A stretch of 64,000 nucleotides of DNA from a bacterium (GTDB lineage: Bacteria > Bacillota_I > Bacilli_A > RFN20 > CAG-826). Shown piece after piece: positions 1 to 64,000 of the stretch. How positions within the stretch are numbered: position 1 is the first letter of the stretch; each line of letters starts with the position of its first letter. Below the pieces are notes generated by a model that worked only from the letters and a program-made list of their open reading frames with translations, did not search any database and had not been told where the DNA came from. The stretch lies in assembly GCA_963638555.1 (NCBI GenBank), contig CAVHQU010000004.1, positions 65,993 through 129,992 of the forward strand, read 5' to 3'. A program made the position numbers and the translations under genes.

Positions 1-33
1 AGCAATTAAAATCAGCCTTTGGAGGATAAAATC

Positions 34-594
34 ATGGCAAACGATTTAGCCGAGAAACATTGGTATATTGTTAATACCTATTCTGCTCGCGAATCAAAGA
101 CAGCAGAAAACATCAAAAACCGCATCAAGACAATGAACATGGAAGATTTCATTTTCCGTGTCTTAGTTGCTGAATACGAAGAGAAATGCATCGATAAGGA
201 AACAGGCCTTCCAAACGGCAAGGTTAAAATCAAGAACCTTTATCCAGGATACATCTTTGTTGAAATGATTATGACAACTGAATCTTGGTTCGTCGTTCGT
301 AATACTCCAGGTGTAACCGGTATTACTGGTTCAAGTGGCGGCGGTAAGATGCCTACCCCAATTTCACGCGAGGAAATTGAACCTGTCCTTAAGAGAATGG
401 GTCTTGTTGACGAAACGATGTACGATCGTTACAACGTCGGCGACAAAGTTAAGATTATTTCCGGCCCACTTGAAGGCACTGAAGGCGACATCGTCTCTAT
501 CGATAAAGATACAGGCGCATGCCGTGTTAACACGGTCTTCTTCGGACGTGTCACACCAGTTGATGTCGAATTCTCTGAAATTGAGAAAATCTAG
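34..594 (+). CDS. nusG: Transcription termination/antitermination factor NusG
   Basis: ORF 19..594 opens with TTG. The likely start is ATG at 34, after GGAGGA at 20-25. It has the WYIVNTYSARE NGN opening and a C-terminal KOW (GDKVKIISGPLEGTEGDIVSID). Sits immediately upstream of rplK as in most bacteria. Confidence 0.9.
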   Translation: MANDLAEKHWYIVNTYSARESKTAENIKNRIKTMNMEDFIFRVLVAEYEEKCIDKETGLPNGKVKIKNLYPGYIFVEMIMTTESWFVVRNTPGVTGITGSSGGGKMPTPISREEIEPVLKRMGLVDETMYDRYNVGDKVKIISGPLEGTEGDIVSIDKDTGACRVNTVFFGRVTPVDVEFSEIEKI

Positions 595-736
595 CATCTC
601 TAACATTCAAAAAGTTCTCTAAACAGGGAACTTTTTCTTTTTCAATAAATATATGAATGATTTTTCATATTTATATTGATATATGAATGGCGATTCATTA
701 TAATGCTGTCTGTAACATATGAAAGGATATTCATAC

Positions 737-1042
737 ATGTCTCAATTACCGAACGAAAAAATAATCGATTCTATGGAAGATTTGCTCAGTGTTGCATCTG
801 ATTCGACTAGACTAAAAATTATGTTATCTATCTCGGATGAAGAGCATAACGTCACTGAAATAATGAATATGGTAGGGGCCTCCCAATCATTGGTTTCTCA
901 CCAATTAGAAATTTTAAAAAAGCATCGTATCGTTAATGCTCGTAGAGATGGAAGAAAGACTTATTACATTCTATCCGACCATCACATCAATGAATTAATC
1001 AACGTTGTTTATGAACACGTTATTGAAAAAGAAGGAGACTAG
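737..1042 (+). CDS. ArsR/SmtB-family metal-responsive transcriptional repressor (CadC-like)
   Basis: ArsR-type winged HTH (VTEIMNMVGASQSLVSHQLEILKKHRIV...DGRKTYYIL). Lies 2 nt upstream of a P1B-ATPase. The ORF track starts at 719. The ATG at 737 has the better RBS (AAAGGA). Confidence 0.75.
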   Translation: MSQLPNEKIIDSMEDLLSVASDSTRLKIMLSISDEEHNVTEIMNMVGASQSLVSHQLEILKKHRIVNARRDGRKTYYILSDHHINELINVVYEHVIEKEGD

Positions 1043-1044
1043 TT

Positions 1045-2961
1045 ATGTCAGACGAAAAAAAAGAAATATTAATCAAGATCATCCGATTGGCTTTAGGCTT
1101 AACGACTGCATTGCTTGGTTTATTCTTGTTCAATGAAAATAACTACGGTGTCTGGGTTAATCTAACTGTTATGGTCATTGCTTGGCTTATAGTTGGTTAT
1201 GATATTATTCTTGAAGCGTTTTCTTCACTCATCAAAGAAAAAAATCCATTCGATGAAAACATGTTAATGCTAATCGCCTCAATCGGCGCATTCTGTTTAA
1301 GAATATTTGGTAAAGATGAAAATGAAATCTTTGGAAATGAATTCTTTGAAGCGTTTATGGTTGCCTTCTTATTTCAACTTGGCGATATTTTTGAAGACCT
1401 TGCTACAGATAAATCTCATGAGGCAATCATCAACGCTGTCGGGCTTCGAGCTAAAAAAGCTTCCTTGTTGGTTGATGGAGACATTAAATCAGTAAAACCT
1501 GAAGATTTGAAAATAAATGATCAAATTCTTGTCAAAGTAGGAGAAATAATTCCTGCTGATGGAGAAATTATCTCGGGCGAAGGCGACATCGACGTGTCAT
1601 CTTTAACCGGCGAATTTAATCCAGTTTTTAGAAAATGTGGAGAATCCGTCAATTCAGGTACCATCCTTAAAAATGGCTCGCTAACTATTAAAGTTACAAA
1701 ATCGTATGAAGATTCAACAGTGAGCAAGATCATTTCTCTTGTCGAAGAATCTTCCGAACAAAAATCTAAAGCCGATAAATTTATTACTAAATTTGCGAAA
1801 ATTTACACACCAATAGTTGTTCTTATTGCAATAATCTTAGCTATTTTTCCTCCACTTATCATTGGAATGAATGACGGAGAAGTTTGGAAACAATGGGTCA
1901 AAATCGCTGTATCAATACTTGTTATTTCTTGCCCATGTGCTGTTGTTGTATCTGTTCCGCTTGCTTATTTTGCTGGAATCGGTCTTGCATCAAAAAATGG
2001 CATTATCGTTAAAGGTGGTTCATATTTTGACCAATTAAATAATCTTGGCGTTCTTGTTACGGATAAAACTGGAACATTAACATATGGCAAGTTTATGATG
2101 GAAGAAGTTCATCCTGAAGGAATTAGCGAGGAAGAATTTCTTGAATACATCCGCGCGGCTGAATCTCGTTCGAATCACCCAATAGCAAAGGCAATCATTG
2201 GAGATATTGATATTTCTAAATTCTCATCTGACATTACTGCTTACAATGAAATTGCTGGTCTTGGGGAAGAACTAACTTATAAAGGCCATAAAATATTAAC
2301 TGGAAATGAGAAGTTGTTGACTAATCACAACATTGAATTTGAAACTCCTAATGTTGTTGGAACGATCGTATATTTAGCAATTGATTCTAAATATGTAGGA
2401 TACGTTCTTTTGACCGATCAAGTAAAGGATACATCATTAGCCACGATTAATAATCTTCATAATCTTGGAGTTAAAACGATTATGCTTACTGGCGATAAAG
2501 AAAATAGTGCTAGAAAGGTCGCTGATTCGTTAAACATTGACGAAGTTCATTATGAACTATTACCAGAAGAAAAAACCGGTATTCTTAAGCAAACTATCGA
2601 TTCTACTAAAAAAGCCGTTGCTTATGTAGGCGATGGAATAAATGACGCGCCAAGCATTACATTATCTGATGTTGGATTTGCAATGGGCGGTGCCGGGAGC
2701 GATTTAGCGGTTGAAAACGCCAACATTGTTATTATGAACGATGACATTTCAAAAGTGTGCACGGTAATCAAAATAGCCAAGACGACTAGAAATAGAGCCA
2801 TATTTAACGTAGTCGCATCAATACTTATCAAGATTGCAATTGCTTTATGTTCCATCTTCATTCCTAATTTCCCGCTTATGGTTGCCGTATTTGCTGATAC
2901 TGGTGTGACATTGATTATGGTCGCATCATCAATTTCCTTGCTTATTCACAAGGTAAAATAG
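1045..2961 (+). CDS. Heavy-metal translocating P1B-type ATPase with no N-terminal metal-binding domain
   Basis: Has the CPC transmembrane metal motif (VISCPCAVVVS), the DKTGTLT phosphorylation site, and GDGINDAP. No CxxC HMA domain precedes the first TM helix. Paired with the ArsR-like regulator. Confidence 0.85.
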   Translation: MSDEKKEILIKIIRLALGLTTALLGLFLFNENNYGVWVNLTVMVIAWLIVGYDIILEAFSSLIKEKNPFDENMLMLIASIGAFCLRIFGKDENEIFGNEFFEAFMVAFLFQLGDIFEDLATDKSHEAIINAVGLRAKKASLLVDGDIKSVKPEDLKINDQILVKVGEIIPADGEIISGEGDIDVSSLTGEFNPVFRKCGESVNSGTILKNGSLTIKVTKSYEDSTVSKIISLVEESSEQKSKADKFITKFAKIYTPIVVLIAIILAIFPPLIIGMNDGEVWKQWVKIAVSILVISCPCAVVVSVPLAYFAGIGLASKNGIIVKGGSYFDQLNNLGVLVTDKTGTLTYGKFMMEEVHPEGISEEEFLEYIRAAESRSNHPIAKAIIGDIDISKFSSDITAYNEIAGLGEELTYKGHKILTGNEKLLTNHNIEFETPNVVGTIVYLAIDSKYVGYVLLTDQVKDTSLATINNLHNLGVKTIMLTGDKENSARKVADSLNIDEVHYELLPEEKTGILKQTIDSTKKAVAYVGDGINDAPSITLSDVGFAMGGAGSDLAVENANIVIMNDDISKVCTVIKIAKTTRNRAIFNVVASILIKIAIALCSIFIPNFPLMVAVFADTGVTLIMVASSISLLIHKVK

Positions 2962-2968
2962 AAAATCT

Positions 2969-2996
2969 GGGCTTTCTTAGTCGAAAGCCTTTTTTC
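2969..2996 (+). terminator. Rho-independent terminator after the ATPase gene
   Basis: GGCTTTC-ttagtc-GAAAGCC hairpin followed by TTTTTT. Confidence 0.5.
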
Positions 2997-3045
2997 TGTC
3001 AATTTATGCATTATGCACAAAAGCATGACTAAATTTAACTTCTAG

Positions 3046-3074
3046 TTGCCAAGGCTTTTTCCTATGCGTATAAT
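3046..3074 (+). promoter_or_regulatory. Sigma-A-type promoter for the rplK-rplA operon
   Basis: TTGCCA, 17 nt, TATAAT, about 95 nt upstream of the rplK start codon. Confidence 0.45.
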
Positions 3075-3168
3075 ACTCGAGCACGCGTATTTTAACGTGC
3101 AGCGTGGTAGGATCCTTTGACGAGGACCCGATAAGCCACTGCATATCGTCAAATTTAAGGAGGACAAT

Positions 3169-3582
3169 ATGGCAAAGAAAATCGTCAAAGTCCTTAAGAT
3201 GGAACTCCCAGGTGGAGACGCCCATCCAGGACCAAAGCTTGCTTCCGCAGGCGTTCAAATGGCTAAATTCTGCACTGACTTCAATGCAAAAACAGCCGAC
3301 AGAAAAGGACAAACAGTCCCAGTAATCATCACAGCATATGAAGACAAATCCTATGACTTCGTTATCAAAACAACACCAGTCACAGATTTACTTCTCAAAG
3401 CTGCTGGAATCAAAAAAGGTTCCGGTGTTCCTAACAAAACAAAGGCAGGACACATCTCTCAAGCTCAACTTGAGGAAATCGCACAATACAAGATGCCAGA
3501 TCTTAACGCAAATGACATCGAAGCTGCAAAGAAAATTGTTGAAGGTTCAGCTCGTCAAATGGGCATCACCATCGACAAATAA
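3169..3582 (+). CDS. rplK: 50S ribosomal protein L11
   Basis: Canonical L11 sequence (PGGDAHPGPKLASAGVQMAKFC...). RBS AAGGAGG. Confidence 0.95.
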   Translation: MAKKIVKVLKMELPGGDAHPGPKLASAGVQMAKFCTDFNAKTADRKGQTVPVIITAYEDKSYDFVIKTTPVTDLLLKAAGIKKGSGVPNKTKAGHISQAQLEEIAQYKMPDLNANDIEAAKKIVEGSARQMGITIDK

Positions 3583-3597
3583 TAGGGAGACACAACA

Positions 3598-4287
3598 ATG
3601 AAAAAAGGAAAGAAATACATTGCTGCTGCAAAACTCATTGACGAAAACAAAGAGTATACCCTTGAAGAAGCAGCTGCTCTTCTCAAGAAGACAAGCACAA
3701 CAAAATTCGATTCAACAATCGATATCAGCTTTGCGTTAAATGTTAATCCAACATTAGCTGATCAATTAATCCGTGGAACATTAGTTCTTCCACACGGAAA
3801 TGGTAAAACCAAGAAGATTCTTGCTGTCACCAATACAAAACAAGACGAAGCAAAAGCAGCAGGTGCTGACTTTGTCGGTGGCAAAGAAATGCTCGAAAAG
3901 ATTCAAAATCAAAACTGGTTTGACTTCGATATCATCGTTGCAACTCCAGATATGATGGGTGAACTTGGTAAAATGGGTCGTGTCTTAGGTCCAAAAGGCT
4001 TAATGCCAAACCCAAAGACTGGCACAGTTTCTCTCGAAATTGGTAAAGCCATCACCGAAATCAAGAAAGGTAAGATTTCTTACCGTGTTGACAAGGATGG
4101 TAACTTAAACATCTCTATCGCACGCGTCTCCTTCTCTGAAAGTGACATCGTCGATAACTTACAAGCTATCATTGACGCAATTGTCAAATCCCGTCCATCA
4201 ACAGTCAAAGGTATCTACATCAAAACAGCTGTCGTCCACACAACAATGGGCCCAGGTATGAAGATTACCTTCCCAACCAGAAACTAA
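3598..4287 (+). CDS. rplA: 50S ribosomal protein L1
   Basis: Canonical L1 sequence. Follows rplK. Confidence 0.95.
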   Translation: MKKGKKYIAAAKLIDENKEYTLEEAAALLKKTSTTKFDSTIDISFALNVNPTLADQLIRGTLVLPHGNGKTKKILAVTNTKQDEAKAAGADFVGGKEMLEKIQNQNWFDFDIIVATPDMMGELGKMGRVLGPKGLMPNPKTGTVSLEIGKAITEIKKGKISYRVDKDGNLNISIARVSFSESDIVDNLQAIIDAIVKSRPSTVKGIYIKTAVVHTTMGPGMKITFPTRN

Positions 4288-4441
4288 TTCTGGTCACCAA
4301 AATTGGTGAATTGCTTGTTATTCCTAAGATAGCAACGGACACATGTCTTAATAATTCACGTTGCTGAGGTTACAAATTCACAAAATAACTCACTAGTTAT
4401 ATCAAGCTTCACATATATACGTAAGAAAGGAGGAACACAGT
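4288..4441 (+). ncRNA. Candidate L10(L12)4 autoregulatory leader in the 5' UTR of rplJ
   Basis: About 150 nt of non-coding sequence between rplA and rplJ. That is the usual position of the L10 leader in low-GC Gram-positives. The structure was not verified. Confidence 0.3.
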
Positions 4442-4951
4442 ATGAATGCATCTGCACTTCAAGCTAAAAAAGATTCCGTTAAGGAAATTACTGAAGGCTT
4501 AAAATCCAGCAAGACAGTCGCTATTGTTTCTTATCAAGGCTTAACGGTCGCTGAAACACAAGAACTCCGTCGTACATTAGCAGAAAAGAACGCTAAGATG
4601 GGTGTTTACAAGAACACTTTAGTCCGTCGCGCCTTAGCTGATCAAGGTATCGAAGGCTTAGACGACCTTCTTGAAGGACCAAATGCGTTAGTCTTCTCTG
4701 AAGATGTTACTAGCGCCGCCAAAATCCTCTACAAATTCTCCCGTTTCCACGAACACCTCGTTTTACGCGGTGGTCTCGTCGAGGGAAAACCAGTAGACGC
4801 CAAAGGCATGAAAGAAGTTGCCAAACTTCCAACAAAAGAAGCATTACTTTCTATGTTCTGCATGGTTCTCAACGAACCTATCGCTGGCTTTGCCAGAGTC
4901 GCTAACCAAATTAGCGAAAAGGCTGGAGCAGAAGCCCCAGCAGCCAACTAA
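4442..4951 (+). CDS. rplJ: 50S ribosomal protein L10
   Basis: L10 family sequence. Sits between rplA and rplL. Confidence 0.95.
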   Translation: MNASALQAKKDSVKEITEGLKSSKTVAIVSYQGLTVAETQELRRTLAEKNAKMGVYKNTLVRRALADQGIEGLDDLLEGPNALVFSEDVTSAAKILYKFSRFHEHLVLRGGLVEGKPVDAKGMKEVAKLPTKEALLSMFCMVLNEPIAGFARVANQISEKAGAEAPAAN

Positions 4952-4970
4952 TTTCTAGGAGGAAAAAACA

Positions 4971-5354
4971 ATGGCTGAAAAATTAACAAATGAACAAATC
5001 ATTGACACTCTCAAACAAATGACCGCCCTTGAACTCAAGGCTCTCGTTGATGCTGTTTGCGCTGAATTCGGCGTTACTGCCGCTGCTCCAACAGCCGCCG
5101 CTGCACCTGCTGAAGAAGAAGGCCCAGCCGCAAAAGGACCAACCGAAGTTTCCTTATTCTTAAAAGGACTCGGAACAGCCTCCAAAGTTGCTGTTATCAA
5201 AGTCGTCCAATCCATCACTGGCTTAGGACTTATGGAAGCTAAGAAACTTGTCGACGCTGCCCCAGTTGCCATCAAAGAGAAGATCTCCCCAGTCGAAGCT
5301 GAAGCTTACAAGAAGACTCTCACAGATGCTGGCTGCGAAGCTGAAGTTAAATAA
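4971..5354 (+). CDS. rplL: 50S ribosomal protein L7/L12
   Basis: Ala/Glu-rich hinge and a conserved C-terminal domain (GLGLMEAKKLVDAAP). Confidence 0.95.
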   Translation: MAEKLTNEQIIDTLKQMTALELKALVDAVCAEFGVTAAAPTAAAAPAEEEGPAAKGPTEVSLFLKGLGTASKVAVIKVVQSITGLGLMEAKKLVDAAPVAIKEKISPVEAEAYKKTLTDAGCEAEVK

Positions 5355-5377
5355 GTTTCACCTACAATCTGATTTTT

Positions 5378-5418
5378 ACCCTGCCCATAGACTACTCGTC
5401 GCCTGTGGGTAGGGTTTT
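5378..5418 (+). terminator. Imperfect hairpin plus U-tract between rplL and the downstream genes (candidate partial terminator/attenuator)
   Basis: ACCCTGCCCATAG...CTGTGGGTAGGGT followed by TTTT. Matches the known attenuation point between rplJL and rpoBC. Confidence 0.4.
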
Positions 5419-5442
5419 AGCACTTATAAGGAGGAGGTAAAA

Positions 5443-6060
5443 ATGCCCCAATACTTCGATAATGTTGAAGGAATGGAACATAAGGATCTAACTATCGAAT
5501 TCGATATCTTAAATCAGCATTACTCCTTCAAAAGTGATAAAGGCGTATTCTCGAAAAACAAACTTGATTTCGGAACGAAACTCTTAATTGAGACGATTCT
5601 TGAAATGAAGGTTGAATTAGGAGAGAGAATACTAGACCTTGGGTGTGGAGCGGGACCGATAGGACTTATCCTCGCTCACCTCGACCCTTCTAGGCAAGTA
5701 GCCCTTGCCGATGTTAATGATAGGGCCCTCGAACTTTGTAAGAAAAATGCTGAAATTCTTGGCGTTTCCAAACAAGTAGAGATCGTCAATAGCGACGTTT
5801 ACCTCAACGTACACTCCACCTTTGATACGATAATCTCGAACCCACCAATTAGGGCGGGAAAACGTGTCACTTACAGAATTTACGATGAAGCTACCTCGCA
5901 TCTTAATGACAATGGTTCCTTAATCATCGTTATTAGGAAAGAACAGGGCGCCTTATCCGTAAAAGCCCATCTTGAAGAACTCTTCGACAAGGTCACTGTA
6001 TTAGACCGTAAGAAAGGTTATTACATCATTCAATCGTTTAAAAAAAAGGAGCAGTATTAA
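5443..6060 (+). CDS. Class I SAM-dependent methyltransferase (small MTS domain, RsmC/YbxB-like)
   Basis: SAM motif LDLGCGAGPIG and catalytic NPPI. Its position between rplL and rpoB mirrors B. subtilis ybxB. The TAATG stop/start overlaps rpoB. Confidence 0.8.
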   Translation: MPQYFDNVEGMEHKDLTIEFDILNQHYSFKSDKGVFSKNKLDFGTKLLIETILEMKVELGERILDLGCGAGPIGLILAHLDPSRQVALADVNDRALELCKKNAEILGVSKQVEIVNSDVYLNVHSTFDTIISNPPIRAGKRVTYRIYDEATSHLNDNGSLIIVIRKEQGALSVKAHLEELFDKVTVLDRKKGYYIIQSFKKKEQY

Positions 6061-9000
6061 TGCCAAACGAAAAACCATTCCTAACCGAATTCCCTGGCCC
6101 AAATGGTAAAAATTACCCAGTAGGCCTCAACCACCGCGTCAATTTCGGAAAGATTTCCGGCTCTTTAGAATTACCATACTTAGTTGCCGTTCAAACAAAA
6201 TCTTTCAAATGGTTCGTTGATAATGGAATTGACGAAGTTTTCAGAGAAATTTTCCCAATAGAAAATAACAATAAGACAATTTCTCTTGAATATGTTAGCT
6301 GCCATTTTGAAGAGCCTGAATATAAGCCTCTCGAATGCAAAGAAGAAGATTTAACATATTGCAGCAAATTAAAAGCCACTCTTCGCTTAGAAAATAAAGA
6401 GACTGGCGAAATGAAAGAATCCGAAGTCTATATGGGCGATGTCCCAATGATGACTAACAGCGGAACTTTCATCATCAACGGCACAGAAAAGGTCGTTGTT
6501 TCTCAAATCATCCGTTCGGCCGGTGCCTATTTCGAAAATCCTAACGAAAAAGGTGTTGAATATCATGCTGAATTAATTCCTACAAGAGGAACGTGGATTG
6601 AATTTGAAAATACCAACAAGAACGTTATCTATGTTGATATCGATCACTCACAAAATGCATCACACAAATTATATGCACCTGCAATCTTCAAAGCTCTCGG
6701 CTTCCAAGAAGAAGACATCACAGAATTATTTGGTGATTCCGATGCATTACTCAATACACTCAAAAAAGATGAAGCCAACTCTAACTCCAACCTCGCTTTA
6801 ATTGAAATCTTTAAAAAATTAAAACCAGGTGAACCAGTTACGAAAGAAGGAACAATCAACTTCCTCATTCAACGCTTCTTTGATGAAAAGCGTTATGATT
6901 TAGGAAAAGCTGGTCGTTTTAAATTAACACAAAAATTAGGACTTTATGCTCGTTTAGCAGGCCGTGTCCTTGCTGAACCACTCATTGATTGCAATGGTGA
7001 AATTGCCTCTAATGCCAATGGCGAAGCGATGATTGCTGGCTATACACTTACAAAAGAAGACGTTCAAAAACTTCGCGATGAAGAATTCTTTGAACAAGGC
7101 GCTATGGAATATGACCTTGCTTCCAAAGTGAATCCAGCCTTCGCTGTCGGCTCAACGAAAGTCAACATCGTCAAAGTCCACGCTAAAGACAAAGTTAGCG
7201 AAAAAGTCATTAAGATGATTGGTACATCTTTTGAACTTGAAGGCACACTTGACGGAACAAAGAAACCTCTTCTTTGCATCGCAATTCCTGATATCGTCGC
7301 ATGTTTCTCTTATTTCGAGAATATCCGTGAAGGTATTGGCGAATTAGATGATATTGATAACCTTGGCAACCGTCGTGTACGTTGCGTTGGTGAATTGTTA
7401 CAAAATCAATTCCGTATGGGTCTCACTAAGATGAGCAAAACCATCGTTCAACGTATGAGCACAACAGTTGACTTCTCTGAAGCAAAACCTCAAGGATTTG
7501 TCTCTATTCGTCCTTTGACCTCATCAATTCATGAGTTCTTCAACACATCCCAACTCTCCCAATTGATGGACCAAGTCAACCCACTTTCCGAACTTGCCAA
7601 TAAACGTCGTCTTTCCGCTTTAGGCCCTGGCGGTTTAACCCGTGAGAGAACAACGATGGCCGTTCGTGACGTCCACGATACCCATTATGGCCGTATTTGT
7701 CCTATTGAAACACCAGAAGGTCAAAACGTCGGCTTAATCAATAACTTAGCAACGTACGCTAAAATCAATAAATTAGGCTTTATTGAGACTCCATATCGTC
7801 GCGTCTTTAAGACAACAGATGATAATGGAATCACTCACGTTTATGTTTCTGATGAAGCAGAATATTTATCTGCTGATGACGAAAAAGGACTTTATATCGC
7901 TGAAGCTAACATGAAAGTTTCCGAACCAATGGAACTTGAGTTAGATGGCCACAAGGAAATCGTCAAAGAAATCCTCGACGATGAAGTCGTTACACGTCAT
8001 GATGATGAAAACTTAATCGTCAACAAGGAACTCATTTCTTATGTTGACGTTTCTCCAAAACAAATCGTTTCTGTCGCTGCATCCTGTATTCCATTCCTTG
8101 AACACGATGACTCTACTCGTGCTCTTATGGGTGCTAACATGCAACGTCAAGCCCTTCCTTTGCTCCAACCAGAACTTCCTTATGTCGGAACTGGTATGGA
8201 AAGAAATGTCGCTCACGACTCTGGCTTAGCAGTTGTCGCAAGAGCCGATGGTGAAGTAACCTACATCGATAGCACTGAAATCACTGTCAAAGAGGAAGAA
8301 GGCGAACATACATATTTCTTACGTAAGTTCGAAGGAACAAACCAAGGAACATGTATCAACCAAACCCCAATCGTCCATGTTGGCGATCATATCAAAGAAG
8401 GAGATGTCATTGCTGATGGCCCATCCATGAAGAATGGTGAATTAGCCTTAGGACACAACCTCTTAATCGCTTATATGACTTGGAACGGCTATAACTACGA
8501 AGATGCCGTTATCATGTCCGAAAACATGATCAAGAATGACACATATACATCAATTCACATTGAAGTTTATGATGTCGAATGCCGCGAAATCAAAGGAGGA
8601 GACTCCGAAGAAATCACTCGCGATATTCCAAACGTCGGCGAAGACGCAAAGAAATATCTCGATGAAAGAGGCATTATCATCCCTGGCGCAGAAGTCAAAG
8701 AAGGAGATATCCTTGTCGGTAAGACCACACCAAAAGGCCGTATCGATCCATCTCCAGAAGAAAAACTTCTCATGTCCATCTTTGCTGAAAAAGTCAACGA
8801 TGCAAAAGACACTTCCTTACGCGTTCCACACGGTGGACAAGGTATTGTCTTAAAAGTTAAATGCTTCTCACGCCGTCATAAAGACCCACTTGCTCCTGGC
8901 GTTATCGAAAAGATTAGAGTCTATATCATTCAAAAGAGAAAGATCTCCGAAGGTGATAAGATGTCTGGACGTCATGGTAACAAAGGTGTTATCTCCAAGA

Positions 9001-9836
9001 TCTTACCAGTCGAAGATATGCCATTCTTACCAGATGGTACACCAATCGACATGATGCTTTCCCCAATGGGTGTTCCTTCTCGTATGAACATTGGTCAGGT
9101 ATTCGAAGTTCAACTCGGATTAGCCTGCCGTAAATTAAATATGCGTGTTGCGACACCTGTCTTCGATGGCTTAACATCCGATGAAATCAGTGAACTCATG
9201 AAGAAAGCAGGCCTTTCTAGCGATGGAAAGACAATACTCTATGATGGACAAACAGGTGAACGTTATCCAGAACGTATCGCAGTTGGTGTCCAGTACATGA
9301 TTAAACTCAACCACATGGTTGATGATAAGTTACATGCTCGTAGCGTTGGACCATACAGCTTAATCACCTTGCAACCTCTTGGTGGTAAGGCACAAAACGG
9401 TGGTCAGCGTTTCGGCGAAATGGAAGTCTGGGCCCTCGAAGCTTATGGCGCAGCTCATACTCTCCAAGAAATGATGACAGTCAAATCTGACGACCGTGTC
9501 GGAAGAAGAAAGACTTACGAATCCATCATCAAAGGCAACGCTCTTCCAAAATCAAGCATGCCTGAAGCCTTCAAAGTTCTCACAAAAGAACTCAAAGGAC
9601 TTTGTATGGAAATCAAACTCTTCAATAAAGAGGGCGAAGAAATCAACATGGACAACCTTGTTAAAGACGCCTTGGTTGAAGAAAGAAAGACCAATTCCGC
9701 AATTCGCAATCTCTCTAGTGCCCATAACACTCCAGAAGAAGATGTCGTCGATGACAGCTCTTCTGTCAGCGAAGTATTAGAAGCTGCAGCCGAAGAAGGT
9801 CTTACCGTCACCGATAATATCGGTCATAACGAATAA
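6060..9836 (+). CDS. rpoB: DNA-directed RNA polymerase subunit beta
   Basis: 1258 aa with the conserved beta-subunit blocks (e.g. GRHGNKGV). Confidence 0.97.
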   Translation: MPNEKPFLTEFPGPNGKNYPVGLNHRVNFGKISGSLELPYLVAVQTKSFKWFVDNGIDEVFREIFPIENNNKTISLEYVSCHFEEPEYKPLECKEEDLTYCSKLKATLRLENKETGEMKESEVYMGDVPMMTNSGTFIINGTEKVVVSQIIRSAGAYFENPNEKGVEYHAELIPTRGTWIEFENTNKNVIYVDIDHSQNASHKLYAPAIFKALGFQEEDITELFGDSDALLNTLKKDEANSNSNLALIEIFKKLKPGEPVTKEGTINFLIQRFFDEKRYDLGKAGRFKLTQKLGLYARLAGRVLAEPLIDCNGEIASNANGEAMIAGYTLTKEDVQKLRDEEFFEQGAMEYDLASKVNPAFAVGSTKVNIVKVHAKDKVSEKVIKMIGTSFELEGTLDGTKKPLLCIAIPDIVACFSYFENIREGIGELDDIDNLGNRRVRCVGELLQNQFRMGLTKMSKTIVQRMSTTVDFSEAKPQGFVSIRPLTSSIHEFFNTSQLSQLMDQVNPLSELANKRRLSALGPGGLTRERTTMAVRDVHDTHYGRICPIETPEGQNVGLINNLATYAKINKLGFIETPYRRVFKTTDDNGITHVYVSDEAEYLSADDEKGLYIAEANMKVSEPMELELDGHKEIVKEILDDEVVTRHDDENLIVNKELISYVDVSPKQIVSVAASCIPFLEHDDSTRALMGANMQRQALPLLQPELPYVGTGMERNVAHDSGLAVVARADGEVTYIDSTEITVKEEEGEHTYFLRKFEGTNQGTCINQTPIVHVGDHIKEGDVIADGPSMKNGELALGHNLLIAYMTWNGYNYEDAVIMSENMIKNDTYTSIHIEVYDVECREIKGGDSEEITRDIPNVGEDAKKYLDERGIIIPGAEVKEGDILVGKTTPKGRIDPSPEEKLLMSIFAEKVNDAKDTSLRVPHGGQGIVLKVKCFSRRHKDPLAPGVIEKIRVYIIQKRKISEGDKMSGRHGNKGVISKILPVEDMPFLPDGTPIDMMLSPMGVPSRMNIGQVFEVQLGLACRKLNMRVATPVFDGLTSDEISELMKKAGLSSDGKTILYDGQTGERYPERIAVGVQYMIKLNHMVDDKLHARSVGPYSLITLQPLGGKAQNGGQRFGEMEVWALEAYGAAHTLQEMMTVKSDDRVGRRKTYESIIKGNALPKSSMPEAFKVLTKELKGLCMEIKLFNKEGEEINMDNLVKDALVEERKTNSAIRNLSSAHNTPEEDVVDDSSSVSEVLEAAAEEGLTVTDNIGHNE

Positions 9837-9855
9837 TTAGGAGGAAGAAAGAATT

Positions 9856-12800
9856 ATGTTTGATGTAAACAATTTAGCCGCAATGCAAGTCGGACTTGCT
9901 TCCCCAGATACAATCCGTGGTTGGTCACACGGCGAAGTTATTAACTCCGAAACGATCAACTACCGTTCCCACAAACCTGAATTCGGTGGTTTATTCTGCG
10001 AACAAATCTTCGGTCCAGTAAAAGACTATGAATGTTCATGCGGAAAATATAAGAAGATGAGATATCAAGGCACAACATGCGAAAAGTGCCACGTTGAAGT
10101 CATCTCCAAAGAGTGGAGAAGAGAAAGATTCGGACATATCGAACTCGTCTCTCCTTGCACTCACATCTGGTATTTAAAAGGCATTCCTTCCCGTATTGGC
10201 CTTGTCCTTGAGATGTCACCAAAAGAGCTCGAAGAAGTTGTCTATTTCGCTGGACACCTTTGCCTCAATCCAGGTTCTTCCACAGTTTTAAAGAAGAAAC
10301 AATTCTTTAATGACTCCGAAGAGAGCAGAACAATCTTCGTTAACGCTATCAAAGCCATTCAAGAAAGCGGCGATATCGTTGAAGGAAGTGCTGATTTCTA
10401 CAAAGCTGAAGAAATCATCGCTCGCTTGCTCAATCGTAATGAAACATTCGATTTTGCCTCCACATCTGCATTTGTTGCAAAATACACAGAAGCAGAATTT
10501 GGTGAAGGCGCATCTGCTGTCAAACGCTTACTTAGCGAAGTTGACTTAGATGAAGAATTCAAGATCTTAAGCGAAAAAGTCAAGACAGAAAAAGGTCAAA
10601 ATCGTTTGAAATTGGCAAAGAGACTCGAAGTTATCGAAGCCTTCCGCAATTCCAATCAAAAACCTGAATGGATGGTTCTTGATGTAATCCCTGTCATTCC
10701 ACCAGAGTTACGTCCAATGCTTCAACTTGATGGCGGACGTTTCACTGATTCTGATATCAATGATTTATATCGTCGTGTTATCATCCGTAACACTCGTTTA
10801 AAGAGATTAATCGAAAACAATGCTCCAAGTGTCATTCTTTGCAACGAGAAGCGTATGCTTCAAGAAGCAGTTGATGCTTTAATCGATAATGGCAGACGTG
10901 GCAAGCCAACTGCCGGAAAGAATGGCCGCCCACTTAAATCACTCTCTAGTGGCTTAAAAGGCAAACAAGGCCGTTTCAGACAAAACTTACTTGGTAAGCG
11001 TGTCGATTATTCCGGTCGTTCAGTTATCGCTGTCGGTCCAAATTTAAAGATGTATCAATGCGGTCTTCCACGCGAAATGGCCGTTCAACTCTTACGTCCT
11101 TTCATTTCCGCAATTCTCTTAAAGAGAGGAATCGTTACTGCTCATAGACAAGCTGATAAGCTCATTGATGCTTATGATCCAAAGGTTTACGACATTGTTG
11201 AAGAGATCATTGGGCAACACCCAGTTCTCCTTAACCGTGCTCCAACCCTTCATAGACTTTCCATCCAAGCCTTCCAACCTGTCTTAGTCGATGGACACGC
11301 TATCCGTTTGCACCCACTCGTTTGCCCTGGCTTCAATGCTGACTTCGATGGTGACCAGATGGCTGTTCACGTCCCACTTGGTAAAGCTGCTCAATCTGAG
11401 GCCCTTAACCTCATGCTTGCTTCCAATAACATTCTTGGTCCAAAAGATGGCAAAACAGTCGTCGTTCCTGGACAGGATATGGTTTTAGGAAACTACTACT
11501 TAACAGCTGAAGAATCCATCGTTGATATGCTCAATCGTGCCAAAGACCTCCGCAAGGTCACCGTCTACGATGAAACAGAAAAAGCTGCAAACGAAAAAGC
11601 TGCTCTTCAACAAGAAACATTTGCTAAAGAAGAAGGAAAGATCTTCGCGTCTGTCCAAGCTGTTCTTGAAGCATATGAAACTGGATCTATCCAAATCCAC
11701 ACACGTATTGTCATTCCTGCCAAAGCAATCCATAAGACATTTGGCGATGACTTAAATGAATTTGCCTTACCAGCAGATGTTGAGAACAAGTACCTCATTA
11801 CAACAGTTGGTAAAGTTATCTTCAACGAAATCTTCCCTGATGATTTTGTCTATATCAACTGCAATAAGCCAGCATCCATCAACCGTGAAACAATCGAATC
11901 TTGGTTCGTTTCTCCAGCTGATGTTCAAAAAGAACATGATGCTCTTGAAGCAAAGATTGGCAAACTCTCTGATGATGATGCAATCAAATTCATCATTGAG
12001 AACTACTTCATGAAAGAAGACAAGAAGTCCGGCAAACTCGTCTATATCGATGAACACTATAGAGATTCTGATTACCCAGAACTCGCTAAGATTGCCTTAG
12101 ACTTCCACAAAGATGGTGACAACTTAGCGGAACATATCTGTTTAACAAACCTTCTTACTGGTATTGGCAAGAAAGATATCGGCGCCCTCATTGATATGGT
12201 CTTCCATAAATACGATATGAAGGACGAAGATAGAGCCGAGCCAAAACCATCCAAGACAGCCGCTATCTTAGACAAGATCAAAGATCAAGGCTTCAAATAT
12301 TCCACAATCTCCTCAGTCACAATCGCTCTCTCTGATATCAAAGATATTAAGAATAAAGACGGTTATGTCGCTGCTGGTCAAAAGAAGGTTGAAGCAATCA
12401 ACAACGCTTATAACCTTGGTTATATTGAAAACGAAGAACGTTACAAGCAAGTTTGTAAGGTTTGGACAAATGTTACCGACGAAGTCGCAAAAGAAGTCGC
12501 CGCTTACATGAAGAAAGATAACCGTAACCCATTGATCATCATGGCCGATTCCGGTGCTCGTGGATCCTTGGATAACTTCAAGCAATTAATTGGTATGAAG
12601 GGCTTAGTTTCCAACCCAAAGAACGAAGCTATTGAACTTCCTATTATTTCTTCCTACCGTACAGGTGTTAAGGTTAACGAATTCTTCATTAACACACACG
12701 GTGCTCGTAAAGGCGGAGCTGATACAGCCTTAAAGACTGCTGACTCTGGCTACTTAACAAGACGTCTTGTCGATGTTTCCCAAGACGTTATCGTCCGTGA

Positions 12801-14055
12801 GGATGATTGCCATTGCGACCACGGCTATAAAGTCCGCAAGATTGAAAAGGCCGCTTCAGCAGGTGGCGAAGCAAAAGTCATTGCTACCCTCTCTTCCCGT
12901 ATCAATGGTCGTTATGCAATGCACGATATCGTTAACCCAACAACAGGCGAAGTTATCGTTCCAGCAAACACATTGATTCATGAAGATCAAGCTAAAGCAG
13001 TTGAAAAGGCTGGCATTGAAGAGGTTGAAATTCGCTCCATCTTCACCTGCCAAACAAAAGAAGGCGTTTGCCGTCATTGCTATGGCCTTAACATGGCAAC
13101 CGGACATCTCGTTCAACTTGGCGAAGCTGTCGGTATCATGGCCGCTCAATCAATTGGTGAACCAGGTACACAGTTAACCATGCGTGTCTTCCACACTGGT
13201 GGTATGGCTGGTGAAGATATCACTTCAGGTCTTCCACGTGTTCAAGAACTTGTCGAAGCTCGTAATCCAAAAGGACAAGCTATCATTGCTAAATTTGCCG
13301 GTAAAGTCACTGACATTACCAACAATCCAGATGGTTCACAAGCTATCACAATCACATCCTTAGCTGGCCCAACAGCCGAAAATCCAATGGCTGAAGCTGA
13401 AGTCTATGATATTCCACGTAACACAAAACTCGCTGATGGCATCGTTAAAGGTGCAACAGTAGAAGCTGGTGGACTTATCACAAAAGGTTCTAAGAGACTT
13501 CAAGATCTCCTTGATTACACCGATGTTTCCACAGTTGAAACTTACTTGTTAAAGGAAATCAAATCTGTTTACGCTGCTCAGGGTATCGAGCTTTCCGATA
13601 AACACCTTGAAATCGTTATTAGACAAATGTTACGTAAGATGTTCATCACCGATTCTGGTGATACGAAACTCTTACCAGGAACAAGAGTCGATATCGATCG
13701 TTACACAGAAGCCAACCAAGAAGCCCTCATCAACGGCTTACACCCAGCAGTTGGTCATCCATTGATCTTAGGTATCACAAAGGCTGCCTTAGAGACAGAG
13801 TCATTCCTCTCTGCTGCCTCCTTCCAAGAAACAACCCGTGTTCTTACCGACGCTGCTATTAAAGCAAAACGCGATAACCTCCACGGCTTGAAAGAGAATG
13901 TCATCACCGGCAAACTCATCCCTACAGGAAGTGGCTTATTCACCGAAGAAGAAGAGAAAGAACATCTCAGCAACTTCGATGTCAAAGCAAAGATGGAAGA
14001 AGTCAAAGCTCAATATATTGAAGCTCACGATCGTAAAGATAGCATCTCTGACTAA
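9856..14055 (+). CDS. rpoC: DNA-directed RNA polymerase subunit beta'
   Basis: 1399 aa. Zn-finger cysteines, the NADFDGD catalytic motif and a trigger-loop region are present. Confidence 0.97.
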   Translation: MFDVNNLAAMQVGLASPDTIRGWSHGEVINSETINYRSHKPEFGGLFCEQIFGPVKDYECSCGKYKKMRYQGTTCEKCHVEVISKEWRRERFGHIELVSPCTHIWYLKGIPSRIGLVLEMSPKELEEVVYFAGHLCLNPGSSTVLKKKQFFNDSEESRTIFVNAIKAIQESGDIVEGSADFYKAEEIIARLLNRNETFDFASTSAFVAKYTEAEFGEGASAVKRLLSEVDLDEEFKILSEKVKTEKGQNRLKLAKRLEVIEAFRNSNQKPEWMVLDVIPVIPPELRPMLQLDGGRFTDSDINDLYRRVIIRNTRLKRLIENNAPSVILCNEKRMLQEAVDALIDNGRRGKPTAGKNGRPLKSLSSGLKGKQGRFRQNLLGKRVDYSGRSVIAVGPNLKMYQCGLPREMAVQLLRPFISAILLKRGIVTAHRQADKLIDAYDPKVYDIVEEIIGQHPVLLNRAPTLHRLSIQAFQPVLVDGHAIRLHPLVCPGFNADFDGDQMAVHVPLGKAAQSEALNLMLASNNILGPKDGKTVVVPGQDMVLGNYYLTAEESIVDMLNRAKDLRKVTVYDETEKAANEKAALQQETFAKEEGKIFASVQAVLEAYETGSIQIHTRIVIPAKAIHKTFGDDLNEFALPADVENKYLITTVGKVIFNEIFPDDFVYINCNKPASINRETIESWFVSPADVQKEHDALEAKIGKLSDDDAIKFIIENYFMKEDKKSGKLVYIDEHYRDSDYPELAKIALDFHKDGDNLAEHICLTNLLTGIGKKDIGALIDMVFHKYDMKDEDRAEPKPSKTAAILDKIKDQGFKYSTISSVTIALSDIKDIKNKDGYVAAGQKKVEAINNAYNLGYIENEERYKQVCKVWTNVTDEVAKEVAAYMKKDNRNPLIIMADSGARGSLDNFKQLIGMKGLVSNPKNEAIELPIISSYRTGVKVNEFFINTHGARKGGADTALKTADSGYLTRRLVDVSQDVIVREDDCHCDHGYKVRKIEKAASAGGEAKVIATLSSRINGRYAMHDIVNPTTGEVIVPANTLIHEDQAKAVEKAGIEEVEIRSIFTCQTKEGVCRHCYGLNMATGHLVQLGEAVGIMAAQSIGEPGTQLTMRVFHTGGMAGEDITSGLPRVQELVEARNPKGQAIIAKFAGKVTDITNNPDGSQAITITSLAGPTAENPMAEAEVYDIPRNTKLADGIVKGATVEAGGLITKGSKRLQDLLDYTDVSTVETYLLKEIKSVYAAQGIELSDKHLEIVIRQMLRKMFITDSGDTKLLPGTRVDIDRYTEANQEALINGLHPAVGHPLILGITKAALETESFLSAASFQETTRVLTDAAIKAKRDNLHGLKENVITGKLIPTGSGLFTEEEEKEHLSNFDVKAKMEEVKAQYIEAHDRKDSISD

Positions 14056-14067
14056 GAATTATGAAAT

Positions 14068-14104
14068 AGCGTAGTTACCTTAAAAAAGTGGCTACGCTTT
14101 TTTA
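14068..14104 (+). terminator. Rho-independent terminator after rpoC
   Basis: AGCGTAG...CTACGCT hairpin followed by TTTTTT. Confidence 0.55.
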
Positions 14105-14154
14105 TATTCGAATTTGATGATTATAATATTCAACGTTATTCGAGGGAGACTCTT

Positions 14155-14697
14155 ATGATTCATATTATTTACACAAGACACGGCGAGACTGATTGGAATA
14201 AAGAAGGAAAAATTCAAGGCAGCATTGATATCCCCTTAAATGAAAAAGGAATTTCACAAGCTAAGGACCTTCACGCTTTATTGAAAGAAAGGCAAATCGA
14301 TTTAATATTCTCCTCTCCATTGAAAAGAGCAAAAGAAACTGCCTACATAATAAGAGGAGAAAGAGATATAGATGTCATTTTAGATCCCTTATTGAAAGAA
14401 CAATTCTATGGAGATTTAGAAGGAACCCCTAGAGTTAATAATCCTGATTATACAATGCAAAGGGAATCATATTTTAAAAGATATCCAAATGGTGAAGGAT
14501 ATTTTGATGTCTACCATCGTGTTGCAACATTTTTTGAAAAACTAAAGAAAGAATATGATGGAAAAGTATCTACTGTCTTGATTGTTGCCCATGGGGGAAT
14601 GTCTAGAGAAATAAATCTATATTTCAAAGATATGGAAAATAATGAATTCTCACCATTTGGCATAAGCAATTGCGAATTGCTTGAATACGACCTTTAG
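14155..14697 (+). CDS. Histidine phosphatase (phosphoglycerate-mutase superfamily) protein
   Basis: RHGETDWN catalytic motif near the N-terminus. 180 aa. Confidence 0.8.
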   Translation: MIHIIYTRHGETDWNKEGKIQGSIDIPLNEKGISQAKDLHALLKERQIDLIFSSPLKRAKETAYIIRGERDIDVILDPLLKEQFYGDLEGTPRVNNPDYTMQRESYFKRYPNGEGYFDVYHRVATFFEKLKKEYDGKVSTVLIVAHGGMSREINLYFKDMENNEFSPFGISNCELLEYDL

Positions 14698-14768
14698 GGT
14701 ACTAAATAGAAGATTCTAACTCGTTCCATTTCCTAAAGTTATTTGTTATCATATGAAATGCATTCGCT

Positions 14769-16403
14769 ATGGAAAAGATCTGGAACGCTATCTTAGAATA
14801 CCTTGATTCGTCCTTTGGAATAACTTTGATGAAAGAAGGAAATCCACAAGGATATGTCAATTTCGTTTTCATGACCATTACGGTTGTTTTTGCCATTCTT
14901 TTAATGTATCGTGTCGTCTATTTTATTCTTGGCATATTCGGAAAATCTAGAAGATACGAAAATAAAAAAGATGACAAAAGATATGCTTTCGTTCTTTCAG
15001 CAAGAAATGAAGAAAAAGTCATCGATAACCTTATCGATTCAATAAGGAAGTTAGATTACGATCAAAACAACATCGATATTATCGTTGTTGCAGATAATTG
15101 CAATGACGATACATATAGGATCGCTAAAGAAAAGGAATGCATCGTTTACGAGCGAAATGATTTGAGCAAAGCCCGTAAAGGATACGCCTTAAAATGGCTT
15201 TTTGAACATTTGAAAAAAGATTTGCCTAACGGAATTGAAACGTATTATGCCTACGTTTTCATGGATAGCGACAACGTCATGGCGAAAGATTTCTTAAATA
15301 AACTTAATGATTGTTTGCAAAGTGGCTACTCAATTGCGACCTCTTATAGGAACGCAAAGAACGCTAACGATAACTGGCTTTCTGCCTTAAGCGCTATGAA
15401 TTGGTATCGTTCACCAATAGTTTCCGGAAGGGCTAGATCGATTCTTAACAGCTGTCACCAAATTAGCGGAACAGGCTTTGCGGTTCGCTCCTATCTTTTA
15501 AAAGACGGATGGGATTATACGATGATTACAGAGGACTGTGAGATGACAACTCGTCTCATGGCTGTTGAACCTTCTTTTACATTAACTCTTCCATTAGATA
15601 AGAAAGATGAAGCCAAAGGCAAAAAGTTCTTTTTATATTTGCCAAACGGCAAAAAGAAAAAACTTAAAGTCAAGTTCGCCTCAGACACTTATCTTGAAAT
15701 TCCATACATCAAAGGTAAGAAAATTGGTTTAGAATTTGAAACAAATAGAAATGGTGATCAAACTTTAATAAGCAACATTAAAGTGACAGATAACGATAAC
15801 GAAGAATTGTTTATTCCTAATGTATGTGTAAGCAAATATCTTTCTCTTGGCTATGTTGAAGAAGCCCAACTTTATGATGAGCAGCCTACATCTTTGAAAA
15901 TTACCATAAGGCAAAGGATCCGCTGGGCAAAAGGCGGAATTGCAAATTGGCTACGCAATGGTGTTACTTTATTAGTTTCTTTTTTCAAACACCCACGTTG
16001 GGCTAAATATGATATTTTCTGGGAAATGTTCCCTTATGGCCTTTTTAATTTCCTTCTGGGATTTATCCAATTGATGTTAACAACCATTTTTTGGGCTTCC
16101 GGCATTTCCGGAGATGCAATAAATGGTTGGCAAAATATCTGGAGCTATATTATTAACCTAACCGTAATTCAATATGCTGGCGGTCTTATCATGGGCATCA
16201 CAATTATCATCAAGGAATGGAATAAGGTCCATTTCAGCGTCCCTGAAGCAATAGGCTATATTTTCCTTTGGCCTTTCTACGATATGGTTGGTGTTCCAAT
16301 CTCGATAATTTCTCTTTTCATTCACGTTACGTGGAAAAGCGTGCCTCACCATGTTGTTAAGGATGGAAATGAACTTCAAAACGATCCGCATCATGAAAAA
16401 TAA
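14769..16403 (+). CDS. Membrane-embedded family-2 glycosyltransferase (processive synthase-like)
   Basis: N-terminal TM helix, DxD (VFMDSD), TED motif (ITEDCEM), QxxRW-like RQRIRW, and C-terminal TM helices. Roughly 110 extra lysine-rich residues sit between the TED and QxxRW motifs. Confidence 0.8.
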   Translation: MEKIWNAILEYLDSSFGITLMKEGNPQGYVNFVFMTITVVFAILLMYRVVYFILGIFGKSRRYENKKDDKRYAFVLSARNEEKVIDNLIDSIRKLDYDQNNIDIIVVADNCNDDTYRIAKEKECIVYERNDLSKARKGYALKWLFEHLKKDLPNGIETYYAYVFMDSDNVMAKDFLNKLNDCLQSGYSIATSYRNAKNANDNWLSALSAMNWYRSPIVSGRARSILNSCHQISGTGFAVRSYLLKDGWDYTMITEDCEMTTRLMAVEPSFTLTLPLDKKDEAKGKKFFLYLPNGKKKKLKVKFASDTYLEIPYIKGKKIGLEFETNRNGDQTLISNIKVTDNDNEELFIPNVCVSKYLSLGYVEEAQLYDEQPTSLKITIRQRIRWAKGGIANWLRNGVTLLVSFFKHPRWAKYDIFWEMFPYGLFNFLLGFIQLMLTTIFWASGISGDAINGWQNIWSYIINLTVIQYAGGLIMGITIIIKEWNKVHFSVPEAIGYIFLWPFYDMVGVPISIISLFIHVTWKSVPHHVVKDGNELQNDPHHEK

Positions 16404-16489
16404 GTTTTTTCATTCATCTTTTTAAAGAATAATTAAGTTATTTCAAAACACACTTAACCCGGTGTATCAAAATTGATTAAAATTCGATG

Positions 16490-16518
16490 TTGACAACGCT
16501 TTTTCAGAGAATTAAACT
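16490..16518 (+). promoter_or_regulatory. Candidate promoter of the rpsL-rpsG-fusA-tuf (str) operon
   Basis: TTGACA, 17 nt, TAAACT, about 70 nt upstream of rpsL. Confidence 0.35.
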
Positions 16519-16590
16519 TTTCCAGCATGTGAGAAGGGCATCCACCCTTTTTTCACGAATGCGTATACTCGTAAAGGAGAATAGGACAAA

Positions 16591-17010
16591 ATGCCTACAA
16601 TTAATCAACTTGTCCGTTCTGGTAGAAAGAGCAACGTTAAGAAATCTAAGTCACCAGCCTTAGGAAAACGTTATAACTCCTTAACCAAGACGACAAAGAA
16701 TCAACCTAGTGCCCAAAAGCGTGGTGTTTGTACCCGTGTTGGCACAATGACTCCTAAGAAGCCAAACTCTGCTCTTAGAAAATACGCCCGTGTACGTCTT
16801 TCCAATGGTTATGAAGTCACAGCCTATATTGGCGGTGAAGGACATAACTTACAAGAACACTCCACCGTTATGATTCGTGGTGGCCGTGTCAAAGACTTAC
16901 CAGGTGTCCGTTACCACATTATTCGTGGTACGCTCGATTGCGCCGGTATCGAAGCACGCCGTCAAGGCCGTTCCTTATATGGAACAAAGAAACCAGCTCC
17001 AGCTAAATAA
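16591..17010 (+). CDS. rpsL: 30S ribosomal protein S12
   Basis: Canonical S12 (MPTINQLVR...). Confidence 0.95.
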
Positions 17011-17029
17011 TAGAAAGGATTAGAAATTT

Positions 17030-17500
17030 ATGTCACGTAAAGGAAAAACTGAAAAACGCGATGTCTTGCCAGATCCAATCTATAACAGCAAGCTCGTTAC
17101 ACGCTTAATCAACCGCGTTATGTATGATGGCAAGAGAGGAACTGCTCAAACTATCATCTACAATTCCTTCAAGATCATTGAAGAAAAAACACAAAAGCCA
17201 GCAATTGATGTCTTTGCAACCGCAATCAACAACATCATGCCAGAAGTCGAACTTAAAGTTCGCCGTATTGGTGCTGCAAACTACCAAGTTCCAGTCGAAG
17301 TTAGCCCAGAAAGAAAACAAACTCTTGGTCTTCGTTGGTTAGTCACCTATTCCCGTCTTCGTAACGAAAAGACAATGGAACAAAAATTAGCAGGCGAAAT
17401 CATTGATGCTGCTAATGGTTCTGGTGCTTCCGTCAAGAAGAAGGAAGATGTCCATAAGATGGCTGAAGCCAACAAGGCTTATGCACATTATCGCTGGTAA
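17030..17500 (+). CDS. rpsG: 30S ribosomal protein S7
   Basis: Canonical S7. Confidence 0.95.
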
Positions 17501-17515
17501 TTAAGGAGAATACCC

Positions 17516-19615
17516 ATGGCAGATGAAAATATGATTAATGAGAGCTCGACTTACGATCTCCCGCACACCCGCAACATTGGTATCATGGCTCACATCGATG
17601 CTGGTAAAACAACAACGACTGAGCGTATCCTCTATTACACTGGACGTACCCACAAAATCGGTGAAGTTCACGAAGGAACTGCCACCATGGACTGGATGGT
17701 CCAAGAACAAGAACGTGGCGTTACAATCACCGCGTCTGCTACAACCGCTTTCTGGAAAGGTCACCGTATCAACATCATCGATACCCCAGGGCACGTTGAC
17801 TTCACAGTCGAAGTTGAACGTTCTCTCCGTGTCCTCGATGGTGCTGTCACTGTCCTCGATTCCAAAAACGGCGTCGAACCACAAACAGAAACAGTTTGGA
17901 GACAAGCTGATAAATATGGCGTTCCAAGAATCGTCTTCTGCAACAAGATGGACGCTATTGGTGCCGACTTCTATATGTGCTTAGACACATTAAAAGAAAG
18001 ACTTGGCGTTAAATATGCCGCTTTCCAACTCCCTATTGGCAAAGAAAGCCAATTCAAAGGCGAAGTTGACCTCGTTACAATGACAGCTTGGATCTTTGGC
18101 GATAACAAAGATGACGTCCCACAACACATCGATATCCCAGATGATCTTAAAGATAAAGCCGCTGAATACCATCAAAAACTCGTTGAAGCCCTTGCTGACT
18201 ACGATGAAGACCTAATGATGATGGTTTTAGACGGACAAGATCCAAGTGTCGAACAAATCAAAGCAGCTGCTCGTAAAGCTGTCTTAACATCCAAATTCTT
18301 CCCAGTATTCTGCGGAACAGCCTTCAAGAACAAAGGTGTTCAACTCTTACTTGATGCCGTCCTTGATTACTTACCATCCCCACTCGATATCCCAGGTGAA
18401 AAAGGTACACGTAATGGCGAAGAATATGTTTGTAAAGTTACAGACGATGCACCATTCGTTGGTCTCGCCTTCAAGATTGCTACAGACCCATTCGTTGGTC
18501 GTTTAGCCTATGTCCGTGTTTACCAAGGCGTTTTAAGAAGTGGTACGTATGTTCTCAATTCCTCAAACGGAAAACAAGAACGTATCGCTCGTTTAGTCTT
18601 GATGCACGCTAACCATCGTCAAGAAGTCGATTGCTTACACGCTGGTGAAATCGGCGCAGTTGTCGGTTTAAAGAGCACAACCACAGGTGATACACTCTCT
18701 GATCCAAGCGAAGATGTCGTTCTCGAATCTCTTGAATTCCCAGAACCAGTCTTGGAACAAGCTGTTGAACCAAAAACAAAAGCAGATTTGGAGAAGATGA
18801 ATAATGCTATCCAAAAACTCGCTGAAGAAGATCCTACATTCAAAGCCCATACAAATACTGAAACTGGCCAAACAATTATTGGTGGCGTCGGTGAGTTACA
18901 ACTCGATATCATCGTCGACCGTATGAGAAGAGAATTCGGCGTCGAAGTTAACGTTGGTAGACCACAAGTCAACTATCGTGAAACAATCCGTAAGACCGGT
19001 GAAGCACAAGGTCGTTATGTCAAACAATCCGGTGGTCACGGTCAATATGGTGACGTATGGATCCGTTTTGAACCAAACCCAGGAAAAGGATTTGAGTTCG
19101 TTGATGCCATCGTTGGCGGTGCAGTTCCAAAAGAATTCATCAAGCCAACACAACAAGGTCTTGAAGACGCCTTAACGCGTGGCTTAGTCGCTGGCTATCC
19201 AGCAATTGATATCAAAGCAACATTATTTGATGGTTCTTACCACGATGTTGACTCTTCAGAAGCTGCTTATAAGATTGCCGCATCCATGGCTCTTAAAGCT
19301 GCTGCTTCCAAGTGTGACCCTGTCATCCTTGAACCTGTTATGAAAGTCGAAATCACCGTTCCAGAAAAGTACTACGGCGATGTCATTGGTGATGTCACTC
19401 GTAGACGTGGCGAAATCACAGGCGAAATCCAACGCGGCAACGCAAAAGAAATCGACTGCTTCGTCCCACTTGCTGAAATGTTCGGCTACGTTACTGATCT
19501 TCGCTCAATGACGCAAGGTCGTGGAAACTTCATGATGGCCTTTGACCACTATGGAGAATGCCCACGCTACGTCCAAGATCAAATTATTGCTAACAGCAAT
19601 ATGTCAAATCGTTAA
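17516..19615 (+). CDS. fusA: Elongation factor G
   Basis: [10 protein letters not shown]1 motif. 699 aa. Confidence 0.97.
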
Positions 19616-19632
19616 TTCTCGTTGATTAATTA

Positions 19633-19661
19633 ATCGATGCGATTTACAATAATTGAGCGTT
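19633..19661 (+). promoter_or_regulatory. Candidate internal promoter for tuf
   Basis: TTGATT, 17 nt, TACAAT, in the fusA-tuf spacer. Confidence 0.35.
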
Positions 19662-19693
19662 TTGTTTAAACCATTATTGGAGGAATAAAAACA

Positions 19694-20911
19694 ATGGCAA
19701 AAGAGAAATTCAACCGTGACCGCACCCACGTTAACGTTGGTACAATCGGCCACATCGACCATGGTAAGACAACCTTATCAGCCGCAATCATGCACGTTCT
19801 TAGCTTAGTTGGCAAAGAAACCAACGGTGCTGAAGGTAATGCAAAAGACGTCGGATACGCTGGTATCGACTCAACACCAGAAGAAAGAGCTCGTGGTATC
19901 ACGATCAACTCTGCTCACGAAGAATACGAAACAAAGACACGTCACTATGCCCACGTCGACTGCCCAGGGCACGCTGACTACATCAAGAACATGATTACCG
20001 GTGCCGCTCAAATGGATGCCGCTATCCTTGTTGTTGCTGCAACTGATGGCGTTATGCCACAAACACGTGAACACGTCCTTCTTGCTCGTCAAGTCGGTGT
20101 TCCAGCAATCATCGTCTTCCTTAACAAATGTGATATGGTCGACGATCCAGAATTAGTCGACTTAGTCGAAATGGACGTTCGTGATCTTCTCACATCCTAT
20201 GGATTCCCAGGAGATACTCTCCCAGTCGTCCGTGGCTCTGCTTTAAAAGCTGGCCAAGTCACTTCCAGCAAAGATGCTGATGCAGCTTGCGTTCTCGAAT
20301 TACTCCACCAACTCGATACATATATCCCAGATCCAGTCCGTTCTGATGATAAGCCATTCTTAATGCCTATCGAAGACGTTATGACAATCTCTGGTCGTGG
20401 TACAGTCGTTACTGGCCGTGTCGAACGTGGCGTTGCAAAGATGAATGACGAAGCCGAAATCGTCGGTATCCGTCCAACGATCAAGACAGTTATTACTGGT
20501 CTTGAAATGTTCCGTAAGACACTTGATTTCGTTGAATCTGGCGATAACGCTGGTGTTCTTCTCCGTGGTGTCACACGTGACCAAGTCGAACGTGGTCAAG
20601 TTCTTGCTAAACCAGGATCTATCGTTCCACACGACAAATTCACAGCTACAGTTTACGTCCTTACAAAAGAAGAAGGCGGCCGTCACACAGGCTTCTTAAA
20701 AGGCTATCGTCCACAATTCTTCTTCCGTACAACTGATATCACTGGTACAATCGACCTCCCAGCCGATGTCGAAATGGTTATGCCAGGTGACCACGTTACA
20801 TTCACAGTTAGCTTAATCCACCCAGTTGCTCTTGAAGCTGGTACAAAATTCTCTATCCGTGAAGGTGGCAAAACTGTCGGTTCCGGACAAGTCGTCGACA
20901 TTCTTCACTAA
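19694..20911 (+). CDS. tuf: Elongation factor Tu
   Basis: GHIDHGKTT motif. 405 aa. RBS GGAGGA. Confidence 0.97.
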
Positions 20912-20943
20912 TTCTTATTAGTTGAATATCAAACGATAAAATT

Positions 20944-20975
20944 AGCCCTTGCTTAAGCAGGGGCTTTTTTGTTTC
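20944..20975 (+). terminator. Rho-independent terminator after tuf
   Basis: AGCCCTTGC-ttaa-GCAGGGGCT hairpin followed by TTTTTT. Confidence 0.6.
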
Positions 20976-21041
20976 TAAAGATTAATTAAACTTTAAAATT
21001 ATTTCTTTCAATATTTTTCTAGATACCATATATTTAATGCC

Positions 21042-22355
21042 ATGGAAGAAAAAGAATTATTAAAACAACCGCCAGTGTCTAAGAGAGCTCTCTCTTTTAT
21101 TATTGATTTTGTCCTGGCATTTATTATCGGAAATATCTTGAATAGTTTCGTTACTAGCACTTATTTGTTTAAAGCAATGGGAGGAAATGATTATCAGCAA
21201 GATTATTATTCGTTTGCGGCTGATTCAGGTTTGGTAAACTCAACGAAAAACGATGACGGTTCTATTAAAACAATCTATTTATATGCATATGCTCCGGATG
21301 GAAAAGAAAATACAACTTTGCAATATGTTGCAACTCCTAATGGCGAATTCGCATATGAAGCGTATTTAAATATTGTTTGGAATTATTATACCTCTTTCTA
21401 TCCGACTGATTCCCGTATGGTTCAACCTGATGGATATACGTATAAACAAGATGAGTTAGATGATTACAAAAAATATGTTTATACAGAAGTTTTCCTTCTT
21501 CCTGATCCAACAACAATTGAAGGAAAAACCGACGTTACTTTAACATCAAGTGATTCTACCCAAACATATTTCCAATATGCCACAAATGAAGATGGGACAC
21601 CTAATTTAACTGTTATGCCAGTTTTGACAGATTCAACTAAGAAAGATTTAGAAGATTCTACAAAAAAAACTGCTACGTTAACAAACCTTCGCGATTATTT
21701 TATTGGAATTAGTGAATCATCAAATTCAATTTCAATATCTGGGACTGGTATTTATTACAAAGCTGCTCTCCATATGGAAGGGCAATCTGGATCAAACCAA
21801 ACTTACTTTACAAATATTTACACAAAAGTAACTTGGATTAGTTGGGAATGCTCCCTTGTTGCCTTATTGCCAATCTATTTCATACTCTTCTATTTGATAC
21901 CTGTATGCGATAAAAAAGGCAGAAGCATTGGCAAATACATCTTTGGTTTAGCCGTAGTGAATAAAGACGGAACATATATGAAAGCGTGGCAAAGATTCCT
22001 TAGACCTCTCTTCTTGTTACTTATTTGCGCTTGCACCTTGATTCCTAATAACGCTATAAGCATTCTTGTGTTTGGCATCGTCTGCTTGCTTGACTTTGGC
22101 TTCGTGGCCTTTGGAAAAACGTGTCAATCATTGCATGATAAGATTTTCAAAACGAATGTTGTTGCAAACAAAAAATCCATCATTTTCAAAACATTGGACG
22201 AGAAACAATCGTATTTAGCAGAAGAAGAAAAGAAAGCCGAAATAAAACCAGCAAGAGTTCCATCAACTGGAAATATGATTGATTTATCAGTTCATGATGA
22301 GCCGACTGAAGAAACCTCTAACGAAGAATCATCTGAAACAAAGAAAGAAGACTAA
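21042..22355 (+). CDS. RDD-family membrane protein with a ~230-aa extracytoplasmic insert and an acidic C-terminal tail
   Basis: RDD signatures: RxxA..IDxxL at the N-terminus (KRALSFIIDFVL), GRSIGKYIFGLAVV, and C-terminal QSLHDKIFKTNVV. A long Ser/Thr/Asn/Tyr-rich loop lies between TM1 and TM2. Confidence 0.75.
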   Translation: MEEKELLKQPPVSKRALSFIIDFVLAFIIGNILNSFVTSTYLFKAMGGNDYQQDYYSFAADSGLVNSTKNDDGSIKTIYLYAYAPDGKENTTLQYVATPNGEFAYEAYLNIVWNYYTSFYPTDSRMVQPDGYTYKQDELDDYKKYVYTEVFLLPDPTTIEGKTDVTLTSSDSTQTYFQYATNEDGTPNLTVMPVLTDSTKKDLEDSTKKTATLTNLRDYFIGISESSNSISISGTGIYYKAALHMEGQSGSNQTYFTNIYTKVTWISWECSLVALLPIYFILFYLIPVCDKKGRSIGKYIFGLAVVNKDGTYMKAWQRFLRPLFLLLICACTLIPNNAISILVFGIVCLLDFGFVAFGKTCQSLHDKIFKTNVVANKKSIIFKTLDEKQSYLAEEEKKAEIKPARVPSTGNMIDLSVHDEPTEETSNEESSETKKED

Positions 22356-22372
22356 CCTACGTGGTTAGTCTT
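22348..22372. terminator. Bidirectional hairpin terminator between convergent genes
   Basis: AAGACTAACC...GGTTAGTCTT followed by TTTTTT. It spans the stop codons of both the RDD gene and the minus-strand HTH gene. Confidence 0.4.
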
Positions 22373-22591
22373 TTTTAAATAATATATGTTCTCTTTCCTG
22401 TTGTAGTAGAGTTCATCTTCTGAATGAGTTTTCTTTAGATATAACCTGATACTTGAAATATAACGCTTGAATGAAACCTCATTGATTAGACATCTTTCCA
22501 TGATATCTTTCTTTGTGATTATTTCTCCATCAATCAATTTCTTGTATATATAGAGAACAGTATCGATTTTGCTAAAAACTCTCTTTTTCAT
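22352..22591 (-). CDS. Small stand-alone winged-HTH protein (resembles a DeoR/WYL-type N-terminal HTH)
   Basis: 79 aa. TVLYIYKKLIDGEIITKKDIMERCLINEVSFKRYISSIRLYL looks like an HTH_11-type DNA-binding domain. Transcribed divergently from the large OB-fold lipoprotein gene. Confidence 0.45.
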   Translation of the reverse strand: MKKRVFSKIDTVLYIYKKLIDGEIITKKDIMERCLINEVSFKRYISSIRLYLKKTHSEDELYYNRKENIYYLKKTNHVG

Positions 22592-22816
22592 CTACTTAGA
22601 TTTTAACAATGTTCAAATCTTTTTACAATTTTTCAAATTCTTTAGTATTCCTAAGTTATTTTTCTTGCTAGAATATCTCTTGGGAAAACGCTTTCCCAGC
22701 AAAATAACAAACGACACCCCCGTTTCCTGAAGGAAAAGAAAAATTAAAACGTTTCGCTACTTTTTGTTGACGTTCCGGGTGTTTTTCATTTTTGTTGGAA
22801 TAGAAAGGGTTATTTA

Positions 22817-24937
22817 ATGAAAACAAAAAAACTTTGCCTATTAGCTTTAGGCAGCATTCTTATGCTTGGAAGCTGTGGAGAAAACAATTCATCAGTTAAT
22901 GAGTCTTCTTCAGTTGCATCTTCAGAATCATCATCTGTTTCTTCTGAAATCTCCTCTCAAACTTCAAGCAGCCAATCTTCCTCATACGACTTTGACTACG
23001 ATTTAACGACAATCGCAGAAGCAATCGAAATTGCTAAGCAAAACTCAACTACCACAACAACACGTTATTACATCTTTGGCACAATCACGGCTATCTCAAA
23101 TTACACATATGGCCAAATGACGATTAAAGATGATACGGGTTCTATTGAAGCATATGGCACATATTCAGCTGATGGCGTTAGCCGTTATTCCGAATTAGAA
23201 AACAAACCACAAGTTGGTGATATGGTCGTTCTTTATGCCAATCTCAATAATTATAAAGACACTCCACAAATCTACTCTGGATGGATTGTTTGGCAAAAAA
23301 GCGTCGAAAAAGAATTTGATGAGAGCGACTATTCTGCAAAAACAATTGCTGAAGCAAGAGAAATGACGACTGGTTCCCTAGTTAAGGTCACAGGTGTCGT
23401 TACGAGAAAAACATATGCTAATGGCATGGTTGAATCTGGATTCTATGTTATCGATGAAACATCATCAATCTACATTCATTCATCTGCAGCCGCTTCTCAA
23501 GTAAGCGAAGGCAATAAAATCACAGTTTGTGGCGCTCTTGATTTTTGGATTCTTGATTCCGAAAAGACAAGTGCTGCTAAAGCTGGCTATCAAGGATCTT
23601 GCCAATTGTCAGACGTTACAATCACGCAAAATGATAAATTAACTACAAATACCTATGATAAATCTTGGATTGAAGAAACGACAATCAAAGATATCATGGA
23701 CACACCTGCAACAAAGAATATTACCAATAAAGTCTATAAGGTTAATTCTTATGTCAAGAAAGTTGCAGGTACGGGTTTTACAAACTATTATTTCGATGAT
23801 ATTGATGGAACAACTGGTTCTTACACATACACACAATGTAACGGATCTGATTTCTCTTGGTTAGATGCGTTTGATGGAAAGATTTGCACAGTTTACTTAA
23901 CTGCAATCAATGCCAAATGCAATGCTGCTGGTGCAGTATGGCGTTTCATGCCAATCGAAGTCATTGATGAAGACTACACCTTTGATGCAGCAAACGTTAA
24001 TGAATATGTTTGGACATATCACGTTAAAGATTTATTCAGAGAACTTTATACTGGTGATCCAGTCCTTGAAGTTCCAACAAGCGTTTCCTCTGAATTATTA
24101 GGATTCAGCGGCGCTACGATTACCTATACTTCAAGCAACACAAATGTTGCCACATTTGAAACTGAAGAAGGAAAGACAATCTTCCATATCAAAGGCGTTG
24201 CAGGAGATTCTACAATCACAGTTAATATTGATTATGGTACAAATGCCACTTTAACAAAGACATTCACCGTTGCTTATTCAGAAGCTACATATGATGATGC
24301 AATAACAGTTAAAGAAGCAATTGATGCAGAAAATGGCGAAGAAATTACCGTTAAAGGCGTTGCTGGTCCATCTCTAGTTAATCAAGATGGTTTCTATCTC
24401 ATCGATGAAACAGGCGTTATTGCGGTTAAGACGACATCTGATGCTTTAGCTGAAATCTCCTTAGGAAATGAAGTTGTTTTCAAAGGAACCAAGAAAGAAG
24501 GATATGGTATTAAAGAAGGATCAACGTCTGCTGGGCAATCCTGTTTGTTAGACTCTTCTCTTGTTGCTAACTTATACGGTAAGCACGAATATTCTAGAGA
24601 TACATTCATCACTGGAAAAACTCTTGCTGATATCTACAATTTAGATGCAACAGTTGATCATTCTACTGAAGTTTATACAGTTACCGCTAAGATTCAAAAG
24701 ACTGAAACGACATACTATTCACAAATCGCACTTGTTGATGGTGACACAAAACTTTCTCTTTATTGTTCTAGCGCAAACCAATATAACTGGTTAGCAAACG
24801 CCTTTGCTGAAGGAAGCGAAGTTACTTTAGACATTGCTCCATGCAATTGGAATAGCAAGAAGTTTTGGACTGGTTGCGTTCTTTCTGCAAGCGATGGTAC
24901 AACAAGAGTCGATAATACTCTTAATTACAGCAAATAA
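22817..24937 (+). CDS. Surface lipoprotein with four OB-fold-like modules and one Big_2 Ig-like domain
   Basis: Lipobox LMLGSCGEN followed by a Ser-rich linker. The TIAEA...VKVTGVV...GFYVIDETSSIYI motif recurs four times, resembling the nucleic-acid-binding OB folds of extracellular nucleases. A Big_2 block (TITYTSSNTNVATFE...) is also present. Confidence 0.75.
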   Translation: MKTKKLCLLALGSILMLGSCGENNSSVNESSSVASSESSSVSSEISSQTSSSQSSSYDFDYDLTTIAEAIEIAKQNSTTTTTRYYIFGTITAISNYTYGQMTIKDDTGSIEAYGTYSADGVSRYSELENKPQVGDMVVLYANLNNYKDTPQIYSGWIVWQKSVEKEFDESDYSAKTIAEAREMTTGSLVKVTGVVTRKTYANGMVESGFYVIDETSSIYIHSSAAASQVSEGNKITVCGALDFWILDSEKTSAAKAGYQGSCQLSDVTITQNDKLTTNTYDKSWIEETTIKDIMDTPATKNITNKVYKVNSYVKKVAGTGFTNYYFDDIDGTTGSYTYTQCNGSDFSWLDAFDGKICTVYLTAINAKCNAAGAVWRFMPIEVIDEDYTFDAANVNEYVWTYHVKDLFRELYTGDPVLEVPTSVSSELLGFSGATITYTSSNTNVATFETEEGKTIFHIKGVAGDSTITVNIDYGTNATLTKTFTVAYSEATYDDAITVKEAIDAENGEEITVKGVAGPSLVNQDGFYLIDETGVIAVKTTSDALAEISLGNEVVFKGTKKEGYGIKEGSTSAGQSCLLDSSLVANLYGKHEYSRDTFITGKTLADIYNLDATVDHSTEVYTVTAKIQKTETTYYSQIALVDGDTKLSLYCSSANQYNWLANAFAEGSEVTLDIAPCNWNSKKFWTGCVLSASDGTTRVDNTLNYSK

Positions 24938-24949
24938 TTCATCAATGTT

Positions 24950-24980
24950 AGACGGGGCTAGAAATAGCCTCGTTTTTCTT
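24950..24980 (+). terminator. Hairpin plus U-tract after the OB-fold lipoprotein gene
   Basis: ACGGGGCT-agaaat-AGCCTCGT followed by TTTTTC. Confidence 0.4.
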
Positions 24981-25015
24981 TTGAGTATTTGAATATTTTA
25001 TTTATAATAAAAACC

Positions 25016-26200
25016 ATGCCAAAAGATTATGTCGAAAAAGTAGAAAATAGAACTGATGAGAATGGCGTATTAATCGTTAGAGGCTCACCTTTAAGAAGAA
25101 TCCTTGCTGAGTTGGCCGATATCTTAACCGCCTTTATTTTAGCAATCACGATTTATGGCGTTGGCTTCCAAAAGCTTTTCGGCTATGACTATTACTCTAA
25201 TCAGATGTCGAATGTTTCATCGCAAATGGTTTCCTGCATGGTTGATAAAAATCTGTATAAGCAAAGCAACAATGGTTCAACTCTTCTTAAAGCGGATCTT
25301 TTTGAATATTGGTCTTATTATTACCTTTCAAAAACGAATGATGCCTATGTCGGAAAAGAAATATATGAGCCAATTAAAGATTATTACACCCTAAGCAGAG
25401 TTGGCTCTTCCAATATGAGCCAGTTCCAATTCAATACTGAGATTCTTAAATTACCTTCAACGATAGATGGTTCATATGAAAATACGGTATTCATGTATGA
25501 TTCTAACGTTAAGGACCCTCTAAATTCTGAGCCTATATTCAATTTAGATATTCAAACAAATCTTAATAAATATTATTTAGGAAACACTGATGCATATGAG
25601 CCAAAGAATGCCTATGATACGATGTCAACTTTCTTCACCAATGCATATGATGTCGCCTTTTCCGAAGCGGTCAAGGATGAGACGTATAAGAATTTGGTTT
25701 TAGAATTTGCATCAAATATGTGGACGCGTTCTTATTTGCAATCGGCCGCCATACTTTCTTCATATTTGCTTGGTGCTATTATAACTTTCTTGCTTGTTCC
25801 ATTAATTCAATTGAGCGGCTTAACTTTAGGCAAAAGAGTTGCTAAGCTTCAAGTTAACGATATCAAGGGAGAAAAACCGCATTGGTACTCTTTCCTGATT
25901 AGAGGCTTGGTTCAAATAATATGTTATTGTTTCATGATACCTTTTATTGGCGTAATGTCATATGGATTCGGCGCTTTTGAAATGCCGTTATTGGAAATTG
26001 GCTCCTTTAGCTTGAATTTATCTACATTTGCCATCGTTGGTCTATTATTGGCCGTGGCTTCTTTAATTATGCTATTTGTTACCCCAGGAAAACAATCGTT
26101 GCATGATTTAGCTTCATTGACATACGTAAATACGTCCGATATTAAAAAGATTCGTGATGAAGAAGCGAAATTAGAGAAAAAAGAAGATGGAAGAGACTAA
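25016..26200 (+). CDS. RDD-family membrane protein with a large extracytoplasmic insert (second paralog)
   Basis: RDD signatures LRRILAELADIL, GLTLGKRVAKLQV and QSLHDLASLTYV. The ORF track begins at a TTG at 24989. The first ATG is 27 nt downstream. The start is uncertain. Confidence 0.7.
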   Translation: MPKDYVEKVENRTDENGVLIVRGSPLRRILAELADILTAFILAITIYGVGFQKLFGYDYYSNQMSNVSSQMVSCMVDKNLYKQSNNGSTLLKADLFEYWSYYYLSKTNDAYVGKEIYEPIKDYYTLSRVGSSNMSQFQFNTEILKLPSTIDGSYENTVFMYDSNVKDPLNSEPIFNLDIQTNLNKYYLGNTDAYEPKNAYDTMSTFFTNAYDVAFSEAVKDETYKNLVLEFASNMWTRSYLQSAAILSSYLLGAIITFLLVPLIQLSGLTLGKRVAKLQVNDIKGEKPHWYSFLIRGLVQIICYCFMIPFIGVMSYGFGAFEMPLLEIGSFSLNLSTFAIVGLLLAVASLIMLFVTPGKQSLHDLASLTYVNTSDIKKIRDEEAKLEKKEDGRD

Positions 26201-27245
26201 GGAAAAGAAAACATTGGAATATTTCAAAGCACCATTTGGCAAAAGGATGGTTGCCATCATAATGGAAATATTGATGCTCGCCTTTGGCACGTTTGCCTTT
26301 CTTTTTTGCTCACGTTTGATCGTGGAACAGATGCCATTATACACTGATTCATTTAATATTTATGTGCAAATTTCCAAAGATTCAGGCTTATACGTATGCG
26401 ATGAATCTACTGAAAACAACCTCGTTACGTTAACTGAATATTATGGCAGCAAGACCTATGAAGTTCAAAATAACACAATAGAGGAAGCCTTAACGAAGTT
26501 TTATACCCTTGAAGAATTTTTTTCACAAGATCCATCTAACGAAAATTACGGCCCAAATATTTATTACAAACAAAAAATAGGCGAGACATGTATTACTTCT
26601 GATGACGGAAACAAGTATTTCATGCTTGACGCAAGTGGTACACCCCAAAAGAATCCATCTCTTACCGAAGTGAAGATGAACTCATTTTATTTAACTGCAT
26701 ATGACAAAGCTGTCGCCTATATTCAAAATAACGAAAATTACCTTCAAGCGAGAAATGTTTTAACGATATACATCAACCTTGTTTTGATACCTCTCTCCAT
26801 TACTTTGTCGTTCTTGGTTTTTGAATTGCTGATTCCTATGACCATTGGAAGAAGAGGCAAACAGACTCTTTCTATGAAATGCATGAAACTCTCTTTGCTT
26901 TCCTCTAACGCTCTTTCTTGCACGGCTAAAAGATATCTTGGAAGGCAAATGATTCAATTGTTCTTGATTGTTTTGCTTTCGCTAGTCTCTTTTGGCATAC
27001 CTCTAATCGTTTCATTCTCGATGATGATATTTAGAAAAGATGGTCAATGTCTTCATGATTACCTTGCTGGTACCTATATGGTTGATTCGTCTGAGCAATC
27101 TGTTTATTACACTTATCAAGAGATGGAAAAATTGCAGAAGAAAGCTGAGGATAGAGATAGCAATCCTCTATTGCCACCAAGAAAGGATGATAGAAGCGCC
27201 CCGCTTGGCAATGATTCCATTTGGCGTAATTTACGTGACAAGTAG
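26187..27245 (+). CDS. RDD-family membrane protein with a large extracytoplasmic insert (third paralog)
   Basis: RDD signatures FGKRMVAIIMEIL, GRRGKQTLSMKCM and GQCLHDYLAGTYMV. Overlaps the previous gene by 14 nt. Confidence 0.75.
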   Translation: MEETKEKKTLEYFKAPFGKRMVAIIMEILMLAFGTFAFLFCSRLIVEQMPLYTDSFNIYVQISKDSGLYVCDESTENNLVTLTEYYGSKTYEVQNNTIEEALTKFYTLEEFFSQDPSNENYGPNIYYKQKIGETCITSDDGNKYFMLDASGTPQKNPSLTEVKMNSFYLTAYDKAVAYIQNNENYLQARNVLTIYINLVLIPLSITLSFLVFELLIPMTIGRRGKQTLSMKCMKLSLLSSNALSCTAKRYLGRQMIQLFLIVLLSLVSFGIPLIVSFSMMIFRKDGQCLHDYLAGTYMVDSSEQSVYYTYQEMEKLQKKAEDRDSNPLLPPRKDDRSAPLGNDSIWRNLRDK

Positions 27246-27358
27246 TAATGTATTCGCTTACATTTTCGAAGAACTCTATTTGTAAAAAATAGTAGACTTG
27301 AATTAGAGCAAGTTTTCTCTTAAAATCAGTAATGCAAGATATATGATTGGAGACGCTC

Positions 27359-28516
27359 ATGGAGATTAGACTCAAAAATCTTACCAAATGCTTCCCAGGA
27401 AACCCAAAGAAGGGAATTCCTGATACTTATGCTGTGAAGTCTTTGGACGTTACAATCCCTGATGGGAAATTAGTTGGTCTTTTAGGTCCTTCTGGATGTG
27501 GCAAATCAACAACCCTTTACATGGTTGCTGGTCTTTTAGAACCTACTGAAGGCGAAATTTGGTTCGGTGATGAAGATGTTACCGATCTTGAACCAGAAAA
27601 GAGAGGAATTGGTTTAGTTTTCCAGAACTACGCTCTTTACCCTCATATGACCGTCTACAAGAATGTTGCTTTCCCTCTTACCAATCTTCGTATCGAAGAA
27701 AAAGTTTTAGATGATGATGGCAATGAAGTTTTTGATGAAACTGGAAAGCCATACATCAAAAAGAGAAAGCTCACGAAAGATGAGATTGACAAAGTCGTCC
27801 GTGAGACAGCCAAGATAGTTCAAATTGAAGAATATTTAGAAAGAAAACCAAATCAATTATCTGGTGGTCAACAACAGCGCGTTGCTATTGCTAGAGCCTT
27901 AGTAAAGAAACCTAAAGTTCTTTTACTTGATGAACCTCTTTCTAACTTAGATGCGCGTTTGAGACTCCAAACACGTGAAGAAATCAGAAGAATTCAACAA
28001 TCTACTGGAATTACCACAATATTCGTTACACACGACCAAGAAGAAGCGATGTCCATTTCTGATGAAATCGTTGTCATGAAGCTTGGCGTTGAACAACAAC
28101 GCGGTGTTCCACAAGACGTTTATAACAATCCTTGCAATAAATTCGTTGCAAATTTCTTAGGCACCCCACCAATTAACCTTTTCAAAGGCCGCATCCAAGG
28201 CAATAAGGTTTATATTGGTGATCAAGTCGTCCGTGAAATCACGGAAAAAGAAGTGCCTGATCAAGATTGCACAGTTGGCATCCGCCCAGAAGGTATTGTC
28301 GTTGATCCAAAAGGAACATTTACATTCAATTGTGAACGCATCCTAACAATGGGCCGTGATATCATGCTCGCTTCTGAACACCCTGAAGCAGTTTCCAACA
28401 TCAAATTTGTCGTTGATGCTTTCGTTGAAGTCTCAACCGGCGAAGTTCATGCTTCTGTCAAACCTCATAAATGCTTTGCCTTCTCTCTTGAAGGAAATGA
28501 GGAGAGGATTATCTAA
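27359..28516 (+). CDS. CUT1-family ABC importer ATP-binding protein (MalK/UgpC/MsmX-like)
   Basis: Walker A GPSGCGKST, signature LSGGQQQRV, Walker B LLLDEP, and a C-terminal TOBE-like regulatory domain. About 35 extra residues follow the Q-loop. Start moved to ATG 27359 (MEIRLKNL). Confidence 0.9.
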   Translation: MEIRLKNLTKCFPGNPKKGIPDTYAVKSLDVTIPDGKLVGLLGPSGCGKSTTLYMVAGLLEPTEGEIWFGDEDVTDLEPEKRGIGLVFQNYALYPHMTVYKNVAFPLTNLRIEEKVLDDDGNEVFDETGKPYIKKRKLTKDEIDKVVRETAKIVQIEEYLERKPNQLSGGQQQRVAIARALVKKPKVLLLDEPLSNLDARLRLQTREEIRRIQQSTGITTIFVTHDQEEAMSISDEIVVMKLGVEQQRGVPQDVYNNPCNKFVANFLGTPPINLFKGRIQGNKVYIGDQVVREITEKEVPDQDCTVGIRPEGIVVDPKGTFTFNCERILTMGRDIMLASEHPEAVSNIKFVVDAFVEVSTGEVHASVKPHKCFAFSLEGNEERII

Positions 28517-28518
28517 GG

Positions 28519-29607
28519 ATGGAAAACTCTGTTACTAACACAAAGAAACCAAATTTCTTTTCCAAATTTTCCAAGCTCTTCAAAAGGAAAGAGAGAGTTT
28601 CCGCTGATGCAGGCGAAAGAAACAACTGGAAAGCATGGCTTTATCTTGCTCCAGTTATCATTCTTTTGGCTGTCTTCACTTTTTATCCATTAATTAATAC
28701 TATTGTCATTGCTTTTCTTAAAAACTATGACTATACAACACAAGCAAGCGATGGCTTCACTTTTGATAATTTCCTTACTGTCTTAACTTTAGCTGGTAAG
28801 GACGGTGCTCAAAACCTTGTTTATCGTTGGAATTGTTTCGATGTTAAAGGACTTCCTTATTACATTAATGAAGCTGGTCAACAAGTTCGTGTTTATTTCC
28901 AAACAGATGTCTTAACATACGCTTTGCCAAACACGATGCTTATCACATTCGTCACAGTTCCTGTTTCAATTATCATCGCTTTATTGATATCCGTTTGTTT
29001 GAATTCAATTAAAGCCTTCAAAAAGATATTTCAAACAATTTTCTTCGTTCCTTATGTCACTAATGCCATCGCCGTCGGCATGGTCTTCGCTGTTTTGTTT
29101 GATTCTCAAGGTATCTTGAACTTCATTTTCGGCTTAGGAAATCATAAATGGATCGATGGTGGCGCTACATGGGGTTCAGGTATGCTTGCCTTATGTATCT
29201 ACATTGTATGGCATGCCCTTCCTTATAAGATTCTTATCTTCTTATCAGCTCTTCAAAATATTGATAAACAATATTACGATGCTGCAAAAATCGACTGTGC
29301 AGGTAAATGGAAAACATTCTGGCACGTTACTGTTCCAATGCTTTCGCCTCAAATTCTTTATATCATGATCACATCTTTCATTGGATCATTTAAAGAATAT
29401 ACGTCGGTCGTTGGCTTATTTGGCTCACCTTCAACAGATGGCGGTTCAACTAAGAACATGTATACCATAGTTTATTACATCTACGAATGCTTAAGCGCCC
29501 CAACAACAGTTTCTAGAGGTGCTGCCGCAGCTGTCTTGCTCTTCATCATCATCATGATATTTACAGCAATTCAGTTCCAAGTTTCAAAGAGGAGGGTTCA
29601 CTATTAA
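28519..29607 (+). CDS. ABC importer permease (MalF/UgpA-like)
   Basis: Six or more TM helices and an EAA-loop region (DAAKIDCAGKWKTFWHVTVPML). Confidence 0.85.
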   Translation: MENSVTNTKKPNFFSKFSKLFKRKERVSADAGERNNWKAWLYLAPVIILLAVFTFYPLINTIVIAFLKNYDYTTQASDGFTFDNFLTVLTLAGKDGAQNLVYRWNCFDVKGLPYYINEAGQQVRVYFQTDVLTYALPNTMLITFVTVPVSIIIALLISVCLNSIKAFKKIFQTIFFVPYVTNAIAVGMVFAVLFDSQGILNFIFGLGNHKWIDGGATWGSGMLALCIYIVWHALPYKILIFLSALQNIDKQYYDAAKIDCAGKWKTFWHVTVPMLSPQILYIMITSFIGSFKEYTSVVGLFGSPSTDGGSTKNMYTIVYYIYECLSAPTTVSRGAAAAVLLFIIIMIFTAIQFQVSKRRVHY

Positions 29608-29608
29608 T

Positions 29609-30658
29609 ATGGAATACGATTCAAGAAATTTCATTCAAAAACTCTTCAAAATGAAATCACGCGAAGAAAAACAAGCAGAAAGAGAAGCATCTGAAGAGTA
29701 TCAAGCAATTGACACTTCAAGTATGACCCTTGTTATCAAAGAAGGGCATGCAAACGCCGCTCAGCTTCAGAAAGCACAAAAAGCGGGACGTATAATCACC
29801 TCAATAATCACATACGCCTTCCTGCTTTTCATGAGCGTTATTATTCTCTTCCCTTTCTATTGGATGATTATTACCTCTTTAAAGAGCACAACAGAAATTC
29901 GTGCTACAACGCAGACTTTCTTCCCTGCAACGGTTCTTTGGACAAACTACATCACTGTTTTCAATACATTCGACTTTGTTACTTATGTTGGCAATACCTT
30001 AGTCGTTGGTATTATTTCTACAATCGGTACTTTGATTACGACGATTCTTGCCGCTTTCGCCTTTGCTAGACTTAATTTCAAAGGAAAAGATTTCATCTTT
30101 GCTATTCTTTTAGCAACAATGATGATTCCAGGTGAAATGATGGTTATTACGAACTACATCACTGTCGCTAAGTTGCCTTGGTATGAATTTGGCGTTGGAC
30201 AAGTAACTGGATGGCTAACATATAAAGATTCAGTTTTTGCTTCTATGATTGTTCCATTCTGGGTTTCTGTCTTCTATATTTACTTGTTAAGACAAAACTT
30301 TAAACAAATTCCTAACGAATTATACTTAGCCGCCAAAGTCGATGGTAAATCGGATTGGCAATTCTTATGGCATGTCATGGTCCCTCTTGCTATGCCAACC
30401 TTAATTTCAATCTTTATCCTTAAACTTATGGGTACTTGGAACTCATACGTATGGCCTCAACTCGTTACGGCAGGTAATGAATCTTGGAGACTTGTTACAA
30501 ATGGTCTTCGCTCATCCTTCTCAACGACATCTGGCGAACCACAATACGGCATTCAAATGGCTGCGACCATCCTTGTAACAGTTCCGTTACTTTTATTGTT
30601 TATTTTCTTCCGCAAGTATATTATGAAAGGCGTTGGCCGCGCTGGTATTAAGGGATAG
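29609..30658 (+). CDS. ABC importer permease (MalG/UgpE-like)
   Basis: EAA-loop region (LAAKVDGKSDWQFLWHVMVPLAMP). Starts 2 nt after the previous permease. Confidence 0.85.
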   Translation: MEYDSRNFIQKLFKMKSREEKQAEREASEEYQAIDTSSMTLVIKEGHANAAQLQKAQKAGRIITSIITYAFLLFMSVIILFPFYWMIITSLKSTTEIRATTQTFFPATVLWTNYITVFNTFDFVTYVGNTLVVGIISTIGTLITTILAAFAFARLNFKGKDFIFAILLATMMIPGEMMVITNYITVAKLPWYEFGVGQVTGWLTYKDSVFASMIVPFWVSVFYIYLLRQNFKQIPNELYLAAKVDGKSDWQFLWHVMVPLAMPTLISIFILKLMGTWNSYVWPQLVTAGNESWRLVTNGLRSSFSTTSGEPQYGIQMAATILVTVPLLLLFIFFRKYIMKGVGRAGIKG

Positions 30659-30724
30659 GCCTTCAAATTGGTTACAGTTCGTAAGAATGTAATATAAAAA
30701 TTAGATTAGAAAATGGAGAAAAAA

Positions 30725-32179
30725 ATGTCTAAGAAAAAATTATTAACTGGCGTACTTGCTGTCTTATCCGCCGCCTTCGTCGCAACTAGCTGTGGCGAAT
30801 CAAACGATAGTGGTAAAACATCGAGCGCTCAAGAATCATCTCAATCAGAACAAAACTCCTCAACAACAACAGATGGACTTGCTAAATTTGATGAACAAGT
30901 CGCTGCACTTGGAGATTTAAAACAACTCTCTTGTGAAGTTACATTCTGGCACACAATCGGAAAAACAAATCAAGAAACGCTTGATTCCATGATTACCGAA
31001 TTTAACAAAGTTTATCCAAACATCAAAATTACCCATTCCCAGCAAGGCGGATACGATGATGTTAAGAGTGCTGTTTCCAATGCTATTCCAGCTGGAACAA
31101 CTCCAACGATGACATATTGCTATCCTGATCATGTCGCCGATTATCTTCCATCTGATTCAGTTGTCAAACTTGATAACTATATGAATTCTTCCTTAATTGG
31201 CTTAGGCGTTGATAACGGTCTTGATGATAAAGGCGCATCCGATTTCATCCAAACATATCTTTCCGAAGGAAATAACTATACAGTCAATGGTAAAAAGGTT
31301 GAAGGCTACTATTCCATGCCTTTCTCCAAATCCACAGAAGTCCTTTTCTACAACAAAGACGTTTTCGAAGAAAATAGCTGGGAAGTCCCTCAAACATGGG
31401 ATCAAATGTGGACTCTTTGCAAAGAAGCAAAAGAAATCTATGGTGATAGCGTAATCCCTCTTGGATATGACTCTGATGCCAATTTCTTCATCACATATTG
31501 CGCACAAAATAATATTCCATATACAACAGGTGAAGGAAACGAACACTTCCTTTTCAATAACGATCAAGCAAAAGCCTTTGTTAACACAATCAAAGATTAT
31601 TCTTGCGTTACTGGCGGAAAAGGATACTGGACATCGCAAACACAATTAGGCTCTGGCACATATACATCAACAAAATTTACAAACCAAGAAGTCTTAATGT
31701 CTATCGGTTCAACGGGTGGCACAACATATAACGTTTCTAGCAATTTCGAAACTGGCGTTGCCGCCTTACCACAATCCGACTTAAACAATGGCAAAGTCAT
31801 CATGCAAGGACCTTCCATCTGCTTTATGTCTGATTCCTCTTTATCGCAAAGAGTTGGTGCTTGGTTATTCTACAAATACATCACCAACACCCATAACTCT
31901 GCTATTTGGTCTTCTATGACAGGTTATAACCCAGTTAGAACATCCTCATTCACCGATAGCGCTTATGCAACATCCAAATATTCTTTAGTCAACACTGTTC
32001 TTAATTTTGCAGGCACAGGATCTTCTTATGCAGATTGGTATTACACATCACCATCTTTCAAAGGATCGTCTGCTGCACGTTCAGAAATCACCAGCTTAAT
32101 GTCCGGTGTTTTGACTGGCACAAAGACAGTTGACCAAGCATTTGAAGACGCATATCAAAACTGCTTATTCGCAGCTTAA
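30725..32179 (+). CDS. ABC substrate-binding lipoprotein, CUT1 family (paralog A)
   Basis: Lipobox VATSCGES and a Ser-rich linker, then a type-2 periplasmic binding fold (VTFWHTIGK...). The ORF track starts at 30713. The ATG at 30725 sits downstream of GGAG. Confidence 0.8.
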   Translation: MSKKKLLTGVLAVLSAAFVATSCGESNDSGKTSSAQESSQSEQNSSTTTDGLAKFDEQVAALGDLKQLSCEVTFWHTIGKTNQETLDSMITEFNKVYPNIKITHSQQGGYDDVKSAVSNAIPAGTTPTMTYCYPDHVADYLPSDSVVKLDNYMNSSLIGLGVDNGLDDKGASDFIQTYLSEGNNYTVNGKKVEGYYSMPFSKSTEVLFYNKDVFEENSWEVPQTWDQMWTLCKEAKEIYGDSVIPLGYDSDANFFITYCAQNNIPYTTGEGNEHFLFNNDQAKAFVNTIKDYSCVTGGKGYWTSQTQLGSGTYTSTKFTNQEVLMSIGSTGGTTYNVSSNFETGVAALPQSDLNNGKVIMQGPSICFMSDSSLSQRVGAWLFYKYITNTHNSAIWSSMTGYNPVRTSSFTDSAYATSKYSLVNTVLNFAGTGSSYADWYYTSPSFKGSSAARSEITSLMSGVLTGTKTVDQAFEDAYQNCLFAA

Positions 32180-32253
32180 TCTTCTTACAACTTTATAGGC
32201 GGGAACTTTTTCTTCCCGCCTATCTTCCAATTTAGACGAGGAAAAATACGATT

Positions 32254-33651
32254 ATGAAAAAGAAAAATATAGCCATACTTATCACGGCAACTCTTCTATC
32301 GCTTGCTTCATGCGGAGGCTCCGATTCATCAGTTAATGGTTCTTCTAGCGCAAGTGAAGAAACTTCATCAAATAATGGTGATGAAAAAGTTACTGTAGAA
32401 TTTTGGCACACAATGGGTAAGGCCAACGCCGATATCCTTGATGGAATGATCAAGTCTTTTGAAGCTCAAAACCCAAATATCACCATTAAAGCAAGCTCAG
32501 CGGCTGGTGGATATGATGATTTAGAGGCTCTTATCCTTAAGAACATTGCTACAAGCACCTTACCAACGATGGCTTTCTGCTATCCAGACCACGTTGCTGA
32601 ATATCTTGAACGTGGCAATAACGGAGCCGTCACTGATTTGACTTCTTTCATCAACGATGCCGAAATCGGATTCACAAAAGAGGAAGGTTCCCATAAAGAT
32701 GAAGAGGGAAATGAAGTCTATGGCGCAGCCGATTATGTAGATACATTCTGGCAAGAAGGCTGCAATTATACAAAAGAAGGCGTCTATAGCGTTCCTTTCG
32801 CAAAATCAACCGAAGCCCTTTTCTATAACAAAGACGCTTTCGATGCCTATGGTTGGGAAGTTCCTCAAACATGGGATCAAATGTGGGCTCTTTGCGAAGA
32901 AATCAAAGAAATGGATATCGATGGAGTTACTGCTCCTTTAGGATATGATTCCGATTCCAATATGTTCATTTCCTTATGCCAACAACAGGGAATCCCTTAC
33001 ACAAGTGCAACAGGCAATCATTATTTATTCGATAATGATAAGGCTAAAGCAATGGTAAGCGATCTTAAAACTAAATATGATGAAGGATTGTTCATCACAA
33101 AAGGCTCTAGCAATAGCACATACACATCTACAAAATTCACAAACCAAGAGGTCTTGATGACGATTGGTTCAACTGGTGGCACCTCATATAACCAATCCGT
33201 CAACTTTGAAGTTGGCGTTGCTGAACCTCCAGCATACGACCTTTCTAATAAAGCCGTCGTTTCCCAAGGACCATCTATTTGTTTCTTCAATGCAAGTGCA
33301 TCTAAGGCCGCATCAAATGCTCAGCTTAGAGCCGCCTGGAAATTCTACAAATTCATCTCATCCGCTGAAAATAGCACACTCTATTCCGTTTCTACTGGTT
33401 ATCAACCGGTAAGAACTTCATCTTATGAGACTGAAACATATAAAACATTCTCTGCAGATACAACAAGCCTTATGAATAAGGTTGCTAAAGTGTCTTCCGG
33501 AATGCTTGATTCATATTTCAATTCACCTGTTTTCGTTGGCTCAGCTAACGCAAGAAATGAAGTTGGCTCTCTTTTGACTGCCGTCCTTCTTGGAACAAAA
33601 ACGGTTGACGATGCTTTCGAAAATGCAATTTCCAATTGCGTTAACTCATAA
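32254..33651 (+). CDS. ABC substrate-binding lipoprotein, CUT1 family (paralog B)
   Basis: Lipobox LASCGGS. Aligns with the upstream binding protein along its whole length (VEFWHTMGK..., FYNKDAF, PQTWDQMW, STKFTNQEVLM). Looks like a tandem duplication. Confidence 0.8.
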   Translation: MKKKNIAILITATLLSLASCGGSDSSVNGSSSASEETSSNNGDEKVTVEFWHTMGKANADILDGMIKSFEAQNPNITIKASSAAGGYDDLEALILKNIATSTLPTMAFCYPDHVAEYLERGNNGAVTDLTSFINDAEIGFTKEEGSHKDEEGNEVYGAADYVDTFWQEGCNYTKEGVYSVPFAKSTEALFYNKDAFDAYGWEVPQTWDQMWALCEEIKEMDIDGVTAPLGYDSDSNMFISLCQQQGIPYTSATGNHYLFDNDKAKAMVSDLKTKYDEGLFITKGSSNSTYTSTKFTNQEVLMTIGSTGGTSYNQSVNFEVGVAEPPAYDLSNKAVVSQGPSICFFNASASKAASNAQLRAAWKFYKFISSAENSTLYSVSTGYQPVRTSSYETETYKTFSADTTSLMNKVAKVSSGMLDSYFNSPVFVGSANARNEVGSLLTAVLLGTKTVDDAFENAISNCVNS

Positions 33652-33668
33652 TTTAGCGAGGTAAGAAT

Positions 33669-35174
33669 ATGAAAATGAAAAAGAAATTAATTGGTTGCTT
33701 GCTTTCAGGCCTCTTCCTTTGCTCGGTAGCATCCTGCGGTAGCAATGATTCTAGCAATACAGCCCCAAGTTCCGAAACCCAAACATCATCTAAAACTGAT
33801 GAAGTGGTTTCATCCAGCTCTGAGCAAACTCAATTCGTTGATTATACAGCCACAACAAAATTAACTTATGATTACACCGGTAAAGAATTCTTAAAAGATG
33901 GTATCGGTGAAGTTACATTGGTCACAAAAGTTGATGGCGATACAGCTCATTTCAAATCTAAAACAGGCTCTTCTGGCACAATCAAAGGCAGATACAACTG
34001 CATTGATACACCTGAATCCACAGGTATGATCGAGCCATGGGGCCATGGCGCATCAGAATACAATGGCAAACTTCTTTCTGAAGCAAAGCATATCGTTTTA
34101 ACCACAGATAAAGCAGATTCAACCTCTGGACCAGCTCTTGATTCCACTGGTGGAAGATATCTCGTATATGTTTGGGTTGCCAATGTTGAAAATCCAACAT
34201 TAGATGATTTTATCAATGTTAACCTTGCTATTTGCCAAGAAGGATATTCCAAAGCAAAAGGCGTTTCTGGAAAAGAATATGCCGATGCGTTCCTTAACGC
34301 TGATATCCAAGCAAAAGCCTTCCAACTTCATGTTTGGAGCGATGAACAAGACCCGGATTATAACTATTCTGATCCAGTCAAGATTGACTTACGCATGATT
34401 GTCGAAGGATTTGATTCTGAAGGTAATGAATACGACTGGGTTGGTTCAAAAGTAACATTCAACGCTTATGTTGCAGGTGTTGGCCCTGATGCTGGCGCCG
34501 CATATGTCTGCGATGATGTCACATGGACCGACACAGATGGAGAACATACTCAAAGATATGGTATGTATATCTTCACGCAATATATTGTTTATGCTCCATT
34601 ACAAACAATTGGAAACTACCTTGAAATTTCAGGTACGGTTTCCGAATACAACGGAACATTACAAGTCGTAGATGTCTCTTATTCACCATATTATCCAGAT
34701 GATTATGATATTAAAGTCATCTCAACTGGTCATACTGACAAAGTTCAACCATTCACTGGATCTGCTGGAACATTTGCATCAGACAAGTATGTCAACACGA
34801 TGGTAACAGTTGATCTTGTTTGCACAGGCGGGTATGCAACTCTTAATACTGCAACATCCACTGCATATGCTTTCACTTTATATTGCCATGATAAAAACAA
34901 TACTTCAGAACAATTAAATATCCGTATTGCTGATTCAATCGCTATCAACTATCCAGGTACATTATCTCGTATCCAAGATTGTATCCCATTCTGGAAAGGT
35001 GAAAAATCCATTGCCGAAGCACTTAATAATGGCAAGAACACCGATTCTAGAAAGGTTGAATACATAACAATTACCGGAGCCGTAGTCAAATATGTCACTA
35101 CATCTGGTAAGACCACATACCAGGTCAATCTTACAAAGAAAGCAGATTTGACCCTTCACATGAGTGAAGAATAA
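33669..35174 (+). CDS. Surface lipoprotein nuclease, staphylococcal-thermonuclease (SNase) family, with a C-terminal beta-rich extension
   Basis: Lipobox VASCGSN. SNase catalytic and Ca-binding core VDGDTAHF...GRYNCIDTPE...GGRYLVYVW...N..L...G.AK, ending ...DPDYNY. About 250 further residues follow. Confidence 0.8.
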   Translation: MKMKKKLIGCLLSGLFLCSVASCGSNDSSNTAPSSETQTSSKTDEVVSSSSEQTQFVDYTATTKLTYDYTGKEFLKDGIGEVTLVTKVDGDTAHFKSKTGSSGTIKGRYNCIDTPESTGMIEPWGHGASEYNGKLLSEAKHIVLTTDKADSTSGPALDSTGGRYLVYVWVANVENPTLDDFINVNLAICQEGYSKAKGVSGKEYADAFLNADIQAKAFQLHVWSDEQDPDYNYSDPVKIDLRMIVEGFDSEGNEYDWVGSKVTFNAYVAGVGPDAGAAYVCDDVTWTDTDGEHTQRYGMYIFTQYIVYAPLQTIGNYLEISGTVSEYNGTLQVVDVSYSPYYPDDYDIKVISTGHTDKVQPFTGSAGTFASDKYVNTMVTVDLVCTGGYATLNTATSTAYAFTLYCHDKNNTSEQLNIRIADSIAINYPGTLSRIQDCIPFWKGEKSIAEALNNGKNTDSRKVEYITITGAVVKYVTTSGKTTYQVNLTKKADLTLHMSEE

Positions 35175-35207
35175 TTAGGTTTTATCTTCAGGAAGGAGAA
35201 ATTATAA

Positions 35208-37598
35208 ATGAAGAAAAAAATAAACATCTTAGTATTGGCTTCCGCCTTTGCTATGCTCGGACTCACAGCTTGTGGAACAACCACAGATTCCACTGCTAGT
35301 TCCGAAGCTGCCTCTTCACAAGCAGCATCTAGCTCATCATCAGCTGACGTTTGCGCGCTTACAGATGAGATCGTATCTCTTGCAGAAAAGGCCTACAATG
35401 GCGTTGCTACAACATATAGCAGCTGGTCATCTTCTGGTGTTACAGGCAACCAAACATTAACTGGTTCAGCAAAGAAGACGAATACTGATGGAACAAAGAC
35501 ATATAACTTTGATCTTATCTACTCCATCGATGCCAAATATTCTGACAACTTAACAATCCTTGGTGACACACTCGTTGTCACATGCCCAAATTCCTTAAAG
35601 GGTGGCACAGACGTTCAAGCAAAAGTTCACGTCCAAGTTTTATTAGATGGCTGTGATGAAGTCGCTTATGAAACGGATATCAATGTTTTAGTTAAAGCAA
35701 TCGCCCAAATGGATTTAGCCTACATCTATTCCACCGATGAAAATGGTGACAAGGTTGTTAAAAACAATTCCTCCGTTTCCTTCAATGCTATTTATATGGG
35801 TATGTATCCTTCACAAGGTGCAATCTTTGGCGATGGCGAATATGCAATTCTTGCTTATAAGACAACTTCGCTTGATGAAAGTATCAAAGTTGGTGATGCA
35901 GTTGCCGTTACAGGTACAATCTCCGATTACAGCGGTCTCCGTGAACTTTCTTCAAGCGGCACAACAGTCACAAAACTCACAGATAGACCAGCAGATCTCA
36001 AAGATCCAGTCACTCTTGATTTCTCATCCACAACAGCCCGTGCTTTAAAATGGGGCGACGACAATAGATATGCCTCCATTACTGGCGCTAAAGTCACAAA
36101 CGTTTCTAACTCTTCCTCCGGTAACCTCACCGTTACAGTTTCTTTAAACGGAAACTCTTATGCAGTCTTCATGAATGCAACATATTCTGCTGATGTTATC
36201 GACTCTTGGAAACATACAAGAAGTGGTGCAGAAGAAGCAACAGTTGTCGAAGCTGGCGATATCGTTTCCTTTACAGGTTATGTCTCCGCTTATAACAATG
36301 TCTATCAATTCGTTTATGGCGATTGCACATCCTGGGAAGAAGCTCCTATCTCCGTTTCTGCTCCATCTCAATTACTCGTTAACGAAACTGGCAAGATCAC
36401 CACAACATTAAGAGGTGGTGTTGTTCCAACAACAGTCACATATTCTTCTTCCAATTCCGAAGTTGTCTCCGTTTCTGATGATGGAACAGTCAAGGGCTTA
36501 AAGAAAGGTGAAGCAACAATCACCGTTACAGCCACTGGCACAGTTGATAACGAAACAGTCACAAAGACTGATTCAGTCACAATTACTGTTGCTGAAATCG
36601 CACCTGTTAAAAAGACAATTGCTGAACTCAATGCTCTTGTTGCTGCTGAAACAGACACATCTTCCTATGCTTGGTTTACAGATGATATCTATCAAGTTAC
36701 CGGTATCTTCGAAGGATATACTGGTGATGCATATGGCAATGGCTATCTAACTGATGCCACAACTGGCGAAACAATCAAGATCTATGGTCTTTCTGGCACA
36801 GCCAACAATGGCTTCACATATACTTCTGGAAAATGGTCTTATAGCAATCCAAAAGATGCCGCTACAACATTAGCCGATGTCAAGAATGGTGAAGAAGTCA
36901 CATTAAACGTCATGCTTGAAAATGCTAAAGGCACAGCCAACATCGCTGGTTCTGTTATCTCCCATACAACATCCACAAACACATATGCTTCAACAATCTC
37001 TGTTGGCGAGCATGGTACAGCCGCATTAAGCTCAACTGATGCAGCCGCTTATGGCACAAAGATCACTGTCACAGCAACTCCAGCTGATGGATACGTTGTT
37101 GATTCAGTCAAAGTTAAGACAGCCTATGGCACAACAACTCTTGATGCAGCAGAAGATGGAACATATTCCTACACTGTTACATGCAAGAATGAAGTCACTG
37201 TTTCTTTCAAAGAGAAACCAGTTGCTGGTGCAGAAACGACAGTCACATTAGGAGTTTCTGATTTCACGGCTGTTTCAACGGCTGGCGCAATAGATCAAAC
37301 CGTTAAAGGCTTTAGATTTGAAATAAGCAATGGATTAATTTCCAGCGAAATTAGGCTCTACCAAAATAAGACGATCACTATTAGTACTACACTTGGTACA
37401 ATGACAAAGATTGTGTTTACTACCGCTTCCAGTAAACCAGCATCCGGATTCGGAACCGACAATGCAGATTTAACGATTTCAAGCGATAAATTAACTGCTA
37501 CATGGGCACCTGCAACGGGTGCAAATACCGTTACTTTGACGGCCGCTTCTGCACAAGTTAGAATTACCGCTATTGCAATTACTTATAAGGTTGCTTAA
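35208..37598 (+). CDS. Large multidomain surface lipoprotein (OB-fold-like modules plus Big_2)
   Basis: Lipobox LTACGTT and a Ser/Ala-rich linker. OB-like blocks (AVAVTGTISDYSGLREL, IVSFTGYVSAYNNVYQF, YQVTGIFEGYTGDAYGNGYL) and a Big_2 block (TVTYSSSNSEVVSVSDDGTVKGLKKGEATITVTA). Confidence 0.7.
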   Translation: MKKKINILVLASAFAMLGLTACGTTTDSTASSEAASSQAASSSSSADVCALTDEIVSLAEKAYNGVATTYSSWSSSGVTGNQTLTGSAKKTNTDGTKTYNFDLIYSIDAKYSDNLTILGDTLVVTCPNSLKGGTDVQAKVHVQVLLDGCDEVAYETDINVLVKAIAQMDLAYIYSTDENGDKVVKNNSSVSFNAIYMGMYPSQGAIFGDGEYAILAYKTTSLDESIKVGDAVAVTGTISDYSGLRELSSSGTTVTKLTDRPADLKDPVTLDFSSTTARALKWGDDNRYASITGAKVTNVSNSSSGNLTVTVSLNGNSYAVFMNATYSADVIDSWKHTRSGAEEATVVEAGDIVSFTGYVSAYNNVYQFVYGDCTSWEEAPISVSAPSQLLVNETGKITTTLRGGVVPTTVTYSSSNSEVVSVSDDGTVKGLKKGEATITVTATGTVDNETVTKTDSVTITVAEIAPVKKTIAELNALVAAETDTSSYAWFTDDIYQVTGIFEGYTGDAYGNGYLTDATTGETIKIYGLSGTANNGFTYTSGKWSYSNPKDAATTLADVKNGEEVTLNVMLENAKGTANIAGSVISHTTSTNTYASTISVGEHGTAALSSTDAAAYGTKITVTATPADGYVVDSVKVKTAYGTTTLDAAEDGTYSYTVTCKNEVTVSFKEKPVAGAETTVTLGVSDFTAVSTAGAIDQTVKGFRFEISNGLISSEIRLYQNKTITISTTLGTMTKIVFTTASSKPASGFGTDNADLTISSDKLTATWAPATGANTVTLTAASAQVRITAIAITYKVA

Positions 37599-37615
37599 TC
37601 GCATCTAATCATCTT

Positions 37616-37645
37616 AGCCCTTTCTTAACTGAAAGGGCTTTTTCA
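37616..37645 (+). terminator. Rho-independent terminator
   Basis: AGCCCTTTC-ttaact-GAAAGGGCT followed by TTTTT. Confidence 0.55.
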
Positions 37646-37712
37646 TATATAAAATATATGAGTAGATACTCTTGTTGTTGAAAAATCTTCTCTATTTCAT
37701 TAAACTTTTCTT

Positions 37713-38537
37713 ATGAATAAGATAGTGAAAACATTAATAATTCCATTCTCAATCCTAACTTTAGTTGGATGTAATGGAACTACTGCATCGGAAACATCCG
37801 ATAACTCTTCTACGGAAGTCTCTTCTAGCGTTGAAGGAAATAACAATTTAAGCATAGCCCTTGACTGGTTCATTGGTAGCGTCAATACGGTTGCGGCTTA
37901 TAATTTCTTTGATGCAACAGCAAAGCCAAGAGCAACATCAGTTTTCTTGGAAGATGGTTGCTACACTACATATCGTAATTTTACAAACCTCGAAAATACT
38001 GGTTTGATCAACATCTCCTCCGCTTTAGCGACCAAATATGGTCTTGAAGAAGGAGTCTATTCTTGGACTAAGGAAAATTCCTCTTTAGCCATTGGAAGCA
38101 AAGTTGGTGAAGGAACATATCAAGATCTTTATCACTATCCAATGGAGATTGCCGTAAACAAAACAGATTACATTCACTCTTTTCATCATGAATCTGAAAA
38201 CGAAAAAACAGACTCTAAAGCAGAAAACAAACTAACTGATTCCGCTAAGAGTTTATTAAATGGCTATTTCACATTAAATAAAATATTCAAAGACGAAGAT
38301 TCAGAAAAGATGCTTATGAGCTTTGCTAAATCATTAGGCGTTTATGAAATTCTTACTCAAGCCGATATGGAACTTAATTATGCAAAAATCTATTTCGGTC
38401 CAAGTGCTAATACTATGAATGTTACCTTCTATACTCAATATAGAGGAGGCTATTCTTCGTACGAAACAACCGTTACATGTTCTCAATTTGGCACAGCAAA
38501 GATTGCCGAATTAACATCTTACATTGAGGCTGAATGA
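37713..38537 (+). CDS. Lipoprotein of unknown function
   Basis: Lipobox LTLVGCNGT and a Ser-rich linker. 274 aa. ATGA overlap with the downstream nuclease gene. Confidence 0.6.
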   Translation: MNKIVKTLIIPFSILTLVGCNGTTASETSDNSSTEVSSSVEGNNNLSIALDWFIGSVNTVAAYNFFDATAKPRATSVFLEDGCYTTYRNFTNLENTGLINISSALATKYGLEEGVYSWTKENSSLAIGSKVGEGTYQDLYHYPMEIAVNKTDYIHSFHHESENEKTDSKAENKLTDSAKSLLNGYFTLNKIFKDEDSEKMLMSFAKSLGVYEILTQADMELNYAKIYFGPSANTMNVTFYTQYRGGYSSYETTVTCSQFGTAKIAELTSYIEAE

Positions 38538-39754
38538 TGAAGAAAAAGGCAGGCTTACTATCTTTATTTGCTGTAACTCTTCTTTTTTCCTGCGGAAAAA
38601 AAACTAACGTTGCCTCCTCAAAAGATGAAACTTCTTCCTCCATTGAGGAGATTTCTTCTTCAACAAATGGAGGGCTTACTTTTAAGTCTGGCTCATCCTT
38701 GATATTCACAGAATTTTTCAAAGGAAGCTTTACTTCAGATAGAGCCATTGAAATTGGCAATATCGGAAATTCCTCGATCGATTTAAGCAAATATTCAATC
38801 GTCATTTATAAATCTGGTTCATATGACAATCCCTACGAGATTAAACTAAGCGGAACGTTAGATGCGAAATCCACGTATGTTATCGCTTATAAAAATGCTA
38901 ATGAATCAATCAAAAATGCTGCTAATCAACTAGATGATGAACTTCCAAATATTGGTTCATATCCGATGATTATTACGGATGGAACATATTTCTATGACAC
39001 ATTAGGCACATTAGGCTATTCGATTTCTTACTGTGGTGATCTTGATTTAGTCAGAAAAAATGAATACATGGTCGGGCAAGAAAAGTTCGAAGCCTATGAT
39101 TGGATTGGCTACTCAAATACAGAATATTCACGTTTAGGCGTTCTTGAATGCCCTCTTTCTGAAGAAGAACTCCTTGAAGGTCCAAGAATTGATGAACCAT
39201 ATAAAAATTCTTCATTCTTTAAAGAAGGCTCCACAACACTTGGTGGTGGAGGATATATCGATGTCACCGTTAAATCATTAGTTGATGGTGATACGACTAA
39301 ATTCTATTATCCCGACGAAGTTAACAACGCCGGATATCCAGATGGTACAAGCGTTCGTTATGAAAACATCGATACGCCAGAAATATACCATGGTGGAAAT
39401 TCCCCTGCAGATCCTTGGGGTGATGCAGCTAAAGATTTCACCAATGGCTTATTAAACAAAGCTAAACGCATAAGACTTCAATCTTTACCAGATGTCTCGA
39501 TCACTGAAACATATGGCAGATTGTTGCTCTATGTTTGGGCTTCAAATGAAGATAGTGGTGATGATTCATTCTACATGGTCAATCACCAAATAGTCTTAAA
39601 TGGCTATTCTAATGTAGCATTCTCTGGGGATACATCTTCAAAGATGCTCTACAAAGGAATCTCTTATTATCAATTCCTTATCGATGCACAAAATAAAGCA
39701 GCAAAAGAAGGATTGAAGATACATGGCGAAAAAGATCCTAATTACAATTATTAA
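38534..39754 (+). CDS. Lipoprotein nuclease: lamin-tail-like domain fused to an SNase thermonuclease domain
   Basis: Lipobox LLFSCGKK. LTD-like block LIFTEFFKGSFTSDRAIEIGNIGNSSIDLSKYSIVIY. SNase core LVDGDTTKFYY...VRYENIDTPE...YGRLLLYVWA, ending ...DPNYNY like the first nuclease. Confidence 0.8.
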   Translation: MMKKKAGLLSLFAVTLLFSCGKKTNVASSKDETSSSIEEISSSTNGGLTFKSGSSLIFTEFFKGSFTSDRAIEIGNIGNSSIDLSKYSIVIYKSGSYDNPYEIKLSGTLDAKSTYVIAYKNANESIKNAANQLDDELPNIGSYPMIITDGTYFYDTLGTLGYSISYCGDLDLVRKNEYMVGQEKFEAYDWIGYSNTEYSRLGVLECPLSEEELLEGPRIDEPYKNSSFFKEGSTTLGGGGYIDVTVKSLVDGDTTKFYYPDEVNNAGYPDGTSVRYENIDTPEIYHGGNSPADPWGDAAKDFTNGLLNKAKRIRLQSLPDVSITETYGRLLLYVWASNEDSGDDSFYMVNHQIVLNGYSNVAFSGDTSSKMLYKGISYYQFLIDAQNKAAKEGLKIHGEKDPNYNY

Positions 39755-39769
39755 AGAAGGAGAAGAGGT

Positions 39770-40327
39770 ATGAAAACATATTGCAAAGAATGTTTGAAAA
39801 AGAATAAAAGCTCCACTGGAGTATGTCCTCATTGTGGAAATGAGATGGTAACGACTCTTAATGGTGAAGAAGAAATCAGACCTTTTGTTCAAAAATTGCA
39901 CAAAAGAACAAATGATTTAAGACACTATATTAGTCATTCCTTATCATCTGTTGTCATTGGAGCGATATTATTAGTCATTGCTTTCTTCTTCTATTATCTT
40001 TCCTTCACATCTTCGACTGATCCTGACACATCTGAAAAAATATATGTCGTCAACACTGGATGCTCTGAATTCTGGGTTTCCATGGTTGCTTTAGCGATTG
40101 GCGGAGTCGCCTTCCTTGCTGGTGTCATCATCTCTTTTGTAATTTATCGTCAAAAGAGACAAGTTTTAGCTGATATTGATCATATTCGTGAAACCGGTAA
40201 CTTAGAAACAAAGCCAGTTAAATTGGTTATTGTTGTCTGGTTTGAAAAACTTATCGCATCAATAAAACACCTTATTTGGGTTAGTAAATACAAGAAATCC
40301 CACAAGGCAAAAAAGGAGGACAAATAG
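39770..40327 (+). CDS. Zinc-ribbon membrane protein (CxxC...CxxC N-terminus, 2 TM)
   Basis: CKEC...CPHCG in the first 25 residues, two hydrophobic helices, Lys-rich C-terminus. Confidence 0.55.
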   Translation: MKTYCKECLKKNKSSTGVCPHCGNEMVTTLNGEEEIRPFVQKLHKRTNDLRHYISHSLSSVVIGAILLVIAFFFYYLSFTSSTDPDTSEKIYVVNTGCSEFWVSMVALAIGGVAFLAGVIISFVIYRQKRQVLADIDHIRETGNLETKPVKLVIVVWFEKLIASIKHLIWVSKYKKSHKAKKEDK

Positions 40328-40328
40328 T

Positions 40329-41027
40329 ATGGCAAAGAATTTAGTCTCTACCCTTGAAGAAGACAATTTTCATGAAGAAAACAAAAGATTCTTCTCATTC
40401 GATAAAGAAACATTAAAAAGACCTGGCGTCATTCTCCGTTTATTGGCAATACTCGTCTGTTTGGTTGCCATAATCCTTACGGTTGTCCTTCCTACAGTCA
40501 CGATTGAATATAAGTTCTATTCATCCTCGTCGGAATTTGACAATGCTAGAGCTTTGCTTTTTCCTGCCGAAACAATTTATGGACCTAATGCTTTATTTGG
40601 CGGTGGATATTTCGCGATGTATTTCAAGAGCAACATTATCAAAGGCGTTCACGTCCTTTCTTCCGTTCAAGCTCAATTCAACTGGATTTTATTCATCTTG
40701 TTGATCTTCATGGTTGCATTTATGGTTCTTGGCTTGTTTGTTACATTCACGAAGAAGATGGAAAAATTCTCCAAATTAACAACCTTAGGATTTGCCATTG
40801 GCGCATTTGCTGCTATAGCATCTCCTGTTTGGTTCATGGTCACTAATAATATTGGTAATGATTATGCCGTTTCGACCACGACTTTGACAAGATATTGGAC
40901 TTACGATTCTTTTTATTGTCATTGTTCTTGGGGAGCAATTGTTGCTGCTATTGTCTTTATTATTGCAGCCGTCTTGTTTGGCGTTGGAAGTGGCTTAGAA
41001 AACAAAGGTGGAGAAAGAGGTAGATAA
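40329..41027 (+). CDS. Polytopic membrane protein (about 4 TM), unknown function
   Basis: Four hydrophobic segments. Starts 2 nt after the previous gene. Confidence 0.55.
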   Translation: MAKNLVSTLEEDNFHEENKRFFSFDKETLKRPGVILRLLAILVCLVAIILTVVLPTVTIEYKFYSSSSEFDNARALLFPAETIYGPNALFGGGYFAMYFKSNIIKGVHVLSSVQAQFNWILFILLIFMVAFMVLGLFVTFTKKMEKFSKLTTLGFAIGAFAAIASPVWFMVTNNIGNDYAVSTTTLTRYWTYDSFYCHCSWGAIVAAIVFIIAAVLFGVGSGLENKGGERGR

Positions 41028-41029
41028 TT

Positions 41030-41866
41030 ATGAAAAAGAACTTAATATTAGGCTTAGCATCTTTAATGCTTCTCTCCTCTTGCGGAATTAACTCTTTTGG
41101 CAAGGAAATTACATCGTTAGATGATTTTGTCATGATTTATAAAGATTCTGACGATGATTTCAATGTTGTTAAAGCAAATCGCGTCTTCTCAAGATCAGAT
41201 AAGGCACCAGATGCTGATTTAACGCCAAGCAATCTTCCGAATCATAATGCTGAAATCTATTCAGGAAATGATTTTATCTATGAAGAAACGACTAAATATA
41301 CTGGATTCACTATTCAATATGATGTGGATACGTATTTCCTTGTTGAAGGCGATAAGAATGGTATCGTTTCCACAGATCCTGATGACATCAACGCGTATCG
41401 CTTAGCGGCTCGTTCAATCATTGATACGGATTATCAAACAGTCTTATCCGTATATGATTATATGAAAAAATTCATTGGAAAAACCGGAACTGCAGAAATT
41501 GATAACACTTCCTACACGAACGTTTCTCTAACATTTGCCGATGCAAATACGACTATCGGATACACGCTTAAATATACTTATCAAAATGGTAACGGTTCTC
41601 GCACGGAAGAACGTTACATAACTCTTGATGACGTTGGCAATAAGAAATGGGGAGTCACATTCTATTCCGAACGTATTACAGATACTATTGATGGTGAAGA
41701 GTTCTATTATGTCACGGAATATCAATTCTCTTGTGTAAATGATGAAACGTTGAATAAGAAAACCTTAGCGGCAAAAAACAATCTATCAACATTTACCTTT
41801 ACAGCAAAAGGGCTTACCGATGGCGACGTTTCTCTCGATGGCGATGTTCCATTAACAAAGAAATAA
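41030..41866 (+). CDS. Lipoprotein of unknown function
   Basis: Lipobox LLSSCGIN. 278 aa. Last gene of the tightly packed run that begins at 37713. Confidence 0.6.
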   Translation: MKKNLILGLASLMLLSSCGINSFGKEITSLDDFVMIYKDSDDDFNVVKANRVFSRSDKAPDADLTPSNLPNHNAEIYSGNDFIYEETTKYTGFTIQYDVDTYFLVEGDKNGIVSTDPDDINAYRLAARSIIDTDYQTVLSVYDYMKKFIGKTGTAEIDNTSYTNVSLTFADANTTIGYTLKYTYQNGNGSRTEERYITLDDVGNKKWGVTFYSERITDTIDGEEFYYVTEYQFSCVNDETLNKKTLAAKNNLSTFTFTAKGLTDGDVSLDGDVPLTKK

Positions 41867-41924
41867 CGAATAAATATTATTTCTTGCATGATTTACTTGC
41901 TTGTAGTAAGATACTTCATGCGTT

Positions 41925-42000
<76 letters not shown>

Positions 42001-42002
42001 AA

Positions 42003-42037
42003 ACAAAAAGAAATGCTCCTAATAAGGAGCTTTTTTT
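42003..42037 (+). terminator. Rho-independent terminator after the tRNA-Lys
   Basis: GCTCCT-aata-AGGAGC hairpin followed by TTTTTTT. Confidence 0.55.
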
Positions 42038-42094
42038 GTGTCTTAATGAAACTATTATTGAAAATTAGTCATTTATAGGCATTAATATATATAA

Positions 42095-42541
42095 ATGGAA
42101 AAACAATTATCAATCTCTCGCTTAAGAAGGATTAAAGCGGCTTTGGAGAAAAAGCAAAAGAAATACGTTACATTAGACATGCTATCTAGATGGGTCGCAT
42201 TATATCCTGATGTGGTTTCCGATGAACTGGTTTATTTTGAACCGATGATAAAAATGGACCAATCTTTGAATATGATGGATATTTTGCCAGCAATAAACGA
42301 ATATCTTTCAAAGATTGATGAAAAGAATAAGGAAAATAGAATCAACAAGCCGAGAAGAACTCCAGTAAAAAAGGCTGAAGTTCATGAATATAAATCCGTA
42401 TCTGATTTCGTCTATAGAAAAATGGCTGGCCCAGGCGGACTGATTTCTCCTTCGGAAGAGCTAAATGATCATGATCTCAGAATTTTAGAATTGCTCGTAA
42501 AGGAAGAAATATCTAAGAGAAGAAAGAAAAAGAAAAAATGA
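42095..42541 (+). CDS. Hypothetical basic protein with a poly-Lys tail
   Basis: 148 aa ORF with no recognisable motif. C-terminus is SKRRKKKKK. Lies between the tRNA-Lys and the toxin-antitoxin pair. Confidence 0.45.
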   Translation: MEKQLSISRLRRIKAALEKKQKKYVTLDMLSRWVALYPDVVSDELVYFEPMIKMDQSLNMMDILPAINEYLSKIDEKNKENRINKPRRTPVKKAEVHEYKSVSDFVYRKMAGPGGLISPSEELNDHDLRILELLVKEEISKRRKKKKK

Positions 42542-42788
42542 TTGCTCTTATAAAAACGGTAGCGCAATGTTAGAAAAATATGTTCCTTTATGGGAAATAA
42601 TAAAAACAAGGGCAGAACACTAGCATATTGTCTAATATCGAATGATCATGTTTTTTGGATTTTTAAGATCATTGATTAACGATGAATGGATTAATGGAAA
42701 ACGTTATCATGTCTGTTAACTTTATAAATAGAGTGCAATAAATGCACTTTTTATTTTATTAAAAGGGCAATTATCTTGTAATCTAGTT

Positions 42789-43271
42789 ATGAATCAGATG
42801 TCATCACTTAAAGAATTACGTAAAAATGCAAAAATTACTCAAATAGAGGCAGCAAAAATAGTTGGAATGCCAATAAGAACATATAAGGATTATGAAAATC
42901 TTCCGGAAAGAGAAGGGACATTGAAATATAAGGCTATAATGGCACTTCTTAATGAGTATGTCTTGTTAGATGAAGAACACGGCATATTAGATTTGGAAAC
43001 GATAAGAAAAACTGTATCTGATGTTTTGAAAAATTATCAAGTCAAATCATGTTACCTTTTTGGCTCATATGCAAAAGGAGAGGCAAGAAATAATAGCGAT
43101 GTTGATTTAGTGATAGACATTGAAGTTACTGGACTTTCATTCTTTGGATTGATTGAAGATTTAAGAGAAAATTTGCATAAAAGGGTCGATTTACTTGATT
43201 TAAACCAACTGGTTAATAACAAGGAATTAATTAGTGAGGTTTTGAAAACTGGAATTAAGATTTATGGCTAA
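42789..43271 (+). CDS. XRE-HTH fused to a minimal nucleotidyltransferase (MntA-like antitoxin)
   Basis: N-terminal HTH (LRKNAKITQIEAAKIVGMPIRTYKDYEN) and a pol-beta-type NTase motif GSYAKGEARNNSDVDLVID. Overlaps the HEPN gene by 8 nt. Confidence 0.75.
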   Translation: MNQMSSLKELRKNAKITQIEAAKIVGMPIRTYKDYENLPEREGTLKYKAIMALLNEYVLLDEEHGILDLETIRKTVSDVLKNYQVKSCYLFGSYAKGEARNNSDVDLVIDIEVTGLSFFGLIEDLRENLHKRVDLLDLNQLVNNKELISEVLKTGIKIYG

Positions 43272-43542
43272 AAATTACAACAAATATTATCTAGAAAAAA
43301 TAATTGATGAAATAGATTACATTAGCAAATTGATTCAAAACGTTTCGTTTGAGGAATTTTCGTCTAATATTTTGATAAAAGATTCAATTTGCTTTCGCTT
43401 TATTCAAATCTCGGAGCATGGGAAAATGCTTGAGAAGGAGCTAATTGACAAAAACAAGCAAATACCGTTTAACAAAATTATTGGTTTGAGAAATAGAATA
43501 GTTCATGATTATGGCGGGGTAGATTTGACAGTTGTTTTATAA
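43264..43542 (+). CDS. HEPN-domain protein (HepT-like toxin)
   Basis: 92 aa with an Rx4-6H HEPN motif (RNRIVHDY) near the C-terminus. Translationally coupled to the upstream nucleotidyltransferase. Confidence 0.7.
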   Translation: MAKNYNKYYLEKIIDEIDYISKLIQNVSFEEFSSNILIKDSICFRFIQISEHGKMLEKELIDKNKQIPFNKIIGLRNRIVHDYGGVDLTVVL

Positions 43543-43888
43543 AACAGCAAAGGATGATTTATTACCACTAAAGTCGCAATTGGAGGAATTGTTAACTAAA
43601 CTGAAATAAGCAGCAACATTTTCAAAATATAATTATAATTGCAATAAAAGTCTACATATACTAACTCAAAAGCGAATCCTTGATATACGTTTCAAAATTC
43701 TTTACAACATTCACGATTAAAATGCCCTTACAATCTGAACTTTATTTTAATTAAAAACTGATAAATAAAATATTTCTTTGTTAGTCTAAACTAACGTCGA
43801 TTTTATCTGTATTTTTAATGAAATCTTTGTTTTGTTAAACTACTTTTAAAGTTCTATACTTTAAGTGTTTAAGGAGATATTTATATAA

Positions 43889-46800
43889 ATGTCTGAAATT
43901 AAAAAAACTTTTAAGTCCGTTGATGGCAACACTGCTGCCTCAATAGAAAGCTACTATTTTACAGAAGTAGCAGCCATTTATCCTATCACCCCATCTTCGC
44001 CAATGGCCGAAAACGTTGACGTTATGGCTTCAAAGGGTGAGAAAAACTTCTTTGATCAACCAGTTAAAGTAGTTGAGATGCAATCTGAAGCAGGCGCTTC
44101 TGGCGCAGTTCACGGCGCCTTACAAGGTGGTGCTTTAGCCACGACATACACAGCTTCCCAAGGCTTGTTACTTATGATTCCAAACCTCTACAAATGGTGT
44201 GGTGAACTTTTACCAGCAGTCTTACATGTATCCGCTCGTTCTTTAGCAACTCGCGCCCTTTCCATTTTTGGTGATCAAGCTGATATTTATGCTTGCCGTC
44301 AAACTGGCGTTACGATGATTTGCTCTGGTTCAGTTCAAGAGATCGCTGATTTAGCACCAATTGCTCACTTAACCGCAATTGATGCATCAACTCCAGTCAT
44401 GCATTTCTTTGATGGTTTCCGTACTTCTCACGAAGTTCAAAACGTTGAATTCGTTGATAAAGAAGAATGGAAAAAACTTCTTCCTATGGATAAGGTTGAA
44501 GCATTCCGCGCTCGCGCCCTTAACCCACATACTCATCCGGTAACACGTGGTGGTGCAGAGAATGATGATATTTACTTCCAAGCACGTGAAGCGCAAAACT
44601 CACATTGGAATAACATTCTTCCAATCGCTGAGAAATATTTTGCCGAAGCAACACGCTTAACTGGTCGTGAATACGCTCCATTTGTCTATTATGGTGATCC
44701 AAATGCCGATCGTGTTATCATCGCTATGGGTTCAGTCACTGAGACCGCAAGCGAAGTCGTTGATGCGTTAAACGCAGCCGGAGAACATGTTGGTGTTGTC
44801 AAAGTCCATCTTTATCGTCCATTCTCCGCTGAACATCTTTCTAAAGCAATCCCTGCATCAGTTAAAAAGATTGCTGTTCTCGATAGAACAAAAGAAAATG
44901 GCTCTGAAGGAGAACCTCTCTACCTTGATGTTGTTTCTGCAATGTTCAAACTCAATCGCCATTTTGACACAATCATCGGTGGACGTTATGGCCTTTCTTC
45001 AAAAGATACTCAGCCAAAAGATGTCAAATCAGTCTTTGACTTCTTGAATGCAGAAAAGAATTGGACAGGATTTACAGTTGGTATCACAGATGACGTTACA
45101 CACCTCTCTATCCCAGTTGACAATTCCTTCAAGATTCCTGCCTACTACACATCTTGCTTATTCTATGGCTTAGGAAGTGATGGCACGGTTTCTGCTAACA
45201 AATCTTCTATTAAGATTATTGGTGATGCAACTGGACAATACGCTCAAGCTTATTTCCAATATGACTCCCGCAAATCCGGTGGAACAACTCGTTCACACTT
45301 ACGTTTTGGCAAGAAGCCAATTCGTTCTGAATATTATGTCAAGAATGCAGACTTCATTTCCTGCTCCCTTGATACATATATCTTGAAATACGATATCATT
45401 GCCAACCTCAAAGATGGCGGAACATTCTTACTCAACACAAACATGAGTGATGAAGAACTTGCCTCAGCAATGCCAAATCGTATGAAACATCTCTTAGCTG
45501 AGAAACATGTAAAATTCTACGCTATCGACGCTAACAAACTCGCTGAAGAATGTCATATGGGTCGCCACACAAATACAACTCTTCAAGCCGCTTTCTTCAA
45601 ATTAAATCCGCAAATTATGCCTTATGAACAAGCTGAAGAATGGATGAAGAAGTTTGTTAAGAAAACATACGAAAGAAAAGGAATGGACATCGTTCAAAAC
45701 AACTACGATGCTATTGATGCTGGCCCGGCAGGTCTTCGTGAAGTCGCTATCGATCCAAAATGGATTGAACTCCCAACAACCAAGGTCTTAGAAGATACTG
45801 GTGATACATATTATGATGAATATGTTGGCACAATTGATCGTCTTGATGGTGATGAACTCCCAACATCCGAATTCCTTAAGTACGAATTGGCCGATGGCAC
45901 GATGGAAGAAAATATTGTTTTCCGTCAAAAGAGAGCTATTGCAGACCGTGTTCCAGTTTGGAATCCAGCATACTGTATTGAATGTAACCAATGTGCATTC
46001 GTTTGCCCTCACGCAACAATTCGTCCATATCTCTTAGACGAAGAAGAACTTGCAAAGGCTCCTTCCATCATCAAAGATTCAGTCAAACCAGTCACCGGTT
46101 CACCAAAAGCCGCTAACCTTAAATATCGTATTAGCGTTGCAACAGAAAACTGCGTTGGCTGCGGACTTTGTGTCTCTGAATGTATGGCCAACCAAACAGC
46201 CAAGAAGATGGGCAATGATCACTTTGCGCTTGTCATGAAAGATGCTAAAGCAGAATTCGGTGAGCAAGTTGCGGCTGACTATTGCTACTACAATGTTTCG
46301 AATAAGACCGATATCTTCCCACTCACAACAGTTAAAGGTGTTGGATTCTTACGCCCATACATGGAAGTTTCAGGTGCTTGCGCAGGATGTGGTGAAGCTC
46401 CTTATTATCGCTTACTCTCACAATTATTCGGACACGACTTATTGATTGCAAACGCAACAGGATGCTCTTCAATTTATTGTGGTTCTACCCCATTAACTCC
46501 TTTTGTCAAAGATAAGAATGGCGAAGGTGTTGCTTGGGCCAACTCCTTATTCGAAGATAATGCTGAATATGGCTTTGGCATGAGAATTGCCAATGACTAT
46601 AAGATGTCTGTTATCAATCGTATTGTTTCTGCCGCTATCGCCGATGAAACAGTTGAAGAAAGTTTAAAGGATGCTGCAACAAAATACCTTGAAGCACTCT
46701 CTAAGAAAGATAGAGACGCAGAACGAGCAATCGTTCCAACTCTTATCAAAGAAGTCGATGCTTCTAAGAACGAAGCTGTCAAAGAACTTAAGAATTACTA

Positions 46801-47464
46801 TCGTGATTTAGTTGAGAAATCAGTTTGGATCATTGGCGGCGACGGCTGGTCTTATGATATTGGCTATGGTGGATTAGATCACGTTCTTGCCAATGAAGCA
46901 GACGTTAATGTTCTTGTTCTTGACACAGAAGTCTATTCCAATACAGGCGGACAAGCTTCTAAATCTTCTCAAACAGGCTCTATCAATAAGTTCACTGCCT
47001 CTGGTAAAAAGGAAGCCAAGAAGAACCTTGCCTTAATGGCAATGTCTTATGGACACGTTTATGTTGCTCAAATCGCATTAGGTGCAAACCCAATGAAGGC
47101 AATCCAAGCTCTTAAGGAAGCTGAATCCTATAATGGACCATCACTTGTTATCTGCTATTGCCCATGTTTGGAACAACATATCAAAGGCGGTCTTGTTAAT
47201 TCCATTTCTGAAGAAAAGAAAGCAGTCGAATGTGGCTATTTCACATGTTTCAGATATGATCCAAGGCTCGTTGCTCAAGGAAAACCTGGCTTAACACTTG
47301 ATTGCAAAGAACCGGATTGGAGCAAGTTCAGAGACTTCTTGATGTTAGAAACAAGATTCTCCCAACTTCCAGTTATTAATCCAGAACATTCTGAAGAACT
47401 TCTCACGAAGTGTGAACAATACGCAAAATCTCGTTGGGAAGCAATTAAGAAATTTGGCTTATAA
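43889..47464 (+). CDS. nifJ: Pyruvate:ferredoxin (flavodoxin) oxidoreductase
   Basis: 1191 aa single-chain PFOR. Two 4Fe-4S ferredoxin motifs (CIECNQCAFVCP, CVGCGLCVSEC) and a TPP-binding GDG region. Confidence 0.95.
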   Translation: MSEIKKTFKSVDGNTAASIESYYFTEVAAIYPITPSSPMAENVDVMASKGEKNFFDQPVKVVEMQSEAGASGAVHGALQGGALATTYTASQGLLLMIPNLYKWCGELLPAVLHVSARSLATRALSIFGDQADIYACRQTGVTMICSGSVQEIADLAPIAHLTAIDASTPVMHFFDGFRTSHEVQNVEFVDKEEWKKLLPMDKVEAFRARALNPHTHPVTRGGAENDDIYFQAREAQNSHWNNILPIAEKYFAEATRLTGREYAPFVYYGDPNADRVIIAMGSVTETASEVVDALNAAGEHVGVVKVHLYRPFSAEHLSKAIPASVKKIAVLDRTKENGSEGEPLYLDVVSAMFKLNRHFDTIIGGRYGLSSKDTQPKDVKSVFDFLNAEKNWTGFTVGITDDVTHLSIPVDNSFKIPAYYTSCLFYGLGSDGTVSANKSSIKIIGDATGQYAQAYFQYDSRKSGGTTRSHLRFGKKPIRSEYYVKNADFISCSLDTYILKYDIIANLKDGGTFLLNTNMSDEELASAMPNRMKHLLAEKHVKFYAIDANKLAEECHMGRHTNTTLQAAFFKLNPQIMPYEQAEEWMKKFVKKTYERKGMDIVQNNYDAIDAGPAGLREVAIDPKWIELPTTKVLEDTGDTYYDEYVGTIDRLDGDELPTSEFLKYELADGTMEENIVFRQKRAIADRVPVWNPAYCIECNQCAFVCPHATIRPYLLDEEELAKAPSIIKDSVKPVTGSPKAANLKYRISVATENCVGCGLCVSECMANQTAKKMGNDHFALVMKDAKAEFGEQVAADYCYYNVSNKTDIFPLTTVKGVGFLRPYMEVSGACAGCGEAPYYRLLSQLFGHDLLIANATGCSSIYCGSTPLTPFVKDKNGEGVAWANSLFEDNAEYGFGMRIANDYKMSVINRIVSAAIADETVEESLKDAATKYLEALSKKDRDAERAIVPTLIKEVDASKNEAVKELKNYYRDLVEKSVWIIGGDGWSYDIGYGGLDHVLANEADVNVLVLDTEVYSNTGGQASKSSQTGSINKFTASGKKEAKKNLALMAMSYGHVYVAQIALGANPMKAIQALKEAESYNGPSLVICYCPCLEQHIKGGLVNSISEEKKAVECGYFTCFRYDPRLVAQGKPGLTLDCKEPDWSKFRDFLMLETRFSQLPVINPEHSEELLTKCEQYAKSRWEAIKKFGL

Positions 47465-47477
47465 TTCCTAAAAAATA

Positions 47478-47506
47478 AGACTTCATCGCAAGATGGAGTC
47501 TTTTTC
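47478..47506. terminator. Bidirectional terminator between convergent nifJ and the rluA-like gene
   Basis: AGACTTCAT-cgcaag-ATGGAGTCT followed by TTTTT. Confidence 0.5.
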
Positions 47507-47512
47507 TTTTAC

Positions 47513-48157
47513 TCATAATAACCATAATGGTTTAACTGAGAATTCTTTTACTTTTATTGAAGAAGATTCAGGGAAGACCAACTTATAGGCGTTTAAGTAC
47601 ATGCGCTTTGCGGGAGTGTTCGAATATTTTGCATCGCCTAATAAATGATATCCGAGAGAATTTATTGCCATTCTAATTTGGGCGCGTCTTCCTGTTTCTA
47701 TGGATATATCTAAAACTGTGCCTATTTGGATTTGATTCTTACTAGTTAAATGGGTTATTGCGTCCTTCCCATTTTCTTTGTTTGTAGAGAATACTTTTCC
47801 ACCTATACCATTGCTAGAGAGATATTGGGTTACATCATGATGAATGCTAGGTTCTATTCTTTCTTCAATAACGGCCTCGTATAAACGAGTTACTCGCCTA
47901 TTTTCAAAATATGATTGAAGTTCTACTTTGAGCGATTCTTCTTTAGCGAATATCATAATACCAGATGTTTCGTAGTCTAAACGATGAACGATGAATGGCC
48001 TTTCGCCTTTCTTCTTAAGATATTCGTATAAGTAATGATATAAGTTATGAGAATAAGTTCTTTTATCATTTGTACGAATGCTAAAAACATTACGTTCCTT
48101 GTACACGACTAATATATCTTTATCTTCATATATGATGTAATAAGGCGTTTTTTTCAT
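47513..48157 (-). CDS. RluA-family pseudouridine synthase
   Basis: Catalytic motif HRLDYETSG. 214 aa. Confidence 0.8.
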   Translation of the reverse strand: MKKTPYYIIYEDKDILVVYKERNVFSIRTNDKRTYSHNLYHYLYEYLKKKGERPFIVHRLDYETSGIMIFAKEESLKVELQSYFENRRVTRLYEAVIEERIEPSIHHDVTQYLSSNGIGGKVFSTNKENGKDAITHLTSKNQIQIGTVLDISIETGRRAQIRMAINSLGYHLLGDAKYSNTPAKRMYLNAYKLVFPESSSIKVKEFSVKPLWLL

Positions 48158-48358
48158 GCCTATTAGTATAGATATGTTAAAGGCTGTAATAAACTATTTT
48201 CCTTACAAAAAGTCGTTTTGTTTCTAAAAAATGTCATTTCATTCTTTTGAATGTCGTTTCATTCCCTAAGCAAACATTTTTCGTTGAATTTATTTTATAA
48301 TCAAAATCGCTTTGAATAAGGCGAGAAATGAGCATATCTTTACGTTTTATTTTATTGC

Positions 48359-48388
48359 TTGACATTCAATATTCTTGATGTATATTAA
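48359..48388 (+). promoter_or_regulatory. Strong sigma-A-like promoter upstream of the secreted beta-rich protein gene
   Basis: TTGACA, 16-17 nt, TG-n-TATATT (extended -10), about 30 nt before the AAGGAGG RBS. Confidence 0.4.
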
Positions 48389-48415
48389 TTTAAATTCTTA
48401 GTGAAGGAGGATATT

Positions 48416-49144
48416 ATGTTAACAGTATTAATGACAGCATTTTTATCGTTTTCAATCATAAACGGAACTGATGCATTAAGCGATGATCCATATGCGGCAT
48501 CAGTTGCATCTGATATTACAAGCGGCCAAATTTCGACGTACGGTTCGAATGGCGCTGGAACAACTACTAGTGTAAATATTCCAACGGGCGATTTTGAAAT
48601 AAATTGGTGGTATGAAGGATTAGTTGGAAGACATCAAATGTCCACGATAAATTCGAACAAACATCTTGGAATAGTGTGCATTAAAGAATTAACAAGCTAC
48701 TATAGCGGTAATGTTGCGGAAGATTTTACATATTCGGAATCAATCACTACCGTGGAAACAAATTCAATCTCCACATCTGTTAAATTTGGATTTGAATGGG
48801 CAAAAGCTATTTCAACTAAAATTAACATCGCTGGTGTTGAAGCTGGTGAGGAATCCGGTCCAACGTTTGAGTTTGATATCGAAAATACAACAACATACAC
48901 TTATAGCAAATCAACGACACAAACTGTCAGTTTTAAGGTAAAACAATCCCTTATTGAAGGCAAGAAATTCGCTGTTTGTGTGGCTGCCGATGTTTATCAA
49001 ATTGAATGTTCTAAATGGCAATATGATAATTATTGGTGGGGAAATTACGAAGTTAGTGGAAGCCGTTCAACTTATTATATTTATTTGGCACTTAATCCCT
49101 TTGTTACCATTGTTTATCAAAATAGCGGGGAGGTTGTAAAATGA
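48416..49144 (+). CDS. Secreted Ser/Thr-rich all-beta protein (possible aerolysin/ETX-MTX2-like pore former)
   Basis: Signal peptide MLTVLMTAFLSFSIINGTDA. Ser/Thr-rich beta-strand sequence with an amphipathic stretch (SVKFGFEWAKAISTKINIAGVEAG). ATG 48416 follows AAGGAGG. Confidence 0.55.
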   Translation: MLTVLMTAFLSFSIINGTDALSDDPYAASVASDITSGQISTYGSNGAGTTTSVNIPTGDFEINWWYEGLVGRHQMSTINSNKHLGIVCIKELTSYYSGNVAEDFTYSESITTVETNSISTSVKFGFEWAKAISTKINIAGVEAGEESGPTFEFDIENTTTYTYSKSTTQTVSFKVKQSLIEGKKFAVCVAADVYQIECSKWQYDNYWWGNYEVSGSRSTYYIYLALNPFVTIVYQNSGEVVK

Positions 49145-49689
49145 AACAATTAAAATTTAGGTTAGCAATCTTTGCTTTGATGACGCTTTCAGCTTTAACT
49201 TCCTGTAACTCAAATACAAAAACTGCTTCTTTAGATGATTATGATATTGTTGAAGTCGGTGTAAAAGAAAATGTAGTCATAGAACGTTATTCTTTAGTAA
49301 CAATGGGTTTCTTATTTAAGGGCGCTACTATAGAAATTAATGAAGCGAGCGTTTATGAAGGCCTTAATCCATTCTTTTTTAAGGGAAACAATTGTTTAAC
49401 TAAAGAAGAGTCAATATTGTTTGCAGATAAGTATTCATACTCTCATTATACGACTGATGAATTGTATCAAACTAGTGAAGGATACTTTTCATATTGTAAA
49501 AGAAGTAAAAGCTCAAAAACTAAGTTTTCTTTTAAGGAAGATAGTATCGAGGATAATAAAAGGTATTTTGCTGGTGGAGTCTCTGATGTTATGGAATACA
49601 CTTTAACGCCTAAAGATCCAACAAAACCTACAATTACAATCTACGGATGCACAACACCAATAACAATTACATTGGTTACCGCTTATTAG
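49141..49689 (+). CDS. Lipoprotein of unknown function, coupled to the secreted protein gene
   Basis: Lipobox ALTSCNSN. ATGA overlap with the upstream gene. Confidence 0.6.
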   Translation: MKQLKFRLAIFALMTLSALTSCNSNTKTASLDDYDIVEVGVKENVVIERYSLVTMGFLFKGATIEINEASVYEGLNPFFFKGNNCLTKEESILFADKYSYSHYTTDELYQTSEGYFSYCKRSKSSKTKFSFKEDSIEDNKRYFAGGVSDVMEYTLTPKDPTKPTITIYGCTTPITITLVTAY

Positions 49690-50284
49690 GCGTTTGCTTT
49701 ATTTCGCAAATGGAAATAACATAATCCTCATTTTGGAGTGTTTGTAGAGTGACATATTTCTCATCTCTAATGTAAAAGACTCCTTTTTTAAAAAGTATTT
49801 CGCAACCTTTTAAATTGGTGTTTAAGCCACGTCCAGTGGCTTTTAAAAAACTTTCTTTACAGGTCCAAATTCTAGTAAATGCCAAATCTTTATTCTTGTT
49901 TTTTGATATATAATTATTCTCTTCGTTCGTAAAACAAGATTGTACAATTTGCACATTTAGCTTTCTAATCTGCTCTATATCGCAGCCGACCTCGTTGTCA
50001 GAAAAGACAGCAATCGCCATTTCTCCAGAATGGGACAAATTAAAATGTATATCAGGATAATCGATTAAATATGGTTTGTCATATTTGCTATAGCCAATTC
50101 TTACTTCTGACTCTTTAAGTCTATATTCTTTTAAACCTCTTGCAAAAGCAATACCCGCGGCTAAAGAAAGCTTTTTATCTTTCTCGAACATGTAACGGCT
50201 TGCTTTTTCTTTTCTTATTAAAGAAAGAGAATCGATTTCCTCTTTAGTCATCGTATTAACATTAATGCAATAGAGTTTTACCAT
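49676..50284 (-). CDS. Sfp-type 4'-phosphopantetheinyl transferase
   Basis: Motifs GCDIEQI and WTCKESFLKATGRGL (the W..KEA..K..G.G signature). 202 aa. Confidence 0.75.
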   Translation of the reverse strand: MVKLYCINVNTMTKEEIDSLSLIRKEKASRYMFEKDKKLSLAAGIAFARGLKEYRLKESEVRIGYSKYDKPYLIDYPDIHFNLSHSGEMAIAVFSDNEVGCDIEQIRKLNVQIVQSCFTNEENNYISKNKNKDLAFTRIWTCKESFLKATGRGLNTNLKGCEILFKKGVFYIRDEKYVTLQTLQNEDYVISICEIKQTPNKR

Positions 50285-50409
50285 AAGGGATCCTAACCTT
50301 TTATATTATATGCATTGAATCTTACATAAAAAATAAAAATAAGGCATACGTGTATGAATAAAGCAATTTGATATGGCATTCATTTGATTTATGAATGTAA
50401 AATAAAAGC

Positions 50410-50718
50410 ATGGAAGAAAAACTGCATCATAGACTTAAAAAGAAAATGAAGGAAAACAATCTTTCGGCACGTCAATTGTCTATAAAAACTGGAATAAGCG
50501 AAGCAGCTCTTTCAAAATATCTTAGTGGGGTAAGAACCCCTCATATAGAAATAATTGGCAAACTAGCTGAAGCCTTAAATACGACATCGGATTATCTTCT
50601 TGGAATAGAAAAGATAGAGACCCCGTATGATCAAATAGTCGCTAAAATTAAAGAAAATAAACAATATCTCTCTTCAGAAGAGAAGATGTCGCTTATATTA
50701 TTGATTAGTGAAAAATAG
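50410..50718 (+). CDS. XRE-family HTH transcriptional regulator
   Basis: LSARQLSIKTGISEAALSKYLSGVRTP HTH. 102 aa. Confidence 0.75.
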   Translation: MEEKLHHRLKKKMKENNLSARQLSIKTGISEAALSKYLSGVRTPHIEIIGKLAEALNTTSDYLLGIEKIETPYDQIVAKIKENKQYLSSEEKMSLILLISEK

Positions 50719-50727
50719 GAGAAGATT

Positions 50728-51576
50728 ATGAAAGTAACAAACATCGATCTTTACAAATATTTTGGTTTAGATAGGCCAAGTAAATCTGCAAAGGGTATTT
50801 TACATGGAATATTTTTTGATCAAGAAACAGATGAAATGGACAAGAAACGCGTTCATCCAATGATGTTAATTTTTCCTGGAGGAGGATATTTGCAAGTATC
50901 GCATAGAGAATCCGTTCCGCCATGCTTAGCGTTCCTTAGATATGGATATAATTGTTTTTATCTCGAATACTCGACTGCTCCAAAAGATAGATATCCAACC
51001 CAACTTATTGAGGCGATGATGGCTTTAACATATTTATATAAGAAAGCTAAAGATATGAATTCCGATCCCAACAAAATAGTTGCTTGCGGTTTCTCTGCCG
51101 GTGCCCATCTTGCTGGATTATTAGCGACCGCTACCGAAGCGGAAAGGGGGCTCTTTTACCCATTAGACAAATGTGGTGCTCACTTAAAAGGAATTATATA
51201 CTCCTACCCAGTGGTTATTGAAAATGGCTGTGCCAATTCAGTCGACAATCTTCTTGGTGAGAACCACGTAAAGAAGAATTATTCATTGCTGAATCGTTTA
51301 GATGAATATGATTTGCCTTCATTTATTTGGACTGGCGCAAAGGATAAAACCGTTGATCCTGACACAAACGCAAAAGCTTTATACGAAGCAATCTTAAAGA
51401 AGAAAATACCAACGGAATTAATAATGTATCCTAATGCCGATCATGGCTATTCTACGGGGGACGTGACTACGTATTCTTTAAAAGATACCGATATTGGGCA
51501 AAGAAAAGAAGTGATTTCTTGGGTTGAAAAAGCTGCTGAGTTCTTAACAAAAAACGGTGCTGGCTTATCAAAATAA
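50728..51576 (+). CDS. Alpha/beta-hydrolase fold esterase/lipase
   Basis: HGG-like oxyanion region (FPGGGY), nucleophile elbow GFSAGAHLAG, C-terminal DH pair. Confidence 0.8.
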   Translation: MKVTNIDLYKYFGLDRPSKSAKGILHGIFFDQETDEMDKKRVHPMMLIFPGGGYLQVSHRESVPPCLAFLRYGYNCFYLEYSTAPKDRYPTQLIEAMMALTYLYKKAKDMNSDPNKIVACGFSAGAHLAGLLATATEAERGLFYPLDKCGAHLKGIIYSYPVVIENGCANSVDNLLGENHVKKNYSLLNRLDEYDLPSFIWTGAKDKTVDPDTNAKALYEAILKKKIPTELIMYPNADHGYSTGDVTTYSLKDTDIGQRKEVISWVEKAAEFLTKNGAGLSK

Positions 51577-51621
51577 AAACTTTAATGCAAAATTATCCTG
51601 AGCCGTTATAATTATATGGCT

Positions 51622-51698
51622 CGGGACATAGCACAGCTTGGTAGTGCACTTGGTTAGGGACCAAGGGGTCGAGGGTTCAAATCCCTCTGTTCCGACCA
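51622..51698 (+). tRNA. tRNA-Pro-like gene whose anticodon reads AGG
   Basis: C1-G72 acceptor pair with A73. Anticodon stem CTTGG/CCAAG with a 7-nt loop TTAGGGA (U33, A34-G35-G36, G37). T-arm GAGGG-TTCAAAT-CCCTC. Encoded CCA. Body matches Firmicute tRNA-Pro(UGG) except at position 34. Confidence 0.75.
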
Positions 51699-51866
51699 AT
51701 CGAATAATAGCAGCAGTTCATCATGAACTGCTTTTTATATTTTTATCGTGATTTATAAAAAATAATGGACCCATATATTAATATCGGAAAAATATTTTCT
51801 TTTCAATGAACGATAGATTGCTTTTAACTATTAAAAAGTCAACCTTTAGAATATAATTCTAACGAT

Positions 51867-54722
51867 ATGGATAGCAGAAAATTTATTATTGTTAAAGGGG
51901 CAAGAGAAAATAACCTCAAAAATGTTGATGTTACAATTCCAAAGGATACGTTAACTGTCTTCACAGGCCTTTCTGGTTCAGGAAAATCTACATTGGCTTT
52001 TGACACTATATATGCAGAAGGTCAAAGAAGATATGTTGAATCTCTTTCACCATACGCTAGACAATTCCTAGGTGGAGTTGACAAACCAGATGTCGACTCG
52101 ATTGAAGGATTATCACCTGCCATCTCCATTGATCAAAAGACTACATCGCATAACCCACGCTCAACTGTTGGAACCGTTACCGAGATATATGATTTCTTAC
52201 GTCTTTTGTTTGGAAGAATAGGTGTTCCTTACTGTCCAGAGCATCATGAACCTATCATTGCTTTCTCTCCTGCAAAAATGACAGATATGGTTCTTGAATA
52301 TCCCGAAGGAAGCAGAATTCAAATACTTGCTCCGGCCATCAAACACGAAAAAGGGCAACACAAAGATATCTTGGATACCATCAAGAAAGCGGGCTTCACT
52401 CGTCTAAGGGTTGATGGAGAATTCTTGCTTGTTGAAGACGTTAAAGAATTAGACAAAAACAAAAGACACGACATTGATATTGTCATCGACCGTATAGTTG
52501 TCAAAGGTGGCATTCGTTCACGCGTTGCCGAAGATATCGATTTAGCTCTTAATTATGGACATGGGTATGTTATTTTATATACAAATGAATCTGAAAAATT
52601 GATTTCTAGCAACCATACATGCCCAATATGTGGTTTCTCCGTTCCAAAGCTTGAACCTAGATTATTTTCTTTCAATGCCCCTCAAGGATACTGCCCTACA
52701 TGCCACGGCTTGGGTATATCTCGTGCTGTTTCTGAAGATCTTTTGGTTCCGGATCCTAGCAAAACAATTGATGAAGGTGCAATTCGTTATTATAAGAACA
52801 TTATTCATACATCTAATCTAGAATGGCAAGAATTTAAATATCTTTTAGATGCTTATAAGATACCGACAAATGTTCCATACAAAGATTTGACGACTAAGCA
52901 AAAACAAATAATTCTATTCGGATCTGATAAACCATTGGATCACGTTTTAACGACGGTTAATGGTAATAAGATGAACAAACGTGGCTACATTGAAGGGGTT
53001 AAAACGTTCATAGAAAGAAGGTATAGAGACACCACATCAAAATGGATGTTACCATATTACGAATCTTTTATGCGTGATGACGTATGCGAAGCATGCCACG
53101 GTGCAAGATTAAACAAAGAAGTTCTTTCTGTGCTGGTTAATGGGTTAAACATTTATCAAGTTACTCAATTAACAATAGATAAACTCATTGAATGGATAAA
53201 AGATACGCGTACCAAGTTAAATGAGCAAGAAATGACAATTGCGAGACTTGTTTTGCAAGAAATTGAAAATAGGGCTCAGTTCTTAGCGGATGTAGGCATC
53301 GATTATCTAACCTTAGACCGTTTGGCTATGACCCTTTCCGGAGGAGAGGCGCAACGTATCCGTTTGGCGACACAAATTGGTTCAAAACTATCAGGTGTCC
53401 TCTATGTTTTGGATGAACCATCTATTGGCTTGCACCAAAGAGACAATGACAAATTAATTAAGACGATGAAAGAAATGAGGGATTTGGGAAATACCCTTAT
53501 CGTTGTCGAACATGACGAAGACACTATGCGTGCAGCTGATTATCTTGTTGATATTGGCCCAGGGGCAGGAGTGCATGGCGGCCAAGTTGTTGCGGCGGGC
53601 ACACCAGATGAGGTTATGCATAATGAATCATCTATCACTGGCGATTATCTTGCTGGCAGAAAATTTATTCCCATTCCTAAAACAAGAAGAAAAGGCAATG
53701 GCAAGAAAATTACCATCAAAGGTTGTTCTTGCCACAATCTTCAAAATATCAATGTTGAATTTCCACTAGGAAAATTAATTTTGATAACTGGCGTTTCTGG
53801 TTCAGGAAAATCCTCATTGATAAACGAAACATTAGAAAAAATACTTGCTAAGAAACTGAATAAAGAAGAATGCACACCCGGCGAATACAAGAGCGTTAGT
53901 GGCCTTCAATACGTTGATAAAGTCGTAAACGTTGATCAACAACCGATTGGCAGAACGCCGCGTTCCAACCCTGCAACGTATATTAAATTATTTGACGACA
54001 TACGTTCATTGTTTGCTGAAACCACGGAGGCTAAAGAGAGAGGCTTTGATAAAGGAAGATTCTCTTTTAACGTTCCTGGTGGTAGATGCGAGAAATGCCA
54101 AGGCGCTGGCGTTACATGGGTTCCAATGAATTTCTTGCCTGATGTCTATGTCAAATGTGACGAATGTGATGGGAAACGCTACAATCAAGAAACTCTTTCT
54201 TGCTACTACAAAGGAAAGAACATCTATGATGTTTTAGAAATGAGAGTAGAAGAGGCTATGCATTTCTTTGAAAATAGGCCAATTATTTATCGCCGTGTCA
54301 AAGCATTATATGATGTAGGTCTCGGCTATGTTAAACTTGGACAGCCCGCAACGACGTTATCTGGCGGCGAAGCTCAACGCGTTAAATTGGCAAACGAACT
54401 TCAAAAGAAGCCTACGGGCAAAACTGTTTATATTCTTGATGAACCAACAACTGGTTTACACACAGATGATGTAAAACGCTTGATACGTGTACTAGAAAAC
54501 CTTGTCGATCATGGTGACACTGTCATTGTCATCGAGCATAACTTGGATATGATTAAGGTTGCTGATTACATTATCGATATCGGTCCTGAAGGCGGGTACC
54601 GTGGGGGACAAATAGTAGCAACTGGCACGCCTGAAGAAGTTGCCGAAAACCCGAATAGCTACACAGGCAAATACTTAAAACCATTGCTTGAAAAAGCAAA
54701 AAAGAACAATCAATACGAATAA
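51867..54722 (+). CDS. uvrA: Excinuclease ABC subunit A
   Basis: Two ABC ATPase modules ([18 protein letters not shown]) and Zn-finger cysteine clusters. 951 aa. Confidence 0.97.
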
Positions 54723-54734
54723 GAAGGAGAAATT

Positions 54735-56558
54735 ATGACTACAACTGGAATCATTTCATTAATTATTGGCTTAGTCCTTATTGCTGGCTCTTTCTTTTTT
54801 GTGATAAAGGACACCCTATCATTCGTAAAAAACAGTTTGCTTTTGCGATTAGAAAAGAAGGAACTGCTCCGCTATGGAATCTATATTGGAGTTGCTGGCT
54901 TAGGCTTTTTAGCGCTGCTTTTATCTACGTTTTTATGTCATCCGGAATGGAAGGACATAAATGTTCATACAACGGGGGTTTACGAAGGCGAAGCGATTAA
55001 TTATGCTGGCAATTATGCTTTAACAGTCATTGGCGGATTCTTCTTTGGCGGATCTTTGGCTTTATTTGTCCCGACTTTTTGGGTTCATCTTTTCAAAGAA
55101 AAAATAGACGAAAGGCAGAAGAAATTCATTAGAATATTATACTATGTCTCCATTCCTTTACTTATTTGTTCTTTTTGGATGTGGTCCGAAGGCTTAGCTG
55201 ATTATATCTATTATCCATTGCCAAATGGCATATCCATCACAGGAAATGGTTTTGAAACGTCTACATCCCATAGCAATCCTGGTGGATTCCACGTCGCTTT
55301 TTACGGAGTTGTTATTTTAATCGGTGCATTAATGTGCTTATTTGTTTCAGATCAAAGAATGTATAAACGTTATCATAAACATGGTCTGCTCGAAATTATT
55401 TTTGTTGTTGCTTTCCCTGCCGGCATTGTTGGCGCCCGCGTCTGGTATGTCGTTGGAAACTGGTCTAGAGAATTTGCCCAAAGGGATTTCTACCATGTCT
55501 TTGAAATTTGGAACGGCGGATTAACTATTCTTGGTGGAGCTTTCTTTGGCATTTTAGTTGGCGCTTTAATGGCTAGATTCTCCAAAAAGAAATTAGACGC
55601 AAGGTGGACGGTTGATGAAGTAGTACCGACCGTCTTAATTGGCCAAGCTGTTGGTAGATGGGGAAACTTCTTTAACAATGAAGTATACGGACGCACTGTA
55701 TCAGTTGATTACTTCAGATGGCTTCCTACGTGGTTGGTTGAGCAAATGCATATCTCAACTCCTGGCGCTGCAAACGCTACGGCAGGTGCTGGAATGATAT
55801 ACGTCCCTCTCTTTTTAATTGAATCGGTTCTTTCTATTGCCGGTTATTTCATAATTCAATACGTTGTCGGGAAAGCTTTAAATAAATGGACTGCCAAAGG
55901 TGATAGAGTTGGTTGCTATTTCTTATGGTATGGCATTGTCCGTGTAATTATGGAACCATTCCGCGATACGAATTTCAATATGGGAACTGATAACGCTTGG
56001 AGCATCTGCAATTCGTTAATCTATATTCTTATTGGTATTGTAATTATTGCTGCCGCTCATTTGCATGACTATTACATGAAAAATAAAAATGGCTCATTCT
56101 TGCCGCTTGTTTCGGCAGGAATCCTCTTACCAACGTTTGTTTTCCCTCTTTTGCCATCTTTGACCACATCATCTGACAAAGATGGTGCAGGAACAATTGT
56201 TTCCTATAATGGTTATGATTTGTTATTTACTGGCAAAACTCCATTATTACTAGCTGCATTTATCATTTTAGGGATAGCAACCATCGTATTCGTTGCCTCT
56301 TATTTCATTATCAAAAAAAGCAAAAAAATAGGTTATTATGTTCTTTTAAGTGGCGGAGTCTTATCTTTTGCTGCGATGATTCTTTACTTGATCGGAAAGA
56401 ATGTAAACAATTTCGAAAACAATTTATACGTTAACCTGTCTTATGGATTTATCTTGTCTATTGCATTTGCTTTGATGTCATTAGCGATTGCCTTTATATA
56501 TTTAAGAGACACGAAAGTGTTAGAAAAGATGGAGGCGAATCATGATGAGGGAAACTAA
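54735..56558 (+). CDS. lgt: Prolipoprotein diacylglyceryl transferase with long N- and C-terminal membrane extensions
   Basis: Lgt signature GRWGNFFNNEVYG and an H..E.W.GG block in a central core of about 270 aa. About 200 aa of extra TM helices flank it on each side. 607 aa in total. Confidence 0.8.
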   Translation: MTTTGIISLIIGLVLIAGSFFFVIKDTLSFVKNSLLLRLEKKELLRYGIYIGVAGLGFLALLLSTFLCHPEWKDINVHTTGVYEGEAINYAGNYALTVIGGFFFGGSLALFVPTFWVHLFKEKIDERQKKFIRILYYVSIPLLICSFWMWSEGLADYIYYPLPNGISITGNGFETSTSHSNPGGFHVAFYGVVILIGALMCLFVSDQRMYKRYHKHGLLEIIFVVAFPAGIVGARVWYVVGNWSREFAQRDFYHVFEIWNGGLTILGGAFFGILVGALMARFSKKKLDARWTVDEVVPTVLIGQAVGRWGNFFNNEVYGRTVSVDYFRWLPTWLVEQMHISTPGAANATAGAGMIYVPLFLIESVLSIAGYFIIQYVVGKALNKWTAKGDRVGCYFLWYGIVRVIMEPFRDTNFNMGTDNAWSICNSLIYILIGIVIIAAAHLHDYYMKNKNGSFLPLVSAGILLPTFVFPLLPSLTTSSDKDGAGTIVSYNGYDLLFTGKTPLLLAAFIILGIATIVFVASYFIIKKSKKIGYYVLLSGGVLSFAAMILYLIGKNVNNFENNLYVNLSYGFILSIAFALMSLAIAFIYLRDTKVLEKMEANHDEGN

Positions 56559-57465
56559 CGTCGTTATTATTGGTGCTGGTCCTGCGGGGATTACGGCCGC
56601 TTTGTATCTAAAAAGAGCTAACGTCTCATTTATTTGGCTTGAAAAATCAATGCCTGGTGGTAAATTGGTTAACCTAGCAGAAGTTGGAAATTATCCTGGT
56701 CTTCCAGCCGAAGATGGTTTTACTTTGGCTAGTAACATGCTTAAATCTGCATATGACGCAGGTGCTCAGCTTGAAGCCGAAGAGGTTTTTGAAGTTCGAA
56801 AAGAAGACAGCCATTTCGTCATTAAAACGAATAAAGAGGATATCAATTCTAAGACGGTTTTAGTTGGAACTGGTCTCTCAAATGTTATTTCAATTAAGGG
56901 TGAAAAAGAATTTTTTGGTAAAGGGGTGTCTTATTGTGCGACATGCGATGGGCCTCTTTTAAGAAAAAAGACCGCTGTAATTTATGGGAAAGGCGATCGC
57001 GTATTGGAGGAGTCTTTATACTTAGCGAATATCGTTGCGAAATTGTATGTGATAACGCCTGACCCTGAATATGAGGGTTCAGAAAATCTCTTGAATACCT
57101 TGAAAGAAAAAAACAATGTTGAGTTTATTTGCTCTTCAAAGGTCATTTCAATTAACGGCGATAAATTTGTTAATTCGATTACTTATTCAAACGGAAAAGA
57201 AGAAAAAACAATTGAGACATGTATGATTTTTCCATTTGCTGGCGAAAGAAGCGCGTCAAAATTTTTATCTCCTTTAAATGTAAAAACAGACAGAAACTTC
57301 ATTATTGTGGATGATTCAATGATGACTAATGTTCCAGGTCTTTTTGCTGCAGGTGACGTTGTTGCTAAAAAATTACGCCAAGCAATTACTGCCGCTTCGG
57401 ATGGCGCGGTTGCCTCAAGCGGAATTATTTCCTATTTAAATAAACTCAAGAGAGAAACGAAATGA
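56542..57465 (+). CDS. Thioredoxin-reductase-like flavoprotein (CxxC disulfide reductase)
   Basis: FAD motif GAGPAG, redox-active CATC, FAAGDV. The NADPH site is degenerate: GKGDRV replaces GGGNTA, and there is no HRR(D)xxR. Confidence 0.8.
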   Translation: MMRETNVVIIGAGPAGITAALYLKRANVSFIWLEKSMPGGKLVNLAEVGNYPGLPAEDGFTLASNMLKSAYDAGAQLEAEEVFEVRKEDSHFVIKTNKEDINSKTVLVGTGLSNVISIKGEKEFFGKGVSYCATCDGPLLRKKTAVIYGKGDRVLEESLYLANIVAKLYVITPDPEYEGSENLLNTLKEKNNVEFICSSKVISINGDKFVNSITYSNGKEEKTIETCMIFPFAGERSASKFLSPLNVKTDRNFIIVDDSMMTNVPGLFAAGDVVAKKLRQAITAASDGAVASSGIISYLNKLKRETK

Positions 57466-58427
57466 AAAAAACAGGAGGCATTTCATTTGCCGAAAAAGTA
57501 AAAGAAGAAAGTGCTAGATCAGAAAGAGACGATGAAGAGAAACGTTCGTTGCTTTCTGCTTTTATTCGTTTAAATGGTTATTTGTCTATAAAAGAAGGAG
57601 CTCAAAGACTAGATATATCTTCGGAATCTTCTTCGATTGCTAAAGCCATATATCAATACCTTCATGATTTATATGGCGTAAATGCTCGCTTTGCATATAC
57701 ACGCTCTGCAGGATTTTTAAAAAGAATCGTTTATCATGTTTTGTTAGAAAAAGAGCCTGAAGACATTTTAAATGATTTAGGCGTCGATTATTTTTTCATT
57801 GAGAATCCTAAAAACCTAGTTGTTAATCAAAATCAAATTGGTGCTTATTTGACTGGTGCGTTTTTAGCTAAGGGCTCAATGAACAGTCCAAAATCATCTT
57901 CATACCATTTAGAGTTCTCTTTTAGAGACCAAAATTATGCTAAGTGGATTATGAAACTCTTACAACATTATCCATTTCGCCAATTTAGTGCAAAACTCGT
58001 TCAGAGAAGAAACCAGTATGTTGTTTATTTAAAAAGAAGCGATGAAATTTCAGACTTTCTAATTATTTTGAAAGCAAAAGAATCTTGCTTAGAATTCGAA
58101 AATGTTCGGGTTGAAAGAGATTTTGCTAATGTTACAAATAGATTGAGCAATTTAGATTCGGCCAATTATTCCAAAACCCTTAAATCAAGCGAACTTCAAA
58201 TTGAGGAAATTAATTATTTTGTCGATAAATTAGGATGGGATGGCATCCAAAATGAAAAATTAAAGACTCTAATGAAACTTAGGCTTGATCATCCAGATGC
58301 ATCGCTTAACGAACTTGCAACATTACTATCGGAAGAGTTGAATACTACCATTTCTCGCAGCAACATTAATCATTTATTCCGCCATTTGAATGAGGAATAC
58401 AAGGCGGCTAAAGGCGATAAGAAATAA
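57462..58427 (+). CDS. whiA: WhiA-family DNA-binding protein
   Basis: N-terminal FAEKVKEE...LLSAFIRLNG, degenerate LAGLIDADG-like YLTGAFLAKGS, C-terminal HTH. ATGA overlap with the upstream gene. Confidence 0.85.
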   Translation: MKKTGGISFAEKVKEESARSERDDEEKRSLLSAFIRLNGYLSIKEGAQRLDISSESSSIAKAIYQYLHDLYGVNARFAYTRSAGFLKRIVYHVLLEKEPEDILNDLGVDYFFIENPKNLVVNQNQIGAYLTGAFLAKGSMNSPKSSSYHLEFSFRDQNYAKWIMKLLQHYPFRQFSAKLVQRRNQYVVYLKRSDEISDFLIILKAKESCLEFENVRVERDFANVTNRLSNLDSANYSKTLKSSELQIEEINYFVDKLGWDGIQNEKLKTLMKLRLDHPDASLNELATLLSEELNTTISRSNINHLFRHLNEEYKAAKGDKK

Positions 58428-58497
58428 CTTTTTTAGCGCTATTAGAAAATTTACCGATTTATCAATGTGTATTTTCTTTTATTTTCTCTTTTAGCTT

Positions 58498-58506
58498 TGC
58501 TATAAT
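58498..58506 (+). promoter_or_regulatory. Extended -10 promoter element upstream of gap
   Basis: TGcTATAAT about 35 nt upstream of the AAGGAGG RBS. No good -35. Confidence 0.35.
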
Positions 58507-58541
58507 ACATTCGCAGTTTAAAAAGGAGGACATAAAGTAAC

Positions 58542-59573
58542 ATGTCAATTAAACTAGCTATTAACGGATTCGGTAGAATCGGCCGTCTCGCCTTCCGTCG
58601 CGCTTATGAAAGTGGCGAATTCGAAGTTGTTGCAATCAATGACTTAGTTGATGCAAAAACTCTTGCTTATCTCTTAAAATACGATTCAACACATGGTGTC
58701 TGGAACAAGGACGAAATTGATGCTGATGAAACAAACATCATCTTCAAAGGACACAAGATCCCAGTTCTCGGAAAGAAAGATCCAAAAGAACTCGAATGGG
58801 GCAAATACGGTGTCGATGTTGTCTTAGAATGCACAGGCCGCTTAAAGAGCCACGAAGATGGTGATGTCCATCTCCACAATGGTGCAAAAGGTGTTATCAT
58901 CTCTGCTCCATCTTCATCCAAAGACATCCCAACATATGTCTATGGTGTTAACACAGACAAGCTCACAGCTGATCAAACAATCATCTCTGGCGCATCTTGC
59001 ACAACAAACTGCTTAGCTCCAGTTATGAAAGTTCTCAATGACAAATTTGGTGTCATCGGTGGAACTATGACAACTGTTCACGCTTATACAAATGACCAAA
59101 GAATTCTTGATCTCGCTGGAAGCAACCTCCGTAGATCCCGTGCAGCTGCTGCAAACATTGTTCCAACAACAACAGGCGCTGCAAAAGCTATCGGCAAAGT
59201 CATCCCTGAACTCAATGGCTGCTTAAATGGCAATGCTATCCGTGTTCCAGTTCAAGATGGTTCCCTTTGCGATTGCACAATCGAACTCAAAGATGAAAAT
59301 GTCACCGTTGAAGCAATCAACGCTGCCATGAAAGAAGCTGCCAATGGTGAACTCAAAGGCATCCTTGGATACAATGAAGATGAAATCGTTTCTTCCGATA
59401 TCCTTGGCAATACTTATGGTTCAATCTTCGATGCAACTATGACAATGATCGTCGAAACTCCAGAACACAAGAAGTTCGTCAAGGTCGTTGCATGGTATGA
59501 CAACGAATACAGTTTCACTTCCCAATACGTCCGTCTTGCTGGCTTATATGGCAAGATCCTTGGCGCAAAATAA
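58542..59573 (+). CDS. gap: Glyceraldehyde-3-phosphate dehydrogenase
   Basis: NGFGRIGR NAD motif and the catalytic SCTTNC. Confidence 0.97.
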   Translation: MSIKLAINGFGRIGRLAFRRAYESGEFEVVAINDLVDAKTLAYLLKYDSTHGVWNKDEIDADETNIIFKGHKIPVLGKKDPKELEWGKYGVDVVLECTGRLKSHEDGDVHLHNGAKGVIISAPSSSKDIPTYVYGVNTDKLTADQTIISGASCTTNCLAPVMKVLNDKFGVIGGTMTTVHAYTNDQRILDLAGSNLRRSRAAAANIVPTTTGAAKAIGKVIPELNGCLNGNAIRVPVQDGSLCDCTIELKDENVTVEAINAAMKEAANGELKGILGYNEDEIVSSDILGNTYGSIFDATMTMIVETPEHKKFVKVVAWYDNEYSFTSQYVRLAGLYGKILGAK

Positions 59574-59593
59574 GGAAATTCAACTGAAAAATT

Positions 59594-59624
59594 AGACTCT
59601 GATTTGCTTCAGAGTCTTTTTTTG
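59594..59624 (+). terminator. Rho-independent terminator after gap
   Basis: AGACTCTGA-tttgct-TCAGAGTCT followed by TTTTTTT. Confidence 0.55.
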
Positions 59625-59652
59625 TTTTCAAACAGTCTTTATAATCTTTGAG

Positions 59653-60684
59653 ATGAAAAAACCAGTCTTAATTATACTCCCTTTATTGTTAACTTCGTGC
59701 TCATCTAATGAAAGTTCCGCACAAAATTCATATATTTCCCAAGATGGATGGTATTTTGGTACTTCGATGAGTGTCACGCTATTTGACTCATCTAAGGAAG
59801 TGCTGGAACATGTTTTCCAAATATTTTCTGATTATAGCGATTTAACTGATGCTTATTATCCACATGCCGGAACCGATCTTAAACAAATTAACAATATCTA
59901 TTATTTAAATAAGGATGAAAACGAAGGAAAGGAAATTGAGGTAGATTCACGCTTAGCATCTCTTTTGTCATTTGGAAACGAAATGAGAAATAAAACCTGT
60001 CTTCAAACTCCAGGAACTGATGCAGTTTATTACTTCAATCCTTTGATAGGAAATTTATCCTCTTTATGGAAAAACTTCATAGATAACAAAACGACTTTTC
60101 CTACTGATGAAAGGATTTCTCAATTACTCGATGAAATGAATTCATCTAAATTAGTAATCAATGGAAACATCATAAAAAGAAGTGGTAAGGGGAAAATTGA
60201 TGTTGGTGCTTATGCTAAAGGATATGTAGTTAAGATTGTTCAAGATTATCTAAAAGAGCAAGGTGTAACAAGATATTACATTAATGGCGGATCATCATCA
60301 TTGGCCTTTGGAGAGAATTCAACAGGCGGAGCTTATAAAATTACAATAAGCAGCCTCAAAAATAATGGGTATTCTCAGGCATATTTCATGGCCGAAAATA
60401 CATCGGTTGGCACTTCGGGAGTTTCAGAACAAGGTAGAATATACCAAGGCAATACTTATTCACATATCGTTAATCCGAATACAGGTAGTGGTTTAGCTAA
60501 ATTTGATACAGTTTGCATTAAGACTGATGATGCAGCCGTTGCCGATATTTTAAGTACGGTTGTCTTTATCGGCGGGAAAGAATTAGCCGATGCTCTTAAA
60601 GAACAATTTTCTTTCGAGTACCTTCTTTACGACGGAGAGAATATTATTACTTCTAATAATTTGAATTTGGTATTGGAAAAATAA
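59653..60684 (+). CDS. FAD:protein FMN transferase (ApbE/Ftp-family lipoprotein)
   Basis: Lipobox LLTSCSSN. ApbE-like core GAYAKGYVVKIVQDYLKEQG...NGGSSSLAFGE. Confidence 0.75.
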   Translation: MKKPVLIILPLLLTSCSSNESSAQNSYISQDGWYFGTSMSVTLFDSSKEVLEHVFQIFSDYSDLTDAYYPHAGTDLKQINNIYYLNKDENEGKEIEVDSRLASLLSFGNEMRNKTCLQTPGTDAVYYFNPLIGNLSSLWKNFIDNKTTFPTDERISQLLDEMNSSKLVINGNIIKRSGKGKIDVGAYAKGYVVKIVQDYLKEQGVTRYYINGGSSSLAFGENSTGGAYKITISSLKNNGYSQAYFMAENTSVGTSGVSEQGRIYQGNTYSHIVNPNTGSGLAKFDTVCIKTDDAAVADILSTVVFIGGKELADALKEQFSFEYLLYDGENIITSNNLNLVLEK

Positions 60685-61091
60685 TGAAAGTGAAAGCATT
60701 TTTTAGGAAACATACTGGTGATTTCGTTGTTGGCTTTTCCTTACTAGCAATAACTTTTTCATTGTTGATTTATTATTTGATTCCAAGAAATTCTAACGGG
60801 AAGATTTATGCCAATGTTTATCATCAAAATTCTTTGATTTACGAAAAAATAGATTTATCGGTGAATAAAGAATATCCAATTAATATCCAAGACGGTGATT
60901 TGAACATTCAAATGATAGTTGAGGTTAAAGACGATAAAATCGGAATCGAGTCAAGCAATTGCTCTAATCAGTATTGTGTTCACCAAGGTTTTACAAATTC
61001 AACGATGCAGACCTTAATTTGCGCGCCAAATGAAGTAAGAGTTACTCTTTATTCAGAAACGGTCACATCAGATTCGGAGATTGTTATATGA
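60684..61091 (+). CDS. NusG-domain-II-like membrane-anchored protein
   Basis: N-terminal TM helix and a Cys-containing beta domain (SSNCSNQYCVHQGF...LICAPNEVRV). ATGA-type overlap with neighbouring genes. Confidence 0.5.
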   Translation: MKVKAFFRKHTGDFVVGFSLLAITFSLLIYYLIPRNSNGKIYANVYHQNSLIYEKIDLSVNKEYPINIQDGDLNIQMIVEVKDDKIGIESSNCSNQYCVHQGFTNSTMQTLICAPNEVRVTLYSETVTSDSEIVI

Positions 61092-61621
61092 AAAGAAGAT
61101 ATTCTATTCATAAAATAGCCTTTTTATCTGTCATGCTCGCTTTAGCAATTGTTTTAGGGTATGTTGAATCCTTCATTCCCACATGGATTCCTGGAGTCAG
61201 ATTGGGCTTGGCGAATTTAGTCGTCTTGATTTTGCTTTATTCATGCCCTTTTTATGAAGCGTTTATAATTTCGATCTTAAGAGTTTTTATTGTTGCATTA
61301 CTTAGAGGTACCATATTTCAAATGCCATTTTACATGTCCTTGTCTGGCGCCATATGTTCCTATTTAATAATGTGCTTATCTTACCTTCTCTTCGAAAAGA
61401 AATTTCATCTAATAACAATCTACGGAGTTTCATTATTGGGGGCTTTTGTGCATTCGCTCGCTCAAGTTGCCGTTGCGGCTATTTTTGTTGAACATGGATT
61501 CACAACATTCTACTATTTTCCTTTTATCGTCCTATTTTCTATGGCTAGTGGTTTACTGACTTCATTCCTTGCCGATAGGCTACTTTTGAGTGAACCAATA
61601 AAAAATATAAAAAATAATTAA
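61088..61621 (+). CDS. Gx-transporter / heptaprenyl-diphosphate-synthase-component-I-like membrane protein
   Basis: 177 aa, about 5 TM. The ApbE, NusG_II, Gx-transporter gene trio is a recurrent arrangement in Firmicutes. Confidence 0.5.
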   Translation: MKRRYSIHKIAFLSVMLALAIVLGYVESFIPTWIPGVRLGLANLVVLILLYSCPFYEAFIISILRVFIVALLRGTIFQMPFYMSLSGAICSYLIMCLSYLLFEKKFHLITIYGVSLLGAFVHSLAQVAVAAIFVEHGFTTFYYFPFIVLFSMASGLLTSFLADRLLLSEPIKNIKNN

Positions 61622-61689
61622 ATAAACATTTGTAAAACCATTTTTTAGAGATTACAATCATTTTGCAAAAAGAAAAGGAGCGATTCATA

Positions 61690-62577
61690 ATGAACGCAAA
61701 AAACATTAAATTAGGTCTCTTTGCTTTAGCAAGCGTTGCAATGCTCGCAAGCTGCGGATCAAAGGGAACAAGCTTAACACGTGCCGAAGCTGAAACAGAA
61801 CTTGACACAATTGCCGCCAAAACAGTTGACGCAACAAAACTTACTTACTCTGAAGGATGGGATAAGACAACGAACAGCACAGTTATCGCTGATTCAACCG
61901 CTGTTTACGCTTATCGCAAATTCAACACCGCTGTCACAAAAACAGTTGACAAGACCACAATAACAGTTTTTGAAGCTGGCACAGAAGCCTTCGCATATCA
62001 AGATGGCGATAACTATGTCATTGCTTATAGCGACGGAACAACAAAACAATATGTCACAACAACAAAAGACGTTGCCACAACATATGTTTCAACATTCATC
62101 ACTGTTGCAAACTCTTATGCAAACGGTTCTAATGGCCAAGCAAAAGGCACAGCCAATTGGTTAAGAGGATTCGATAAGACAGAAAAAGCAACAGGAAAAA
62201 CGACTCTTACAACCGAAGACCTTAACTCTTTAGATGCAAGCTGCACTGTTAAAGGCTATATCGGCAGCGAATCTTATACAAAATATGCTGATGGCGAAAT
62301 GACAGCAAACATCACCGCCATGTATCCATATCAACAATCTTTAATTGATCAAGGCGGAGAAAACTGCATTTACGAATTTAAGAACTATCAATTAACACGC
62401 CTCTCCAACAACTATCAAAAGTATGAAGAGAAGTTTGATTGGACAACAGCATCCACATCAACAAAGATTGGTTCCGACTATACATTAGTTCCAAGCACTG
62501 ATTTAGTTAATAATGCAGCCGTTCTTGCCAATGCTTTAACAGCCTTCTCCTATTTGGCCCATGGCTGGAGCGACTAA
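61690..62577 (+). CDS. Thr-rich lipoprotein of unknown function
   Basis: Lipobox LASCGSK. The ORF track starts at 61663. ATG 61690 follows AAGGAG. Confidence 0.6.
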   Translation: MNAKNIKLGLFALASVAMLASCGSKGTSLTRAEAETELDTIAAKTVDATKLTYSEGWDKTTNSTVIADSTAVYAYRKFNTAVTKTVDKTTITVFEAGTEAFAYQDGDNYVIAYSDGTTKQYVTTTKDVATTYVSTFITVANSYANGSNGQAKGTANWLRGFDKTEKATGKTTLTTEDLNSLDASCTVKGYIGSESYTKYADGEMTANITAMYPYQQSLIDQGGENCIYEFKNYQLTRLSNNYQKYEEKFDWTTASTSTKIGSDYTLVPSTDLVNNAAVLANALTAFSYLAHGWSD

Positions 62578-62597
62578 TTTAGCCAATTAGCAAAACT

Positions 62598-62626
62598 AGA
62601 GACCACTTATGTGGCCTCTTTTTTAT
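62598..62626 (+). terminator. Rho-independent terminator
   Basis: AGAGACCAC-ttat-GTGGCCTCT followed by TTTTTT. Confidence 0.5.
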
Positions 62627-62716
62627 TTAAGTATATCGGTAAAGTTTTATTAATACATTAATAACATTTTAAAAAGTGTTATTATAAAGGAGCATAAGGA
62701 GAATTATTAAAATTTT

Positions 62717-63964
62717 ATGCTTACAGTAGAAGACTTAAAAGATTTAAAAGGAAAGAAAGTCTACGTTCGCGTTGACTTTAACGTTCCACAAAAGAATGGC
62801 GTTATTCGCGATAACAATCGTATCAAGGCCGCTCTTCCAACAATTAATTATTTAGCCAATCATGGTGCTCGCCTTATTTTAATGAGCCACCTTGGCAAAA
62901 TTAAATGGAAAGAACCAGATGCAGCTAAGATCGAAGAAATGAAAAAAGCCAATGATATGGCTCCAGTTGCAAACGCTCTTCAAGAATTAGTTCCAGGAAA
63001 GAAAGTTTCTTTCTGCCCAGCCACACGTGGTGAAGAACTCAAAAATGCAGTTGCTGCTCTTAATGACGGAGATATCTTGCTCGTTCAAAATACACGCTAT
63101 GAAAAAGGCGAAGAAAAGAATGATGCAGAATTAGCAAAAGAATGGGCTTCATTAGCAGATATCTATGTTATGGACGCTTTCGGAAGCGCTCATCGTGCAC
63201 ACTCTTCCACAGTTGGCGTTCCATCCGTTTTAAAAGCAGAAGGAAAACCAGTCGCTTTAGGATATTTAATGATCAATGAAGTTGAAAACCTCACACGTTG
63301 TGTTGAAGTTAAAGATTCCGATAGACCATATGTTGCCATTCTTGGTGGTTTCAAAGTTTCTGATAAGATTAAAGTTATCGATTCTTTACTGAAGAAATGC
63401 GATTACGTCTTAATTGGCGGCGCTATGACGTATACCTTTAAAAAGGCTATGGGCATGAGCGTTGGCAATTCCCCAGTTGAAGAAGAACAATTGGAATATG
63501 CTCGTAAGTGCATTGTTGAAGCAAAGGGCCGCTTACTTTTACCAACTGATGCTATCGTTACGACGAATTTTGATCCAGCAGATACGAACCGCGTTATCAA
63601 AACGGTTGATACAATTATTGAAAAAGGTGGAAATATCCCAGATGGATTTGAAGGATGCGATATTGGACCAAAGACAGCTGAATTCTACAAAGAAATCATC
63701 TCCAAAGCCAAAATGGTATTCTGGAATGGACCTGTTGGCGTTTTCGAGCAAGATGAATTCCAAGCTGGTACAAAAGCAATTTGTGAAGCTATTGCAGGAT
63801 TAGAAGGAAAAGCCTTTACAGTTTGCGGTGGTGGTGATTCCGCATCTGCTGTTAAGCAATTCGGTTACAAAGAAACATTCTCACATGTTTCTACAGGTGG
63901 CGGAGCTTCCTTGGAAATGATCGAAAACGATGGACATCTTCCAGGCGTTGATGTTCTTCGCTAA
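62717..63964 (+). CDS. pgk: Phosphoglycerate kinase
   Basis: Conserved PGK blocks (RVDFNVP, GGGASLE...). 415 aa, with a short insertion near residue 60. Confidence 0.95.
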   Translation: MLTVEDLKDLKGKKVYVRVDFNVPQKNGVIRDNNRIKAALPTINYLANHGARLILMSHLGKIKWKEPDAAKIEEMKKANDMAPVANALQELVPGKKVSFCPATRGEELKNAVAALNDGDILLVQNTRYEKGEEKNDAELAKEWASLADIYVMDAFGSAHRAHSSTVGVPSVLKAEGKPVALGYLMINEVENLTRCVEVKDSDRPYVAILGGFKVSDKIKVIDSLLKKCDYVLIGGAMTYTFKKAMGMSVGNSPVEEEQLEYARKCIVEAKGRLLLPTDAIVTTNFDPADTNRVIKTVDTIIEKGGNIPDGFEGCDIGPKTAEFYKEIISKAKMVFWNGPVGVFEQDEFQAGTKAICEAIAGLEGKAFTVCGGGDSASAVKQFGYKETFSHVSTGGGASLEMIENDGHLPGVDVLR

Positions 63965-64000
63965 TTGGTGATTAAAATGAGAAAGAAATTACTACTTGGC

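Follow-up and report, generated by a model that had tools for sequence, protein, structure and literature searches.

A conserved tuf-nifJ locus of a gut Bacilli lineage that joins surface nucleases to an ABC importer and likely serves nucleic-acid scavenging

The window analysed here is a 64-kb stretch of DNA from a gut bacterium related to mycoplasmas. Between fusA-tuf upstream and tRNA-Lys followed by nifJ downstream, which are the flanking blocks originally predicted, positions 21042-41866 hold 17 genes in the open reading frame list, 16 on the plus strand and one on the minus strand. The locus is composed of three paralogous RDD membrane proteins, two multi-OB/Ig lipoproteins, a CUT1/Ugp-like ABC importer with two binding lipoproteins, two SNase lipoproteins, four further proteins (two lipoproteins, ZnTM and TM4) and a small conserved minus-strand gene, as follows.

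21042-22355, plus: RDD1, RDD-family membrane protein, 437 aa (Pfam RDD 61.6 bits)
22352-22591, minus: small gene, 79 aa, the only minus-strand gene of the locus
22817-24937, plus: OBlp1, 706-aa multi-OB/Ig lipoprotein
24989-26200, plus: RDD2, RDD-family membrane protein (Pfam RDD 53.7 bits)
26187-27245, plus: RDD3, RDD-family membrane protein (Pfam RDD 35.8 bits)
27347-28516, plus: ABC importer ATPase, MalK/UgpC-like (Pfam ABC_tran 128 bits, OB_MalK, CysA_C_terminal)
28519-29607, plus: ABC importer permease 1 (Pfam BPD_transp_1 74.2 bits)
29609-30658, plus: ABC importer permease 2 (Pfam BPD_transp_1 67.7 bits)
30713-32179, plus: SBP1, substrate-binding lipoprotein (Pfam SBP_bac_8 117 bits, SBP_bac_1)
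32254-33651, plus: SBP2, paralogous substrate-binding lipoprotein (Pfam SBP_bac_8 129 bits)
33669-35174, plus: SNaseOB, lipoprotein nuclease, SNase domain and two OB folds
35208-37598, plus: OBlp2, 796-aa lipoprotein (Pfam Big_2 31.7 bits, Flg_new_2 25.2 bits, weak OB)
37713-38537, plus: lp3, lipoprotein (lipobox LVGC), without Pfam match
38534-39754, plus: LTD-SNase, lipoprotein nuclease (Pfam SNase 38.4 bits, LTD 33.3 bits)
39770-40327, plus: ZnTM, N-terminal CxxC...CxxC zinc ribbon and two TM segments
40329-41027, plus: TM4, membrane protein with four predicted hydrophobic segments
41030-41866, plus: lp4, lipoprotein (lipobox LSSC), without Pfam match

The original prediction described an island built to capture, cut and import DNA, with 19 genes, 18 of them on the plus strand. 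The positions of its reading frames are correct, but the count is not, and the lipoproteins of uncharacterised type number two (37713-38537 and 41030-41866) instead of three. Pfam bears out the three RDD paralogs (cut-off 24.1 bits), the complete CUT1 importer with two paralogous binding lipoproteins (ABC_tran, two BPD_transp_1 and two SBP_bac_8/SBP_bac_1 proteins) and the two SNase-family lipoproteins (39.0 and 38.4 bits; cut-off 21). A signal peptide and a lipobox cysteine are found in eight products. The GC content, 0.36-0.41, is close to that of the flanks, and a variable HepT/MntA toxin-antitoxin pair lies just past tRNA-Lys.

RDD1 has hydrophobic segments at residues 12-30, 270-288 and 325-343, and an extracytoplasmic insert of about 230 residues separates its first TM segment from the RDD core. 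It likewise follows tuf in the related loci L088 and L089, which also have a minus-strand gene, of 76-81 aa, at the position matching 22352-22591; the 79-aa product itself has no Pfam or NCBIfam match. An RDD gene is present in 55 of 80 related loci, mostly directly upstream of the ATPase gene, and the synteny of RDD3 is kept. Towards the 3' end, lp3 stays together with its downstream genes in 16 loci. ZnTM, whose TM segments span residues 61-79 and 107-125, occurs in 24 related loci, mostly adjoining LTD-SNase. TM4, which gave no significant Pfam match, is kept in 15 loci of closer relatives, and lp4 in 15 loci.

Intergenic gaps, calculated from gene coordinates, range from -14 to 101 nt, the start of RDD3 overlapping the end of RDD2 by 14 nt. 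Strong terminators were found only 3' of tuf, OBlp1 and OBlp2 (the last at 37616-37639), and a hairpin resembling a bidirectional terminator lies at the end of RDD1 (22348-22372). Judged from these sequence features, RDD1 would be its own transcription unit and OBlp1 would be monocistronic. A main operon of 12.6 kb, with RDD2 as its first and OBlp2 as its last gene, is predicted to be co-transcribed, and a second operon would start with lp3. The last gene of the locus is lp4. A search for riboswitches or known regulatory RNAs pointing to a nucleotide ligand found none.

The importer ATPase has a MalK-type C-terminal domain (Pfam) and an insertion of about 30 residues in its helical subdomain. 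Its best NCBIfam match, UgpC, is aligned in two stretches and reaches 349.5 bits against a cut-off of 432; permeases 1 and 2 match UgpA and UgpE best, both far under cut-off. Set against the equivalog cut-offs, the four transporter parts score 349/432, 86/335, 95/297 and 71/411. SBP1 and SBP2 are 49% identical. In NCBIfam, SBP1 has a weak match to UgpB and a match to the mycoplasma P68-lipoprotein family, SBP2 is related in the PDB to sugar binders and to UgpB (best E 9e-17), and its homologues are annotated generically in public records as sugar SBP or UgpB. That the nearest characterised relatives of the binding proteins bind sugars or glycerol-3-phosphate speaks against a role in nucleic-acid scavenging.

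Both SNase lipoproteins have intact catalytic residues. In SNaseOB, the SNase domain (residues ~79-225) is followed by OB folds at ~261-334 and ~378-488; this fusion of two OB folds to the first nuclease (33669-35174) was absent from the original prediction. LTD-SNase (406 aa) consists of an ExeM-like lamin-tail N-terminal region and an SNase domain. The predicted lamin-tail fusion falls just short in Pfam (LTD, 33.3 bits; cut-off 34.3) and is backed by the N-terminal match to NCBIfam ExeM (E 1.6e-17), which in total reaches 62.9 bits (cut-off 1300). LTD-SNase is paired with the zinc-ribbon gene in the distant loci L018, L022, L025, L028 and L058.

OBlp1 can be described as an OB fold, a tandem-OB unit, an Ig-like domain and a second tandem-OB unit. 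OBlp2 is made of OB modules, a Big_2 domain, an InlB-B-repeat-like domain and a C-terminal β-domain. It aligns to the OBlp1 family over 455 columns (hhalign probability 99.4%, E 3e-21) and is a distant paralog. The giant OB/Ig lipoproteins had been anticipated: Big_2 is confirmed in the 796-aa protein, and the Pfam OB matches stay under the curated cut-off (25.6 and 19.9 bits versus 27). The best PDB matches of OBlp1 are the DNA-binding HIN-200, RPA70, Teb1, LEF-3 and RADX, and the OB modules of the locus resemble RPA, Ten1/Stn1, the anticodon domains of Asp/AsnRS, HIN-200 and RADX. They show no likeness to carbohydrate-binding modules; the matches are to OB folds of nucleic-acid type, and not of the carbohydrate type that would have spoken against the original prediction. 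OBlp1 is a candidate surface protein for binding a polymer such as DNA. RPA-type folds are equalled in score by YgiW/BOF-type OB folds, which bind ligands other than nucleic acids.

All exported proteins of the locus are acidic (pI 4.1-4.9; ~4.5 for the OB lipoproteins). Of the five OB segments scored, four have a net charge of -5 to -13, and the second OB fold of SNaseOB has a net charge of 0; S. aureus nuclease and HIN domains, in contrast, are basic DNA binders. OBlp1 is 45-53% similar to Clostridial proteins, which is unusually high. Its homologues often stand alone elsewhere, usually so in Clostridia, and one adjoins alpha-amylase, MFS and glycoside hydrolase genes. The acidity, the sub-cut-off OB scores, the parity with YgiW/BOF and the lone Clostridial homologues weigh against a scavenging role.

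The core of the cassette was found in at least 80 species-level gut Firmicutes genomes and has not been described before in this group. Its conserved order is [RDD]-ABC-SBP-SNaseOB-[OBlp2-like], with an OBlp2-like gene after SNaseOB in 54 of 80 loci. Loci occur in Bacilli MAGs, Acholeplasmatales, Anaeroplasma bactoclasticum ATCC 27112 and many Clostridia MAGs. The genes might have proved scattered in relatives; instead, ATPase, two permeases and SBP lie directly upstream of SNaseOB, on the same strand, in all 67 related loci with at least 5.5 kb of upstream flank (automatic scoring gave 64, the ATPase of the other three lying just beyond the 6.5-kb scoring window). This adjacency holds in 49/49 loci whose nuclease is less than 40% identical. 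The gene order, which the original prediction proposed to examine, is kept as a whole, all 17 genes, in relatives down to ~45% identity, and the tuf...nifJ framing recurs in L026 and L038, where the nuclease is only ~35% identical, and in L088 and L089.

In 28 loci, Pfam confirms neighbours that act in nucleotide metabolism: SurE, two DHH/DHHA1 NrnA-like genes, an NT5C-guanylate kinase fusion, a secreted 5'-nucleotidase, Endonuclease I, phosphopentomutase, cytidine deaminase, DeoC, pyrimidine and purine nucleoside phosphorylases, and uridine kinase. In Clostridial loci, SurE, two NrnA-like genes, deo genes and nucleoside phosphorylases adjoin the cassette. Among the 15 loci with SurE or NrnA-like genes, the median pairwise identity of the nuclease is only 40%. 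None of these neighbours of the Clostridial cassettes lies within the 64-kb window, which, like the lack of a nucleotide riboswitch, is a point against scavenging.

Taken together, domains, OB folds, operon layout, synteny, nucleotide-catabolism neighbours and literature precedent (among others PMC12115388 and PMC8289736) make it likely that the locus, a conserved part of the chromosome in a gut Bacilli lineage of wall-less type (uncultured 'Mollicutes/Bacilli' MAGs), serves to scavenge nucleic acids. At the cell surface, the two SNase lipoproteins would cleave DNA or RNA from outside the cell, a reaction that by established SNase chemistry gives 3'-phosphorylated mononucleotides and short oligonucleotides. 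The polymer would be held by the OB folds of SNaseOB, the lamin-tail region of LTD-SNase and the two giant multi-OB/Ig lipoproteins, SBP1 and SBP2 would bind the fragments and pass them to the Ugp/CUT1-like importer, and the RDD proteins would be conserved accessory parts. The importer probably carries 3'-nucleotides or short oligonucleotides rather than DNA. Of the original prediction, scavenging is supported by synteny and OB matches, while import of DNA itself gives way to import of its breakdown products by the ABC system.

Among the alternatives, an ordinary sugar or glycerophosphodiester (Ugp-like) importer may by chance stand beside surface nucleases with another task, such as remodelling biofilm or eDNA, escaping host DNA traps or competing, and the OB/Ig lipoproteins would then be adhesins or glycan binders. 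The family matches of the four transporter parts (UgpC/A/E/B and sugar systems), the PDB relatives of SBP2, the acidic exported proteins, the OBlp1 homologue near glycoside hydrolase genes and the equal YgiW/BOF and RPA matches agree with it. We nevertheless consider it unlikely, given that the Ugp scores are all far under cut-off, that the Clostridial neighbours belong to nucleotide catabolism and not to sugar metabolism, and that the corresponding mycoplasma arrangement is co-transcribed (PMC3585158). Moreover, chance adjacency does not explain an importer and a nuclease that are contiguous and co-oriented in 67/67 loci across class-level divergence.

It is also rather improbable that surface enzymes dephosphorylate the products fully outside and that the ABC system imports nucleosides or deoxyribose instead of phosphorylated fragments. 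Uncharged sugars are the usual cargo of CUT1 systems, in most bacteria nucleotides lose their phosphate before they are taken up, and a secreted 5'-nucleotidase (Metallophos and 5_nucleotid_C) or a secreted Y_phosphatase3 lipoprotein adjoins the cassette in some related loci. The locus in this window, however, encodes no secreted phosphatase, and its transporter parts are closest, among characterised systems, to Ugp, a phosphoester importer. In 10-15 loci the cassette has cytoplasmic SurE (a 3'/5'-nucleotidase) and two NrnA-type oligonucleotidases at its flanks, enzymes that would be useful only if phosphorylated fragments enter the cell.

A horizontally acquired island at tRNA-Lys, or a competence-like machine importing intact DNA, is very improbable: tRNA-Lys abuts the 3' end, the variable HepT/MntA pair lies beyond it and OBlp1 resembles Clostridial proteins, but composition is flank-like, Pfam found no integrase, transposase or repeats, the tuf-to-nifJ place recurs even in distant relatives, the locus has no ComEA- or ComEC-like protein and polymeric DNA cannot pass an ABC permease pair. 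In the sense of a mobile element, the locus is not an island.

The scavenging locus can be compared with several known systems. UgpBAEC, the characterised family that all four transporter parts match best, imports polyol phosphoesters (glycerol-3-phosphate and glycerophosphodiesters); the scores are far below equivalog level, and the genomic partner here is a nuclease, not a glycerophosphodiesterase. Shewanella ExeM and NucH-type enzymes are extracellular nucleases for eDNA, a role predicted for LTD-SNase from its sequence, and the lamin-tail N-termini of LTD-SNase and ExeM match. However, the catalytic domain of LTD-SNase is an SNase, not an endonuclease/exonuclease/phosphatase, and its anchor is a lipobox, not GlyGly-CTERM. 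Bacillus subtilis YhcR is a nuclease anchored to the wall, in which OB folds, an SNase domain and a 5'-nucleotidase domain are combined. Like it, SNaseOB joins tRNA_anti-codon-type OB folds to a surface SNase domain and would degrade nucleic acids non-specifically, but SNaseOB has its OB folds at the C-terminus, a lipid anchor and no fused 5'-nucleotidase domain, and its gene is embedded in an ABC importer operon.

In Candidatus Izemoplasmatales, 'DNA-degradation loci' group ABC and phosphate transporters with several secreted nucleases, some of them bearing lamin-tail and DNA-binding domains, and have been read as specialised DNA foraging (Wasmund et al. 2021, PMC8289736). Their hosts are also free-living or gut wall-less relatives of Bacilli. 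As described, these loci are centred on other nucleases, phosphohydrolases and the Pst phosphate transporter, and the description includes no RDD/SNase-2xOB/CUT1 cassette.

A known system of similar arrangement is that of mycoplasmas, where published work bears out the linkage of an SNase to an ABC operon that the original prediction mentioned. In M. agalactiae, P80, SNase (MAG_5040) and ABC genes form a polycistronic unit, conserved within the M. hominis group (PMC3585158); in M. bovis, 0307-0311 have been called a putative nucleotide transporter operon, and MslA binds DNA (PMC4045577). Members of this P80/P81/MslA-SNase-ABC group are M. agalactiae MAG_5030-5070, M. bovis MBOVPG45_0307-0311, M. 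gallisepticum MslA/MGA_0676 and M. hyopneumoniae mhp379, and the proposed task of the operon is to bind, cleave and take up precursors of nucleic acids (PMC3585158, PMC4045577). In both systems, compared by arrangement, the gene of a surface SNase lipoprotein directly adjoins, on the same strand, those of a 'sugar-type' ATPase, two permeases and an SBP-fold lipoprotein. The M. bovis ATPase gene is unusually long (2103 bp), and the ATPases here carry insertions at one site. The order differs, being ABC, SBP, nuclease here and SBP, nuclease, ABC in mycoplasmas, and the present locus adds a second SBP paralog, RDD proteins, two nuclease-fused OB folds, a second nuclease (LTD-SNase), giant multi-OB/Ig lipoproteins and a membrane triad. 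Its host belongs to a gut commensal lineage with the standard genetic code, and the cassette reaches walled Clostridia.

Between tuf and tRNA-Lys, the ORF inventory of the window contains 17 genes, of which 16 are on the plus strand. These encode three RDD-family membrane paralogs (RDD1 to RDD3), two multi-OB/Ig lipoproteins (OBlp1 and OBlp2), an ABC importer with two paralogous binding lipoproteins (SBP1 and SBP2), and two nuclease lipoproteins, SNaseOB, which combines an SNase domain with two OB folds, and LTD-SNase, which has an N-terminal lamin-tail region. The remaining products are two lipoproteins (lp3 and lp4), two membrane proteins (ZnTM, with a zinc ribbon, and TM4) and the product of a small minus-strand gene. 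The assigned features are as follows.

19694-20911, tuf, upstream border of the locus
21042-22355, plus strand, RDD1 (Pfam PF06271, 61.6 bits, cut-off 24.1)
22817-24937, plus strand, OBlp1, 706 aa, OB matches below the Pfam threshold only
24989-26200, plus strand, RDD2 (PF06271, 53.7 bits)
26187-27245, plus strand, RDD3 (PF06271, 35.8 bits)
27347-33651, plus strand, ABC importer: ATPase with MalK-type C-terminal domain, two BPD_transp_1 permeases, two SBP_bac_8/1 proteins (Pfam/NCBIfam)
33669-35174, plus strand, SNaseOB, SNase family (Pfam PF00565)
3' of SNaseOB, plus strand, OBlp2, 796 aa, Big_2 and an InlB-B-repeat-like domain, OB matches below threshold only (Pfam/NCBIfam)
38534-39754, plus strand, LTD-SNase, SNase family (PF00565)
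41925-42000, tRNA-Lys, downstream border of the locus

No family match in Pfam or NCBIfam was found for lp3, ZnTM, TM4, lp4 and the 79-aa product of the minus-strand gene. Eight products of the locus start with a signal peptide that ends in a lipobox cysteine. The lgt gene of the window (54735-56558), for the prolipoprotein diacylglyceryl transferase, encodes 607 amino acids, in which the LGT domain comprises only residues 183-439, leaving long extra N- and C-terminal regions. The inventory in the original prediction was right except for its counts of 19 genes and of three unknown lipoproteins, which are 17 and two.

Four strong terminator-like hairpins, and no others, are found in the locus region. 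They are located 3' of tuf (20944-20965), at the junction of RDD1 and the small minus-strand gene (22348-22372), 3' of OBlp1 (24950-24975) and 3' of OBlp2 (37616-37639). None lies inside 24989-37598, where the intergenic gaps range from -14 to 101 nt; within 37713-41866 they range from -4 to 15 nt. This layout suggests that RDD1, the small minus-strand gene and OBlp1 are likely three single-gene units, followed by a likely 12.6-kb operon, RDD2-RDD3-ATPase-permease-permease-SBP1-SBP2-SNaseOB-OBlp2, and a likely 4.2-kb operon, lp3-LTD-SNase-ZnTM-TM4-lp4. Co-transcription of the nuclease with the transporter is thus predicted because the gaps between 24989 and 37598 are small and lack strong terminators. 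A promoter scan was uninformative, with 55 sites against 61 expected.

To place the locus among its relatives, one genome per GTDB species was scanned with a profile of the SNase-2xOB protein. At least 599 stretches matched, 592 of which encode a relative, and the best 80 of these at least 592 relatives were analysed. The 80 loci come from uncultured gut 'Bacilli/Mollicutes' MAGs, Acholeplasmatales, Anaeroplasma bactoclasticum ATCC 27112 and many Clostridia MAGs, the latter labelled Oscillospiraceae, Christensenella, Lachnospiraceae and Eubacteriales. Contigs that clearly belong to the Bacilli lineage of the window (L001-L008, L049 and L080) have titles such as Bacteroides uniformis, Alistipes communis, Escherichia coli, Parasutterella or Faecalibacterium prausnitzii, and these MAG assemblies appear to be mislabelled.

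The order ATPase-permease-permease-binding protein was found immediately 5' of the nuclease gene and in the same orientation in all 67 loci that have at least 5.5 kb of upstream flank, as mapped by tblastn with the window proteins. The script scored 64 of these 67, the ATPase of the remaining three being exactly at the edge of its 6.5-kb window. This holds for each of the 49 loci in this subset whose nuclease is less than 40% identical to that of the window. Clustering of ORFs over the 80 loci located an RDD gene in 55, mostly immediately upstream of the ATPase, a large OBlp2-like Ig/OB surface protein directly 3' of the nuclease in 54, and a Zn-ribbon protein in 24, mostly adjoining an LTD-SNase; lp3, TM4 and lp4 are found only in 15-16 closer relatives. 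In Clostridial loci of high GC, the greedy choice of ORFs wrongly called some antisense ones (clusters c16, c17 and c19), and the synteny counts are those of the tblastn map. The full gene order of the window, including tuf-RDD1-small gene-OBlp1, is kept in relatives at 58-85% identity. The genes are thus not scattered among relatives. In one close relative (L088, 3313-5614), three extra genes, one of them encoding a 553-aa LRR_5 protein, separate the small minus-strand gene from the OBlp1 homologue.

The core cassette is also carried by the cultured Anaeroplasma bactoclasticum ATCC 27112 (L054, 3674-16185). Here, a 423-aa membrane protein that has no Pfam match occupies the RDD position and is followed by the ABC genes, the binding protein and the SNase. 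The SNase is followed by proteins of 1234 aa (aBig_2) and 350 aa (aBig_2/OB).

The locus had been described as an island, which in the mobile sense is not borne out: its GC content is similar to that of the flanks, Pfam found no integrase or transposase in it, and its tuf-to-nifJ position is conserved among relatives, even where the nuclease is only about 35% identical (L026 and L038). Since gene order and the tuf-nifJ framing are kept, the locus is an old and vertically inherited chromosomal feature, with which the ordinary GC and the missing mobility genes agree. Between tRNA-Lys and nifJ (42789-43542), a gene for an HTH and MntA-like nucleotidyltransferase protein overlaps a HepT-like RNase gene, a pair that looks like a type VII toxin-antitoxin system. 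Of the relatives, L001 and L002 have this pair and L003-L005 and L008 lack it; it therefore represents a small variable insertion. Further downstream, the window has a tRNA-Pro (51622-51698) with the anticodon AGG in the anticodon loop TTAGGGA; an A34 tRNA-Pro is unusual in bacteria.

Both nucleases belong to the SNase fold. SNaseOB and LTD-SNase match PF00565 with 39.0 and 38.4 bits, respectively (cut-off 21), and the nuclease profile matches SNase structures in the PDB with an E-value of 1.4e-17. When the two proteins are aligned with S. aureus nuclease A, residues D21, R35, D40, T41, E43 and R87 are invariant in all three. In staphylococcal nuclease D21, D40 and T41 are Ca2+ ligands, while R35, E43 and R87 are catalytic. 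The same residues, there numbered D91, R108, T114, E116 and R163, do not vary among 29 homologues either. By these residues, both nucleases look active. The full-length SNase-2xOB architecture forms a family of 501 clusters (50% identity, E<=1e-30). The lamin-tail region of LTD-SNase matches positions 13-176 of the NCBIfam ExeM profile (E 1.6e-17) and, just below the 34.3-bit cut-off, Pfam LTD (33.3 bits). This N-terminal region is thus common to LTD-SNase and to Shewanella ExeM/NucH, of which ExeM is an exonuclease. However, ExeM/NucH has an endonuclease/exonuclease/phosphatase catalytic domain where LTD-SNase has an SNase domain, and its total score of 62.9 bits falls short of the 1300-bit cut-off.

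The model of OBlp1 (pLDDT 88.7) can be described as a chain of an OB fold, a tandem OB, a seven-stranded Ig-like domain and a second tandem OB. Its top Foldseek matches in the PDB are tandem-OB DNA binders, namely the HIN-200 proteins p204, AIM2 and IFI16, RPA70, Teb1, LEF-3 and RADX, with E-values from 1e-8 (p204) to about 1e-3 (AIM2); as the domains are arranged differently, the TM-scores of these matches are low. Neither a catalytic domain nor a carbohydrate-binding module ranks near the top. The modules are five-stranded barrels that resemble those of RPA or of anticodon-binding domains. Profile-profile comparison identifies an internal duplication in OBlp1 (residues 168-374 and 489-688, probability 98.6%) and homology between the OBlp2 family and OBlp1 (probability 99.4%, E 3e-21, 455 columns). 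The relationship is seen only at this level: BLASTP among the OB modules matched nothing except signal peptides. A sequence search of the PDB with OBlp1 gave no match. The OB profile PF01336 scores 25.6 and 19.9 bits, below its cut-off of 27, and precomputed PF01336 matches are present in some homologues. The repeated OB-like modules and Ig domains first read from the sequence are thereby confirmed, and the modeled OB modules are folds of the nucleic-acid-binding superfamily.

DNA binding is a candidate role for these modules, against which two observations weigh. The OB/Ig modules are acidic (pI 4.1-4.7). Among the five OB segments scored, the second OB fold of SNaseOB has a net charge of 0 and the other four carry -5 to -13; the negative charge is a mark against simple electrostatic binding of nucleic acids. 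Moreover, YgiW/BOF-type OB folds, which are not known as nucleic-acid binders, match the modules as well as nucleic-acid-type folds do. All exported proteins of the locus are acidic (pI 4.1-4.9), both SNase domains included; S. aureus nuclease is basic. This acidity may be a surface property of the whole lineage or may reflect cation-bridged substrate binding.

OBlp1 belongs to a very large, unannotated family (more than 2363 matches; homologues P0120-P0239). Clostridial proteins are 45-53% identical to it across 91% of the OBlp1 sequence, a conservation far above that of its neighbours in the locus and one that points to strong constraint or to lateral transfer. In other lineages, OBlp1 is mostly a solitary gene. 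One or two independent contexts place it next to alpha-amylase and MFS genes, and three place it within 8 kb of an EEP nuclease gene or of nucleoside hydrolase, PNP and pyr genes; one context is the same locus as in the window. Because these contexts are inconsistent, we claim no nuclease linkage for OBlp1 outside this lineage; within it, membership in a scavenging system is plausible.

The importer has the components of a CUT1-type system, a MalK-like ATPase, two BPD_transp_1 permeases and an SBP_bac_1/8 protein. The best NCBIfam models are UgpC, UgpA, UgpE and UgpB, all far under the equivalog cut-off (349.5 vs 432, 85.7 vs 335, 94.6 vs 297 and 71.4 vs 411 bits, respectively), which places it outside UgpBAEC at the equivalog level. 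In the PDB, SBP2 is related to sugar binders and to UgpB, and public annotation of the transporter family is generic ('multiple sugar transport', 'UgpB'). Similarity alone thus says a Ugp-like or sugar transporter. Rfam scans for a riboswitch or leader pointing to a ligand returned tRNAs only. The ATPase (27347-28516) has an insertion of about 30 residues after the Q-loop region, and relatives (L018, L035-L039, L058 and L085) have insertions of about 150-270 residues at the same site, the L085 ATPase reaching 488 residues.

The gene neighbourhood of the cassette points in another direction. Pfam-verified genes of nucleotide metabolism are located within 10 kb of it in 28 of the 80 loci, although the 64-kb window itself has none of these salvage genes. 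They include tandem DHH/DHHA1 NrnA-like proteins (15 loci), SurE (10), an NT5C-guanylate kinase fusion (9) and a secreted 5'-nucleotidase (7), in addition to phosphopentomutase, cytidine deaminase, DeoC, pyrimidine and purine nucleoside phosphorylases, uridine kinase, Endonuclease I and a secreted Y_phosphatase3. Where SurE or NrnA-like genes are present (15 loci), pairwise identity among the nucleases has a median of 40%, so the association of cassette and salvage genes is old. SNase releases 3'-phosphomononucleotides and dinucleotides, NrnA breaks down oligonucleotides of 2-5 residues and strips 3'-phosphates from pAp, and SurE is a 3'/5'-nucleotidase. Given that cytoplasmic enzymes of the SurE/NrnA type adjoin the importer, the entry of phosphorylated fragments makes most sense, and the likeness to the phosphoester importer Ugp fits. 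The ABC system would import phosphorylated nucleic-acid fragments, which the SurE/NrnA-type enzymes would then handle in the cytoplasm. Competence-like DNA uptake is rejected, as Com proteins are missing. Import of nucleosides or deoxyribose after dephosphorylation outside the cell, to which the secreted phosphatases could be assigned, is improbable beside these cytoplasmic enzymes.

Overall, we consider it probable that the locus scavenges extracellular nucleic acids; the original interpretation is in this respect supported, with the mobile island removed and the counts corrected. A more specific proposal is put forward tentatively, with more doubt than confidence. In gut Firmicutes, the seven genes of the core (for RDD, the ATPase, both permeases, the binding protein, SNase-2xOB and the giant OB/Ig protein) would make up a 'nucleic-acid utilisation locus' that is widespread and undescribed; its CUT1/Ugp-like transporter would have a new specificity for phosphorylated fragments (3'-nucleotides or oligonucleotides of 2-5 residues), processed inside the cell by SurE/NrnA-type enzymes; and the multi-OB lipoproteins would capture DNA outside the cell, as tandem-OB proteins with a build similar to that of eukaryotic HIN-200/RPA.

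Uptake of nucleotides and oligonucleotides by bacteria is poorly understood. The cassette is found in all of the best 80 of at least 592 species-level genomes with a relative of the nuclease, carried by uncultured gut Bacilli and Clostridia. The analysis also suggests that extracellular nucleic acid is a significant gut nutrient for these lineages. The automated annotation of the transporter family is probably misleading. The comparison brings out conserved, uncharacterised partners, the RDD proteins, the SNase-2xOB fusions and the tandem-OB surface proteins. Since A. bactoclasticum ATCC 27112 carries the cassette, the hypothesis is directly testable, and this strain is a possible experimental model.

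Related arrangements have been described in mycoplasmas, essentially in line with the original prediction. In M. agalactiae, the genes for P80 (MAG_5030), a lipoprotein of the SBP fold, for the SNase lipoprotein MAG_5040, and for an ABC ATPase and two permeases are contiguous and co-transcribed, an arrangement conserved in the M. hominis group, and the authors proposed import of nucleic-acid precursors (PMC3585158). M. bovis MBOVPG45_0307-0311 is a putative nucleotide transporter operon, with an ATPase gene of 2103 bp, and MslA of M. gallisepticum, a P81 homologue, is described as binding single- and double-stranded DNA (PMC4045577). Among the SBP-like lipoproteins, binding of DNA or oligonucleotides is on record for MslA only. 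A 2025 review places some nuclease and ABC genes in operons (PMC12115388), and 'DNA-degradation loci' with secreted nucleases and transporters are known from Candidatus Izemoplasmatales (PMC8289736). The substrate of the nuclease-linked mycoplasma transporter was apparently never determined and appears only as a hypothesis (PMC3585158, PMC12115388, PMC4045577). A literature search for a cassette of thermonuclease, RDD, ABC and OB-fold proteins found no description, and one on RF39 and nucleotide auxotrophy found nothing relevant.

As in the mycoplasma operon, an SNase lipoprotein gene of the window locus adjoins, in the same orientation, the genes for an ABC ATPase, a pair of permeases and a lipoprotein with the SBP fold, and the locus would work like that operon, much expanded and far more widespread. 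The two are probably akin. Hints of kinship come only from the weak scores of the two binding proteins against the NCBIfam family of mycoplasma P68 surface lipoproteins (E 4e-8 for SBP1, 1.5e-6 for SBP2) and from the common tendency to ATPase insertions, which hint at a peculiarity common to the M. bovis counterpart. The mycoplasma arrangement may then be one reduced version of a strongly conserved cassette with a much wider distribution. Beyond the mycoplasma theme, the cassette of the window has RDD partners, the SNase-2xOB fusion, an LTD-SNase with a Zn-ribbon partner, tandem-OB/Ig giant proteins and a duplicated binding protein. Above all, it differs in its breadth, which, unlike that of the mycoplasma theme, reaches walled Clostridia.

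Follow-up and report, generated by a model that had tools for sequence, protein, structure and literature searches.

What three RDD-family membrane proteins, each interrupted by a large inserted domain, contribute to an ABC importer encoded beside them is the question raised by this locus, which lies in the 64,000-nucleotide stretch of bacterial DNA analysed here (the window). Its three RDD genes (RDD1, RDD2 and RDD3; Table 1) are ancient paralogues and belong to a hitherto undescribed subfamily.

Family membership and the inserted domains

All three open reading frames exceed the gathering score of the Pfam RDD family (PF06271, 24.1 bits), and none matches any other Pfam family. Only profile positions ~37–137 align, because the insert separates the N-terminal R..D box from the remaining core, and none of the three has a compact, contiguous core of ~140 residues with TM1 and TM2 adjacent; this makes them a split variant of the family rather than non-members. 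The signature residues are R15, D22, G293..K298 and H365-D366 in RDD1, R37, D44, G277..K282 and H372-D373 in RDD2, and R20, E27, G224 and H290-D291 in RDD3, with the conserved Arg at the N-terminal border of TM1 and an acidic residue inside that helix in each protein. The boxes of the RDD triad that the initial annotation had read in all three are present, but RDD3 has E27 in place of Asp, a conservative change (among 50 homologues, 39 have D and 10 have E at this position). Within each lineage the signature residues are retained by 80–97% of members, and the acidic residue of the His-Asp box is D or E in 94–100%. Each protein has only 3–4 membrane helices, and the core of RDD1 runs in the order TM2, basic GxxxGK loop, TM3–TM4 hairpin and HD box. 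The acidic C-terminal tail originally ascribed to one copy belongs to RDD1, of which 23 full-length homologues were found and whose orthologues share a conserved motif in this cytoplasmic tail.

The segment between TM1 and TM2, first described as Ser/Thr/Asn/Tyr-rich and 200–250 residues long, has that composition (36–40% Ser/Thr/Asn/Tyr, with 14–18% Phe/Trp/Tyr) but not that length, measuring 219, 187 and 149 aa in RDD1, RDD2 and RDD3, respectively. Mean identity among RDD1 orthologues is 0.58 for the insert versus 0.57 for the core, and pLDDT across the insert is ~90 in two independent AlphaFold2 models (RDD1 and RDD3); because the insert is conserved about as closely as the membrane core and is confidently modelled, the inserts are real domains rather than low-complexity linkers. 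They have no match in Pfam, PDB sequences or PDB folds, and the RDD1 ectodomain likewise has none in BFVD. Insert HMMs match only RDD proteins within the window and 65 related loci, and the similarity to OB-fold lipoproteins for which a profile search had been proposed did not emerge.

The placement of the inserts outside the cell, proposed at the outset, is supported by charge: Lys and Arg are in excess on the side of the N terminus and loop 2 in 107 of 113 family members, a positive-inside bias, and the inserts are without exception net acidic (charge about −10 to −12), which places them outside. On the opposite, cytoplasmic side lie the conserved boxes (R, D, GK and HD).

Insert-only hhalign comparisons relate RDD1 to RDD2 (probability 90%, E = 1.7e-6) and RDD2 to RDD3 (E = 3.2e-4 over 132 columns), with reversed controls at 0.44–0.88. 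The three inserts are thus distantly homologous and their carriers ancient paralogues, and the paralogy claimed initially stands. It does not extend to the diversified surface-exposed family that had been envisaged: RDD1, RDD2 and RDD3 are three old lineages of orthologues, each conserved separately and all kept in fixed order, a pattern typical of the subunits of a single complex and not of a variable antigen family.

Table 1. Features of the RDD locus and its surroundings, in coordinates of the window.
Feature	Coordinates	Strand	Evidence
Terminator-like hairpin 3′ of tuf	20944–20965	+	9-bp stem, 6 G-C pairs, then T run
RDD1, 437 aa; TM1, ectodomain, RDD core, acidic cytoplasmic tail	21042–22355	+	Pfam RDD 61.6 bits (E = 1e-16); AlphaFold2 model, overall pLDDT 82
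RDD1 ectodomain, residues 44–262; mixed alpha/beta, acidic, aromatic-rich	21171–21827	+	pLDDT ~90–97
Palindromic hairpin, T runs on both sides	22348–22372		Palindrome
Conserved 79-aa ORF, no recognised family	22352–22591	−	tblastn matches in related loci
706-aa lipoprotein with OB-fold domains	22817–24937	+	Weak Pfam matches: tRNA_anti-codon OB, BOF
Terminator-like hairpin 3′ of OB lipoprotein gene	24950–24975	+	11-bp stem, then T run
Promoter-like TTGAGT-16-TATAAT, ending 7 nt before RDD2 ATG	24981–25008	+	Consensus match only
RDD2, 394 aa	25016–26200	+	Pfam RDD 53.7 bits (E = 3.5e-14); start from orthologue alignment and public gene call
RDD2 ectodomain, ~187 aa	25178–25738	+	Insert-only hhalign match to RDD1 insert
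RDD3, 352 aa	26187–27245	+	Pfam RDD 35.8 bits (E = 1e-8); AlphaFold2 model, pLDDT 84
RDD3 ectodomain, ~149 aa, shortest version of the domain	26316–26762	+	hhalign against RDD2 insert; model
Promoter-like TTGAAT-17-TAAAAT in RDD3–ATPase spacer	27298–27326	+	Hexamers kept in 8 relatives
ABC ATPase, UgpC/MalK type (listed ORF starts at TTG 27347)	27359–28516	+	Family match
Two BPD_transp_1 permeases	28519–30658	+	Domain match
Two lipoprotein substrate-binding proteins, UgpB-like CUT1 branch	30713–33651	+	Pfam SBP_bac_8, SBP_bac_1
Lipoprotein with staphylococcal-nuclease (SNase) domain	33669–35174	+	Pfam SNase, E = 1e-9
796-aa protein with Big_2 domains, weak OB-fold match	35208–37598	+	Domain match
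Second SNase-domain protein, with lamin-tail domain	38534–39754	+	Domain match

A conserved neighbourhood with an ABC importer

The link between the RDD array and the UgpB-type ABC importer is real, and far stronger than could be seen from this one sequence. We compared 51 distinct RDD3 loci, and in all 43 with enough downstream sequence the ABC ATPase and permeases come next after RDD3 on the same strand, at RDD3 identities as low as 27%. The ATPase gene is directly adjacent in 32 of these 43; in the other 11 a stretch of 1.6–3.3 kb intervenes, which holds the OB lipoprotein in three loci and a membrane protein of ~500 aa in the loci inspected (L020 and L061). A further RDD paralogue stands immediately upstream of RDD3 in 40 of 42 loci, and an SNase gene follows downstream in 14 of the 20 related loci with enough sequence there. 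The position of the OB lipoprotein varies: in the window's clade it sits between RDD1 and RDD2, whereas in other loci it follows RDD3 or the nuclease gene. Homologues with the insert are numerous (the RDD3 family alone comprises 241 clusters at E ≤ 1e-30) and, far from lacking conserved neighbours, have strongly conserved ones, so that the refuting outcome named at the outset did not occur. This strict synteny, found in many uncultured gut bacteria, gives the poorly understood RDD family a concrete, testable working context.

In the array of every locus with called genes, neighbouring RDD genes either overlap or are at most 50 nt apart. RDD2 and RDD3 share 14 nt (26187–26200), as first annotated, and are translationally coupled to each other; the start of RDD2 is most likely ATG 25016 (MPKDY...) rather than TTG 24989, a choice that the public gene call and the aligned orthologues both support. 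Translational coupling to the importer, which had also been claimed, fails although the gene-neighbour link holds: the most likely start of the ATPase is ATG 27359, preceded by GGAG, so that the gene lies next to RDD3, 113 nt beyond its stop, but is uncoupled from it in translation. Across related loci this spacer measures 100–175 nt and contains a conserved TTGAAT-17-TAAAAT element. RDD1 is flanked in the window by two terminator-like hairpins, the first of which separates it from the str operon and the second of which, a palindrome, is likely to terminate transcription from both directions, that of RDD1 and that of the convergent small ORF. Because of the promoter-like spacer element and these hairpins, co-transcription of the RDD genes with the importer is not assured.

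Both substrate-binding proteins have their best PDB sequence matches in the 7c0f–7c19 series, which we take to be the Thermus dinucleotide-binding protein, and then in UgpB, a member of the CUT1 (Carbohydrate Uptake Transporter-1) group. Ligands of the UgpB-containing branch of CUT1 are phosphodiesters, a dinucleotide among them (PMC12718374), and the closeness of the binding proteins to it hints at uptake of nucleic-acid breakdown products.

Possible roles of the RDD trio

Our tentative reading, to which we give slightly less than an even chance, is that the three proteins form a hetero-oligomer that serves as accessory module to an importer scavenging nucleic acid. RDD1, RDD2 and RDD3, co-produced from overlapping or abutting frames, would assemble into one hetero-oligomeric membrane complex, which would act with the UgpB/CUT1-type importer, the SNase lipoproteins and the OB-fold lipoproteins. 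The nucleases would degrade nucleic acid outside the cell to short phosphodiester products, which the ABC importer would take up, and the RDD ectodomains would form a platform at the membrane surface that holds or organises lipoprotein partners, or substrate, above the permease. Simple electrostatic binding of nucleic acid is disfavoured by the net negative charge of the ectodomains. The RDD cores would anchor this platform and could couple the ectodomains to the cytoplasmic side; in RDD cores the conserved polar site is turned towards the cytoplasm (PMC12419801), which hints at a role of its own that a mere anchor would leave unexplained. In a stricter and more doubtful form, the three paralogues would form a heterotrimer that is an indispensable surface part of a nuclease-fed oligonucleotide or dinucleotide importer and, if so, a new class of ABC-importer accessory subunit.

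An alternative interpretation is that the trio is itself a transporter or channel, for example for ions, nucleosides or bases via the Arg/Asp site, working in parallel with the ABC system and sharing its locus only through a common nucleic-acid-scavenging regulon. Pfam originally suggested transport for the family, Na+(Li+,K+)/H+ antiport has been reported for a Halobacillus RDD protein (PMC5996927), the R, D and HD residues are kept in all three lineages, and the ATPase gene has its separate promoter-like element in front. We nevertheless consider this reading unlikely: SppI, which is closely related to the Halobacillus protein, gave no salt or pH phenotype in Bacillus subtilis (PMC7568657), the small number of membrane helices per protein speaks against it, and the large conserved ectodomain is left unexplained.

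Equally improbable, in our judgement, is a sensor or regulator whose ectodomains detect nucleic acid, its breakdown products or loaded binding proteins, and whose cores control the importer, or some other enzyme, in the way that SppI restrains SppA. That an RDD protein can regulate a partner membrane enzyme is known from SppI (PMC7568657), fusions of RDD domains with signalling modules are frequent and the binding site of these domains faces the cytoplasm (PMC12419801), and RDD1 orthologues offer a conserved motif in the cytoplasmic tail. The array is also adjoined by the conserved 79-aa ORF, possibly a small local regulator, which was found by tblastn at 34–64% identity in 20 related loci, always next to RDD1, and is divergently oriented to the array in L022 and L024. 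However, family searches with this ORF gave no firm match and no recognisable DNA-binding family, domain searches found no kinase, cyclase or DNA-binding output domain fused or adjacent to the RDD proteins, and three paralogues in fixed order would be unusual for a sensor.

The disfavoured notion that adjacency is meaningless, with unrelated membrane or surface proteins kept beside the str operon by inherited gene order, would suit the tuf-RDD-ABC order common to many loci and the fact that all carriers are uncultured Bacilli/Mollicutes-like bacteria of a single broad group, but is very unlikely given that the RDD-ABC link persists away from tuf (L022, L026, L031 and L038), at RDD3 identities down to 27% and, in the one locus L020, at a tuf identity as low as 80%, and that the pairing stays constant as the OB lipoprotein and the ~500-aa membrane protein enter and leave the cluster.

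Comparison with known systems

Canonical RDD proteins (PF06271; B. subtilis YckC, YczC and YxaI) have the same membrane core and signature: TM1 is preceded by an Arg and contains an Asp, and a basic loop and a late His-Asp follow. Their Pfam model spans 137 contiguous positions, whereas here TM1 is split off by a folded ectodomain of 150–220 aa, and the fixed array of three split paralogues tied to an ABC importer is a further difference. The Halobacillus andaensis protein belongs to the same Pfam family and has the conserved Arg/Asp (PMC5996927), but it is compact, lacks the ectodomain and adjoins sppA, and for SppI, to which it is related, the antiport activity could not be reproduced.

The importer half of the locus resembles mycoplasma operons in which SNase genes are co-transcribed with sugar-type ABC importers and for which import of nucleic-acid precursors has been proposed (PMC3585158). 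As in MAG_5040 with MAG_5050-5070, and in mhp379, an SNase lipoprotein, a sugar-type binding lipoprotein, an ATPase and two permeases are clustered here, between 27359 and 35174. No RDD genes are described in the mycoplasma operons (PMC3585158), whereas two or three ectodomain RDD genes always precede the importer here; importers of this type, as described, therefore do not generally need the trio.

For the RDD half, a parallel is Mam1B/Mas1B, the RDD-bearing Mce-associated membrane protein encoded in mycobacterial mce operons, whose ABC-type importers depend on such accessory proteins for function (PMC1810536; bioRxiv 10.1101/2025.03.26.645568). Both systems combine an RDD membrane segment with an extracytoplasmic domain in paralogous accessory genes beside an ABC-type importer. 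In Mam1B, however, the outside domain follows the RDD segment instead of being inserted in it, and the partner is the Mce lipid importer rather than a binding-protein-dependent CUT1 importer; the neighbours here are BPD_transp_1, SBP_bac_1/8 and a UgpC/MalK-type ATPase, not YrbE permeases and Mce proteins. Pfam searches showed no sequence similarity between the two kinds of ectodomain, and searches of PDB sequences and folds gave no match for the inserts.

SppI (YteJ) of B. subtilis is likewise an RDD protein encoded beside a partner membrane machine, the protease SppA, with which it forms a complex and whose activity it modulates (PMC7568657); unlike the trio, it has its extra domain at the C terminus, occurs as a single copy and is partnered with a protease. 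If the proposed heterotrimer is correct, it would, together with SppI-SppA and Mam1B-Mce1, provide a functional rule of general validity for the RDD superfamily, the first of its kind, namely that RDD cores are coupling or anchoring subunits of membrane machines rather than transporters.

Membership, topology and fold of the three RDD proteins

Directly 3′ of the str operon (rpsL, rpsG, fusA, tuf), three plus-strand ORFs exceed the Pfam gathering score of the RDD family (PF06271, 24.1 bits). On these scores and on the signature residues kept in each of their lineages, RDD1, RDD2 and RDD3 are assigned to that family. The Pfam alignment is confined to the C-terminal two thirds of the profile, with TM1 and the Arg/Asp box set apart from the RDD core (the remaining membrane part) by a hydrophilic insert of 219, 187 and 149 aa, respectively; since they depart from the compact RDD architecture, we describe them as a split, ectodomain-bearing variant. 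Pairwise identity is only ~26% and restricted to the core; Pfam returned RDD alone for the three proteins and an NCBIfam search zero matches. The RDD2 start is placed at ATG 25016 (394 aa) by aligned orthologues as well as by the public gene call, and the RDD2 and RDD3 reading frames overlap by 14 nt. The initial annotation's observation of three paralogous RDD proteins with inserts is confirmed by the Pfam scores, signature residues and this overlap, whereas its proposal that RDD2 and RDD3 are translationally coupled to the ABC importer is contradicted by a gap of 113 nt between the RDD3 stop and the most likely ATPase start (ATG 27359, with GGAG in front); the coupling is therefore mutual between RDD2 and RDD3 and does not extend to the ATPase gene.

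Coordinates of features at the RDD locus and of one protein from related loci
Feature	Position	Strand	Length	Remarks
Terminator-like hairpin	20944-20965			3′ of tuf
RDD1	21042-22355	+	437 aa	Pfam RDD 61.6 bits
Terminator-like hairpin	22348-22372			3′ of RDD1
Small ORF	22352-22591	-	79 aa	beside RDD1
OB lipoprotein	22817-24937	+	706 aa	
Terminator-like hairpin	24950-24975			3′ of OB lipoprotein gene
TTGAGT-16-TATAAT	24981-25008			ends 7 nt ahead of RDD2 ATG 25016
RDD2	TTG 24989 (as listed) to 26200	+	403 aa as listed	Pfam RDD 53.7 bits
RDD3	26187-27245	+	352 aa	Pfam RDD 35.8 bits
RDD3-ATPase spacer	27246-27358			
TTGAAT-17-TAAAAT	27298-27326			conserved in relatives
ABC ATPase	27359-28516		385 aa	
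SNase lipoprotein	33669-35174			downstream of binding-protein genes
Big_2 protein	35208-37598		796 aa	weak OB match
Second SNase protein	38534-39754			lamin-tail domain
Lipobox protein of distant relatives	L020 13896-15383; L061 3298-4839		~500 aa	large outside domain, three C-terminal membrane helices

Hydropathy gives the order TM1, insert, TM2, a short basic loop and then one or two more helices, which AlphaFold2 models of RDD1 and RDD3 match; both models contain a TM3-TM4 hairpin and a small beta sheet made of the basic loop and the segment beyond the His-Asp box. When 15-residue flanks were compared in 113 non-identical family members from related loci, Lys+Arg were richer in the N-terminal and loop-2-side flanks than in the insert-side flanks in 107 of the 113, and every insert was net acidic (means -10 to -12). 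Because this bias follows the positive-inside rule, the insert is predicted to be extracytoplasmic, which bears out its proposed location outside the cell, and all of the conserved boxes (R, D, GK and HD) fall at the cytoplasmic face, in agreement with the statement by Aravind and colleagues that the RDD domain has a conserved binding site within the membrane that faces the cytoplasm (PMC12419801). In most RDD1 orthologues the cytoplasmic tail carries a conserved motif, LDLSTINxxREEAxxITSFDEFEK (columns ~440-490 of the RDD1 alignment A1), which in the window's clade (22200-22355) is cut down to IDLS and an acidic stretch.

That the insert is a low-complexity linker is ruled out by its composition (Ser/Thr/Asn/Tyr 36-40%, aromatics 14-18%), by orthologue identity near that of the core (insert versus core, 0.58 versus 0.57 in RDD1, 0.56 versus 0.77 in RDD2 and 0.44 versus 0.58 in RDD3) and by an insert pLDDT of ~90 in the RDD1 and RDD3 models (whole-model means 82 and 84). 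Searching PDB sequences with the RDD1 profile returned nothing at E ≤ 1, and Foldseek gave no usable match for either model against the PDB (best E 0.22-0.29) or for the RDD1 model against BFVD (best E 0.49); the ectodomain is a new domain without relatives in Pfam or solved structures.

Full-length profile comparisons among the three proteins drew their signal mostly from the core, and insert-only comparisons with narrow alignments were marginal (E = 0.007-0.065). With broader insert alignments built from the fetched loci (33, 31 and 49 sequences for RDD1, RDD2 and RDD3), RDD1 matched RDD2 over 140 columns (probability 90%, E = 1.7e-6; reversed-sequence control E = 0.57) and RDD2 matched RDD3 over 132 columns (E = 3.2e-4; control E = 0.44), while RDD1 against RDD3 was insignificant (E = 0.06; control E = 0.88), and kinship between these two inserts is transitive through RDD2 and not direct. 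The alignments are collinear, with motifs in common (SGL past the first ectodomain helix, an aromatic YY/FY..F helix and YF...G..P strands), and the predicted order of secondary-structure elements is alike, RDD1 having additional elements in its AlphaFold2 model; the three inserts therefore descend from one ancestral ectodomain-bearing RDD gene. Their suggested likeness to OB-fold lipoproteins or binding proteins was not found: run against all ORFs of the window and of 65 related loci, the insert HMMs matched RDD proteins only.

Distribution and gene neighbourhood

Word-indexed searches recovered 24, 25 and 47 proteins related to RDD1, RDD2 and RDD3, and an exhaustive profile search with the RDD3 alignment matched 1732 cluster representatives at E ≤ 1e-3, 821 at E ≤ 1e-10 and 241 at E ≤ 1e-30. 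Among the best 150 matches, 144 are 300-380 aa long and align over the full length of the profile, with the insert; the handful of shorter proteins cover it in part only. Where named, source annotations read 'RDD family protein' or 'YckC', and the organisms are 'Bacilli bacterium', 'Mollicutes bacterium' and 'Candidatus Enteromonas sp.' MAGs. A GTDB scan with RDD1 patterns gave 15 species (for example, 'uncultured Mollicutes bacterium UMGS237' and 'Bacillales bacterium UBA743/UBA4951/UBA6356'); metagenomes were scanned for RDD3 relatives with the homologue alignment A2 as query, and one contig name indicates a human gut metagenome. From these counts and organism names, the subfamily is, as far as seen, large yet confined to uncultured Bacilli/Mollicutes-like bacteria. 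Seven GTDB/ENA MAG records (L007, L009, L011, L012, L015, L016 and L018) carry this Bacilli-type locus under organism titles that are evidently wrong (Bacteroides uniformis, Sodaliphilus, Alistipes, Prevotella, Escherichia coli, Lachnospiraceae and Hallerella).

The 65 loci were annotated with family HMMs and 51 distinct RDD3 loci were counted. A UgpC/MalK-type ABC ATPase gene followed by two permease genes lies downstream on the same strand in all 43 loci with at least 1.2 kb of downstream sequence, upholding the link to an importer that had been proposed from the window. The ATPase gene directly adjoins RDD3 in 32 of the 43; in the other 11 a stretch of 1.6-3.3 kb intervenes, which contains an OB-fold lipoprotein gene in three loci and, in both distant loci inspected (L020 and L061), encodes a lipobox protein with three membrane helices that could be an additional, lineage-specific part of the cluster. 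A second RDD paralogue stands immediately 5′ of RDD3 in 40 of 42 loci, and an SNase-domain gene follows the binding-protein genes in 14 of the 20 whose downstream sequence extends for 7.5 kb or more. The genes usually run RDD1-RDD2-RDD3-ATPase-permease-permease-SBP(-SBP)-SNase(-OB/Big_2 protein), with the OB lipoprotein gene and the small minus-strand ORF now placed between RDD1 and RDD2 in the window's clade. Neighbouring RDD genes overlap or are at most 50 nt apart in gene-called loci, and a gap of 100-175 nt always precedes the ATPase gene. The pairing persists at RDD3 identities down to 27% and where the cluster is away from tuf (L022, L026, L031 and L038), and inherited order beside the str operon is therefore rejected as its cause. 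The ABC ATPase has an insertion of very variable length inside the nucleotide-binding domain; its total length reaches 649 aa in relatives (for example, L020 15402-17351), and the Pfam ABC_tran match is split in two.

In the window, tuf, RDD1 and the OB lipoprotein gene are each followed by a terminator-like hairpin, and the stretch from RDD3 to the ATPase gene has none. The spacer there holds a promoter-like element conserved between the window and its relatives, and a near-palindrome, ATGTATTCGCTTACAT, stands directly 3′ of the RDD3 stop and is present in several relatives; this spacer may comprise a promoter and operator of the importer genes. Rfam gave nothing near threshold over 20900-27500, and the spacer is thus without a known riboswitch or leader. 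A further promoter-like element directly follows the hairpin ahead of RDD2, and the mRNA from which RDD2-RDD3 are translated may have no leader or almost none. The small ORF is conserved beside RDD1 in 20 related loci (34-64% identity); in L022 and L024 it lies 5′ of the RDD1-RDD2-RDD3 array and divergent from it, an arrangement typical of local regulators. Profile searches of Pfam and the PDB yielded no reliable match for it, with no more than weak hints of Mga-HTH in 2 of 10 members.

A nuclease-linked importer and the candidate role of the RDD trio

Family matches in NCBIfam and Pfam identify a UgpC/MalK-like ATPase, BPD_transp_1 permeases and two binding lipoproteins of the SBP_bac_1/8 type (CUT1 family). 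Both binding proteins have their best PDB match in the 7c0f-7c19 series (E = 2e-21 and 9e-17), which we take to be the Thermus thermophilus dinucleotide (U3G)-binding protein reportedly described by Chandravanshi et al. in 2021, with UgpB next. Staphylococcal nuclease yields 3′-mononucleotides and dinucleotides. The window is nuclease-rich at 33669-39754, where two SNase proteins flank the Big_2 protein. Within a phosphodiester-binding branch of CUT1, a dinucleotide-binding protein does exist, next to UgpB and a protein that binds glycerophosphocholine (PMC12718374), and a glycerophosphodiester is a possible alternative substrate. Mycoplasmas co-transcribe an SNase lipoprotein gene with those of a sugar-type ABC importer and a binding lipoprotein, a system for which import of nucleic-acid precursors has been proposed (PMC3585158). 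Given the binding-protein matches, the SNase neighbours and this precedent, the locus appears to encode a system that scavenges nucleic acids at the surface and takes them up.

That the RDD trio invariably precedes the importer suggests that the two work together, and our leading, still tentative reading is that the trio may be an accessory, surface-exposed platform serving a nuclease-fed importer. Three ancient paralogues in fixed order, with overlapping frames, retained signatures and conserved ectodomains, form the pattern expected of hetero-oligomer subunits, instead of the diversified surface family first proposed; of that interpretation, the outside-facing inserts and importer link (43 of 43 loci) stand and the translational coupling and diversification do not. 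The acidic ectodomains count against an accessory platform, as do a possible separate promoter of the importer genes and the mycoplasma SNase-ABC systems, which as described have no RDD partners. That the trio is an independent transporter or channel, for which the main support is a report of a Halobacillus antiporter (PMC5996927), seems unlikely, and we regard a sensor or regulator of the importer as likewise improbable. That so persistent a synteny is meaningless is very doubtful.

To our knowledge, RDD is a very large membrane-protein family without an accepted function, and we found no description of the ectodomain-bearing subfamily or of an RDD-ABC-nuclease association in literature mentioning the RDD family or domain. 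The subfamily gives an unusually clear handle: its partner system, a nuclease-linked ABC importer, is conserved, its three paralogues have a fixed stoichiometry, and its outside domain, which is soluble and confidently folded, could be produced for binding assays. Its carriers, uncultured but abundant gut bacteria, have reduced genomes and probably depend on scavenged nucleotides, and the locus bears on how surface nuclease digestion is coupled to product uptake in mollicute-like bacteria.

There are precedents for RDD proteins that partner membrane machines: the RDD protein SppI inhibits the protease SppA, with which it associates in a complex (PMC7568657), and Mam1B/Mas1B, which combine an RDD segment with an outside domain, belong to the accessory-protein set of the Mce1 importer (PMC1810536; bioRxiv 10.1101/2025.03.26.645568). 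Together with the invariable position of the trio, these precedents lead us to favour an accessory platform.

What the first reader, a model, noticed from the sequence alone, without database searches (positions are those of the whole stretch)
42789..43542. HEPN/nucleotidyltransferase toxin-antitoxin pair in which the nucleotidyltransferase carries an N-terminal XRE helix-turn-helix
A 160-aa protein joins an XRE-type HTH to a pol-beta minimal nucleotidyltransferase (GS...DVD). It overlaps a 92-aa HEPN protein with an Rx4-6H motif by 8 nt. This is the HepT/MntA (type VII, AMPylation-based) arrangement. The HTH fusion would give the antitoxin its own DNA-binding domain for autoregulation. Such pairs also function in abortive infection. 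The pair sits about 800 nt downstream of a tRNA-Lys gene, a classic integration point. A palindrome AGTGCA-ataaa-TGCACT lies about 45 nt upstream of the start codon and is a candidate operator.
Basis: partly seen in the sequence, partly recalled or inferred. Interest (0 to 1): 0.55.

Follow-up and report, generated by a model that had tools for sequence, protein, structure and literature searches.

The report
HTH-fused MntA antitoxin, broken HepT toxin
This is a toxin-antitoxin gene pair of the known HepT/MntA kind whose antitoxin carries its own DNA-binding domain and a matching operator, but in this strain the toxin gene has been cut short by a one-base insertion, so it is an ordinary, decaying copy of a common but unstudied subfamily.

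Summary
The described ORFs, motifs, 8-nt overlap, palindrome and tRNA-Lys are all present. The 160-aa protein is an XRE-type HTH fused to a MntA-like minimal nucleotidyltransferase (GSX10DXD; fold matches solved MntA structures). An extra T at 43535-43538 shifts the frame, and the ancestral C-terminus survives out of frame to 43609. Six close-strain contigs encode an intact 114-aa HepT; another strain shares the insertion and adds a second frameshift. The truncation removes nearly all of the last core helix, so the toxin is probably dead. The fusion is not rare: 2040 database relatives and at least 483 species genomes, mostly gut Bacillota. I found no paper describing it. The operator guess is well supported. 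GTGCA-N4-6-TGCAC occurs 51 times upstream of 37 of 80 family genes and never elsewhere in those loci, and half-site variants covary with HTH residue 33. The tRNA-island idea is not supported: a sister lineage lacks the pair but keeps the tRNA and the intervening ORF, and there is no integrase or att repeat. About 23% of sampled family loci have an intact antitoxin beside a degraded or missing toxin. Modest interest.

The parts
42732..42748 (.). Predicted operator: palindrome AGTGCA-ATAAA-TGCACT (core GTGCA-N5-TGCAC at 42733-42747)
   Evidence: It is the only exact match in the window. The half-sites are invariant while the spacer varies (ATAAA, AGACC, ACAAT, GAAAC) across relatives. The same palindrome lies upstream of 37 of 80 family genes, with 51 occurrences there and 0 elsewhere in those loci. 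Half-site variants covary with HTH residue 33. It also scores as a weak terminator-like hairpin.
42765..42770 (+). Half-site-like GGGCAA between the putative -35 and -10 (GTGCAA at the same place in L002/L008 and L022)
   Evidence: Alignments A2 and A5. In many family loci a second full palindrome occupies this -35/-10 spacer. This is a weak call.
42777..42782 (+). Putative -10 hexamer TGTAAT; its last base lies 6 nt before the ATG and there is no Shine-Dalgarno sequence, which predicts a leaderless mRNA
   Evidence: Eight other strains of the lineage have TATAAT at this position. The window alone has G at 42778. This is inferred from sequence only; the consensus scan did not list it.
42789..43271 (+). 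HTH-MntA antitoxin gene, 160 aa: XRE-type HTH (residues ~7-60) + conserved linker DEEHGIL (60-66) + minimal nucleotidyltransferase (residues ~69-160) with G92-S93-X10-D104-x-D106
   Evidence: Pfam HTH_3, Polbeta and NTP_transf_2 all above their cut-offs. phmmer matches MntA chains 8xeh_E and 5yep_A. The AlphaFold model has pLDDT 84.7 with four N-terminal helices plus an alpha/beta domain. The top Foldseek PDB hits are all MntA antitoxins, target TM-score up to 0.74. dN/dS is 0.04-0.05 against L089/L092.
43264..43542 (+). hepT, frameshift-truncated ORF (92 aa) that keeps R76-X4-H81-x-Y83 but lacks the C-terminal helix
   Evidence: Pfam HepT-like 55 bits, covering profile positions 1-102 of 120. 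Alignment to intact orthologs. In the ortholog model the last helix spans residues 88-113.
43535..43538 (+). T-run carrying the 1-nt insertion (TTTT here, TTT in relatives with the ancestral frame)
   Evidence: Alignment A1, column 272. The insertion is shared with strain L001, which differs at 48 substitutions over 3.3 kb, and it is reproduced in an independent Logan assembly, L103.
43538..43609 (+). Out-of-frame remnant of the hepT 3' end, encoding YKTAKDDLLPLKSQLEELLTKLK*
   Evidence: Frame translations. It is nearly identical to the C-terminus of the intact 114-aa ortholog P0159. The repaired gene scores 70 bits and covers profile positions 1-119 of 120.

Best explanation
This is a chromosomal two-gene module of the HepT/MntA (type VII) toxin-antitoxin kind. 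It belongs to a large subfamily in which the MntA adenylyltransferase antitoxin carries an N-terminal XRE-type helix-turn-helix. Inferred mechanism: a dimer of the HTH binds the GTGCA-N5-TGCAC operator at the promoter and represses the bicistronic, probably leaderless, operon. The nucleotidyltransferase domain (GSX10DXD) neutralises the HepT RNase by AMPylating the tyrosine of its RX4HXY motif (Y83 here), as shown experimentally for Shewanella MntA/HepT. In this particular strain a recent 1-nt insertion has cut hepT from 114 to 92 codons and removed almost all of the last core helix. The toxin is therefore most probably inactive, and the locus is now an orphan, self-regulated antitoxin at an early stage of decay. 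Shown here: the domain identities, motifs and fold, the frameshift and its inheritance, operator enrichment and covariation, and variable presence of the pair among relatives. Inferred: DNA binding, AMPylation, loss of toxicity and leaderless transcription.
For: GSX10DXD and RX4HXY are the defining motifs according to PMC7641770.

Frameshift. The repaired gene covers HepT profile positions 1-119 of 120 at 70 bits, against 1-102 at 55 bits as called. The lesion is a 1-nt T insertion. An intact 114-aa ortholog, P0159, is 84% identical and has the same C-terminus. Six close-strain contigs, L088-L093, carry the intact gene. L001 shares the insertion and has a further G deletion. An independent assembly, L103, is identical to the window. 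The repaired gene has dN/dS 0.03-0.04 against intact orthologs, so the lesion is recent.

Structure. The ortholog model (pLDDT 89.7) places the last long helix at residues 88-113.

Operator. There are 51 exact palindromes within 150 nt upstream in 37 of 80 loci and none elsewhere in those loci. Half-sites occur at 18.1 per kb upstream against 1.4 per kb elsewhere. The palindrome often lies between TTGACA and TATAAT. Residue 33 is K in 32 of 34 GTGCA loci, S in 9 of 12 ATGCA loci and Q in 7 of 8 ACGCA loci. Half-sites are invariant while the spacer changes at 4 of 5 positions between the window and L089.

Recurrent toxin decay elsewhere. L002 has two frameshifts and L006 a nonsense codon. Among the 80 species loci, 12 have a degraded HepT and 6 have none, in each case beside an intact antitoxin.
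Against: There is no experiment. DNA binding, AMPylation and toxicity are inferred by homology.

Both proteins fall below NCBIfam's equivalog cut-offs (55.9 and 40.6 bits against 60), so they are divergent from the characterised systems.

The 92-aa product keeps the catalytic RX4HXY motif, so residual or altered activity cannot be excluded.

The palindrome followed by a T-run also fits a weak intrinsic-terminator pattern.

The covariation classes coincide with clades, so the counts are not independent events.

The predicted -35 (TTTTAT) is poor, and the consensus scan did not call this promoter.
Confidence: 0.8

Rival explanations
1. The pair is a fully functional TA or abortive-infection module as first read. 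On this view the 92-aa HepT is a natural short but active toxin that the antitoxin keeps in check.
For: The ORF keeps R76-X4-H81-x-Y83 and passes the Pfam HepT-like threshold. The antitoxin is intact and was under strong purifying selection.
Against: All 59 intact family HepT proteins sampled are 107-126 aa (one read-through ORF of 160 aa) and extend about 22-25 residues past VDLxxV. The missing tail is still readable out of frame. Intact 114-aa orthologs exist in close strains. The sister strain L001 has gone on to acquire a second frameshift that removes the motif. The model shows that 22 of the 26 residues of a core helix are lost.
Confidence: 0.1
2. The HTH-MntA has a function that does not depend on its neighbouring toxin. 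It could be a transcription regulator, or an immunity (anti-addiction) enzyme that neutralises HepT toxins arriving on other elements. That would explain why it is kept after the toxin dies.
For: Of 77 informative species-level loci, 18 have an intact antitoxin beside a degraded or absent HepT. All 18 keep GSX10DXD and 31-32 of 32 invariant residues. Four independent toxin lesions occur in the window's own genus-level clade, while the antitoxin stays at 160 aa.
Against: The loci were chosen by antitoxin similarity, so decayed antitoxins were not sampled. Toxin-first decay is what any TA pair is expected to show, because losing the antitoxin first is lethal. The window differs from L001 by 3 nonsynonymous and 0 synonymous changes in the antitoxin and has a -10 A-to-G change, which hints at relaxed rather than maintained constraint. 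No second HepT or MNT gene lies in the window.
Confidence: 0.2
3. The palindrome is the intrinsic terminator of the upstream 148-aa gene and not an operator.
For: The terminator scan reports an 8-bp stem (3 GC pairs), a 5-nt loop and a T-rich tail at 42730-42750.
Against: The same half-sites accompany the antitoxin gene in unrelated genomic contexts. They often occur in two or three copies, including inside the -35/-10 spacer. The stem sequence is invariant rather than changing by compensatory substitutions, and half-site variants track an HTH residue. The hairpin lies 190 nt after the upstream stop codon. The two roles are not mutually exclusive.
Confidence: 0.07
4. The segment from 42.0 to 43.6 kb is a mobile island that integrated at tRNA-Lys.
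For: The pair is about 790 nt downstream of tRNA-Lys. It is absent from a sister lineage. It has a lower GC content than the window, 29.6% against 38.6%.
Against: Relatives without the pair keep both the tRNA and the 147/148-aa ORF. The indel spans only 42540-43847. There is no integrase ORF and no repeat of the tRNA 3' end. The pair sits at this same site in lineages whose antitoxins are only 58% identical, which argues for long residence and later loss. The family is rare on phage, plasmid and viral contigs.
Confidence: 0.04
5. The frameshift is a sequencing or assembly error and the gene is intact in the organism.
For: The lesion lies in a homopolymer (T3 to T4), and the source is a metagenome-assembled genome.
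Against: An independent Logan assembly gives the identical sequence. A different strain from another assembly shares the insertion. That strain carries an additional lesion, and a relative has a nonsense substitution that no homopolymer error could produce.
Confidence: 0.04

Closest known systems
HepT/MntA (HEPN/MNT) type VII toxin-antitoxin system: Shewanella oneidensis SO_3166/SO_3165, Aphanizomenon flos-aquae and Legionella pneumophila HEPN-MNT
   Same: The gene order is the same, with MNT first and overlapping HepT. The antitoxin has GSX10DXD and the toxin has RX4HXY. The minimal nucleotidyltransferase fold superposes on 8xeh, 7bxo, 6m6u and 5yep. In Shewanella the antitoxin represses its own promoter, which has palindromes near -10 and -35 (PMC4621449).
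   Different: The characterised MntA proteins are described as having no recognisable DNA-binding domain (PMC4621449, PMC7641770). This one has an N-terminal XRE-type HTH of about 60 residues and a conserved DEEHGIL linker. The scores fall below the NCBIfam equivalog cut-offs. The toxin here is frameshifted.
Classical type II antitoxins with an XRE/HTH DNA-binding domain (for example HipB, MqsA, HigA, PezA)
   Same: There is an N-terminal HTH, a palindromic operator overlapping the promoter, and modular fusion of a DNA-binding domain to a toxin-neutralising domain. Weak profile matches to HipB, MqsA and PezA were found.
   Different: The neutralising module here is an enzyme (a nucleotidyltransferase), not a toxin-sequestering peptide.
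Fused MNT-HEPN single-chain TA modules (PMC13000451, 2026)
   Same: This is another domain-architecture variant of the HepT/MntA theme.
   Different: In that family MNT is fused to HEPN. Here MNT is fused to an HTH and HEPN is a separate gene.
Xre-MNT pair of Streptococcus suis (PMC8406773)
   Same: It combines an Xre-type HTH with an MNT-type nucleotidyltransferase in a TA context.
   Different: In that system Xre and MNT are separate proteins, MNT is described as the toxin, and no HepT is involved.

Membership tests
HepT/MntA type VII toxin-antitoxin | Antitoxin with the GSX10DXD nucleotidyltransferase motif | tested here: met
   G92-S93-YAKGEARNNS-D104-V-D106. It aligns to the GS and DxD residues of 5yep_A and 8xeh_E.
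HepT/MntA type VII toxin-antitoxin | Antitoxin has the minimal pol-beta nucleotidyltransferase fold | tested here: met
   Pfam Polbeta 58.6 bits and NTP_transf_2 41.8 bits. The top 17 Foldseek hits are MntA/MNT structures, probability 1.00, target TM-score 0.45-0.77.
HepT/MntA type VII toxin-antitoxin | Toxin with the RX4HXY motif (catalytic R and H plus the acceptor tyrosine) | tested here: met
   R76-NRIV-H81-D-Y83.
HepT/MntA type VII toxin-antitoxin | Complete HepT (DUF86) domain, including the C-terminal helix | tested here: not met
   Only profile positions 1-102 of 120 are covered. The ORF ends at residue 92, while orthologs have 114 residues and the model's last helix spans 88-113.
HepT/MntA type VII toxin-antitoxin | Antitoxin gene upstream of, and translationally coupled to, the toxin gene | tested here: met
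   There is an 8-nt overlap, ATGGCTAA. The same -8 overlap is seen in most family loci.
HepT/MntA type VII toxin-antitoxin | NCBIfam equivalog scores (MntA_antitoxin NF047752, HepT_toxin NF047751) | tested here: not met
   55.9 and 40.6 bits against cut-offs of 60. The proteins are related but divergent.
HepT/MntA type VII toxin-antitoxin | HepT is a toxic RNase, and MntA neutralises it by oligo-AMPylating the tyrosine | not testable with these tools
   This needs toxicity and rescue assays plus mass spectrometry.
XRE-family helix-turn-helix DNA-binding domain | Profile match above the curated threshold, and a helical bundle with helix-turn-helix | tested here: met
   Pfam HTH_3 scores 26.3 bits against 23, but covers only profile positions 1-31 of 55. 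The model has helices at 7-13, 18-25, 29-37 and 45-60, with pLDDT 84-92.
XRE-family helix-turn-helix DNA-binding domain | A cognate palindromic operator at the regulated promoter | tested here: met
   The support is comparative only: enrichment, conservation and covariation with residue 33. Binding itself was not tested.
tRNA-anchored genomic island | An integrase, plus a direct repeat of the tRNA 3' end at the far border | tested here: not met
   No such ORF or repeat lies between 41900 and 44000.
tRNA-anchored genomic island | The presence/absence boundary coincides with the tRNA | tested here: not met
   The empty site in L094-L102 keeps the tRNA-Lys and the 147-aa ORF. Only 42540-43847 is missing.

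The most novel reading that the evidence does not exclude
The HTH-MntA fusion is kept for a job of its own. It may act as a self-regulated adenylyltransferase that gives immunity against HepT toxins arriving from other elements, or it may modify or regulate other targets. This would explain why about a quarter of sampled species-level loci carry a fully conserved antitoxin beside a dead or deleted toxin.
Probability: 0.2. Interest if true: 0.6.

Novelty: new variant of a known kind. Interest (0 to 1): 0.36.

Why it matters
Published work on HepT/MntA describes the antitoxin as lacking a DNA-binding domain, which leaves open how these operons are regulated. This subfamily, abundant in gut and rumen Bacillota, answers that in the classical modular way: an XRE-type HTH is fused to the enzyme.

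The comparative data yield a ready-made, testable recognition code. Operator GTGCA, ATGCA and ACGCA pair with residue 33 as K, S and Q respectively.

The set of related strains also captures a toxin gene in several independent stages of decay beside a preserved antitoxin. That makes it a convenient natural series for asking what happens to an enzymatic antitoxin after its toxin is lost.

For this window, the practical point is one of annotation. The hepT gene is a pseudogene-like allele, not an active toxin.

Tried and rejected
- **Programmed frameshift.** Considered as a way to restore hepT and rejected. The site (GUU GUU UUA UAA) has no known +1 slippery context. Intact strains simply have one T fewer, and L001 adds a second lesion.
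- **Assembly error.** Rejected.
- **tRNA-Lys island.** Rejected.
- **Terminator-only reading of the palindrome.** Disfavoured.
- **148-aa ORF (42095..42541) as a third component.** It has no Pfam, NCBIfam or PADLOC hit, and it is conserved in relatives that lack the pair. It is therefore not part of the module.
- **Rfam.** Only the tRNA was found in 41800-44000.
- **PADLOC.** The nucleotidyltransferase domain hits the candidate-system models PDC-S09. HepT hits nothing, so there is no support for a named defence system.
- **Literature.** Four searches and targeted reading of six papers found no description of an HTH-MntA fusion. The library is incomplete, so this is absence of evidence only.
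- **Phage and plasmid searches.** These were nearly empty. IMG/VR held nine full-length copies.
- **Not done.** I did not use the 1.84-billion-protein profile search, because family size was already clear.

Full report
**1. What is in the sequence**

The two ORFs exist as described: 42789..43271 (+, 160 aa) and 43264..43542 (+, 92 aa). They overlap by 8 nt, ATGGCTAA.

tRNA-Lys(ctt) lies at 41925..42000. A 148-aa ORF with no family match sits between it and the pair, at 42095..42541.

The palindrome AGTGCA-ATAAA-TGCACT is at 42732-42748. It is the only exact GTGCA-N5-TGCAC in the 64-kb window. Taken alone this is not statistically remarkable: allowing one mismatch there are 3 matches against 1.4 expected.

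**2. The antitoxin**

The 160-aa protein passes the Pfam thresholds for HTH_3 (residues 7-37), Polbeta and NTP_transf_2.

By sequence it matches the solved MNT/MntA antitoxins of Legionella (8xeh_E) and Shewanella (5yep_A), with the GS and DxD residues aligned. Its motif is G92-S93-X10-D104-V-D106. This is the GSX10DXD signature that Yao et al. showed to be required for AMPylation (PMC7641770).

An AlphaFold model built on 27 family sequences has mean pLDDT 84.7. It shows four N-terminal helices (7-13, 18-25, 29-37, 45-60), a poorly ordered linker, and then an alpha/beta domain. The top 17 Foldseek hits against the PDB are MntA/MNT structures, with target TM-scores up to 0.77.

NCBIfam's strict equivalog model scores 55.9 bits against a cut-off of 60. 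The protein is therefore a divergent relative and not an equivalog.

**3. The toxin gene is frameshifted**

The 92-aa ORF passes Pfam HepT-like and carries R76-X4-H81-x-Y83, but it matches only positions 1-102 of the 120-position profile.

Directly after its stop codon, another frame reads YKTAKDDLLPLKSQLEELLTKLK* (43538-43609). Removing one T from the run at 43535-43538 gives a 114-aa protein. That protein covers profile positions 1-119 and scores 70 bits instead of 55.

A database search found an 84%-identical ortholog of exactly 114 aa with the same C-terminus (P0159). Six contigs from close strains (L088-L093, antitoxin about 93% identical) all encode the intact 114-aa gene.

The DNA alignment pinpoints the lesion as a single T insertion. 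It is not an artefact, for two reasons:
- An independent Logan assembly of run SRR13434627 is 100% identical to the window.
- Strain L001 differs from the window by 48 substitutions over 3.3 kb, shares the insertion, and has a further 1-nt deletion that removes the catalytic motif.

The repaired gene shows dN/dS of 0.03-0.04 against intact orthologs, so the lesion is recent.

A confident model of the intact ortholog (pLDDT 89.7, pTM 0.84) has three long helices at 2-24, 36-55 and 88-113. The truncation removes 22 of the 26 residues of the last one. I infer that the product is misfolded or inactive. This is inference and was not tested.

**4. The family**

The fusion is common. There are 2040 relatives at E <= 0.001, and the best 120 are nearly all 156-187 aa with the same architecture.

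They are mostly gut and rumen Lachnospiraceae, Oscillospiraceae, Acutalibacteraceae, Erysipelotrichaceae and Mollicutes-like Bacilli. The cultured [Ruminococcus] torques ATCC 27756 is among them.

Source annotations are generic ("helix-turn-helix domain-containing protein", "nucleotidyltransferase domain-containing protein").

The family is rare on mobile elements:

| Collection | Full-length hits |
|---|---|
| Phage records | 1 |
| Plasmid records | 0 |
| IMG/VR, 2.9 million contigs | 9 |

I found no paper describing the fusion. The characterised MntA proteins are explicitly said to lack a recognisable DNA-binding domain.

**5. The operator**

Across the 80 fetched loci:
- The exact palindrome GTGCA-N4-6-TGCAC occurs 51 times within 150 nt upstream of 37 genes, and not once in the rest of the fetched sequence.
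- Half-sites occur at 18.1 per kb upstream against 1.4 per kb elsewhere.

The typical layout has one copy just upstream of a TTGACA -35 and one in the spacer between -35 and TATAAT.

Other subclades carry variants: ATGCA...TGCAT, ACGCA...TGCGT and TGCCA...TGGCA. The variant tracks the residue at window position 33, in the predicted recognition helix (IRTY-K-DYEN):

| Operator half-site | Residue 33 |
|---|---|
| GTGCA | K in 32 of 34 |
| ATGCA | S in 9 of 12 (never K) |
| ACGCA | Q in 7 of 8 |

These classes coincide with clades, so the counts are not independent events. The pattern is still what direct read-out by the HTH predicts.

Within the window's own lineage the half-sites are invariant, while the 5-nt spacer differs at four positions (ATAAA against AGACC).

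The palindrome plus its T-run also meets a loose terminator pattern. That reading does not explain the copy number, the position inside promoters or the covariation.

**6. Promoter**

In eight other strains a perfect TATAAT ends 6 nt before the ATG, and there is no Shine-Dalgarno sequence. This geometry predicts a leaderless transcript.

The window alone has TGTAAT, an A-to-G change at the second base of the hexamer (42778). From general knowledge this is the most conserved -10 position, so the change should weaken the promoter.

The window and L001 antitoxins also differ by 3 nonsynonymous and 0 synonymous changes, against a long-term dN/dS of 0.04-0.05. Together these hint that constraint on the whole module has begun to relax. 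The numbers are small.

**7. Genomic context**

The order 148-aa ORF, HTH-MntA, HepT, PFOR is conserved in relatives whose antitoxins are 98%, about 93%, 79% and 58% identical. The pair has therefore been resident at this site for a long time.

A sister lineage (L094-L102; PFOR DNA 84% identical) keeps tRNA-Lys and the 147-aa ORF but has no TA pair. About 230 nt of unrelated sequence replace window 42540-43847.

There is no integrase and no tRNA-derived repeat. The pair is accessory, but it is not a tRNA-anchored island.

The segment is AT-richer than the window, 29.6% against 38.6% GC.

**8. Recurrent toxin loss**

In the window's genus-level clade hepT has been hit at least four separate times:
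- the shared T insertion (window and L001);
- L001's additional G deletion;
- two 1-nt deletions in L002/L003;
- a CAA-to-TAA nonsense change in L006, whose antitoxin is identical in protein to that of strains with an intact toxin.

The antitoxin is 160 aa in every case.

HepT state in the 80 species-level loci:

| HepT state | Loci |
|---|---|
| Intact | 59 |
| Remnant or pseudogene | 12 |
| No trace | 6 |
| Uninformative (contig end) | 3 |

All 18 orphan antitoxins keep GSX10DXD and 31-32 of 32 family-invariant residues.

Because the loci were selected by antitoxin similarity, this cannot prove continued selection on orphans. Toxin-first decay is also the expected order for any TA pair. A toxin-independent role for the antitoxin remains the most novel reading that the evidence does not exclude.

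**9. Verdict**

It is wrong about the toxin being complete and about tRNA-targeted integration, and it overestimates the rarity of the fusion.

The locus is a decaying member of a large subfamily that, as far as I could find, has not been described in the literature. That subfamily is an architectural variant of the known type VII HepT/MntA system. Interest is modest.

Noticed in passing
window 42095-42541: A 148-aa ORF with no Pfam, NCBIfam or PADLOC match and a poly-lysine C-terminus (KRRKKKKK). It is conserved next to PFOR in every relative examined, including those without the TA pair (about 70% DNA identity to L094). Its function is unknown.
   Followed up: partly
window 42000-42095, compared with L094 1565-3282: The sister lineage has a 478-aa Big_2-domain gene between tRNA-Lys and the 147-aa ORF, which the window lacks. 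So the region just downstream of the tRNA is variable, independently of the TA pair.
   Followed up: no
window 42545-42728: About 185 nt of intergenic sequence between the 148-aa ORF and the TA promoter is present in the window and L001, shortened to about 104 nt in L089, and almost absent (about 15 nt) in L002. It contains a partial direct repeat of the end of the upstream gene (42464-42486 and 42641-42663).
   Followed up: no
window 42966-42986 (antitoxin residues 60-66, DEEHGIL): The linker between the HTH and the nucleotidyltransferase holds family-invariant D61, E62 and G65 and near-invariant H64. The model is nevertheless least confident there (pLDDT below 50 at residues 60-62). It could be a functional motif, for example a hinge, a metal site or a HepT contact.
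   Followed up: no
window 42777-42789 and loci L008, L009, L012, L022, L070: In the Erysipelotrichaceae/Mollicutes-like clade the antitoxin gene has no Shine-Dalgarno sequence and the -10 sits 6-9 nt from the ATG, which predicts a leaderless mRNA. Lachnospiraceae and Oscillospiraceae members instead have a strong GGAGGTG site, often followed by CAA so that a GTGCAA half-site overlaps the ribosome-binding site.
   Followed up: partly
L013 and L015 (contig JAFUKG010000032.1, positions 39759-46232 and 209995-216468): One Clostridia genome carries two copies of the module with identical upstream regions and identical HepT C-termini, about 170 kb apart on one contig and in opposite orientation.
   Followed up: no
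window 51622-51698, compared with L094 10285-10361: tRNA-Pro(agg) lies on the same strand as PFOR in the window but on the opposite strand in L094 and L095. This suggests a local inversion or rearrangement downstream of PFOR between the lineages.
   Followed up: no
window 43832-43860: The right-hand boundary of the TA indel (about 43848) falls inside the predicted PFOR promoter (TTGTTA-17-TATACT). Only the -10 and the sequence downstream of it are shared with relatives lacking the pair, so the pair supplies or replaces the upstream part of that promoter. No terminator-like site was found between hepT and PFOR.
   Followed up: no
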